This document shows, piece after piece, positions 1-32,000 of a stretch of DNA of 32,000 bases. The position numbers were made by a program, and so were the translations under genes. The stretch comes from an uncultured archaeon (GTDB lineage: Archaea; Asgardarchaeota; Lokiarchaeia; Sigyniarchaeales; Promethearchaeaceae): positions 41,799 through 73,798 of the forward strand of contig CAYRPF010000002.1 of the NCBI GenBank assembly GCA_964426185.1, given 5' to 3'. The notes beneath the pieces are model-generated. The model was not told the DNA's origin, made no database searches, and saw only the letters and a list, made by a program, of their open reading frames with translations. Position 1 is the stretch's first letter. Every line of letters starts with the position of its first letter.

Positions 1-140
1 TAAACGGTTTTGGTTCAGGAGTTGGAGTCGGTGTTGGAGTAAACGGTTTTGGTTCAGGAGTTGGAGTCGGTGTTGGAGTAAACGGTTTTGGTTCGGGAGT
101 TGGAGTTGATGTTGGTGTAAACGGTTTTGGTTCGGGAGTT
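1..140 (-). repeat. 39-bp in-frame tandem repeat (about 3.6 copies visible, truncated by window edge) encoding TPEPKPFTPTPTP
   Basis: The unit taaacggttttggttcaggagttggagtcggtgttggag occurs at 1-39 and 40-78 (identical), with a variant at 79-117 and a partial copy at 118-140. Confidence 0.95.
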
Positions 141-757
141 GAAGATTCTGAAGGTTCTTTATTTGAAAATGGAATTGACTCGGAAGGAGGCATGCTGAAA
201 TCATCTGGAGGAACTTGAACCCCATTAATTTCCAATACACGACGAAATATCATATCAAAAGCTTGTTTTACTCCTGTTCCATCCTTTGATGAAATCTTTA
301 TATGGCCAAACATATTTAGTGGTTCTAAGAATTCACGGGCGTAATCATCGGAAACGGTAATGTCATCAACCCGATCGAGTTTAGTGCCGACAAATAAGAT
401 GGGTAAATTAGGATCCTGCTTGCGTATGATCTTCACCCACTCTTCTAATCCATCCAAAGTCCGCAGTCGAGTCAAGTCATACAATAATAAAGCACCACGG
501 GCTCCAGCTACATATGAATCTAACATAAACCGAAATCTTTCTTGCCCACCAAAATCCCACAATTGACCTACAACATCAACTGCATCTGGGTGACCAGGAG
601 GACCTATTTTTGAATTAAGGAGATGAAATTCCACACCGATAGTCATACTGGTGTTTTGCACGAATTTGCCTGTAACTGCACGAGTAAGGAGCGTTGTTTT
701 ACCTACACCGCCTTGTCCAGCAACGAGTATCTTGAATACATATTTCTTTTTTTTCAT
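1..757 (-). CDS. Rab-like small GTPase with Pro/Thr-rich tandem-repeat C-terminal tail (3' end runs off the window; absent from the ORF track)
   Basis: Manual translation from ATG at 757: MKKKKYVFKILVAGQGGVGKTT (G1), MTIGVEF (G2), QLWDFGGQERFR (G3), LFVGTKLD (G4), ISSKDG (G5). It then continues into PEPKPFTPTPTPT repeats with no stop before position 1. Confidence 0.93.
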   Translation of the reverse strand, partial: MKKKKYVFKILVAGQGGVGKTTLLTRAVTGKFVQNTSMTIGVEFHLLNSKIGPPGHPDAVDVVGQLWDFGGQERFRFMLDSYVAGARGALLLYDLTRLRTLDGLEEWVKIIRKQDPNLPILFVGTKLDRVDDITVSDDYAREFLEPLNMFGHIKISSKDGTGVKQAFDMIFRRVLEINGVQVPPDDFSMPPSESIPFSNKEPSESSTPEPKPFTPTSTPTPEPKPFTPTPTPTPEPKPFTPTPTPTPEPKPF

Positions 758-929
758 TTGGGTGCCTCGGTCCTTAATATCTCAATTTAGATCTAAAACC
801 TTGATGTGTTTCAAATCCAATTATAATAATATAATATAGAATGAGAGTGCTATAATAAAATTTTGTTTTTAGAGTGGGTGAATTCAGTTATTTATATTTT
901 TTAGTGATTGAAATTTGATAATAATCATC

Positions 930-1673
930 ATGGAAAAGCGCATTGTTCTTCCGATAAGAAACAGTGAGAAGGAATATATCGTTCAGCCTTCAAAAATAAT
1001 TGCATTGGGTTTAAATTATTTTGATCATATTCGAGAAAGTGAAGAAATTGCACTTAATTTGCAAGTTCCTAAAGAGCGTGCAAAAAATGAGATTCCTCAA
1101 GAGCCGCTATTATTCTCGAAAACACCAAACGTGCTGATAGGACCAGGAGAATCGATTATTCTACCTAAAATACTTTCTAACTATAATTTTAAGGAGTTTC
1201 GTACAGATATTGAAGCTGAATTGGCTATAATAATCGGAAAACGTGGTAAAAATATTTTACAATCCGAAGCCATGGATTATATTTTTGGATTTACAGCGAT
1301 GAACGATGTGAGTCAGCGTAACATTCAAAAATCAGACAAAACGGGATGGTTTCGGGGAAAATCTTTTGATACTTTTGGACCAATCGGTCCGCAAGTGATA
1401 TTAAAGGAGGACATGGAAACTCTGCGTAATCCTCAAGATCTCAATATTATGAGCCGCATTAATGGTGAAATTAAGCAAAACGCAAATACTTCTCAGATGA
1501 TTTTTCCGATTCCTGAGATAATCTCCTTTATATCTCAAAATTTTACTTTAGAACAACATGATATTATTTTGACTGGAACACCGAAAGGAGTAGCTCCAAT
1601 CCACCCAGGAGATGTGGTGGAAGTGGAAATAGAGCACATAGGGATCTTGAGAAACCCTGTTCGTGGGGAGTAG
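930..1673 (+). CDS. Fumarylacetoacetate hydrolase (FAH) family protein
   Basis: Motifs GLNYxxH, LFSKT, DIEAELA, NDVSQR, GKSFDTFGPIGP and ILTGTP. ATG at 930 is preferred over TTG at 915. Confidence 0.92.
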   Translation: MEKRIVLPIRNSEKEYIVQPSKIIALGLNYFDHIRESEEIALNLQVPKERAKNEIPQEPLLFSKTPNVLIGPGESIILPKILSNYNFKEFRTDIEAELAIIIGKRGKNILQSEAMDYIFGFTAMNDVSQRNIQKSDKTGWFRGKSFDTFGPIGPQVILKEDMETLRNPQDLNIMSRINGEIKQNANTSQMIFPIPEIISFISQNFTLEQHDIILTGTPKGVAPIHPGDVVEVEIEHIGILRNPVRGE

Positions 1674-1869
1674 ACACAATTTATATCTATTTTTTCATCT
1701 TCATTTTTCGAATTTTCGACATTTTGAAATTTCAATAACTGGCATCCCGATCTTTTAGATAATCTTCTGATTATTACTAAGATAGAATAAAGTTATTACT
1801 GTATCTATTATCTTTATTTCATCTTCCTTCCTTCATAAAATCACCAACTCTTTAACTCTTTAACCCTTC

Positions 1870-1913
1870 GGAGGGCTGCTCTCTTTCCCCAAGAGTGGCC
1901 TTCCCCCTTTTTT
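1870..1913 (+). terminator. GC-rich stem-loop followed by a T-tract (terminator- or attenuator-like)
   Basis: ggagggctgctct (1870-1882) pairs with agagtggccttcc (1892-1904), giving 13 bp with 3 G-U pairs and a 9-nt loop, followed by ccctttttt. Confidence 0.5.
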
Positions 1914-1970
1914 GTTTATTATATCTGCATTTCACACAGTTTATAGAATTCTTAAAATAACCAAAATCTT

Positions 1971-2027
1971 AAAATCCCCAGAAGTCACAAAATTGCCTAA
2001 AACCCAGAAAAACCCCAAAAGTCACAA
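1971..2027 (+). repeat. 20-bp imperfect direct repeat (37-bp period) upstream of the PatB/MalY gene
   Basis: aaaatccccagaagtcacaa (1971-1990) vs aaaaaccccaaaagtcacaa (2008-2027), 18/20 identical. Confidence 0.7.
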
Positions 2028-2059
2028 CCCTTTACTCTCACAGAAGCATAATTATCCCA

Positions 2060-3265
2060 ATGCAATACAATTTTGATCTACCTATAGAGCGAGCAACTGG
2101 CGATTCTATCAAATGGAATGCAGAATTCTTAGAAAAAAAGTTTCAAGTGAAAGATGTGCTGCCATTATGGGTTGCCGACATGGATTTTAAGGTAGCTGAA
2201 CCCATTATCCAAGCAATTAAGGAAAGGGCCGAACACGGTATTTTTGGGTATAATTTTGCTGACAAATCCTACTTTGAATCGGTGATCAGCTGGTTTCAAC
2301 AGAGATATCACTGGAAAATTGAAGAAAGATGGATCTCTATCACTCCAGGTATTGTTCCGGCCATCAACTTCCTCATCCAAACCTATACCAGGCCGGGTGA
2401 TGCAGTGGTGATTCAAGAGCCAGTATATTATCCCTTCAAAGATTCAATATTAGCTAACGGACGAATTCCGTTGATTAATGAATTGATCGAAAAAGATTGC
2501 CATTATTGCATGGATTTGCAAGATTTGGAGCAGAAATTCCAATCACCGCGGGTGAAAATGTTTATTTTATGTTCACCACATAACCCAGTCGGACGGGTGT
2601 GGATTAAAACGGAACTTTTGCATTTAAGTGAGATTTGTGAAAAATATGATATTTTGGTAGTATCGGATGAGATTCACTGTGATTTGACTTTTCCCAGGCA
2701 TTCACATATCCCGTTTGCTTCTTTATCTCCCGAAAATTTAAATCGAACCATTACATGCACCGCTGCTTCCAAAACTTTCAATCTTGCGGGCTTACAAACT
2801 TCAAATATCATCATTCCCAATCCAAAACTGCGGAAAGAATTTCAAACTACATTAGAATCTTTAAGCTTATTGGGAGTAAATTTATTTGGAATTACCGCAG
2901 TAAAAGCTGCATATATGCATGGACACCAATGGTTGGAGGAAGTTCTGCAATATATTTACCAAAATTATCAGAAAATGCGGGAATTTCTGGAAGAACAACT
3001 ACCTCAAGTAATTGTTTTTCCTTTAGAGGGAACCTACTTAGCGTGGTTGGATTTTCGACCGTTGAAGATTCCTGCAAAAGAATTGGATAATCTTATAAAA
3101 AAGCATGCAAAAGTGTTACTCGATGATGGTGCAATATTTGGGAATGCAGGTGAAGGATTTCAACGGGTTAATTTAGCCTGCCCTTGGAAAACTCTTCATG
3201 AAGCTCTTATGCGAATTGCCCAAGCATGTAGAGAATTTTTTAACAAACAACCTGAAGGCAGTTAG
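2060..3265 (+). CDS. patB: PatB/MalY family PLP-dependent C-S lyase (cystathionine beta-lyase-like)
   Basis: Motifs SIKW, LPLWVADMDF, HGIFGY, LCSPHNPVGRVW, SDEIH, PLP-lysine AASKTFNLAGL, EGTYLAWLD and GFQRVNLACP. Confidence 0.92.
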   Translation: MQYNFDLPIERATGDSIKWNAEFLEKKFQVKDVLPLWVADMDFKVAEPIIQAIKERAEHGIFGYNFADKSYFESVISWFQQRYHWKIEERWISITPGIVPAINFLIQTYTRPGDAVVIQEPVYYPFKDSILANGRIPLINELIEKDCHYCMDLQDLEQKFQSPRVKMFILCSPHNPVGRVWIKTELLHLSEICEKYDILVVSDEIHCDLTFPRHSHIPFASLSPENLNRTITCTAASKTFNLAGLQTSNIIIPNPKLRKEFQTTLESLSLLGVNLFGITAVKAAYMHGHQWLEEVLQYIYQNYQKMREFLEEQLPQVIVFPLEGTYLAWLDFRPLKIPAKELDNLIKKHAKVLLDDGAIFGNAGEGFQRVNLACPWKTLHEALMRIAQACREFFNKQPEGS

Positions 3266-4050
3266 ATTTCGTTTTTTGCTCGTTTTGTTTTTTTTTTCCG
3301 CTTCAAGAAATATTCCCCACGCTGATCACATACTGAAATCAAAAAGCATTGATTACATAAAGGGTGTTTTTTACAAACCCGCACACAATGTTGAACAATT
3401 AACGCGTGAAATTCATTATATATTCTCACGTCGGCAGGAAGATGTGCATGAAACCATGTCTGAAATTCGTGATACGATTGCTTTTCGGAGAAATAACCCA
3501 TGTAAAGAAGCATCCGAACGGTATAGGCGTCAATTACAAAAACAGGTCTTTGAAATCCATAAAGTAAAATTTCATCTGCTGTCTCATGACCGATACCATT
3601 CACCTTGAGCAGATGTAAACGTAATTGGGGGGTTTCATACGATTTCAATGTTGTTATGGGTGTATCGAGCAGCATACGGCAGAGATTTATCAATTTTTTG
3701 GCTTTTTGATTATAATATCCTGAAGATCGTATGGAAATTGCCAATTTTTCAGTTGAAGTGGCCAGTATTTTTTCGGGTGAGAGTAAATGGTTCTTGAATA
3801 GCTGACCTAAAGCTTTATCCGCATTTTCCCAAGAGGTATTTTGGGTTAAAATGGCACCAACCATAATTTCAAAAATATCTTCATCAGTATGCGGATAACT
3901 AAAGTCATTAGGATGGTACCACGTGTTTCTTCCTCGTTCGGTAGGATTATGACCCGCATAGCGAAGACGAATTAGAGGCCACCAACCTTGAGGGCCATAT
4001 TCTGAAAATAACCTCTGAAATAATTCATTCAAAGCTAACAATTTTTTCAC
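3262..4050 (-). CDS. HhH-GPD superfamily (endonuclease III-related) DNA glycosylase with C-terminal [4Fe-4S] motif
   Basis: YGPQGWWP, GAILTQNTSW, HhH GIGHETAD, FVIDAY, EFHALIV, and Cys cluster CVRVCKKHPLCNQCFLISVC. Confidence 0.88.
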   Translation of the reverse strand: MKKLLALNELFQRLFSEYGPQGWWPLIRLRYAGHNPTERGRNTWYHPNDFSYPHTDEDIFEIMVGAILTQNTSWENADKALGQLFKNHLLSPEKILATSTEKLAISIRSSGYYNQKAKKLINLCRMLLDTPITTLKSYETPQLRLHLLKVNGIGHETADEILLYGFQRPVFVIDAYTVRMLLYMGYFSEKQSYHEFQTWFHAHLPADVRIYNEFHALIVQHCVRVCKKHPLCNQCFLISVCDQRGEYFLKRKKKTKRAKNEI

Positions 4051-5156
4051 GGATTTGATAATTTTTTTACCACATAATCAAAACAAATCTTGCACGGATC
4101 TTCATACAGGGCGATTTTTTCTCGAAATGCATCGGTAAATCGATTGGAATCTGGTTCCTGTGCTAGAATTTCGTTTGCACGCATTGCAATTATTTCAGGT
4201 TCTCGAATGTGTTCTAAGGGAAATTGGTTTTTTTGCAGAAAAATTTCTTGCGGGGCTGATTTACCCGGGAAAAATTCTATACTTGGTACACTGAGTAGGC
4301 TGGATTCTCGAACAATAGTTCCACCTCCACTGATTACTAATGCGGAATAAAAGCATAAATCAACAATATGGGGCAGATATTGAGTAATAATAACATTAGA
4401 ATAGTCTTTAAAATCATGTAACTGCTCTCGAAGCCAATTTTCTTGCTTATCCGATCTCACTAAAAGGAAATACGTAAAATTTGGATGCTGGGCATAAATT
4501 TTGGGGAAAAATTGACTGATCAAAGTTTCTTCCGGCTTGAGTTTATTCAGAAAATAGTCCGCAAAAGCTGGCTCGCTCCGAATAAGGACAAAGTTGCCAG
4601 GAGTGACATTGAATTGTTCCAGAATTTTAGGGCGTGGTTGATAATGAGAAAGCCAAGCAATTTCATCAATCCCATTATAACGGATAAATTTGTCTGGATG
4701 TGCATAAATCTCAAGATAATCGGCTAGAGGGATGCATTCGGGCGTAATTACTTGATCCAAAAACGGAAATATTTGTTTAGAAACAAAATAGCTTCGAGGT
4801 TCATCGCTAAAACCTATTGAGGGAATTCCTAATCCCATGGATAGACGAGGGCCTTCTACGGATCCAAAGGTAACGAAGAAATCTGGTTTAAAGGGAACCA
4901 CAACGTCAAATAATCCATGTAATCGTTCAATATATGCTTGCATTTTTCCTTCGATGGTATCTCCTCCATGTTTTCCCACGGGAACATAGGGAATTTGAAG
5001 GTCATTTAATATTTTGTAGGTCGAATCAAAATCACGCGCAGTTATTAAAAGGGTAGCGCCCGCCTCTTGAAAGCATTGAATCATATATTGAAACATTATA
5101 GGGGCTTTTGGTTCTTCTAAGTCTATCCAAATTTTTTTTTGCGAGAGAGGTTTCAC
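4047..5156 (-). CDS. DUF354 family predicted GT-B glycosyltransferase
   Basis: KIWID, ITARD, VGKHGG, GIPSI, YNGIDEIAWL and ISGGGTIVRES are typical of DUF354. Its stop overlaps the downstream start (GTGA). Confidence 0.82.
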   Translation of the reverse strand: MKPLSQKKIWIDLEEPKAPIMFQYMIQCFQEAGATLLITARDFDSTYKILNDLQIPYVPVGKHGGDTIEGKMQAYIERLHGLFDVVVPFKPDFFVTFGSVEGPRLSMGLGIPSIGFSDEPRSYFVSKQIFPFLDQVITPECIPLADYLEIYAHPDKFIRYNGIDEIAWLSHYQPRPKILEQFNVTPGNFVLIRSEPAFADYFLNKLKPEETLISQFFPKIYAQHPNFTYFLLVRSDKQENWLREQLHDFKDYSNVIITQYLPHIVDLCFYSALVISGGGTIVRESSLLSVPSIEFFPGKSAPQEIFLQKNQFPLEHIREPEIIAMRANEILAQEPDSNRFTDAFREKIALYEDPCKICFDYVVKKLSNP

Positions 5157-5233
5157 GCTTAAGAAAAATCTAAATGATTAAAAAATTTATCTTCAAAGAT
5201 TTATTTTAAGAATTGTAGCATAGAGTGATTATT

Positions 5234-5842
5234 ATGGTAGAAGAAACAGACTCTAATAACTCAAAAAAATACACCGTACAAGAACATGCAATTTTGAATA
5301 AACAACCAGTTTATGGACCGAATTCCCATTTTGCAGGTCAAGAAAGGACCCTTCCTCCAACTGAAATCGGAGAAGGCTCAATAATCTGTTCTCAGGCTGT
5401 GGTTTATGCAGGAACTAAAATCGGTAAAAAGGTTTTTGTCGCAGACGGCGCTTCCATTCGAGAAAATGTAGTAATCGATGACATGGCAATCATTGGGCGC
5501 ATGGTAACCGTCGAATGCAATACAAAGATAGGTAAGCGTTCCAAAATTCAAACTGCTGCCCATATAACTGGAGATTGTATTATTGGAGACGATGTTTTCG
5601 TCGGACCAGAAGTTACTACCATGAACGATTTGTACATGGGCGCCCGAGAGACCGAAATGAAAGGACCCATCATCGAAGATGGTGCTTTAATAGGTGGAAA
5701 TGCTACTTTACTTCCTGGAGTTCGAATTGGTAAGAATGCAGTGGTGGGGGCAGGCTCAGTAGTAACGAAAGATGTTCCCGCAAATGAAGTCTGGGTGGGT
5801 AATCCTGCCCGAAAAATTAAAATGCGGGACTGGAACAACTAA
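5234..5842 (+). CDS. Hexapeptide-repeat (left-handed beta-helix) sugar N-acetyltransferase, WbpD-like
   Basis: Multiple [IV]Gxxxx hexapeptides, VFVGPEVTTMND, IGGNATLLPGVRIG, VGAGSVVTKDVP and GNPAR. Confidence 0.88.
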   Translation: MVEETDSNNSKKYTVQEHAILNKQPVYGPNSHFAGQERTLPPTEIGEGSIICSQAVVYAGTKIGKKVFVADGASIRENVVIDDMAIIGRMVTVECNTKIGKRSKIQTAAHITGDCIIGDDVFVGPEVTTMNDLYMGARETEMKGPIIEDGALIGGNATLLPGVRIGKNAVVGAGSVVTKDVPANEVWVGNPARKIKMRDWNN

Positions 5843-5850
5843 ATTTTTCT

Positions 5851-7182
5851 TTAATTTTGTTTTTTTATTTTATTTTGGCGTAAGGTGTGTCTGAAATAAA
5901 TTAAGGTAATTAAATACCAAAGGATCAAGATTACTCCTCCAATTAGTATTCCGAATAACCAATTTACCGGTTTGTCAATAATATATTGGTCGATAATCCA
6001 TAGAAAACCCAAAGCTATAAGTACAAGAACCACCATGATAACGCTGAGCCCTAAAATTTTTGGAAAGAGAGAGATCACCAATAAAAAGGTTAATAAACTG
6101 ATCGAGATTACTCCCAGTATTTTAAATGCATCATAAGGGCCGAAAAAGGGCATCATCGTCAAGGCAACAATTAAACTGATTATTCCTGCAATAGTAGACA
6201 GTCCAAAAATATGATTAACTAATTCTTTTTCACTTAAAGGTCCAGAAGCTGTTAATAGTCGCGGTAATGTAAGGGGTGCGGTTGATTCTTCAGAAGCATG
6301 AATCAAATCGTTTGAATCTAATAGAATATCTTTCTTATCAATTGTATGGCTTTCTTTAAAGCCACGGACGGAGGCAATTACATAAAAACTATTAAAAATC
6401 TGGGGCAGCATCACTAAAATCATAATGGTTTCAATCGAACCAAATATTCCCACCAAAGCTATTGACGCTCCAATCACTAAGGTTCCAGTATCTCCAGGAA
6501 AGATTTTAGCGGGATATTTATTGAAAAAATAAAAAGCACCGATCCCAGCTAAGCAAATATAACCGTAAATAAGACCTTGACTTGATCCCAATAAAAAAGA
6601 TGCCAAAATCATGAAAACTAATGCAATGCTTGTTGTCCCAGACCCTTCTCCATTATACCCTTCTAACATGTTTACAGTGTTGGTCATCACCATAATGATA
6701 ATGGGGATAGTTAGGGGATAAATGATAGTTAATTGTAATCTACCTAAGATGGGCAAAATTGGATTTGAAATTTTAATGAATCCCAGAAAAGGTAAATTTG
6801 CAATAAAAACTGGAAGACCAGTAACAAACATTAATATAATTTTTCTCAAAGAAGATAACTGCTTTCTATCATCGATCCATCCCACCACAGTGGCAATTAG
6901 AATGGTAATAATGAAAATGAAAACTTCATGCCATAATGTAGGTATAATAAACCCGAGCATAATCAATCCAAAGGTAATTGAAATTGAAAAAGCTATTCCT
7001 CCTGATTCTGCAGTTTCTGGACGAGATTGCTTGTGAATATCATACCCCACATATTTTTTTCGCTTCATCCATGAAATAATATAAGGGTAAAGCCAATAAG
7101 TAAAACCGAAAACAAAAAGGCCGATAAGAACCAGTACAACAATTTGATACCATTCTAATTGCAATTGAGAAATACGGATCAT
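5851..7182 (-). CDS. aglH: UDP-GlcNAc:dolichyl-phosphate GlcNAc-1-phosphate transferase (AglH/ALG7/DPAGT1 family)
   Basis: GYDIHK..PETAESGG, GWIDD, NTVNMLEGYNG, FNKYPAKIFPGDTGTL and LTLPRL, with more than 10 hydrophobic segments. Confidence 0.88.
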   Translation of the reverse strand: MIRISQLQLEWYQIVVLVLIGLFVFGFTYWLYPYIISWMKRKKYVGYDIHKQSRPETAESGGIAFSISITFGLIMLGFIIPTLWHEVFIFIITILIATVVGWIDDRKQLSSLRKIILMFVTGLPVFIANLPFLGFIKISNPILPILGRLQLTIIYPLTIPIIIMVMTNTVNMLEGYNGEGSGTTSIALVFMILASFLLGSSQGLIYGYICLAGIGAFYFFNKYPAKIFPGDTGTLVIGASIALVGIFGSIETIMILVMLPQIFNSFYVIASVRGFKESHTIDKKDILLDSNDLIHASEESTAPLTLPRLLTASGPLSEKELVNHIFGLSTIAGIISLIVALTMMPFFGPYDAFKILGVISISLLTFLLVISLFPKILGLSVIMVVLVLIALGFLWIIDQYIIDKPVNWLFGILIGGVILILWYLITLIYFRHTLRQNKIKKQN

Positions 7183-7263
7183 GATAATTTCTTAAATATC
7201 AAAATTTTTCTTTCATTAAAGAAATTGTGATACTTTTAATCAAAAATCACTGATAAAGAAATA

Positions 7264-7926
7264 TTAAAAATCTTGCTCTATAAGAGGGACAGCGAAGATT
7301 TCCCAAATGGGTCGGTTTTCTAAGTTCACTTTCCTGATTACACGAGTTAACTGCCGGTGATAAATCTCAGGAATACTCGTGAACAAAATATCCAAGATAT
7401 TTACTCCTCCTGAAATCTTTTCCATTAACGGAACGATCCATTTCTGGGGTATTTTTGCGTATATTCCTTCAATGAGAATTAATTTCTGATATAATTCCAA
7501 AGTTTCAGAGCCATATTTATCGATAAGGTTATCAATGTTCGGTTTAAATGCCTCAAAATCAGCTGTACGATAAACTCTTTTTTCTTCACCCTTATGGAGT
7601 TCATTCTCATATAATTCTTCAAATTTTTCAGTAATTTCCTGAGCCATACCGGATAAAATGGGTTCGATCATGTAACCTAAAGGCATTGAGTAATTGATCA
7701 TTAAAACCGAAAAAACATAATTTCCTGGGCTGAACCGTGCTTCTAAACTCCCTGACCGAATTAAAGAAACTCCTTCTGGAAAACCAATTTCTTGGGCAAA
7801 TCCATTAAGAGCCGTTAAAAATCCTCCTATTAGTTGATCGCGATTAGTTTGATCACTATTAATAATATCGTATTTGTGCAAAAGGGTTCCAGTTTTTGTA
7901 ATAATATAGATTTCTACGAGCACCAA
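7264..7926 (-). CDS. Longin-fold protein (Asgard type) with additional C-terminal helical region
   Basis: N-terminal beta-hairpin IYIITKTGTLLHKY, helix QLIGGFLTALNGFAQEI, three short strands, then helix AQEITEKFEELY. This fits the beta-beta-alpha-beta-beta-beta-alpha-alpha longin pattern. Confidence 0.7.
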   Translation of the reverse strand: MVLVEIYIITKTGTLLHKYDIINSDQTNRDQLIGGFLTALNGFAQEIGFPEGVSLIRSGSLEARFSPGNYVFSVLMINYSMPLGYMIEPILSGMAQEITEKFEELYENELHKGEEKRVYRTADFEAFKPNIDNLIDKYGSETLELYQKLILIEGIYAKIPQKWIVPLMEKISGGVNILDILFTSIPEIYHRQLTRVIRKVNLENRPIWEIFAVPLIEQDF

Positions 7927-7998
7927 AGTTCAGTCAAGATATATAGGAAGAAATCACCTAAAAAAAGAGGGAAATGTTAAAATTGAAATAAATGCGTT

Positions 7999-9150
7999 CT
8001 ATCCTTGTTCAGAAAAGTAATTCAATAAGGTTTCAGCTACAAAGTAAATCTGCTCATCTGTCATGCTGGATACCATTGGAATTTCAAAATGATGCCTTGC
8101 AATATATTCTGCATTCGGACATTTAGTTTTTGAATAATCCGGATAATCCACCACTCTTGCCATATGATATTCATGAATATTCCGATAGGCGGGTTGTTCA
8201 TAGGAAAGAATCGAATAAATTGTTCGAGAACTGATATGGTGTGTTTTTAAATAACTAATTAAATCTTTTGGAGTGGAAAGAGAATTCTTAATTACAGGAG
8301 CCATGATATAATCTGAAATTTGATGTCCTGGAAGAATTTTCTGAAGACGTATGTTCTCTTCTTCTCCTAATATTTTACGATATAAATCTCCGTTTCGATG
8401 ACGGCGGGCTAAAATTTGTTTTGCTCGTTCCATCTGAACATTCATTATTGCTGCAGACATGTCGGTTGTGCGGTAATTATATCCGATTCGATAATGGGCG
8501 TATCCTCCTTGAGGATTTCGGCCGTGGTTTTTAAGACTTTGAATTTTTTCATAAATTTCATTAGAATTACACACAACCGCGCCCCCCTCCCCTCCAACCA
8601 GATTTTTCGTTCCATAAAAAGAGAAAGCTGCTACATCACCAAAATTTCCTACATGCTTTCCATTAATTCGAGAATCATGCGCCTGTGCACAATCTTCAAT
8701 GACGGAAAGATCATTTTTTTCCGCGATTTCCATGATCTCAAGCATATTGCAAGGATTTCCAAAAATATGTACTGGCATGATTGCTTTTGTTTTTTCTGTA
8801 ATGGCCGCTTCAATTTTGGAAGGATCAATATTGAATGTTTCTGGATCAACATCAACAAAACGAGGTATGGCTCCATTGAACAAAATACTGTTGGATGAAG
8901 CAATAAAGGTAAATGGAGTGGTAATAACCTCATCTCCTGGACCGATGTCCATTGCTGTTAAAGCTAAATGTAATGCACTCGTGCCATTAGTAGTTACCGA
9001 AACAAATTTACTCCCGGTAAAAAGGCTGAATTTTTTCTCAAATTCTCGTGCGTTTTTACCTTCTATTAAGTGGCGACTTTTTACAACTTCCTCTACAGCT
9101 TGAAGTTCTCGGTCAGCAATATTTACATCAACAACGGGAATATCTTTCAT
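7999..9150 (-). CDS. DegT/DnrJ/EryC1/StrS family sugar aminotransferase
   Basis: TNGTSALHLAL, GDEVITTPFTFIAS, IMPVHIFG, IEDCAQAH, PLP-lysine FSFYGTKNL, GEGG and IGYNYR. Confidence 0.95.
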   Translation of the reverse strand: MKDIPVVDVNIADRELQAVEEVVKSRHLIEGKNAREFEKKFSLFTGSKFVSVTTNGTSALHLALTAMDIGPGDEVITTPFTFIASSNSILFNGAIPRFVDVDPETFNIDPSKIEAAITEKTKAIMPVHIFGNPCNMLEIMEIAEKNDLSVIEDCAQAHDSRINGKHVGNFGDVAAFSFYGTKNLVGGEGGAVVCNSNEIYEKIQSLKNHGRNPQGGYAHYRIGYNYRTTDMSAAIMNVQMERAKQILARRHRNGDLYRKILGEEENIRLQKILPGHQISDYIMAPVIKNSLSTPKDLISYLKTHHISSRTIYSILSYEQPAYRNIHEYHMARVVDYPDYSKTKCPNAEYIARHHFEIPMVSSMTDEQIYFVAETLLNYFSEQG

Positions 9151-9257
9151 GTTCTATAAGAGTAAAAGGAGGCATTAATCTAAAATGCTTAGAAAAATTC
9201 AAAAATTTCTTTAAAATCGATGAGTTATCTAAAGCTTGAAAGTTGTGAAGATTAATT

Positions 9258-10496
9258 ATGGAAAAGTTAACTCAGCAAAAATTACATAAGAATTATCTCG
9301 ATCTGCTTCAAATTTTGCAAAAAGATTACAATATTGAAGATTTATCTCGATTAGATTTAACTTGTAGAGAACATGAAGGTGAAGCAACTGTGGTGGCTTT
9401 TCCGATCCAAGGGGTACTTAAATATCACGGAATGAGAGATCCCCAAGAGCGAATTGCTTATTTTTCCAGTATTTCTCTTAATAATGGTGCCGCAGCAACT
9501 ATCACTTATATACATCTTTCAAGAAAACGTGCTACTGATATTCTAATCTTGAATGGGACTGAAGTAAAAGCCGATTCCCAAATTTTTCAACGAGTTAAAT
9601 ACCAACTTGAACAAATCCGCAAAATCACTAAGTTATCCAGCAAAGCGTTAATTATTAGTCGTAATGTTTATATTTCACAGAATTCCCCCTTAAACTTCAA
9701 GGAAGTAAAAGAAAAAGGCTTAGGTACTTCTGCATCTGCAGGAGCAGCGATTGCTGCAGCAATAATGCACATCATTTATCCCTCTGATTCAAAAATACGA
9801 GATCATGATCAGGTCCGCAGTATTTTTGCTCGATTTTTAGCGGGGAGTGCAGCTCGAAGTGCCACTGGTGGATTCAGCCTTTGGGTTTCTCATCCCCTCG
9901 CATCATCATGGGAGTCATTCAGTATTCGATTAGATCTGTCCAAAGATGAACCTTTTATTCAAGAATTATCACTTCTTACAATACCAATAAAATCATCGTT
10001 GAAAACAGAGCATGCTCATAAAAGTGTTCTTAAATCTCCTTTTTATGAACCTTGGCTTAATACTCGAGAGGATAAGATTGAAGAATTTATTAAGGCTCTA
10101 CGTGCTCATGATTTCAATAAAATGGGGGAACTTATGGAAGAAGACACACTGGCTTTGCATGCTGTTTCAATGACAACCGGGATTGCAGACTATATTTTAG
10201 CGTGGGAACCAGAAACCTTATCTATCATGAAAAAAATTAGGAATCTTCGCACAATGCACCATCTTCCTGTGTATTATTCCATAGATACAGGTCCTACAGT
10301 TGTAGTTTTTACTTTAGCATCTGAAGAAGAAAATGTGATCAGAAAGATGAAAGAAGAGTTTCCATCCCTTCCTATTATCCAGAGTAAAATTCAAGGCTCT
10401 CCCCGAATAATCCATCCACAATCTAGAGAATATCAAACTATTCAAGCAGATATCTCAAAATTTAAGAAAATAGAAAATGATAATAAACATCGATAA
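9258..10496 (+). CDS. mvaD: Mevalonate-phosphate decarboxylase, GHMP family; most likely phosphomevalonate decarboxylase (PMD)
   Basis: AFPIQGVLKYHG (PMD-type, not IALIKYWGK of diphosphomevalonate decarboxylases), SISL, KGLGTSASAGAA, AGSAARS and YSIDTGP. Confidence 0.85.
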   Translation: MEKLTQQKLHKNYLDLLQILQKDYNIEDLSRLDLTCREHEGEATVVAFPIQGVLKYHGMRDPQERIAYFSSISLNNGAAATITYIHLSRKRATDILILNGTEVKADSQIFQRVKYQLEQIRKITKLSSKALIISRNVYISQNSPLNFKEVKEKGLGTSASAGAAIAAAIMHIIYPSDSKIRDHDQVRSIFARFLAGSAARSATGGFSLWVSHPLASSWESFSIRLDLSKDEPFIQELSLLTIPIKSSLKTEHAHKSVLKSPFYEPWLNTREDKIEEFIKALRAHDFNKMGELMEEDTLALHAVSMTTGIADYILAWEPETLSIMKKIRNLRTMHHLPVYYSIDTGPTVVVFTLASEEENVIRKMKEEFPSLPIIQSKIQGSPRIIHPQSREYQTIQADISKFKKIENDNKHR

Positions 10497-10522
10497 TAAA
10501 AATTCAAAAAAAGTGTAAAACA

Positions 10523-11695
10523 ATGAAATTTTCAAAATTTTATCAGAAAACTCTCACAGAACGGCGCGCTTTGATCCAAAACCAGCGAAAATTATCTCCC
10601 AATGAGCTGGAAATCCTATCTCATCATAGTTATATCCCTGAATCTTCCCTGGATCTCATGGTTGAAAATGTAGTAGGGTATTACCCTCTTCCGTACAGCA
10701 TAGTTCCTAATTTTTTAGTTAATCAAAAGGAATATTTGGTTCCGATGGTGATTGAAGAATCTTCAGTGGTTGCAGCGGCTAGCAAGGCAGCAAAAATCGC
10801 CAGAATTCATGGGGGATTTACTTCCGAACCAGTTGAATCATTGATGATCGGGCAAATTCAGATATATGATATTAATTCTGAGCAAGAGCGCAAACAAATT
10901 CTGGAATTTATCACTCATAATAAGCAAAGGCTTATTGAATATTTAGATTTTCAAGATCCTACATTAGTTTCACATCAAGGAGGTGTAAAAGATATTCAAG
11001 TTCGGGAAATCTCGACTGATGAAGGATATTATATGATTCTTCATGTCATTGTTGATGTTCGAGATGCGATGGGTGCAAATATTGTCAATACTATGGTAGA
11101 AAGATTGGCTGCTCAAATTGAACCTGATATTCCAGGTAAAATTAACCTTCGTATCATTTCAAATTTGGCAATTCACCGGGTTGCTAAAGTACGGGCTATT
11201 TTTGATAAAGAAGCGGTCGGAGGCTCAAAAATAGTGGCAAAAATTATTAAAGCTTATCAATTTGCGCGTGACGATCCCTTCCGTGCCACCACCCATAACA
11301 AAGGAATTATGAATGGAATTGACGCTGTAGCTATTGCAACTGGAAATGATTTTCGTGCACTAGAAGCTGGAGCCCACGCATTTGCTTCTCTTTCTGGCCA
11401 ATATCATCCATTAACTCGTTATTATTTGCACCCTGAGGGGCATCTCATTGGTGAAATTAAAATTCCTTTAGCCATGGGAGTTGTCGGAGGTTTGATTTCA
11501 AAACATCCAGGTGCAAAACTTAGCTTGAAAATTATGGATGTCTATACTGCAGAGGAATTATGTCAGGTAACTGCTGCTGTTGGTTTAGCTCAGAATTTTG
11601 CAGCCCTGCGCGCATTAGCAGATGAAGGAATTCAGCAAGGACACATGAAACTTCATAGTAGAATAAAGGATCATACTTACCAGTCAACAGATTGA
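10523..11695 (+). CDS. mvaA: Class II (bacterial-type) HMG-CoA reductase
   Basis: MVENVVG, EESSVVAAAS, DAMGAN, RATTHNKGIMNG, GNDFRA, GLAQNFAALRAL and GIQQGHMKLH. Confidence 0.95.
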   Translation: MKFSKFYQKTLTERRALIQNQRKLSPNELEILSHHSYIPESSLDLMVENVVGYYPLPYSIVPNFLVNQKEYLVPMVIEESSVVAAASKAAKIARIHGGFTSEPVESLMIGQIQIYDINSEQERKQILEFITHNKQRLIEYLDFQDPTLVSHQGGVKDIQVREISTDEGYYMILHVIVDVRDAMGANIVNTMVERLAAQIEPDIPGKINLRIISNLAIHRVAKVRAIFDKEAVGGSKIVAKIIKAYQFARDDPFRATTHNKGIMNGIDAVAIATGNDFRALEAGAHAFASLSGQYHPLTRYYLHPEGHLIGEIKIPLAMGVVGGLISKHPGAKLSLKIMDVYTAEELCQVTAAVGLAQNFAALRALADEGIQQGHMKLHSRIKDHTYQSTD

Positions 11696-12675
11696 TGAAA
11701 ATGTATCAAATAACTGCTTCAGCTCCTGGGAAATGTATATTATTTGGAGAACATGCCGTAGTTTACGGCTATACAGCAGTAGTTTCCTCAATTGATATTA
11801 AATCAACTTGTATCATTAAAGAAACTAAAATTCCAGGTATTAAATGGAATTTTCTGGATTTTGACCAAACTTTCCAATACTCCATGGAAGATCTAGGAAA
11901 AATCGGCTCAATACCTACAGAAGTGACGAGAAATCCATTTTCTCAATTTTTTCATGCTCTGCAGAGAATTACAACAGATTTTGGGTTTAAACCTGAATAT
12001 ATGGATATATCCGTTTCGTCAAATCTTTGGAAGAATTCTGGATTAGGCTCTTCGGCTTCGAGTGCTTGTGCATTTATTAAAGCTCTTGAAACATACTTTT
12101 CGCTCAATTTAACCATCGATCAGATCAATTCATACTGCTTTTTAATGGAGAAGTTTGTACACGGAACTCCTTCAGGAATTGATAATACTATCATCACCCA
12201 TAGTGGCAGTATAGTGTACAAAAAACCTAATTTTTCGCATTTGGATGGAATCCCTAGAATTCCGCTATTAATTATAAATTCGGGGGTAATCCATAAAACC
12301 GCGGAGGCAGTTAGTAAAGTAAAAAAATTGCGAGAAGCAGCCCCTAAGAAAACCGAACAATTGTTCCAACAAATCGAAAAAATCTCCTTGCAAGGTATTG
12401 TGATTCTTAAAAAGGGCAATATCGAACAATTGGCAGAATTATTTAAAGAAAATCAAAAAATTTTAGAAAAATTAAATCTATCAACACCTGAAATTCATCA
12501 AATTATCGAAGTTGGTAAAGAAATTGGTGTAAAAGGAGTAAAAATTACTGGAGCAGGCTTAGGAGGTGCGGTTATTGCAGTTGCACCAGAAGAACGCCTG
12601 CAAGATTATCGGCAAAATCTCGAAAAAAAGGGATTCAGATCAATTCTTACATATATTGGAGGAGATACAGATTAA
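11695..12675 (+). CDS. mvk: Mevalonate kinase
   Basis: APGKCILFGEHAVVYG, SGLGSSAS, HGTPSGID and KITGAGLGG. TGATG stop/start overlap with HMGR. Confidence 0.93.
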   Translation: MKMYQITASAPGKCILFGEHAVVYGYTAVVSSIDIKSTCIIKETKIPGIKWNFLDFDQTFQYSMEDLGKIGSIPTEVTRNPFSQFFHALQRITTDFGFKPEYMDISVSSNLWKNSGLGSSASSACAFIKALETYFSLNLTIDQINSYCFLMEKFVHGTPSGIDNTIITHSGSIVYKKPNFSHLDGIPRIPLLIINSGVIHKTAEAVSKVKKLREAAPKKTEQLFQQIEKISLQGIVILKKGNIEQLAELFKENQKILEKLNLSTPEIHQIIEVGKEIGVKGVKITGAGLGGAVIAVAPEERLQDYRQNLEKKGFRSILTYIGGDTD

Positions 12676-13513
12676 GGGTGTTGAAAAATCCAAGATAATT
12701 ATTATAAAACTTGGTGGCAGCTTAATTACGGATAAATCTATTCCTTTTTCAGTGAATCAAGAGATATTAGATAGAATCTCAATGGAGCTTAAAAAGTATT
12801 CCGAGCAATCATCGAATTCTATTATAGTTGTTCATGGAGGGGGTTCGTTTGGTCATCCATTAGCCCATAAATATGCATTGCATAAAGGTTATTCAGTTGC
12901 TATCTCAAATCAAATCGAAGGGTTGTTGAAAACTCATTATGAAATGATTGAGATGAACCAACTAGTTGTAAACACATTTTTCTCTCACCAGTTAAAAGCC
13001 TACTCTGTTCCGCCAAGTGTAGTATTCCTAGAACACCAAGGACATTTAAAATTTTCAGGAAAATCACTTTTGGAAGAATTGATGAAATGGCAAGTTATTC
13101 CTGTTCTTTTTGGAGATATTCAATTCACGACTTCTCATAATTTTAAAATTCTTTCTGGGGACACAATTATTCAGCGACTTTGTGAGGAATTTGGAGCAGA
13201 ACGAATCCAGAAAGCTATTTTTACTTTTGATCAAGATGGAATTTTGGAAAAATCAGGGGAATCCCAACAATTTCGAGTTATTCCCTCCCTTACTGCTTCT
13301 CAATTAAGAAATTTTGATTCCTTTAACATTAATGAACAATCAGCTGGAAAATTCGATGTTACTGGGTCAATGAAGGGAAAAATAGAAAAAATCCTAAAAA
13401 TTGTAGATTTAGATATTATTGTAAAAATTATTAACGGGAAACGCCCAAATTGCTTGTTAAATACATTATTTGATCGAGAAAAGCTTTCTACAACTATTAA
13501 AAAAGGAGAATAG
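12656..13513 (+). CDS. ipk: Isopentenyl phosphate kinase (amino-acid kinase fold); start uncertain
   Basis: IKLGGSLITDK, VHGGGSFGH, PVLFGD, ILSGD and DVTGSMKGK. The nearest in-frame canonical start before the first motif is TTG at 12656. Confidence 0.9.
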   Translation: MEEIQIKGVEKSKIIIIKLGGSLITDKSIPFSVNQEILDRISMELKKYSEQSSNSIIVVHGGGSFGHPLAHKYALHKGYSVAISNQIEGLLKTHYEMIEMNQLVVNTFFSHQLKAYSVPPSVVFLEHQGHLKFSGKSLLEELMKWQVIPVLFGDIQFTTSHNFKILSGDTIIQRLCEEFGAERIQKAIFTFDQDGILEKSGESQQFRVIPSLTASQLRNFDSFNINEQSAGKFDVTGSMKGKIEKILKIVDLDIIVKIINGKRPNCLLNTLFDREKLSTTIKKGE

Positions 13514-13527
13514 AATAAAAAATCTTT

Positions 13528-14286
13528 TTATGCGCCTTTTCGTCTGTTTCTTTTTACGTATTCCTTTAAATCTTCAAGAAGCATTTCTTCATTATAATCC
13601 GGCCATAGTTCTTTTCGGAAGCGAAATTCTGAATAAGAAGCATCCCACAGTAAAAATCCGGATATTCTTGCTCCATCTTCCATTCCAGTACGAATTAAAT
13701 AATCCAATTCAGGAAATTCTTTGGTATAAAGATTTTGCTTTATTGTTTCTTTTGTAATATTTTCTGGCGTTAATCCTAATGTAATAATATTCTTCACAGC
13801 ATCTATAATTTCTTCTTGACCGTCATAATTAATACAAACATTGATGAAATAATTGTGGTATTTTTCTGTAATATCATTAACTTTCTGTATTTCCTTTTGA
13901 ATATTTTCTGGTAATTCTTTAATTCTTCCGATTATCTTTACTTGCACTTGATTTTCATGAATTCTCGTATCTTGAATCACTTCTTCAACACTTTGTAAAA
14001 GAAGATTAAAAAGATAGGAAACTTCCTTTTTAGAACGTTTTCGCACATTTTCCGATGATAAGGCATATATACTTAAATAGCGAATTTTTACATCAAACAG
14101 TGCATCCAAAATCTTCCGTAAAGTGCGGTAACCTTCTTGATGGCCCTTTAAGGTATCTTTAATCCCTTGTCGTCGAATCCATCTTCGATTTCCATCCAAA
14201 ATTAAGCCAACATGATTCGGTAAAAGTTTAGAGTAGGATTCATGAAGTTTTGAAAGACTATCGATTTTATCCAAGTCGTTAACCAT
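13528..14286 (-). CDS. uppS: cis-prenyltransferase (UppS / dolichol-precursor synthase)
   Basis: PNHVGLILDGNRRW, GHQEG, YALSSENVRKR, NYDGQEEI, DYLIRTG, RISGFLLW, LWPD and RNRRKGA (RxG C-terminus). Confidence 0.95.
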   Translation of the reverse strand: MVNDLDKIDSLSKLHESYSKLLPNHVGLILDGNRRWIRRQGIKDTLKGHQEGYRTLRKILDALFDVKIRYLSIYALSSENVRKRSKKEVSYLFNLLLQSVEEVIQDTRIHENQVQVKIIGRIKELPENIQKEIQKVNDITEKYHNYFINVCINYDGQEEIIDAVKNIITLGLTPENITKETIKQNLYTKEFPELDYLIRTGMEDGARISGFLLWDASYSEFRFRKELWPDYNEEMLLEDLKEYVKRNRRKGA

Positions 14287-14380
14287 CTTGATTGATATAA
14301 GTGCAATAAATCATATAAAAGCGATGAATTAAGGAAATGAAATAACATCTTTCTTATTTATTCGGTTCTTTTTGGAGAGT

Positions 14381-16939
14381 ATGAAAAAAAATTTACAAAT
14401 TGTATTGATAGGATCTTTCATATTCGGAACTATTGGCATTATTATAGGCTTATATTTTTCCCATTTAATTCAGTTTCCTACAAAAATACTTGATATCGCA
14501 TTATGGATTGGTTTTTGGGTATTTTGGGTAGGAGTCATTAACGAAGGGTTTCATTGGGTTAAAAACGGAAAAAGAAGCGATTGGGCTGATTTAGTTATAA
14601 TTGCATTTCTCTTTATCACTGTCTTCTTAATTACACGTGATGTTTTACTTTCCTTTGTCGGTGCTTTTTCGATATATTTACTTTTTGGTATTGAAGAATT
14701 AAAAGAATATGAGATTTTAAATAAAATCGTTTTAATATCTGTGATAACTTACAATGTTATTTTTGTGGCAGGGATTTTAGATCAAATCTTTCAAAAGGAT
14801 GGTTTGTGGCAAAATATTGCATTTTCTTTCAGTTTCTGGTTAATTCTCATTTTAGGATTTGTATTTTTTGGAAGAAAATATATTATCGTTTTTCGTTTCA
14901 TGAGTGTGCAGTATTTAACTCTTTTACTCTATGTAGTTGCATGGTTAGTGATTGCCACTATAAATTATGTAGCTTCCATAGATTTGAAGGAATGGATCTA
15001 CGAAGCATTGATTATCACTAATTTAATCGTTTATGCATTTAGTGGGCCATTAATCAATTTGCTTATGGGATTTCATCGTGAAAATGATCCTGAGCTAAAC
15101 CAAATGGTTCGAGAAGTTGCCAAAGAAGTAGGCTTAGATCCAAATAAAATCCAAGTACGTTTTGGGAAATATCCGATTTTAAATGCTATGGCGTATGGGG
15201 CGTTTTGGAATATGAATATGGCTATTATCGCACCAGATAAAGAAACCATACCTATGAACGAAATGAAAGGAATAATTGCCCATGAGTTAGGCCATTTAAA
15301 ACAGAAACATACTCTTATCTTAACTATCATTTCAACCATTGAAATTTTACTTTTTCAACTACTTCAATGGCCAGTTACTATGTACGATTATGTTTTCAAC
15401 AAGGAAAATATGCCGTTCGAGTTATGGGTGTTTCTGGTAATCAATTTTGGAATTTCTATCTTTTTGTATATAATTGTGCGATATTTAGAAGGTAATGCTG
15501 ATAAGATCGCGAAGAAAAGTGGATATTCTTCAAGTATCTCAAAAGGTTTATACAACTTAGAATCATTCTATGCCACCAGCCATGAAGTTGGATTAGATGC
15601 TACTTTGTTAAGCGATGAGAAGGTTACTCCCAATAATCAGATGCTTCAGTATTATTCTACTGCTCAATATTTAAATAGAATGATTGTAAATCCCTCACGC
15701 AGCATTCTTCTTTCGAATTTTATAAATTCCCATCCTCCTTCATTTCATAGGATTATGATAATATTGAATGATCAAGATGTTTCCTCTTTTCGGGAATCTT
15801 TAATGCCTTTAGTGTTTTTGAATCGGAAGAAAGCTCGTGAATTTTCCATCCAGACAAATGAAGCTCGTCAAAAATTCATGCAACTAGTCAATCAAAAAAT
15901 AGAAGAGAAATTTCATAAGAATAATATAAAAGAATTCAATGAACATCTTAAGCAAAAAGATTACTTCACCTATAAAATTGGACATTCTTTTGCTTATTTG
16001 AATATTATTACGGGTGAAAGATGGTTCGGTGTGTTGAAATCAATAAATTATACCGAAAATGTTACCGAGCCATTCGAATATGGGATTGAAATCGTCCAAA
16101 AAGATGGGCAAAAAGCGATGGTTAAGATAAATCCCTTCGCGTGCAAAGAAGTTCAATTGGCTGTAGGCTCTCAATATAAGTTTAAGAAAGAAGGTATTCT
16201 TACCTTAAAGAATGTCAATTTAGAAACATTATATAATCCAAAATCCAAGAAAAAAGTGGAAAACGATACGTATTACAAGTTTATCTATACAGGTGTGGCT
16301 GAATTCATTGATTTGAAAGGAAATATTTATAACAAACCTGTGTTCCATACCCGATTTCCCATACCAGTATCTCTGATTAAAGAATACGAAAATCAATCGA
16401 TATTTCTTAAAAAATCAGGAAGTTTTATTTGTCTTATACCTGAAAAGATCCAATTCAATGAAGAAAATGGAAAAATATCTATTTCTACTCACTATTTCGA
16501 TGAAACTGTTGCATTAGAGACTTCATCTGATTCTAAAAATTACAATTTGGATTCTGATTCACATGTAATCAAAAAAGAGAAGTTATATTTTTCTGTGCAT
16601 AACGATAAACCTGAAACAAAAAAACTTGAGACAAGTTTCATCCAGTATTTGGAAAAAGAAAAAATTAGATGTATAATTGTATTAAAAAAGGCAGTAAACA
16701 GCGAAATTGATGGATTTATTACTGAACTTCGCTATGATGAAAAATCAACGAATTTGATAACTCATGTAAGAATTAAGTCAATTTTTGAAGAGGAAATGGA
16801 AATCTCTTTAAAGAAAATTGATGGCATTTTTCTGAATTTCCCAGCACTAATTGTTCAAAGCAAATCAGAAATTTCCTTATTTACAAAAGTTATTGATAAA
16901 TTCCAAACCATTTTTCATCCAGAAAGAATATACTCATAG
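14381..16939 (+). CDS. Large multi-pass M48 (HtpX/Ste24) family zinc metalloprotease with long soluble C-terminal region
   Basis: NAMAYG, GIIAHELGH (HExxH), EGNAD (ExxAD third ligand) and SHPP. About 8 N-terminal TM segments and about 390 aa of unassigned C-terminus. Confidence 0.85.
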   Translation: MKKNLQIVLIGSFIFGTIGIIIGLYFSHLIQFPTKILDIALWIGFWVFWVGVINEGFHWVKNGKRSDWADLVIIAFLFITVFLITRDVLLSFVGAFSIYLLFGIEELKEYEILNKIVLISVITYNVIFVAGILDQIFQKDGLWQNIAFSFSFWLILILGFVFFGRKYIIVFRFMSVQYLTLLLYVVAWLVIATINYVASIDLKEWIYEALIITNLIVYAFSGPLINLLMGFHRENDPELNQMVREVAKEVGLDPNKIQVRFGKYPILNAMAYGAFWNMNMAIIAPDKETIPMNEMKGIIAHELGHLKQKHTLILTIISTIEILLFQLLQWPVTMYDYVFNKENMPFELWVFLVINFGISIFLYIIVRYLEGNADKIAKKSGYSSSISKGLYNLESFYATSHEVGLDATLLSDEKVTPNNQMLQYYSTAQYLNRMIVNPSRSILLSNFINSHPPSFHRIMIILNDQDVSSFRESLMPLVFLNRKKAREFSIQTNEARQKFMQLVNQKIEEKFHKNNIKEFNEHLKQKDYFTYKIGHSFAYLNIITGERWFGVLKSINYTENVTEPFEYGIEIVQKDGQKAMVKINPFACKEVQLAVGSQYKFKKEGILTLKNVNLETLYNPKSKKKVENDTYYKFIYTGVAEFIDLKGNIYNKPVFHTRFPIPVSLIKEYENQSIFLKKSGSFICLIPEKIQFNEENGKISISTHYFDETVALETSSDSKNYNLDSDSHVIKKEKLYFSVHNDKPETKKLETSFIQYLEKEKIRCIIVLKKAVNSEIDGFITELRYDEKSTNLITHVRIKSIFEEEMEISLKKIDGIFLNFPALIVQSKSEISLFTKVIDKFQTIFHPERIYS

Positions 16940-16956
16940 ATAGAGGAAAAACGCGA

Positions 16957-17886
16957 ATGAACACATCTGGGATGCTAAAAATTCGAGGAATATTCCGATT
17001 ATTGCGCGTCAAGCAATATTATAAAAATTTAATCATGTTAGTTGGAATCTTTTTTGCAGGTAAATTGTTCCAATTTTCCCTATATCCCAAAATATTTCTA
17101 GGATTTGTTGTTTTATGTTTATCTTCTTCGATTATATATATTTTAAATGATATTCGGGATCTTTCAGCAGATCAATTTCATCCAGAAAAGAAAAAATCAA
17201 GACCATTGGCTGCAGGTATTTTATCTGTAAAATTTGCATGGATAATCTTGTTCGTCATCATTTTACTTGACGGTTTAATTCTATACTTTCTGCCTCCATT
17301 GTTCCTATTCATGGTTGGGCTGATATTGCTAAATGGACTTTTATATAATTACTTTCTTAAGGATGTTCCTTTTGCAGATGTTATTGGGTTGAGTACTATT
17401 TATATCTGGCGCGCTTTAGCTGGATGTATTTTAATAGATGTTTCTATTTCACCGTGGTTGACTATTACGGTCTTTTTAACGGCGCTTCTTCTAGCTACTG
17501 GCAAAAGAATCGCAGACTTGTCACTTATTGGGGGAAATAATGCATCTAACCATAAAAAATCGTATCGTGCTTATACCGCGAAGATTTTAGATAAATTTCT
17601 GATAATTATAGCAACCAGCCTATTTGTAGTTTATACATTATATTGTGTTCTCGGGCCGTCTGAAGCGACTTCTATTTTTGCATTAGAAAAGAATTTATTG
17701 ATTTACAGCACACCTATTGCGTTGTTTTTAATATTTCGTTTTATATTTTTGATCAATAACAGTCCAGAATTAGCCAGAAGGACAGAAAAATTGTTTTTTG
17801 ACAAACAGATGCTAATTGGAGCCATTTTACTGGTTTTATTGATCCTATCTATTTTCTATATTAATTTCGATAATATAGTAAAGTAA
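16957..17886 (+). CDS. UbiA superfamily prenyltransferase, decaprenyl-phosphate phosphoribosyltransferase-like subfamily
   Basis: RVKQYYKNL, YILNDIRD..D..HPEKKKSRPLAAG, LK..P..DV, RALAG, SPWL and GKR, with about 9 TM segments. Confidence 0.85.
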   Translation: MNTSGMLKIRGIFRLLRVKQYYKNLIMLVGIFFAGKLFQFSLYPKIFLGFVVLCLSSSIIYILNDIRDLSADQFHPEKKKSRPLAAGILSVKFAWIILFVIILLDGLILYFLPPLFLFMVGLILLNGLLYNYFLKDVPFADVIGLSTIYIWRALAGCILIDVSISPWLTITVFLTALLLATGKRIADLSLIGGNNASNHKKSYRAYTAKILDKFLIIIATSLFVVYTLYCVLGPSEATSIFALEKNLLIYSTPIALFLIFRFIFLINNSPELARRTEKLFFDKQMLIGAILLVLLILSIFYINFDNIVK

Positions 17887-17899
17887 AAGGTGTTTTAAA

Positions 17900-19084
17900 A
17901 TGAGTTGGAAAGAATTAGGCAAAGTTTACGTTCAAAAAGTTAACCCAAAAACAATATTAGATGATTATGCAAATTTAATGGATTTAATGGAATATTCTAG
18001 ATATTTTAAGACCACTGAAAAAACTTTAGTAAAATTGAATCTTTCATGGAGTAAGTTTTTCCCCGCATGCTCTTCGCCGCCTTGGCAAGTAGAAGGTGTC
18101 TTGCGAAAACTCAAACATGATGGATTTAAAGGTAGAGATATTTTTACTTGTGAAAATCGCACAGTGGTTACAAATATTGCCGAGGGTTTAAAAGGAAACA
18201 AATGGGAACCAATTATAGAGAAATATAATGCCTTTTTTGTTCCTTTAACTCGGGTGAAATTTGTTAAATTCAAAAGTAAAATTCCACTGAAGGCTTTGGA
18301 CTCTAAAATTTTCCCAGAAGGATTTTCAATTCCTAAGTTGTACATCGGGAAAAATATGATTCATTTACCTACCTTTAAAACCCATGGGCATACTGGGGCT
18401 AAAGGGGGAGAATTTAATAATAAGAATCCTGAGATGCCGGGTGGAATAACTTGTTCAATTAAAAATGCCTTTGGTGGTTTGCTCACAACACGCCGCCATT
18501 TCGCCCATCAATACATGAGTGAAGTTTTACATGATCTTTTAGCGATTGAAAAACAAATTCATCCAAATATCATGGCTATTGTAGATGGAACTGTGGCGGG
18601 CGATGGAGCTGGTCCACGTTGTATGATTCCCCGTATAAAAAATTACATCTTGGGAGGTTATGACCAAGTAGCCGTGGATGCTATGGTTGCCAAAATAATG
18701 GGATTTGATCCTATGAAACTTCCCTTCATCAAAATGTGTCATGATTCAGGTTTTGGGATTGGTGATCCAGATCAAATAGAAGTTATTGGAGATGAAGGTG
18801 CTTCTCGAGAGAATTGGCATTTTAAAGTGGGAAGGAGTATAGTAATTTGGGGAGATCAACAAGTTCGTAAAGGGAAATTGAAATTTTTAGAACCACTTAT
18901 GCATACTTTCCTTTTTCAGCTGGGTCCAGTAATGTTATCGAAGATCTACCATGATTTATTTTGGTATAATACAGTTGGGAAGAAACGGATAAGGGATTAT
19001 ATGAAAACAGAATGGGGTCAACTATTTCAATCATATCCTTCAAAAAATCCCGAAATGAAATTGAATCATCTTCGTAAAGAATAA
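17900..19084 (+). CDS. DUF362 family protein
   Basis: VKLNLSW, HLPTFKTH, TCSIKNAFGG, VDGTVAGDGAGP and DQVAVDA..AKIMGFDP. It lies 13 bp downstream of the UbiA gene. Confidence 0.8.
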   Translation: MSWKELGKVYVQKVNPKTILDDYANLMDLMEYSRYFKTTEKTLVKLNLSWSKFFPACSSPPWQVEGVLRKLKHDGFKGRDIFTCENRTVVTNIAEGLKGNKWEPIIEKYNAFFVPLTRVKFVKFKSKIPLKALDSKIFPEGFSIPKLYIGKNMIHLPTFKTHGHTGAKGGEFNNKNPEMPGGITCSIKNAFGGLLTTRRHFAHQYMSEVLHDLLAIEKQIHPNIMAIVDGTVAGDGAGPRCMIPRIKNYILGGYDQVAVDAMVAKIMGFDPMKLPFIKMCHDSGFGIGDPDQIEVIGDEGASRENWHFKVGRSIVIWGDQQVRKGKLKFLEPLMHTFLFQLGPVMLSKIYHDLFWYNTVGKKRIRDYMKTEWGQLFQSYPSKNPEMKLNHLRKE

Positions 19085-19101
19085 ATCGGGATAGATAAAA
19101 T

Positions 19102-19782
19102 TTAACATTTTTTTCCCTTCTTTGTTCTTGGGTAATTTAATACTTGATGAGCAGGTCTTCGGCCAATAAACATAGCTGCTTTTTCATGTTTTGAAGTCAA
19201 TTTATGGTTGCCGTTATACGGCCTTTTAGTGGTGTTTGTTTCATTTACTAATAGAATCTCGGAATGGTTTTTGATATCTTCGCCTTGCATTAACCGCCGA
19301 ATGTATTTTTTGGTTAAATTTATTACCCCATCTCCGATTTTTATTACTTTCATCTGTGTTGGAAAGGTTTGAAATGCTAGTATGATATATTGGTACAAAT
19401 CTGCTAAATTTGTAATTTCACGACTGTATACGAATACATCGTCGAAAAATACTGCCACTCCAGTCAATCTTTTGCCTGGATCAATTCCAATTGTCATTGT
19501 ATGAAAATTTTGTAGATTTTTTAAATAGACGAAAGTTCTCAACAAAATTTGATCAGGATTATCATGTGAGTTAACTTCTAATACTGTAATTGAAGAATAC
19601 CAAAAAGGGGAGATCTTTTCAACATCATCTGAAGTCGTTATTAACACGCGCCAATTGCGGTGAAAACGAGATAAATCATCCAAAGCAATAAATGGAATAT
19701 CTTCTGCCCGGAATTTACGCGTAATCTGATAAAATAATCGAGCATCATGCATATATATACATATTTCGGGTATTTTTTTCAA
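19102..19782 (-). CDS. Conserved archaeal protein with C-terminal RNase H-fold (YqgF/RuvC-like) nuclease domain
   Basis: TIGIDPGKRLTGVAV, KIGDG, LVNETNTT and HEKAAMFI. Likely start is TTG at 19782, preceded by SD-like AGGTGAG; the track start at 19881 overlaps the divergent gene. Confidence 0.68.
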   Translation of the reverse strand: MKKIPEICIYMHDARLFYQITRKFRAEDIPFIALDDLSRFHRNWRVLITTSDDVEKISPFWYSSITVLEVNSHDNPDQILLRTFVYLKNLQNFHTMTIGIDPGKRLTGVAVFFDDVFVYSREITNLADLYQYIILAFQTFPTQMKVIKIGDGVINLTKKYIRRLMQGEDIKNHSEILLVNETNTTKRPYNGNHKLTSKHEKAAMFIGRRPAHQVLNYPRTKKGKKC

Positions 19783-19858
19783 GTTCTCACCTATAACAAT
19801 AACTTTATCTAAAAATTCATTGCTATATATAGTATATTGAAGCGCGAAGTAATAAAAA

Positions 19859-20593
19859 ATGGGATCAGAGCAAATAAACATACCTTTTTCATTTGAACAA
19901 TTGGCTAGCTTTCTCTTAAAATCACCTTATATTACTATGGTATGGGGAGATGTTGGTGTTGGAAAAAGCACGTTCGCCCTACAGATTGCAAAAATAGTCG
20001 TAAAATCTCATAAAAAAAAAGTATTTTATTTAAACACCAAAGAAACTTCCAATTTTTCTATTATCTCCCGGATTTTCGAAATTCCGATATCAGAGTCTTC
20101 AACTTCACAAGGTGATGAAATACCCTTCTTCTGCTTTCAAAAAAACACGGTTCAGCAGCAGTTTGAATGTATTTCTCAATGGCTCTTACAAATTCAGCAG
20201 CATTTTCGCCTTTTTAATGAAATTTCTATAGGATTAATTATCGTGGATGAAATTTTCAGCAATTACTTGATCGAGCTGCGAAAAGAGCAGACAAATGAAA
20301 AACTCAATCGAAAAATGGCGCTAATTTTGGCAACTCTAAGGCAATTGGCAGCAAAGTTCAATATTCCAATTCTTTTAATCAATACATTTAGCATCAAAGA
20401 GCATCCTGAAACTAAGCAACTTGTCGCCACTCCTCATGGAGGAAAGATTCTAAATTTCTGGGTCGATGCGGAACTTAAAGTGACGCGCTCGTCTCTTTTA
20501 CAAGTAATAAATTTCAAAGTAATAAAAGCCCCGTTTTCTACCTTTGTTCCTTTAAATTGGAAATGGAAGTTGAGCGAAACAGGTTTCATCTAA
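19859..20593 (+). CDS. RadB-like RecA/RadA paralog (ATPase core only)
   Basis: ITMVWGDVGVGKST (Walker A), VFYLNTKE, LIIVDE (Walker B), IPILLIN and PHGGKIL..W. Confidence 0.75.
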   Translation: MGSEQINIPFSFEQLASFLLKSPYITMVWGDVGVGKSTFALQIAKIVVKSHKKKVFYLNTKETSNFSIISRIFEIPISESSTSQGDEIPFFCFQKNTVQQQFECISQWLLQIQQHFRLFNEISIGLIIVDEIFSNYLIELRKEQTNEKLNRKMALILATLRQLAAKFNIPILLINTFSIKEHPETKQLVATPHGGKILNFWVDAELKVTRSSLLQVINFKVIKAPFSTFVPLNWKWKLSETGFI

Positions 20594-20594
20594 G

Positions 20595-21839
20595 TTAAGT
20601 GGATTTTTGGGCTAACTTGATCAAAATCGCTTTCAACGACTCGATGTCAATGTTAGACTTAATTGCATGAGCTTCAACATGTGTTCTAGCGAAATTAAAA
20701 CCTTGTGATTTAATAGCGTCTTCAATTTCTTTCATACTCGAAACAGATATTTGTAATTTATCACAAATTTTATGAACATCATAATATCCCAATGGAAATG
20801 AGATTTCTTCCGATATTCGTTGCAGAGTTCTTTCAATGCGTGCTTTAGATGGAATAACTTCTTTTGGTACTTCTAAATTAATTTCATTTAACTCTTGTAC
20901 GAATTTATCTTCGTGAATTTCACCGATCCAAAGTGGTCCGCCAAAATCCAATTTAGATCCGCAATTTGGGCATTGATGTGGAACATTAAGTATATTTAAA
21001 TCCGTTGTTCCCCGCCAATCACATTTCGCACACCATAAAATATAACCAGTGTTTTGGATATTTGTCCGAATCGCCTCTTCTCCTTTAATAATTTGAACAA
21101 ACACCCGAATATAATGGTCAAAACTCACTGAAAGCATGGGTTTAATCGCTCTCATCAGAGGATGGGCGTGTTTCGCAATGTAATATAATAAAACACGAAG
21201 TCCAACTTCTTTAGAAAAGGTTGAACGGAGGGGAAAAACATTATATTTTCTGATACATGCATTTTTTCGAACTCCAAATAATACGGGAGTATCAGTAGCG
21301 GTTATCGCCAACAATCCTTCTTTTTTTATTGCGTGCAGTGCAGGAGAAATAAAAATATTTGGCGTTCCAAAGGGATCAATATCTATGATATCAAAAAATT
21401 CTCGTTTTACCTTAGAATTGGTCATTAGATGAAGGCAATCATCATTTGTTAAATAAATGGATTCGGATAGATGATTCAATTCCATATTTTTCCGAATTAA
21501 GTGTATTGCCAATGGATTAAGATCATTTGCCGTGATACTGAAAGGTTTATCGAGAAATTTTGCCAATCTTAAGGTTCTAATTCCTGATGCTGCCATTGAA
21601 TCCAAAATATGGAATGATTCCTCTGAATTTTTTTGCTGTTTGGAATTTTGGAATGCGCGATAGGCAAGAAGTGTTAATGAACGATTAATTTCTTGAATAG
21701 GATTATAAAATACGGGCATACTTTTTAACAATGCTTTGCCTCCCGTTGAAAATTCGGCTGGAGAATAGGTATAAAACTTAATTTCACCCTCTTCTGCAAT
21801 AGATAATTTTGCATCTATTCCCTCGAAACGCATTCCCAT
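20595..21839 (-). CDS. trm1: tRNA (guanine26-N2)-dimethyltransferase Trm1
   Basis: PVFYNP..NR, DSMAASGIR, ANDLNP, DIIDIDPFG, ITATD, EVGLRVL, HYIRVF, Zn ribbon CAKC..CPNCG and GPLWIG. Confidence 0.95.
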   Translation of the reverse strand: MGMRFEGIDAKLSIAEEGEIKFYTYSPAEFSTGGKALLKSMPVFYNPIQEINRSLTLLAYRAFQNSKQQKNSEESFHILDSMAASGIRTLRLAKFLDKPFSITANDLNPLAIHLIRKNMELNHLSESIYLTNDDCLHLMTNSKVKREFFDIIDIDPFGTPNIFISPALHAIKKEGLLAITATDTPVLFGVRKNACIRKYNVFPLRSTFSKEVGLRVLLYYIAKHAHPLMRAIKPMLSVSFDHYIRVFVQIIKGEEAIRTNIQNTGYILWCAKCDWRGTTDLNILNVPHQCPNCGSKLDFGGPLWIGEIHEDKFVQELNEINLEVPKEVIPSKARIERTLQRISEEISFPLGYYDVHKICDKLQISVSSMKEIEDAIKSQGFNFARTHVEAHAIKSNIDIESLKAILIKLAQKST

Positions 21840-21885
21840 AAAATTTAGAATTCATCCCGATTTTAAATCATTATCTATTAAATAT

Positions 21886-22545
21886 GTGGGAAATTGGATG
21901 GGAAGCAAAAAAAATCCTTGGTTAAGTAAGCAAAAATCAGATCCTTATTATAAGCGAAGTAAGAATGAACATCATAGGGCGCGTTCATATTATAAACTTC
22001 AAGAAATCGATCGAAAATATCATATCTTGTCTGTTAATGGGCGATTTCCAAAAAAAATATTGGATTTGGGAGCAGCACCCGGTGCTTGGATAGAATATAC
22101 CTCGAATCAGTATCAATCTTTGCCTGAGAAACAACAATCCAAGAAGTTTCAAATTGTGGGAATTGACTTAACTTCTATTCGACCATTTTCTGAATTACCA
22201 AATATTAAATGTTTCCGAATGGATATTTTCAAGCCAGAATGTGAAGCGTTTATACAAGAATCTTCACCTTGGGATGTGATTCTTTCTGATTTAGCCCCCA
22301 AAACCGCAGGAGATTTTCGGGATGTCGCAATTCAAGAATCAATGGTACAAAAAGTGCTCTATTTTACCCGTTATCTGAAGATCGGAGGAAATATAGTAGT
22401 AAAAATATTTCAGAGTGATCAATCAAATGTTATTTTCGAGAAGTGGAAACCCGCTTTTCGATTATTTAAACGAATGAAGCCCTCCGCATCCAGACCAAAA
22501 AGTCGAGAGTTATATTTTATCGGAAAAAGTTATATTGGTTTGTAA
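21886..22545 (+). CDS. rlmE: RlmE/FtsJ rRNA 2'-O-methyltransferase
   Basis: DPYYK, RARSYYKLQEID, LDLGAAPGAW, ILSDLAP, VVKIFQ and PSASRPKSRELY (K-D-K-E tetrad). Confidence 0.93.
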   Translation: MGNWMGSKKNPWLSKQKSDPYYKRSKNEHHRARSYYKLQEIDRKYHILSVNGRFPKKILDLGAAPGAWIEYTSNQYQSLPEKQQSKKFQIVGIDLTSIRPFSELPNIKCFRMDIFKPECEAFIQESSPWDVILSDLAPKTAGDFRDVAIQESMVQKVLYFTRYLKIGGNIVVKIFQSDQSNVIFEKWKPAFRLFKRMKPSASRPKSRELYFIGKSYIGL

Positions 22546-22558
22546 AAAAGCCATTAAA

Positions 22559-23221
22559 TTACTTTGAAATTTTATCTGCTGGTTTCACTTTTTTTGAATC
22601 AAAAATTTGATGAAATGGATTACCCATATAGGGTTCTCCATCAATGGAACATAACAGCCAGTCAGTTAAATATGGGCACTTTTTGGGATTATATTGCTTT
22701 TGACCTTCATTACATTTCTTTGTGTAGGGACAGATAAAACAAGGTAAATCATTTAAGGTATCCCAAACGAGTTTTCCTGTCTTAGTTTGTTTTTTCGGGG
22801 TAATTCCAAAATCATCAATTTTGGTAATTTGATTAACCCAACGAGATTGGTACATGACTAAATTGGTCCGAATTTTAGGTGGATCTTTCGCTAGCAGTCG
22901 TTTGATGGATTTTTCTAATTCTTCAAGGGAAATTTTCAATTTTTCTTGGAGTTCATCCATCACTAACGAATAATTAGGTGCATTGGTTAAAGTCATCAAA
23001 ATTTGCTTATCAGTTGCAATATAATTAGTTTTTTTGGTTGGAGCTTTTTTAGGGGTTTTAGGTGGTTTTTCAGCCGAAACTTTTTTTGCTACTTTTGTTT
23101 TTTTTGAAGAATTTACTTTTTTTTTAGAAACTTTTTTTTTTGTGGTAGTTTTTTTAGATTTCTTAGCAGTTGAAGCTTTTTTCTTTTTAGAAGCTTTTGT
23201 TGTTTTCTTTTTAGCCACCAT
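22559..23221 (-). CDS. RPC34/TFE-beta-like protein (winged helix plus [4Fe-4S] domain) with Lys-rich N-terminal extension
   Basis: The C-terminal PCFICPYTKKCNEGQKQYNPKKCPYLTDWL matches the RPC34/RPC39 Cx2Cx5Cx10-11C..WL motif. The central KQILMTL..MDELQEKLKISLEELEKSIKRL is wHTH-like. There are 29 Lys in the first 64 aa. Confidence 0.8.
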   Translation of the reverse strand: MVAKKKTTKASKKKKASTAKKSKKTTTKKKVSKKKVNSSKKTKVAKKVSAEKPPKTPKKAPTKKTNYIATDKQILMTLTNAPNYSLVMDELQEKLKISLEELEKSIKRLLAKDPPKIRTNLVMYQSRWVNQITKIDDFGITPKKQTKTGKLVWDTLNDLPCFICPYTKKCNEGQKQYNPKKCPYLTDWLLCSIDGEPYMGNPFHQIFDSKKVKPADKISK

Positions 23222-23307
23222 ATTTTTTAAATAAATATTCCAAAACTAAAAAAATTTTTTATTGTGTATTTTAATAAATCATTGATAAAGAATTCGGAAT
23301 TAATCAC

Positions 23308-24300
23308 ATGAATCTTGTAAAAAATCCACAACTCAACCCTCAAGAAGTTAAGGAATTGTTGAGTTCTGATATCGGAGAAATCCTTACCAACAAAGAAGTT
23401 CAAATCTTAGAGCATAAATATAGTTCACAAGATTACAACCCGAGTCGTGTTTCTCTTCAGTTTGCGCGAGTTAAACAAAAAACAAAAGCAATTCAACCGT
23501 TGTTACTGCAAAAGATTGTCTCTGAGAAGAACCGATGGTGGTTTTTAACGGGTTTGGATTTTTTGGATTCAATATTTGCCAGTTCTTATAATCTTAAACC
23601 TGGATTAGCTTCGAATTCTTTAATAATGGTTTATGGAAAAGCACGCTCTGGTAAAACTCAAATCTGTCAGACAATCCCCGTCAAGTATTACCGGAATTTC
23701 TTTTCCCAGACCAAAAAGTCTCATAAATTTGTGCTATACATAGATACCGAAGGAACATTTCGCCCTAACCGTATTAAGGAAATTGCACAGTTTTCTAAAC
23801 TGGATGGAGAGCAAATTTTAAATCAAATAATCTCCGTCACTGCCCAAAATTATTCCCAATTCAACATGTTTCTTAAAAAAGTGGAAGATATTTTCAAAAC
23901 TCACCCAATTCGGTTATTATTGATTGATTCCTTCACTCGAATTTATCGATTGGCCATGGCAGAATCTCCGCAAGATACTCCCTTAATTATTTCCAATATG
24001 GCGCAAAATCTCAGGAAAATTCGAAATTGGGCTCAAAAATATAATCTTTTTGTATGTTTAACTTCTCAAGTTTCAAGTCGTCTTGATGAAGGGCATTTTT
24101 TCGAAGTTTCCCCCATTTTAGCCACCACTTTAAACCGCTATATAAAATCTTGGATTATGCTTGGAATTAATGATTCTGAAAATGAAATAAGAGGGATTTC
24201 TGGACTTCGCTATGCTCATGTCATCAACAGCGATTGTCAACCCGAATCCATTGTAAAATTTTTGATCACAGCTCGTGGATTGGAAAATTACTATGAGTAG
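23308..24300 (+). CDS. RadA/Rad51 paralog
   Basis: TGLDFLD, VYGKARSGKTQIC (Walker A), LYIDTEGTFRPNRI, LLLIDSF (Walker B), LTSQV and FLITARGL. Confidence 0.85.
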   Translation: MNLVKNPQLNPQEVKELLSSDIGEILTNKEVQILEHKYSSQDYNPSRVSLQFARVKQKTKAIQPLLLQKIVSEKNRWWFLTGLDFLDSIFASSYNLKPGLASNSLIMVYGKARSGKTQICQTIPVKYYRNFFSQTKKSHKFVLYIDTEGTFRPNRIKEIAQFSKLDGEQILNQIISVTAQNYSQFNMFLKKVEDIFKTHPIRLLLIDSFTRIYRLAMAESPQDTPLIISNMAQNLRKIRNWAQKYNLFVCLTSQVSSRLDEGHFFEVSPILATTLNRYIKSWIMLGINDSENEIRGISGLRYAHVINSDCQPESIVKFLITARGLENYYE

Positions 24301-24386
24301 CGTACAAATCAACTGCTTTTTTTTCGGTCCAATTCAAATTGTTTGTTCAAAAAGGCTTAAATTTAATTTTTAGTTTTTAAAAGTTG

Positions 24387-24857
24387 ATGAGCGATAATCT
24401 GCAATTACAAGTAGGTAAAAAAATTCCTTGGATTTTTGGGTCGAAAATGCGAATTCCAAAGGTAAATTATCCAATGTATCAAGATTCTAAAATGAATTTA
24501 CCCACTCCTGGAAGAAGCTTTATTTTATTAGTTATATACTTAGTATTGTTTTGGTTAATGATGGGTGGAATTTATATTTCAATTCGTAATCCAATTCCAT
24601 TGGGATCATCGGGCCAAAATAATGTTTTATGGCTTTATCCGTCAACCAGCGAGGCATTTATTATTGAATCTGTCGTGGCTGCAACTTTAATGTTTATTGG
24701 GGGCGCAGGTTTCTTAATGCTGTATAACTCCACCAAACATGCATATAATTACAGTTATAGCATCAAGTTATTAATTATCGCAATTGCGGCGATAGCTTTG
24801 AGTTTTGGATTACTTCAATATATGATCGCTGTGAAATCAGGGGATTTACAACAGTAA
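24387..24857 (+). CDS. OSTC/DC2-like (OST3/OST6 family TM domain) oligosaccharyltransferase accessory subunit
   Basis: Three TM segments. GGIYISIRNPIPLGS, AFIIESVVAATLMFIGGAGF and the last TM align with the DC2 pattern GGIIYD...PPSVGS / [20 protein letters not shown]. No thioredoxin domain. Confidence 0.78.
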   Translation: MSDNLQLQVGKKIPWIFGSKMRIPKVNYPMYQDSKMNLPTPGRSFILLVIYLVLFWLMMGGIYISIRNPIPLGSSGQNNVLWLYPSTSEAFIIESVVAATLMFIGGAGFLMLYNSTKHAYNYSYSIKLLIIAIAAIALSFGLLQYMIAVKSGDLQQ

Positions 24858-24909
24858 AAGTAAAAATAATTTCAACGAAAAAAATTTTCTTATATTTTGA
24901 ATTTTTTTT

Positions 24910-26070
24910 CTATTCAACTCGTATTATATTGTATTCTCCAAAATCTACTAAAACCCGATGCAATCCTCGGAACTTTTTATCAAACTCTTTATCCCGTGAA
25001 TCAATTCGCAGTTTACCTTGTGGCAAGGTGGAAACTTTGAATTTTGTTGCAATTATCTGTACGTTTTTCAAGCCGATTTGTTCCAATACCTTAGGGCTTA
25101 ACTGCAGATTTCCCCGACCAAAAACAAAACCTTGTGCTCCAATTGGCGTAACTACCAACTTTACATTTCGATCTTTGGTTTGAGCAATTAATTCTTCCTC
25201 GTTTAAATCTTTAGCCACAATTTTTTGGCGATAGTATAAATCAACTCCCAACAAGGTTTTCGGTTGTTTTATTTTTTGTGCAATGGCTCGGGTGGTGGTG
25301 CCAGGTCCCAATAAATAGTACCAATCGGGATAAGTATTTTCCCACTCCATTAAAATCCACTCTGCTATTGAAGCTTGGTTGGCAAATTCTTCTTCAGTGT
25401 GCGGACTGGCCATTTTAGAAGGTTGCGAAAGGGTGGGGGAATATGGAACTTTCAAATAGCCGTATAGTCGAGATACCACACGATTATGGCGGAATTCTTC
25501 TTCATCAATATCCAAAACTTCGGCTTCTCGCAGGGGTATTTCATTATTCAAGTATTTTAACACTAATTCTGCAGCTTTTTCAGGATTGACCGCAAACACA
25601 GAAGAATGAATTTTAACCCCCCCGGGTATTCCCAAACAAGGAATTTCTAAGTCCACACTCTTACATATATCCCGTGCGGTTCCATCTCCTCCGATGAAAA
25701 CCAGCAGATCTACCGGAATCACTTTCATCAATTGAGCCGCCCAAACGGTATGCTGTGCGGTAGTCTGAAAAAGTTTAGTATTTTGTATTCGAGAATCTTG
25801 CAAATATTCATAAGAGAAGGGAAAATTTTTCAGAATCTGTTCGCCCATGATGCCTTGAACGGTAATAAAATGGATTTTTTCTTGAATTGGTTCTAGATGT
25901 TCCAAAAATTCTTTTGCTCGTTGCGGGGATTGAATCTGCGCATGATGAAGTAGAGCCTGCTTAATTACTTCTTCACCATCAGAACCTTTCATTCCAATTT
26001 TGCCACCCAATCCTGCGATGGGGTTCAGAATAAAACCTATTTTTTTCTTGCTAAACACTGTTTGTTTCAT
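24910..26070 (-). CDS. ATP-NAD kinase family protein
   Basis: IGFILNPIAGLGG..GMKGSDG, GGDGTARD, GIPGGVKIHSSVFA, GPGTTT, TLLGVD and TPIGAQGFVFGRGNLQLS. Confidence 0.85.
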   Translation of the reverse strand: MKQTVFSKKKIGFILNPIAGLGGKIGMKGSDGEEVIKQALLHHAQIQSPQRAKEFLEHLEPIQEKIHFITVQGIMGEQILKNFPFSYEYLQDSRIQNTKLFQTTAQHTVWAAQLMKVIPVDLLVFIGGDGTARDICKSVDLEIPCLGIPGGVKIHSSVFAVNPEKAAELVLKYLNNEIPLREAEVLDIDEEEFRHNRVVSRLYGYLKVPYSPTLSQPSKMASPHTEEEFANQASIAEWILMEWENTYPDWYYLLGPGTTTRAIAQKIKQPKTLLGVDLYYRQKIVAKDLNEEELIAQTKDRNVKLVVTPIGAQGFVFGRGNLQLSPKVLEQIGLKNVQIIATKFKVSTLPQGKLRIDSRDKEFDKKFRGLHRVLVDFGEYNIIRVE

Positions 26071-26124
26071 TTCCTTTTTTCCGAAAATTCAAATCAATGC
26101 AATGCATACTTTTATTTGAAAATT

Positions 26125-26928
26125 ATGGCCATTGTTCCATTTTGGGTAGATTTTCCCCCATTCCGTCCCTTGTTTAAAGAAATTTGTCAGAAGTTTGGAT
26201 TCGAAATGGAACTTGAAATAGAAGCACGCAATTTTTTATATCATTATCTTCACCATTCTGATCCACAGGGGTTAGTTGAAGAAATTACCCATTCTGCGAA
26301 TAGAAAAATAATTTGTTTTATTGGAGCAGGACCGAATTTGGTTTCACATATTCAGAAAATACGGCAAATGTGGAACGCTCAGCGGGATCGATTCTATCTT
26401 GTGGCAGCTGATGGGAGTGCGAATGCCCTTATAAGAATTGATCTTTATCCAGATCTCGTCATTTCTGATTTTGATGGTTTATCTGTGCAGCAAATGCAAT
26501 TTTTGCTACAAAAAGGGGCAATTCTATGTTTACTGGCCCATGGAGATAATTATACCCATATTGAAGGTTATCAATCTTTATTATCATCCGATTTACGTGT
26601 GATTGGAACAACACAAGCTCCCGCGATGTATCCAATCATCAATCCTGGTGGTTTTACAGATGGAGATCGAGGGTTATTTCTAATGCATCACCTTCTTCAA
26701 TTGGATCAGCCTTTTTTTCTCTTTGGCTATGCATTCGAAGGGCCGATCGGGGCCTATTCTAAACCTAATTTCGATCAAGATATGCCGCTAACTCCTTTTA
26801 AAAATAAAAAATTGCAAGTTTGTGAACATCTCCTTCACCTTCTTTCCAGCCGTTGGCACCGACAAATTCTTTTTTTCGATGAAGATGAAGTAGAACAAAA
26901 GATACGCTGGCTCATATTTTCTTCATGA
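26125..26928 (+). CDS. mptE: 6-hydroxymethyl-7,8-dihydropterin pyrophosphokinase, MptE-like
   Basis: IGAGPNL, VAADG, PDLVISDFDG, AHGDN, GTTQ, NPGGFTDGDR and K..KL. ATG at 26125 avoids overlap with the divergent gene. Confidence 0.82.
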   Translation: MAIVPFWVDFPPFRPLFKEICQKFGFEMELEIEARNFLYHYLHHSDPQGLVEEITHSANRKIICFIGAGPNLVSHIQKIRQMWNAQRDRFYLVAADGSANALIRIDLYPDLVISDFDGLSVQQMQFLLQKGAILCLLAHGDNYTHIEGYQSLLSSDLRVIGTTQAPAMYPIINPGGFTDGDRGLFLMHHLLQLDQPFFLFGYAFEGPIGAYSKPNFDQDMPLTPFKNKKLQVCEHLLHLLSSRWHRQILFFDEDEVEQKIRWLIFSS

Positions 26929-26979
26929 ACCCACAGCTTTTTTTGATTTCGCCTCCTATTTTTATATAACGGTGGAACT

Positions 26980-27282
26980 ATGGTTGAACCAGAAGAAGAT
27001 ACCTCCAGTTGGAAATCATTGAAAAAAATGATTAAAAAAAGCGTTACAGAGGTAAAGAAAAAAATTAAAGAGTATTCACAAGAAGGAGAACCTGGTTTTA
27101 AAAAAATATCACCTCTTTATGGGCAAAAACGGAAAATTATTTCCGAACCTGCACCTCCAAAAGAATATAATTGTCCCTTTTGTCATTCTCCCCTATCCGA
27201 TGAATTGATAAATATTTTAAAGGAGCACAAATCTATCATTTGTGAACGCTGTGGAAGTAACCTTCAATTATCCGATTTTTAA
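26980..27282 (+). CDS. Small zinc-ribbon protein of unknown function
   Basis: CPFC..CERC at the C-terminus and a basic N-terminal helix. Confidence 0.7.
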   Translation: MVEPEEDTSSWKSLKKMIKKSVTEVKKKIKEYSQEGEPGFKKISPLYGQKRKIISEPAPPKEYNCPFCHSPLSDELINILKEHKSIICERCGSNLQLSDF

Positions 27283-27391
27283 TCGGAAAAAAAGCAATTG
27301 GTTTTTATGGAAGATTACTTTGTTTCTTGCATAAGGAGATTGCCTCCTTTTAGATGATCTCTCCTTTAAAAATAATTAAAAGTTGATTACT

Positions 27392-27742
27392 ATGAGCAAA
27401 GATAAAACTTTTGGACTGATAATTTTGCTATTAGGCTTCTTGATGATTATATTCTATATCATCTGGGCGCCAATGTCTCTTATTTACGATATGTCAAATG
27501 GCCAAAGCCTCTCAGGATTAAGTGGTCTTTATGACATCGGCTTTTTCAGCTGGAAATGGGCTTTAGTTATTCCGATGACTATTATGGTATTACTCATTGG
27601 AGCCTTAGCCGCTTGGATTGGATATAGCATGATTTCTACTCCACCCCCAGTTCCTTTAGAAGAACTTGAAGAGGAATTAGAAGCTGAAGAAGCTGCTAAC
27701 GCTGAATCTGCAGAAAATGAAGAAGAATCCTCAAACGAATAA
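27392..27742 (+). CDS. Two-TM protein resembling DPM2/PIG-P, with acidic tail
   Basis: DKTFG..FYIIWAP / WALVIP..WIGYSMISTPPP followed by a Glu-rich tail. The CDS is clear; the family call is a manual alignment. Confidence 0.62.
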   Translation: MSKDKTFGLIILLLGFLMIIFYIIWAPMSLIYDMSNGQSLSGLSGLYDIGFFSWKWALVIPMTIMVLLIGALAAWIGYSMISTPPPVPLEELEEELEAEEAANAESAENEEESSNE

Positions 27743-27827
27743 ACTAAAATTCTAATATTGTAATTGAAGTTTTTTTTTAATAAATTCCCAATATCTATTT
27801 TTTTTCAATTTTTCAAAATGAAGGAAA

Positions 27828-28280
27828 ATGCAGAAACATATTTACGGGCAAATTTGGGGCATTCTTCAGCTCGGTTTTTGGTTGATTATGATTCCATGGA
27901 TCTTGATTGCGATTCCAGGAGATCTTTGGGTAGATATGGTCATCAAGATGAATCCAGAGCGGGTTCCAGAAGGTGTTCAAGAATTTTTTCAATCCCAATG
28001 GGTTGATTGGCGAACCGGTTTAGTAATACTTGGGATTTTTTATATGCTCTTAGTAAGTATTGCTTTGATTTGGGTAGGTTGGCATAAACTTCATCCAATT
28101 TCAATGTCTTCAGATATTCCGCCTGAAAAAATTGCGATGGATCGATTTCATGCCGTTCAAAGTTTTTCAAAAGAGGCATACTTAAAACAGCTTAGGGAAA
28201 AAGCCCATATCTATCGCATGGAAGGCAAACACGGGTTATTTAAAGAGCGAAAGCGCAATAAAAAGTCAAAAAAATATTAA
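27828..28280 (+). CDS. Two-TM protein, probable paralog of the upstream gene (PIG-P/DPM2-like), with basic tail
   Basis: HIYG..IPWILIAIP / WRTGLVIL..LIWVGW has the same two-TM layout as 27392-27742. It ends KERKRNKKSKKY. Confidence 0.5.
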   Translation: MQKHIYGQIWGILQLGFWLIMIPWILIAIPGDLWVDMVIKMNPERVPEGVQEFFQSQWVDWRTGLVILGIFYMLLVSIALIWVGWHKLHPISMSSDIPPEKIAMDRFHAVQSFSKEAYLKQLREKAHIYRMEGKHGLFKERKRNKKSKKY

Positions 28281-28317
28281 TAGCTAGTAAAATTTACTTT
28301 TTTGGTTAAATTTCCAG

Positions 28318-29103
28318 TTACTTCTCTGCGTTATTTGAATTAGAGGTATTAGGGGAATTATATCTGTTTGGATTAAATAAACGCGTAATATCTTCCTCGT
28401 CAAAGGTACCAGTATATGTTTCTTCTAAGATCACCCATTCACTGGCTGAAGGATTGATGATAGTGTGCTTTGATCCCAATGGAATGTGAAATTCTTGCTT
28501 GGGAGATGTTTGAAGATATACCTTCGAGCCTACAATGATTATCGGGTGCCCTTGTTGAATTTTCCAGTGTTCTTCTCGAAGTTGATGTGTCTGTAGACTA
28601 ATTCCCAGACCGGGTTGCAAGAAAATGAGATTGAAACTGGGATATGTGAACTTAATGGAATACCATTTTGCTAAGATATCAGTGTATCCTGTTGGAACGG
28701 AAAATTGGGAAAGAATTTTGGAAGGATCAATTGTTTCATGGGGTTTGTTTTCCAATAAATAGGGATTATAAAGAATTTTAAAAATTTTTCCCAATTCTTC
28801 TTTTCTTTCTTTTTTTCCTTCTCCTTTTTCATATCCACTAATTTTTACTTCCACTTCGATTGTCACTGAGGTGAGATTCATGATCATAAAAGCCGCTTTG
28901 GGTGGAACTAGGAGCATATACCCATCTGAAACTCGAAGACCCATATGATTAATGGGGGCGATTACATCTTCGATAATGGCTAAAATTCCACCTAAATTTT
29001 CCCAAGCGGGAGAATCTACCAAATGAATGTAAAGTTTAGTGTTTTGATCCCCATTTTGCCAAAGATTTGTTCCACGTCCAGAAGAAAGAGTCCAATATAC
29101 CAT
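28318..29103 (-). CDS. Cupin protein with type II mannose-6-phosphate isomerase-like C-terminal domain
   Basis: ISLQTHQLREEHW, IPLGSKHTIINP and E..TG..DEEDITRL match the PMI domain of ManC/AlgA. Confidence 0.75.
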   Translation of the reverse strand: MVYWTLSSGRGTNLWQNGDQNTKLYIHLVDSPAWENLGGILAIIEDVIAPINHMGLRVSDGYMLLVPPKAAFMIMNLTSVTIEVEVKISGYEKGEGKKERKEELGKIFKILYNPYLLENKPHETIDPSKILSQFSVPTGYTDILAKWYSIKFTYPSFNLIFLQPGLGISLQTHQLREEHWKIQQGHPIIIVGSKVYLQTSPKQEFHIPLGSKHTIINPSASEWVILEETYTGTFDEEDITRLFNPNRYNSPNTSNSNNAEK

Positions 29104-29162
29104 ATTATATTCCTTTATTTACTAAAATTTATATTTTTGTTAACTTTTTTGAACACGATAGC

Positions 29163-29768
29163 ATGTTAACACCCACAACCACCTCAATAATCGGTTTATT
29201 ATATCTAATTTTCCGTCTCTGGCTTGATGAGATCAAGTTAGCAAAAGAACTCGATTTTCGCAGGCGATACTTGAGCCGATTTGCCAATTATTTCTTCGCA
29301 ATCGCTTTGATCTATAATTTGCAGAATATGGTGTTCAATATGATCGTAATTACTTCAATGCCGGCTATTTGGGTTGCTTTTCTTCGGTGGGATATTCGCT
29401 TCTATAAACGCTTCAAAAAAGGGATTCCCGTTTCATCGATTCCTCTTGAAACAAAAGCTCAGCGTGTATGGATGATTATTGAGCGTCTAACCCTACATCC
29501 TCCCATGTTAGCCTTTGGAACCATCCCATTTTTCACGGGTTTACGGAAATTTGCATTAGGAAGTGCAAGTTCAAGTGATTTAGGCGGGCAGATATTAACC
29601 ATCTTCTATGCAATGATTCTATTTTTCAGTGCCTTCTTCTTCATGGATGTACGTTGGTACAAACGTCACCGGTGGCCGACGGGTAAAATAATCTTATATG
29701 CTTTGATAGGGTCTTGTATTTTGATCTTTCCTTTCATTCTGATTCCCACATTTATTGAAATATTATAA
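29163..29768 (+). CDS. Hypothetical multi-pass membrane protein
   Basis: About 6 hydrophobic segments. ATG at 29163 avoids overlap with the divergent cupin gene. Confidence 0.7.
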   Translation: MLTPTTTSIIGLLYLIFRLWLDEIKLAKELDFRRRYLSRFANYFFAIALIYNLQNMVFNMIVITSMPAIWVAFLRWDIRFYKRFKKGIPVSSIPLETKAQRVWMIIERLTLHPPMLAFGTIPFFTGLRKFALGSASSSDLGGQILTIFYAMILFFSAFFFMDVRWYKRHRWPTGKIILYALIGSCILIFPFILIPTFIEIL

Positions 29769-29842
29769 ATTGAATAAAATGAAATAAAAATACCAAAAAT
29801 TAATAATTTGAACAAAATTCAATAGAAAAGTAAAAAAAAAGA

Positions 29843-30256
29843 TTATTTTAAGGGAACAAATTGGCTTGAACGGGTAGCTCCGACACCCGGATTACCATGA
29901 CTTACTTTTTTATTTGTAGGGGAGTACTCGCCTAAATAATGTCCAATGTGTTCTGGAGTAATTTTTACCGGAATGAACTCTAATCCGTTATGTACCGCAA
30001 TGGTTAATCCAATAAATTCTGGGAAAATAATCATGTCACGATTATGGGTGCGAACCACCATATCTCGACCATTCTTAGCAGCTTTTTTCGCCTTTTTTAA
30101 TTTTCTCAAGAATTTCTTCTGTCTTCGAGGCATACCCCGCTTCAAACTGCGTCGCTGTCGGGAAGGAAGTAATTCCATAAACTGTTTCATGGACATACGC
30201 CGTAATTCATCCAGGTTTTTTCCCCGATATAAGAATTTATGTTTAGTTTCAGACAT
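29843..30256 (-). CDS. rps19p: 30S ribosomal protein uS19 (archaeal S19 / eukaryotic S15)
   Basis: [43 protein letters not shown] and [18 protein letters not shown]. Confidence 0.98.
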
Positions 30257-30352
30257 CAAGAATCACATAATAATATCATACTTGCTATAACCATCTCAAT
30301 GGGGCATAAATTAATAATTTTTTGATTTTGGAAGTGAATCTTAATTTTAGTG

Positions 30353-30967
30353 CTATTTTTGCATTCTTTTTCTCTTTATCTTTCGAATTGTCAACACAGA
30401 TACTATGCCAGATGTGGCCAATAATCCCGCAATCGGGAAAACATCAATTTTTTTATTATGCTCCTCCATGTAATCTTGTAAATTAATATCAGTTAGTGAA
30501 ATTAAAGTCTTGAAATTCCCAAAATTACTCTCAGACTTAACCAAAATTCCAGATTCAAGATCATAGTAATCCAAAGTCGTTTCTTCATCATAAACCCATT
30601 CTCGAATAATACATTGAAATTCTGTTCCAAGAAAAGTGATATTCTGCTTTTCATAGTTTTTATTTTCCCACTCTTGAAAAATCTCTGGGTCAACCCACAT
30701 AAAGCCGGCACTTTTATTAGTGATTATTGCCGTAAGTTCTCCTACTAAATCATATTCTTCATAATCTATCCAAACGGTATTATTCTTGATTTCTTTATAT
30801 GTAATTTTAATATAACTTGTGGTGGATTTAGAATTTCCCAACTCCCACCAAAAAATATCTCCTTGAGAAACTTCCAATCCGTATCCGTATGAAAATAAGG
30901 TGCAAGCCAGCATAATAATGATCAAAAAACCACCACAAATAGTTGGTTTTTTAATGTGAAATCTCAT
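30353..30967 (-). CDS. Secreted, C-terminally membrane-anchored protein
   Basis: N-terminal signal-like segment, beta-rich acidic body (GDIFWW, YYDLESGILVK), and C-terminal IDVFP + TM helix + RKIKRKR. Confidence 0.72.
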   Translation of the reverse strand: MRFHIKKPTICGGFLIIIMLACTLFSYGYGLEVSQGDIFWWELGNSKSTTSYIKITYKEIKNNTVWIDYEEYDLVGELTAIITNKSAGFMWVDPEIFQEWENKNYEKQNITFLGTEFQCIIREWVYDEETTLDYYDLESGILVKSESNFGNFKTLISLTDINLQDYMEEHNKKIDVFPIAGLLATSGIVSVLTIRKIKRKRMQK

Positions 30968-31113
30968 ACTCAATAATTTGTTTTTTTAATTTATTTATTT
31001 ATCTGATGATGAAATGTTGGGTCGGTAGGTCGGTGTGTGGGGAAATATAAGAAATAAAAGAATATGAAATGAAAAAAGGAAAAACACCATCGATCGAGGG
31101 AATATGATTGAAT

Positions 31114-32000
31114 TTATTGGATTACTACTTTACTACACGTTTTTAGGAAGGTTTCGTCAAACTCTGCACCCAATCCAGGACCGTCGGGAAGAATTACTGT
31201 CCCATTTTGATCAATTTTGTATTGTATGCCTCCAATAATGGGATCGTCTTTTAATATTAAAGCTGAATCTAAATCCACAAATTCTATATTTGGAAATGCA
31301 GAAGTGAAATGAGCAGCAGCAGTCAAACCTAAGCGAGTTTCATCAAAACACCCTATCATACAGCGAATACCTGCAGATTGTGCAATAGTATTAATTTTCA
31401 TCGCCGTAGAAATACCCCCGGATTTCATTAACTTGATATTTAGGTAATCACATGCTTCCATGTCAATCAGACGTAAAGCATCATGATGATCAAATACTGA
31501 TTCATCAGCACAAATTGGGATGGAAGATCCTTGTCTTAATTGCCGCATCCCTTTAAAATCCCACGTTGCAAGAGGTTGTTCAGAAAATAATATATTTAAA
31601 GGTTCAATTCGTTTCAATATTACTTTAGCTTGAGCCAAATCCCATCCTTGATTGCTATCTATCTTAATTTCAATATTTTCTCCAATTGCTTTGCGAACAG
31701 CGGCAATATGTTTAACATCTTCAAATTTTGGACGACCTACCTTTAATTTTAACGATTCAAAACCGTCATCTACGATTTGCTGAGCAAGTTCAACAGTTTG
31801 TTGAACCGTTTCTTGAATTCCCACGGTTAAATCTGTGTGTAAAACCCGTTTTTCACCACCTAAAAGACTATAAACTGGAATATTTTGTACTTTTCCTAAA
31901 ATATCATAAAGTGCCATATCAAATGCTGCCCGAATAGAAGAATTATAAATAAGGGAATGGTTGATTTCATTCATTCGAACTTCTACTTCCAGAGGATTTT
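31114..32000 (-). CDS. Dipeptide epimerase (L-Ala-D/L-Glu epimerase-like, enolase superfamily); 5' end outside window
   Basis: AAFDMALYD, LKLKVG (KxK), IDSNQGW, EQP, CADES, NIKLMKSGG and DLD. The frame stays open from 31974 to the window end (NPLEVEVR). Confidence 0.92.
   Translation of the reverse strand, partial: NPLEVEVRMNEINHSLIYNSSIRAAFDMALYDILGKVQNIPVYSLLGGEKRVLHTDLTVGIQETVQQTVELAQQIVDDGFESLKLKVGRPKFEDVKHIAAVRKAIGENIEIKIDSNQGWDLAQAKVILKRIEPLNILFSEQPLATWDFKGMRQLRQGSSIPICADESVFDHHDALRLIDMEACDYLNIKLMKSGGISTAMKINTIAQSAGIRCMIGCFDETRLGLTAAAHFTSAFPNIEFVDLDSALILKDDPIIGGIQYKIDQNGTVILPDGPGLGAEFDETFLKTCSKVVIQ

Follow-up and report, generated by a model that had tools for sequence, protein, structure and literature searches.

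Probable modules of polyprenol-carrier glycosylation within an inherited gene-order block of a Lokiarchaeial archaeon

The region 4047..29103 of the window, by which we mean the entire 32,000 nucleotides of Lokiarchaeial DNA analyzed here, is probably not one pipeline but a mosaic of three modules, each conserved separately and each belonging to polyprenol-carrier glycosylation. These modules would have been united by one sub-lineage of the family inside an inherited gene-order block in which unrelated housekeeping genes reside as well. For the OSTC-like protein, the PIG-P-like protein and the cupin, inherited synteny would account for their presence in the window. The 25-kb arrangement as such looks lineage-specific, set within inherited gene order, and does not look like one selected unit. 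An earlier note on this DNA had read the region as a single, ER-like supercluster that leads from carrier synthesis to glycan transfer, an interpretation partly supported by our analysis. Pfam and NCBIfam profile searches recovered the genes that it named where it had placed them, and 11 of its 13 family calls pass family models; its PIG-P/DPM2 call (27383-27742) falls below the cut-offs (PF08510, 28.9 against 39.3; PF07297, 21.3 against 27.3), and the DUF354 protein most resembles a sugar-nucleotide 2-epimerase in its predicted fold. Polyprenol-carrier glycosylation held as the general theme, with three smaller modules that each survive rearrangement, but the single pipeline did not. Likewise, "ER-like" suits the DPAGT1-like polyprenyl-phosphate transferase (GPT) and the OSTC-like protein, while the UbiA branch and the genes for sugar tailoring seem to be of archaeal or bacterial type. 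Below, G000 denotes the source genome, f1 its family and f3 the sister family in the same order; the related genomes entering our synteny counts are non-independent samples.

The three modules

The first module comprises GPT and the genes around it:

4047..5156, minus strand: DUF354 protein, a member of the GPT module (PF04007, 128 bits)
5225..5842, plus strand: hexapeptide-repeat sugar N-acetyltransferase of the NeuD/PglB/VioB type (PF00132; TIGR03570, 107 bits, below the cut-off of 160.8)
5851..7182, minus strand: GPT, a GT4-family, ALG7/DPAGT1/AglH-like polyprenyl-phosphate HexNAc-1-phosphate transferase (PF00953)
7264..7926, minus strand: protein specific to Asgard archaea whose N-terminal domain is longin/roadblock-like, between DegT and GPT (structure matches)
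7999..9150, minus strand: DegT/PseC/LegC-type sugar aminotransferase (PF01041, 378 bits)

The best solved relative of GPT is human DPAGT1 (E 8e-16, versus 2.6e-6 for MraY), and GPT was found in 41 of 41 relatives and in 143 of the 151 genomes of the phylum sample, with one match per genome nearly throughout. The DUF354 protein had been taken for a glycosyltransferase; its model (pLDDT 91) does adopt a GT-B fold, but this predicted fold is closest to UDP-sugar 2-epimerases, the top Foldseek matches being UDP-GlcNAc and UDP-2,3-diNAc-GlcA 2-epimerases (TM 0.62-0.72). DegT, the acetyltransferase and the epimerase-like DUF354 protein would tailor an acetamido sugar nucleotide, and by homology the DPAGT1-like GPT would transfer a sugar 1-phosphate to dolichyl phosphate, thereby starting a lipid-linked glycan. 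The protein encoded by 7264..7926, which has no Pfam or NCBIfam match, is syntenic in f1 only; Atlas structure matches name Fuz_longin_1 and Sybindin (TM 0.51-0.53).

Outside the order, GPT lies within 10 kb of the gene for ribophorin I (Ost1) in 48 of 53 same-contig cases (both genes occur in 95 genomes), the linked cases being spread over 6 of 20 scored families; within f3, this holds for 25 of 26 cases. The gap stays at 1-6 kb while order, orientation and intervening genes change between lineages. Joining the pair in various families are DUF354, the acetyltransferase, a GlmU-like enzyme, GT1/GT2 glycosyltransferases and a Wzx-like flippase; DUF354 adjoins GPT in f3, f18 and f21, and acetyltransferase homologues adjoin ribophorin I or GPT in f14, f18 and some f3 genomes. 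Apparently unrelated genes (Trm112-like, MiaB-like radical SAM, ThiS and MutS-like) persist at this locus across families as well, and long-lived adjacency alone is therefore no proof of a common function. The link to ribophorin I is lost in the source genus: its ribophorin I gene sits on contig C8, adjoined by a PHP gene. Module 1 would be one that stands beside ribophorin I/Ost1 in most Asgard lineages and whose partner has moved to C8 in the source genome.

The second module joins a mevalonate operon to a cis-prenyltransferase:

9258..10496, plus strand: MVD-family decarboxylase, which opens the mevalonate operon (PF22700 and PF18376)
10523..11695, plus strand: class II HMG-CoA reductase, HMGR (TIGR00532, 434 bits against a cut-off of 260)
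11692..12675, plus strand: mevalonate kinase, MVK (TIGR00549, 230 bits against 163)
12566..13513, plus strand: isopentenyl phosphate kinase, IPK (NF040647, 197 bits against 120)
13528..14286, minus strand: cis-prenyltransferase (cisPT), a polyprenyl/dolichyl diphosphate synthase (PF01255, 217 bits; TIGR00055, 202 bits against 110)

The decarboxylase is probably a phosphomevalonate decarboxylase, a substrate that stays putative because the protein fails every NCBIfam equivalog cut-off (best match MvaD, 166 bits versus 475). The true start of IPK probably lies further downstream, since its family match begins at residue 45 and its first codons overlap MVK. Neither AcnX nor UbiD was found in G000, and no phosphomevalonate kinase was recognizable there; judged by gene content, the MVD-family decarboxylase appears to take the place of AcnX/UbiD. 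Operons of f3 carry AcnX/UbiD with or without an MVD-like gene, and some f3 genomes hold both mevalonate routes in one 8-gene operon. HMGR, MVK, the decarboxylase and IPK would yield IPP via the phosphomevalonate-decarboxylase route, and the neighboring cisPT, convergent with IPK across a gap of 14 nt, would build the polyprenol carrier. Mevalonate genes adjoin cisPT in 11 of 16 fetched contigs (the remaining five measure 3-8.6 kb), and cisPT lies within 6 kb of HMGR in 19/23 f3 and 2/2 f1 genomes, on either side of the operon. This pairing is order-wide only; it occurs nowhere else in the phylum sample.

The third module is a run of three genes:

14372..16939, plus strand: 855-aa membrane M48 (HtpX/Ste24-type) metalloprotease with a HELGH motif (PF01435)
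16957..17886, plus strand: UbiA-family enzyme resembling polyprenyl-phosphate 5-phosphoribosyltransferases (PF01040; NF008977, 185.5 bits, below the cut-off of 234)
17900..19084, plus strand: DUF362 protein, the conserved partner of UbiA (PF04015)

M48, the first gene of the run, adjoins UbiA in f1 and in four of eight f3 regions. The best solved relative of UbiA is a decaprenyl-phosphate phosphoribosyltransferase (PDB 8j8j, E 1e-25); the enzyme would load 5-phosphoribose from PRPP onto polyprenyl phosphate and so provide a lipid-linked pentose donor, with DUF362 as its putative constant partner. No other protein of the block is as well conserved as DUF362 (86% identity within the genus and 60-64% in f3), and the genes for UbiA and DUF362 are adjacent in all six f9 and f28 loci. 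Three of these loci were annotated, and there the pair is joined by a PHP phosphoesterase and a flippase-like LPG_synthase_TM protein.

Gene order and alternative readings

Downstream of the modules lie genes of mixed affiliation:

19102..24300: six interspersed genes encoding a 259-aa protein, RadB-like, Trm1, FtsJ, a Lys-rich protein and RadA-like (Pfam, NCBIfam)
24384..24857, plus strand: OST3/6-family protein of 157 aa with three transmembrane segments (PF04756, 33.8 bits against a cut-off of 27)
24910..27282: unrelated genes for NAD kinase, an MptE-like kinase and a small zinc-ribbon protein (Pfam)
27383..28280, plus strand: two small proteins with two transmembrane segments each, the first weakly PIG-P/DPM2-like
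28318..29103, minus strand: cupin with the C-terminal domain of type II PMI only (PF01050, 36.5 bits; TIGR01479, 37.7 bits against 373)

The six genes of 19102..24300 have no evident link to glycosylation, and each is kept in 8/8 f3 regions, as is MptE; NAD kinase is kept in 3/8. The cupin travels with a ribosomal-protein operon: it opens a block of 18 genes (C2:70116-83579) that is also conserved in G015 and G031. In both loci of one f24 genus, UbiA is adjoined by a homologue of the PIG-P-like protein, and some of these seeming singletons may thus be functionally tied to the modules after all.

Colinearity extends over the entire block, with its unrelated genes, in G001, G002, G010 and G011, and in G007 up to the contig end. 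In f3, the block DUF354–GPT–M48–UbiA–…–OST3/6 is colinear; it contains neither DegT nor the cupin nor the mevalonate/cisPT genes. Simple scattering among relatives, which the earlier note had named as the outcome that would undo its proposal, is not what we see: the order is kept across the family and mostly across the order.

That the modules are real but serve a polyprenol-dependent glycoconjugate that is not N-linked, such as a surface polysaccharide, a glycolipid or an O-linked glycan, we regard as unlikely. Bacterial PNPT and DPPRS-type enzymes are described as starting many such pathways (PMC11127046), AglB is unlinked in all 21 f3 genomes in which it occurs together with OST3/6, and a glycoproteome paper reports dispersed agl genes and just one heavily glycosylated protein (PMC11284389). 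Against this stand the affinity of GPT to eukaryotic DPAGT1 over MraY, its nearly universal single match per genome and its link, in six further families, to the gene for Ost1/ribophorin I. Moreover, the N-glycans of a cultured Lokiarchaeial relative are reported to begin with an unusual HexNAc derivative as the linking sugar and to carry a pentose as the second sugar (PMC11284389).

A loose but selected supercluster, in which the whole 25 kb would provide carrier synthesis, loading, tailoring and transfer for one N-glycosylation pathway, appears decidedly improbable to us. It draws on a real enrichment, albeit in a window chosen post hoc: the GPT, cisPT, UbiA and OST3/6 queries have their sole matches of the source genome inside the window, as does the sole strong DegT match, and this genome is poor in glycosylation genes (6 GT2 matches, 7 GT1 matches and one real DegT). 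The run from GPT to OST3/6, with 7-9 genes, is among the longest shared by G000 and five f3 contigs, behind the 18-gene ribosomal operon, most runs being 1-3 genes, and the f3 version of the block also holds ribophorin I and Sec61beta. However, retention is not specific to the pathway: in the gene-by-genome cells of eight f3 regions, the 13 claimed genes are kept in 35/104 and unclaimed ones in 71/104, the better-kept including DUF362, RadB-like, Trm1, FtsJ, RadA-like and MptE. The mevalonate/cisPT module is sited elsewhere in f3 and in the f1 genera g3 and g4, and even in G001, of the same genus, OST3/6 lies about 107 kb from GPT. Outside the order, proximity to GPT is already lost: OST3/6 comes no closer than 44 kb (20 same-contig pairs), UbiA no closer than 53 kb, and cisPT is 12 kb away at the closest and usually 42-60 kb or more. 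AglB, IDI2 and HMG-CoA synthase, correctly described as absent from the window, reside on contigs C27, C24 and C23, and the main glycosyltransferase cluster likewise lies on contigs other than that of the window.

The view that only the mevalonate operon is functionally organized and all other adjacency is ancestral order frozen in slowly rearranging genomes, which could appeal to the recurrence of unrelated genes near GPT in several families and to the constancy of unlinked distances within families (GPT-OST3/6, 100-127 kb in f9 and 44-63 kb in f14; GPT-cisPT, 42-48 kb in 10 of 11 same-contig f9 pairs, 12 kb in G065), is very unlikely, given that GPT and ribophorin I keep their short distance despite rearrangement, that the genes joining them are mostly sugar-nucleotide and glycosyltransferase genes, and that UbiA, DUF362, PHP and LPG_synthase_TM form a coherent pathway set.

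The mosaic of three modules remains our preferred reading, and some observations count against it. Gene order through OST3/6 is kept across the whole order at 30-45% protein identity, and this unusual conservation could reflect selection for co-location. In G014 (f2), OST3/6 lies 1.8 kb from GPT, and AglB is 17 kb from OST3/6 in G011 and 33 kb in G010.

Comparison with known systems

ALG7 (DPAGT1)/AglH carries out the initiation step of N-glycosylation, and the PNPT-family enzyme encoded here is closest in sequence to human DPAGT1. As in agl clusters, sugar-nucleotide tailoring enzymes adjoin GPT, with GT1/GT2 and a Wzx-like flippase in other Asgard families. In contrast to agl clusters, the Asgard cluster is not built around AglB, and the constant neighbor of GPT across the phylum is the Ost1/ribophorin I homologue. 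The window showed no gene of the Alg13/14 or Agl24 type. The source GPT carries a C-terminal membrane extension of about 100 aa relative to most other families (open frames of 443 aa versus about 340 aa).

Asgard homologues of OST3/6 (TUSC3/MagT1) and OSTC/DC2 have already been reported (PMC10307638, PMC11284389, PMC11417166). Like eukaryotic OST3/6, the protein described here belongs to the Pfam family OST3_OST6, matching over the C-terminal membrane part (profile positions 182-290 only, with three hydrophobic segments); its sole solved relatives found are OSTC/DC2 chains of the human OST-A complex, a weak match (6s7o_H, E 0.002). Unlike eukaryotic OST3/6, it spans only 157 aa and lacks the thioredoxin domain, an architecture like that of OSTC/DC2. 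Its neighbors are the NAD kinase and RadA-like genes, not OST genes.

Extracytoplasmic addition of pentofuranose, classed among three-component systems, is described as involving a polyprenyl phosphoribose synthase, a phosphatase, a flippase and a GT-C enzyme, with mycobacterial DPPRS (Rv3806c) as the prototype (PMC11127046). The Asgard UbiA-family enzyme is homologous to DPPRS, and in f9 and f28 it is followed by the PHP phosphoesterase and the flippase-like LPG_synthase_TM protein. In contrast to the DPPRS pathway, the phosphatase is of the PHP type instead of HAD or PAP2, and the place of constant partner falls to DUF362. In the window, UbiA is flanked by M48 and DUF362 only, and neither a GT-C enzyme nor a DprE1/E2-type epimerase was seen near it.

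The haloarchaeal-type mevalonate route employs MVK, phosphomevalonate decarboxylase and IPK; the archaeal route employs the AcnX dehydratase and a UbiD-type decarboxylase. The presence of a class II HMGR in Asgard archaea has been noted (PMC6107057). As in these variant pathways, MVK, IPK, class II HMGR and an MVD-family decarboxylase share one operon here, and sister-family operons contain AcnX, its small subunit and UbiD, as in the archaeal route. They differ from the known variants in the putative substrate of the sub-threshold decarboxylase, in the coexistence of both routes within some f3 operons and in the attachment of cisPT throughout the source order.

Gene content of the window

Scans of 34 non-overlapping window ORFs against Pfam, and of 26 of these against NCBIfam, found every gene that the earlier note had named where it had located it. 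That note had read these genes as a loose ER-like dolichol/N-glycosylation supercluster spanning about 25 kb (4047..29103). The genome in question (G000) comprises 3.26 Mb on 155 contigs; our ORF calls are crude, and several of the comparisons below were made by eye.

Features of the window (position, strand, identity, source)
4047-5156, minus: DUF354 protein (Pfam)
5225-5842, plus: hexapeptide acetyltransferase, NeuD/PglB-type (Pfam/NCBIfam)
5851-7182, minus: GPT (PF00953)
7999-9150, minus: DegT (Pfam)
9258-13513, plus: operon of an MVD-family decarboxylase, class II HMGR, MVK and IPK (Pfam/NCBIfam)
13528-14286, minus: cis-prenyltransferase (cisPT), convergent with the operon (TIGR00055/PF01255)
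14372-19084, plus: closely spaced genes for an M48 protease, UbiA and DUF362 (gaps of 17 and 13 nt)
24384-24857, plus: OST3/6-family protein (PF04756)
27383-27742, plus: two-TM protein, weakly PIG-P/DPM2-like (scores below the Pfam cut-offs)
28318-29103, minus: cupin with a PMI C-terminal domain (PF01050)
UbiA-to-cupin interval: RadB-like, Trm1, FtsJ, Lys-rich protein, RadA-like, NAD kinase, MptE-like kinase and zinc-ribbon protein

AglB/STT3, IDI and HMG-CoA synthase are indeed missing from the window, as had been reported; in G000, AglB (1350 aa) is located on contig C27, IDI2 on C24, where it adjoins a trans-prenyl synthase, and HMG-CoA synthase (541 aa) on C23. An agl cluster around AglB was considered for this genome and rejected, as the neighbors (MFS transporter, GH57, rubrerythrin, GH116) have no relation to glycan assembly.

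Several of the labels need to be adjusted. The DPM2/PIG-P-like assignment falls below both relevant cut-offs (PF08510, 28.9 vs 39.3; PF07297, 21.3 vs 27.3) and is not upheld. In the PMI-like cupin, the match is confined to the C-terminal domain (PF01050, 36.5 bits), and the protein is not a full-length type II PMI (TIGR01479, 37.7 bits vs a cut-off of 373). Its gene opens a run of 18 genes that includes the ribosomal-protein operon, reaches C2:83579 and is kept in two genomes of the sister family f3; the cupin travels with ribosomal genes, not with glycosylation genes. The OST3/6-family protein passes PF04756 (33.8 bits vs a cut-off of 27) over profile positions 182-290 of 294 only. The thioredoxin-like N-terminal luminal domain is absent from this 157-aa protein, which has no Trx family match and represents the membrane part only, with three hydrophobic segments. 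OSTC/DC2 chains are its sole solved relatives, so that the 'OSTC/DC2-like' label is fair, but the similarity is weak (6s7o_H, E 0.002; residues 48-150 vs 33-141 of 149). For the Asgard counterparts of eukaryotic OST subunits, knowledge is limited to sequences and a few localization and binding experiments.

Two further proteins of the window deserve mention. Between DegT and GPT, a 220-aa Asgard-specific protein (7264-7926, minus strand) has a longin/roadblock-like N-terminal domain and keeps its synteny only in family f1, to which G000 belongs. The M48 protease (14372-16939, plus strand), translationally tight with UbiA across the 17-nt gap, possesses about 10 N-terminal membrane segments and a C-terminal extension of about 390 aa without a family match.

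Conservation of gene order and the mevalonate module

With the decarboxylase as the anchor, up to ±30 kb were fetched in 16 relatives and compared by tblastn with all 34 window proteins. The entire block, its unrelated genes included, is colinear in one genome of the same genus (G002) and in two of other genera (G010 and G011). In G007, it is colinear to the contig end, and in G001, again from the window's genus, colinearity extends to Trm1 and is then broken, with the OST3/6 gene about 107 kb away from GPT. In the decarboxylase-anchored regions of the f1 genera g3 and g4 and of family f3, only the mevalonate genes and cisPT remain together. GPT, UbiA and OST3/6 were detected in 41, 36 and 39 of 41 relatives, respectively, and because these three genes frequently share one contig in f3 while the mevalonate genes are located elsewhere, 11 GPT/UbiA/OST3/6 regions were fetched as well. 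Eight f3 regions exhibit the order DUF354-GPT-M48-UbiA-DUF362-unk259-RadB-like-Trm1-FtsJ-Lys-rich-RadA-like-MptE-NADK-OST3/6. In these, the 13 genes claimed for the supercluster are retained in 35 of 104 gene-by-genome cells and the 13 other genes within that stretch in 71 of 104, a count that favors GPT, UbiA and OST3/6, which the regions were picked to span, and under-counts 27383-29103, as the regions stop near OST3/6.

A baseline for these numbers was obtained by mapping five f3 contigs (82-126 kb) onto the G000 proteome by reciprocal best hits with crude ORF calls. Shared runs mostly comprise 1-3 genes. The ribosomal-protein operon, with 18 genes, is the longest of them, and the run from M48 to MptE (7-9 genes) ranks among those that follow. 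Hence, the block is unusually stable, yet its stability is not peculiar to glycosylation genes, since the unrelated genes are kept more often than the claimed ones. Gene order is thus conserved in f1 and for the most part in f3, but not in a pathway-specific manner.

Across a phylum sample of 151 genomes, in which relatives are not independent samples, GPT is present in 143 and OST3/6 in 137; UbiA (E ≤ 1e-20) occurs in 60, only in the window's order and in families f9, f24 and f28. Four linkages were rejected outside the order. The 20 same-contig pairs of GPT and OST3/6 lie at least 44 kb apart (by eye), and the closest GPT-UbiA pair is separated by 53 kb. GPT and cisPT are 12 kb apart in G065 and at least 42 kb apart in the other same-contig pairs (for example, 42-48 kb in f9 and 57-60 kb in f14), and all seven same-contig pairs of cisPT and mevalonate genes are separated by ≥62 kb (by eye). 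AglB and OST3/6 are found on separate contigs in all 21 f3 genomes with both genes, and their distance is 17 kb in G011 and 33 kb in G010. The observation made in the earlier note was largely right, and its interpretation as one supercluster is unsupported. The window joins three modules (GPT with tailoring genes; mevalonate operon with cisPT; UbiA with DUF362) through a rearrangement specific to the genera g1 (that of G000), g5 and g6, in which the mevalonate/cisPT cassette sits between GPT and M48, and ribophorin I is encoded at a distance of about 0.9 Mb. What remains is inherited gene order. In these genomes, synteny over long ranges can mimic a functional supercluster, which matters for the interpretation of other Asgard neighborhoods.

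In the mevalonate module, HMGR passes the class II equivalog TIGR00532 (433.9 bits vs a cut-off of 259.95), and cisPT, the single match in G000, passes TIGR00055 (201.7 bits vs 109.55). The decarboxylase, which shares its operon with IPK, stays below the MvaD equivalog NF040704 (166 bits vs 475), the best of four MVD-family models. No AcnX scored above cut-off in G000, tblastn detected neither AcnX nor UbiD anywhere in this genome, and none of its five GHMP kinases matches a phosphomevalonate kinase model at E 1e-10; judged by these absences of AcnX/UbiD and of a PMK-model match, a decarboxylase-plus-IPK route is likely. A second MVK-like GHMP kinase (C45, about 1.7-2.7 kb; L107:545-1528) scores 147 bits against TIGR00549 (cut-off 163) and may be relevant to the choice of the lower mevalonate route.

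cisPT lies beside mevalonate genes in 11 of the 16 fetched contigs, the other five (3-8.6 kb) ending first. Genera g1, g5 and g6 have it on the IPK side, genera g3 and g4 and family f3 on the other, and it is within 6 kb of HMGR in 19/23 f3 and 2/2 f1 genomes (by eye). According to a scan of 63 of the 101 ORFs, f3 operons have the order IPK-MVK-(MVD-like)-AcnX small-AcnX-UbiD-HMGR-HMGCS with cisPT divergent. Three genomes carry both lower routes in one eight-gene operon, HMGCS-MVD-like-HMGR-UbiD-AcnX-AcnX small-MVK-IPK, again with divergent cisPT (G021:C36, G025:C1 and G036:C146; loci L010-L012 and L020-L024); this dual-route arrangement is a possible intermediate between the two routes. In all nine searched f1 genomes outside g1, HMGCS is next to the decarboxylase, with no AcnX/UbiD there.

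Linkage of GPT with ribophorin I

GPT matches PF00953 with 97.4 bits (cut-off 27; residues 88-247). Its PDB matches include human DPAGT1 chains (E 8e-16 to 4e-15) and, at best, MraY at 2.6e-6, with WecA not among them; by its sequence, it is nearer to eukaryotic/archaeal GPT than to bacterial MraY. As tailoring genes neighbor GPT, its donor may be a modified HexNAc. One of these neighbors, the DUF354 protein, had been taken for a glycosyltransferase. The nearest solved folds to its model (pLDDT 91, 17-row alignment) are UDP-GlcNAc and UDP-2,3-diacetamido-glucuronate 2-epimerases (TM 0.62-0.72); glycosyltransferases do appear, but further down the list, so that the modeled fold points to an epimerase-like protein rather than to the original label. 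A sequence search against the PDB returned one match only (E 0.72), and a literature search on DUF354 only unrelated DUF354x names.

A three-gene run beside DUF354/GPT in every f3 region maps to C8:14773-18178 of G000, where Pfam identifies a ribophorin I homologue of 606 aa (PF04597, 29 bits vs a cut-off of 25) together with a Trm112-like protein, Sec61beta and MazG. With this homologue as the query, ribophorin I was found in 128 of the 151 phylum-sample genomes. Outside the order, 95 genomes possess both GPT and ribophorin I, 53 of them on one contig, and in 48 of these 53 the start-to-start distance is 1.2-5.3 kb. The linked cases by family are f9 24/24, f14 13/13, f15 2/2, f18 3/3, f21 5/5 and f28 1/1; the five unlinked ones (162-489 kb) belong to f5, f7 and f24. 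The two genes are adjacent and divergent in f9, f21 and f28, with one to five genes between them in f14, f15 and f18. Within the window's order, their arrangement has been shuffled in several ways. They are linked in 25/26 f3 cases; in f1, they are 3.5 kb apart in G004 and 0.87-0.97 Mb apart in G001, G010 and G011, and in G000 they reside on different contigs. Altogether, the pairing is seen in 7 of the 22 families with both genes.

The genes that join this pair, surveyed by scanning 80 of the 95 ORFs in 6 of the 10 loci, are largely glycan-related: DUF354 (f18, f21), hexapeptide acetyltransferase (f14, f18), GFO/IDH/MocA oxidoreductase (f14), GlmU-like nucleotidyltransferases (f15, f21), and GT1, GT2 and PMT_2 proteins with a Wzx-like flippase (f15, f18). 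This reading calls for caution because unrelated genes (Trm112-like, MiaB-like radical SAM, ThiS, MutS-like) recur there too. No mention of the GPT-ribophorin I pairing was found in full-text literature searches or in passages of PMC11417166, PMC8993221, PMC10307638 and bioRxiv 10.1101/2025.10.15.682550. As genomic evidence of an independent kind, the pairing connects ribophorin I with glycan assembly, and it names DUF354, the acetyltransferase and the Trm112-like protein as candidate partners.

Side observations concern ribophorin I and other glycosylation-related regions. In f9 and f28, the homologues beside GPT (L080:9577-12540 and L083:8460-11516) are about 1000 aa long, with FKBP_C and Big_7 domains on the N-terminal side. 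The C8 surroundings (about 8.3-18.2 kb; L110, L073) form a second glycosylation-flavored neighborhood in G000, with a deacetylase of the PIG-L family that scores at the cut-off of the BshB1 model, a GT2 closest to the polyprenyl-phospho-HexNAc synthase PpgS and a PHP phosphoesterase, followed by the Trm112-like, ribophorin I, Sec61beta and MazG genes. The main glycosyltransferase cluster of this genome, on C64 at about 8-16 kb (L111), encodes three GT1 and one GT2 besides an RmlA-like nucleotidyltransferase and an RmlD-like reductase. Next to it are the genes of two very large proteins, of 910 and 1589 aa, without a family match.

The UbiA-DUF362 branch and a tentative pathway

The UbiA protein passes PF01040 (60.3 bits vs 34.2), remains below the cut-off of NF008977 (185.5 bits vs 234), and matches the decaprenyl-phosphate phosphoribosyltransferase 8j8j at E 1e-25. 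Eight loci were fetched outside the order, and DUF362 is directly adjacent to UbiA in all six from f9 and f28. A scan of 53 of the 64 ORFs placed a PHP phosphoesterase gene and an LPG_synthase_TM gene after the UbiA-DUF362 pair in G107, G065 and G137. In the two f24 loci, both from one genus, UbiA instead has a neighbor homologous to the PIG-P-like protein of the window (E 1e-13 and 9e-9). The window lacks the three-component pentofuranose set, UbiA being flanked only by M48 and DUF362, and neither a GT-C enzyme nor an epimerase was seen beside UbiA at the annotated loci. A DUF362 profile search of PDB sequences yielded nothing below E 0.049, and the Atlas only other DUF362 clusters. In the f9 genome G107, the DUF362 domain encoded next to UbiA (L098:9820-11382) is interrupted by an intein (PF14890, 68.7 bits).

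Gene identities, synteny and linkage counts are computed, and from homology the following pathway can be envisaged. HMGR, MVK, the decarboxylase and IPK would provide IPP, which cisPT would extend to a polyprenyl diphosphate, becoming dolichyl phosphate. DegT, the acetyltransferase and the epimerase-like DUF354 protein would generate a modified UDP-HexNAc, whose sugar 1-phosphate GPT would move onto dolichyl phosphate at the cytoplasmic face. UbiA, in turn, would convert PRPP into polyprenyl-phospho-5-phosphoribose, a lipid presumably dephosphorylated and flipped to serve as the pentose donor on the outside. Glycan transfer would fall to AglB, which is encoded elsewhere, with ribophorin I and the OSTC-like protein as possible helpers.

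We tentatively propose, with confidence that stops slightly short of even, that the Asgard GPT (an ALG7/DPAGT1 homologue) and Ost1/ribophorin I form an ancient, rearrangement-resistant pair joined by acetamido-sugar tailoring enzymes, that ribophorin I was committed to N-glycosylation before eukaryotes arose, and that the pathway's initial and final stages were genetically coupled. In this proposal, a UbiA-DUF362-PHP-flippase branch would supply the dolichyl-phosphate pentose and thereby explain the pentose of Lokiarchaeial N-glycans, for which the UbiA-DUF362 module is a concrete candidate source; the window would represent a derived state, with the mevalonate/cisPT cassette next to GPT and ribophorin I displaced.

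According to passages of PMC11284389, a cultured Lokiarchaeial relative has dispersed agl genes and produces linear N-glycans in which an unusual 304.13-Da HexNAc-derived linking sugar is followed by a pentose. These glycans are compatible with, though no proof of, a GPT that uses a tailored HexNAc as its donor and a UbiA-DUF362 module that provides the pentose. In the f9/f28 loci, the set of synthase, phosphatase and flippase is reminiscent of three-component pentofuranose systems of bacteria and of the DPPRS pathway of mycobacteria, as described in PMC11127046.

Follow-up and report, generated by a model that had tools for sequence, protein, structure and literature searches.

A lysine-rich N-terminal tail on a TFE-beta ortholog of a Harpocratesius-like Lokiarchaeial archaeon

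A gene on the reverse strand of the window, by which we mean the whole stretch of 32,000 nucleotides that was analysed, encodes a protein (P0001) in which a winged helix and a four-cysteine domain are preceded by about 65 residues of extremely lysine-rich, disordered sequence. In our reading, the gene is the ortholog of TFE-beta in a Harpocratesius-like Lokiarchaeial archaeon (Promethearchaeales). The interpretation that we favour, and hold to be reasonably likely, is that the product is the TFE-beta of TFE-alpha/beta with an added polycationic tail that tethers it to DNA or another polyanion by non-specific electrostatic attraction.

The coding sequence (22559–23221, reverse strand) specifies 220 amino acids plus a stop codon, and a recount bore out this reading frame, as well as the 29 lysines and one acidic residue that a preliminary description had given for the first 64 positions. 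Those positions form the Lys-rich disordered N-terminal tail (residues 1–64; 23030–23221, reverse strand), delimited by composition, AlphaFold2 modelling and a start-codon scan; AlphaFold2, run on a 41-row alignment, gave no secondary structure for residues 1–65 and a pLDDT of 51–62. The winged-helix domain (residues 66–135; 22817–23026, reverse strand) begins at a conserved N-Y-x-x-x-D-K boundary motif and was assigned from its pLDDT, from matches to winged-helix proteins and from the profile alignment with RPC6, with residues 67–134 modelled as a canonical winged helix of H-S-H-H-S-S fold (pLDDT >90). It is joined by a flexible basic linker (residues 136–156; 22754–22816, reverse strand; low confidence over 135–155, with low pLDDT at 141–148) to the 4-Cys FeS-type domain (residues 157–193; 22643–22753, reverse strand), which was assigned from its invariant cysteines, the RPC6 match and the predicted TFE-alpha interface and lies in a stretch modelled confidently (156–200). 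A C-terminal extension with a basic end and a conserved Y-x-G-N-P-F-H motif (residues 194–220; 22562–22642, reverse strand) completes the protein. The arrangement described earlier, a wHTH-like segment followed by Cx2Cx5Cx11C-xxLxxWL, was recovered, the cysteines being spaced C161-x2-C164-x5-C170-x11-C182 and followed by PYLTDWL. A KTPKKA segment and a second TPKK, both also described earlier, were located at residues 55–60 and, within the linker, at 141–144; the linker TPKK is not conserved, with TVKK, DSKK or KPVK at that place in orthologs. On the opposite strand, a 66-aa Phe-rich open reading frame (23034–23234, forward strand) was rejected as merely the complement of the tail Lys codons.

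The assignment of the core to the RPC34/TFE-beta family, proposed in the preliminary description, is upheld. A profile (A1) built from 41 core sequences returned human RPC6 as its top PDB match (E 9.9e-10), with the winged helix aligned to RPC6 residues 84–149 and the third winged helix plus FeS region to 228–315, and 18 of the 41 members individually matched Pfam RNA_pol_Rpc34 (PF05158; best 1.6e-6). P0001 alone matched the last 40 positions at the C-terminus of PF05158 (E 0.0043) with 17 bits, below the gathering threshold of 28.4, and matched human RPC6 with an E of 0.013; its Cys domain aligns with RPC6 residues 284–315. The match of the Cys domain to RPC34, which had been suggested as a check, is clear with the family profile. 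C161, C164, C170 and C182 are invariant in all 41 sequences, a proline and W188 are invariant or nearly so, and, to judge by these Cys ligands, the 4-Cys domain presumably holds a [4Fe-4S] cluster. Structural searches were less specific: Foldseek with the full model found no match at E ≤0.001, the best being RPC6 (7d58_P; 2.6e-3), whose high rmsd reflects the flexible link between the two domains, and VIA-align, whose matches covered just the winged helix, gave a Z of ~11, tied among many winged-helix proteins that include the RPC6 winged helix (8iue_P). No TFE-beta model of NCBIfam matched the protein, which drew just weak wHTH matches (Sta1, Lrs14). A PF05158 search of the whole genome gave no match because the Pfam model is too distant from this lineage, whereas profile A1 recovered the gene at 2.1e-56.

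Genomic occurrence is that of a basal factor. The RPC34-like gene is single-copy in the window's genome (G000; 92% complete), which also carries a TFE-alpha gene on contig C11, and of the 151 genomes sampled from the phylum, 148 have homologs. The occurrence of TFE-beta in Asgard archaea was already known (PMC7289017). Homolog searches led to 'hypothetical proteins' of Promethearchaeota/Lokiarchaeota, including Candidatus Harpocratesius; the protein of G155, a genome of the window's genus, is identical to P0003 (assembly GCA_021498095.1), and P0004 from Candidatus Harpocratesius sp. is near-identical.

Modelling with TFE-alpha, another check proposed at the outset, placed the FeS domain on TFE-alpha, and the predicted heterodimerization through this domain was borne out in silico. 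The complex received a score of 0.80, whereas the highest among three controls was 0.30. Of 80 solved complexes, 58 come up to this mark, as do 2 of 110 mismatched pairs; contact agreement between runs was 80% or more, and the pLDDT of the partner was 73 or higher. In the model, residues 149–193 and 204–207 of P0001, the latter within the C-terminal extension, contact the N-terminal helix, helix 3, the post-WH helix and the C-terminal tail of TFE-alpha. In Saccharolobus, the TFE-beta FeS domain and the TFE-alpha winged helix and C-terminal tail suffice for dimerization (Blombach et al.; PMC4495717), and the modelled interface comprises these same minimal dimerization domains, although the pass may partly stem from likeness to the solved RPC62/39 and TFIIE complexes. 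It could still be argued, from the sub-threshold Pfam match of P0001 and from N- and C-terminal extensions that are unusual for TFE-beta, that the protein is a lineage-specific redox-sensing wHTH regulator or a nucleoid protein that shares an RPC34-type Cys domain; we regard this as exceedingly improbable, given that the gene is the sole RPC34-like gene in its genome, that a single tree shows its near-universal family passing gradually into compact canonical forms, and that the predicted TFE-alpha interface passes its controls. Two peculiarities may be noted here. The TFE-alpha gene itself (L001:1324–1839, reverse strand, G000:C11) has no ATG, GTG or TTG at the start position of its orthologs (M-P-E-K-K-K...), where it reads ATT instead, with an in-frame TGA three codons upstream; translation starts at ATT, or else the assembly is in error. 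A metagenomic protein of 1590 aa (P0053) has six separate stretches that match the TFE-beta Cys-domain region and may represent repeated RPC34-type Cys modules.

With the core taken as TFE-beta, the reality of the tail depends on where translation begins. Initiation at a downstream Met, which had been named as an outcome that would undo the tail, was checked and ruled out: between codons 2 and 75 there is no in-frame ATG, GTG or TTG, and because codons 75/76 fall within helix 1 of the winged helix, no downstream start leaves an intact domain. The MVAKKK start is kept in orthologs with 46–77% core identity. Upstream lies a conserved promoter-like element of 26 nt (23238–23263, reverse strand) that hardly differs between the window and three orthologous loci (L066, L067 and L068), and within its span a TATA-like TTTTTTTA box (23247–23254) is centred ~30 nt upstream of the ATG, a distance that suits a leaderless or very short-leader predicted mRNA. 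From the lack of an alternative start, the conserved MVAKKK and the upstream TATA-like element, we take the tail to be translated. In a second genome of the same genus (L017; G089:C338), the promoter-like element lies ~100 nt upstream of MVAKKK, compared with ~40 nt elsewhere, and an in-frame upstream ATG adds seven residues; an insertion in the 5' region is a possible origin of this layout.

The intergenic region is narrow, with a divergent gene for a RadB-like Rad51-family ATPase (23308–24300, forward strand) beginning just 86 nt away in the window and 64–86 nt away over the loci compared. The other neighbours are an FtsJ/RrmJ methyltransferase (21886–22545, forward strand), convergent with TFE-beta, Trm1 (20595–21839, reverse strand), a stand-alone OST3/OST6-family membrane protein (24384–24857, forward strand) and NAD kinase (24910–26070, reverse strand). 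This neighbourhood of six genes, TFE-beta included, is conserved in three orthologous loci.

The composition of the tail is extreme. Residues 1–64 comprise 29 K, 9 T, 7 A, 7 S, 5 V, 4 P, 1 E and no R (45% K), and the tail contains the 40-aa window richest in Lys (21/40) of any ATG-started ORF ≥80 aa long in the genome of 3.26 Mb (34% GC); over its ~65 aa, the net charge is ~+28. At the nucleotide level, the lysines are encoded by 26 AAA and 3 AAG codons, A makes up 57% of the tail DNA and occurs in runs of 8–10, and contigs from four DNA sequencing runs (Logan) break in this A-rich region (23066–23176). The tail's own base composition predicts K 21%, N 11%, I 8% and stop codons 7%, whereas 23 orthologous tails have K 35%, S+T 28%, A 9%, D+E 4.5% and F+L+I+N+Y 8%; K outnumbers R by ~20:1, and hydrophobic or aromatic side chains are very scarce. 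A composition so much purer than its base prediction argues for selection on charge and disorder, and not on sequence. The high A content, the A-runs and the predicted leaderless or very short-leader mRNA might instead point to an A-rich 5' coding region that acts in the mRNA, as an unstructured leaderless start or a poly(A)-track attenuator, with lysine as a by-product, and M-x-KKK starts do occur on TFE-alpha, aIF2-gamma, RadA and zinc-knuckle TFE-beta as well. Such a role would account for the first few codons at most and not for 48–250 residues, the class of the interspersed S, T, A and V codons is maintained, and frameshifted forms were not seen; we therefore consider it very unlikely.

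The survey of Asgard orthologs that had been called for was carried out, and the tail is neither strain-specific nor universal but conserved at genus to family level. Lys tails occur in the window's genus (the window, G089 and G155) and in genus g54 of the same family, as well as in ~20 further metagenomic clusters. Across the 23 divergent K-tail orthologs, which form clusters <50% identical to one another, the tail varies from 48 to 250 aa, with like composition and no positional conservation, and it is always bracketed by a conserved M-[AV]-KKK start and the boundary motif. All sampled genomes of the sister family f2 and genus g53, which belongs to the window's own family f1, have instead an N-terminal knuckle (C-P-Y-C-G...R-H-K-C) followed by a mixed-charge helix, and some metagenomic forms combine the knuckle with a Lys/Ser-rich linker. 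Written in full, the f2/g53 element reads C-P-Y-C-G-x2-F-x-Y-L-x-R-H-K-C, followed by an E/R/K-rich helix (L018, L022, L024–L029, L031–L041, L107 and L108), with sub-threshold Pfam matches to C2H2/C2HC zinc fingers. In the other families examined in the phylum, TFE-beta is compact (113–195 aa from the first ATG, with just 3–50 residues beyond the Cys domain) and lacks a Lys tail, in line with the initial proposal that the factor gained its tail. The C-terminal extension of 20–30 residues with its Y-x-(G)-N-P-F motif is common to tail- and knuckle-bearing lineages and absent from the other Asgard TFE-beta examined. In a quick maximum-likelihood tree, the compact forms fall outside a starred clade that holds the extended ones; within this clade, three sets can be told apart, namely the knuckle family, a group with mixed knuckle/tail forms and a group in which Lys tails predominate. 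Close relatives can differ widely in the tail, P0025 having an N-terminal extension of 13 aa and P0027 one of 128 aa, while P0012 and P0014 have just ~10–15 basic residues; a long tail is therefore not essential.

Comparable Lys/Ser/Thr-rich tails are found on other proteins of the same genome. They occur at the N-terminus of aIF2-gamma (~100 aa; L070, C26:4492–6054, forward strand) and of RadA, where an acidic stretch follows (L074, C3:9335–10603, forward strand), at the C-terminus of UvrA (L077, C20:19434–22523, forward strand), and on an HdrC-like ferredoxin protein and two membrane proteins (L076, L069 and L071). The aIF2-gamma and RadA tails recur in g54 as well as across the window's genus.

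The tail of TFE-beta is thus an example of a habit that is widespread in the lineage, and the presence of such tails on membrane and ferredoxin-like proteins means that they are not confined to DNA-binding proteins. This breadth, together with the variable length, the AAA-dominated codons and long A-runs in a 34% GC genome, and the near relatives with little or no tail, would also suit a neutral low-complexity expansion by replication slippage at A-runs, tolerated because the segment is disordered and without a specific role in transcription. We consider that account unlikely: the composition is far purer than the base-predicted one, with no stops and almost no D/E, N, I, F, Y, L or R, the tail has been kept in 23 clusters that have diverged so far from one another, and it always sits between the conserved start and the boundary motif.

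A likeness to histone H1 had been put forward for the tail, and here the composition stood while the kinship did not. As in the H1 C-terminal domain and the Asgard tailed histones HLoB/HMpB (10.64898/2026.07.02.735847), the sequence is Lys-rich (>30–40%), disordered and highly basic. There is, however, no homology to H1: neither a GH1/GH5 globular domain nor a histone fold is present in the protein, neither P0001 nor any of the 41 family members matched the H1 globular domain (PF00538), and the tail is N-terminal and S/T-rich where that of H1 is A/P-rich. HC2 (PF07382) gave no match to P0001 at E up to 1, and sub-threshold low-complexity matches to ortholog P0006 and to other tails in the genome. 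The S/TPKK motifs, earlier taken as H1-type sites, were dropped as meaningful, being missing in 19 of the 23 K-tail orthologs (present in 4) and at chance level, a single [ST]PKK arising in 20% of tail shuffles (P = 0.2). The tail resembles H1 in composition only.

These results bear directly on the proposal that the tail is a module akin to H1 or to histone tails, which would condense DNA or be read and modified (phospho-TPKK, Lys acetylation) and so couple the basal machinery to histone-based chromatin. Its compositional nearness to H1 tails and the HC2-like matches speak in its favour, as does the presence in Loki-/Hod-type Asgard archaea of abundant tailed histones and an acetyltransferase, which, as a 2026 preprint suggests, may recognize Lys-rich disordered tails broadly (10.64898/2026.07.02.735847). 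Nevertheless, the lack of an H1 globular domain, the chance-level [ST]PKK and the like tails on aIF2-gamma and membrane proteins, which favour a generic polyanion-binding module, make the proposal quite doubtful. The link between initiation and chromatin is weakened because tails of this kind are carried by aIF2-gamma, RadA, UvrA and membrane proteins alike, and it is speculative. Equally doubtful, at present a long shot, is a broader conjecture in which the Lys-rich tails that Harpocratesius-like Asgard archaea carry on such core information-processing proteins as TFE-beta, aIF2-gamma, RadA, UvrA and the tailed histones would make up a proteome-wide set, read and written by the lineage's lysine acetyltransferases/deacetylases, that tunes basal initiation by the tail chemistry of chromatin; if true, eukaryotic regulation through tails would have a prokaryotic forerunner here.

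The electrostatic tether that we favour can be placed on the known geometry of the factor. In Saccharolobus, the TFE-beta winged helix has been placed across the DNA channel, and its wing lysines may contact the DNA backbone (PMC4495717). Since the tail, with a charge of about +28, directly precedes this domain, it is well placed to reach promoter DNA, and it probably adds non-specific DNA binding. The 4-Cys domain would dock on the winged helix and C-terminal tail of TFE-alpha, and the TFE-beta winged helix would span the channel and aid open-complex formation, both as in Saccharolobus. In front of that winged helix, the lineage has put a disordered K/S/T/A tail of ~65 aa, which may tether the factor, non-specifically and electrostatically, to DNA or another polyanion; this tether could raise the local TFE concentration on DNA and so stabilize the pre-initiation or open complex. 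The zinc knuckle that sister lineages carry in the same position may do the same job.

Searches of the literature on Asgard TFE-beta and on its possible lysine-rich or N-terminal extensions turned up no account of the tail or of the other N-terminal modules. It is apparently unreported that one Asgard order rebuilt the TFE-beta N-terminus in at least three ways (Lys tail, C2HC knuckle, and both together) and added a conserved C-terminal motif that is modelled on TFE-alpha, and Lys-rich tails in these genomes are not limited to histones. This is a known factor with a tail that has apparently not been described before, of moderate evolutionary and biochemical interest. The practical consequences are modest: the 'hypothetical proteins' should be annotated as TFE-beta, and Asgard transcription constructs should include the tail or knuckle.

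Among known systems, TFE-beta of Saccharolobus solfataricus (Sso0944; PMC4495717) shares with the window protein a single winged helix followed by a Cx2Cx5Cx10-11C FeS domain and the status of a single-copy basal factor, its heterodimer with TFE-alpha being experimental whereas that of the window protein is modelled. Sso0944 is much shorter (winged helix ~1–73, cysteines 92–112) and starts directly at the winged helix, whereas the window protein adds the 65-aa Lys tail and a 27-aa C-terminal extension with G-N-P-F-H. Human RPC6/RPC39 (POLR3F; 7a6h_P, 7d58_P) is the best solved-structure match to the family, with each position aligned through the FeS motif and the L/M-x2-W-L that comes after it; RPC6 differs from the window protein in its three winged helices, in being a stable subunit of Pol III and in lacking a polylysine tail. 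The zinc-knuckle TFE-beta of f2 and g53 has the same core, the C-terminal Y-x-N-P-F extension and an M-A-KKK start, with the knuckle and mixed-charge helix in place of the Lys tail. Eukaryotic TFIIE-beta/Tfa2 has a basic flexible C-terminal region beside winged helices that face promoter DNA, but it is without an FeS domain, and its basic region is much shorter, less extreme and at the other end of the protein compared with the window tail. The likeness is a functional analogy, probably of independent origin.
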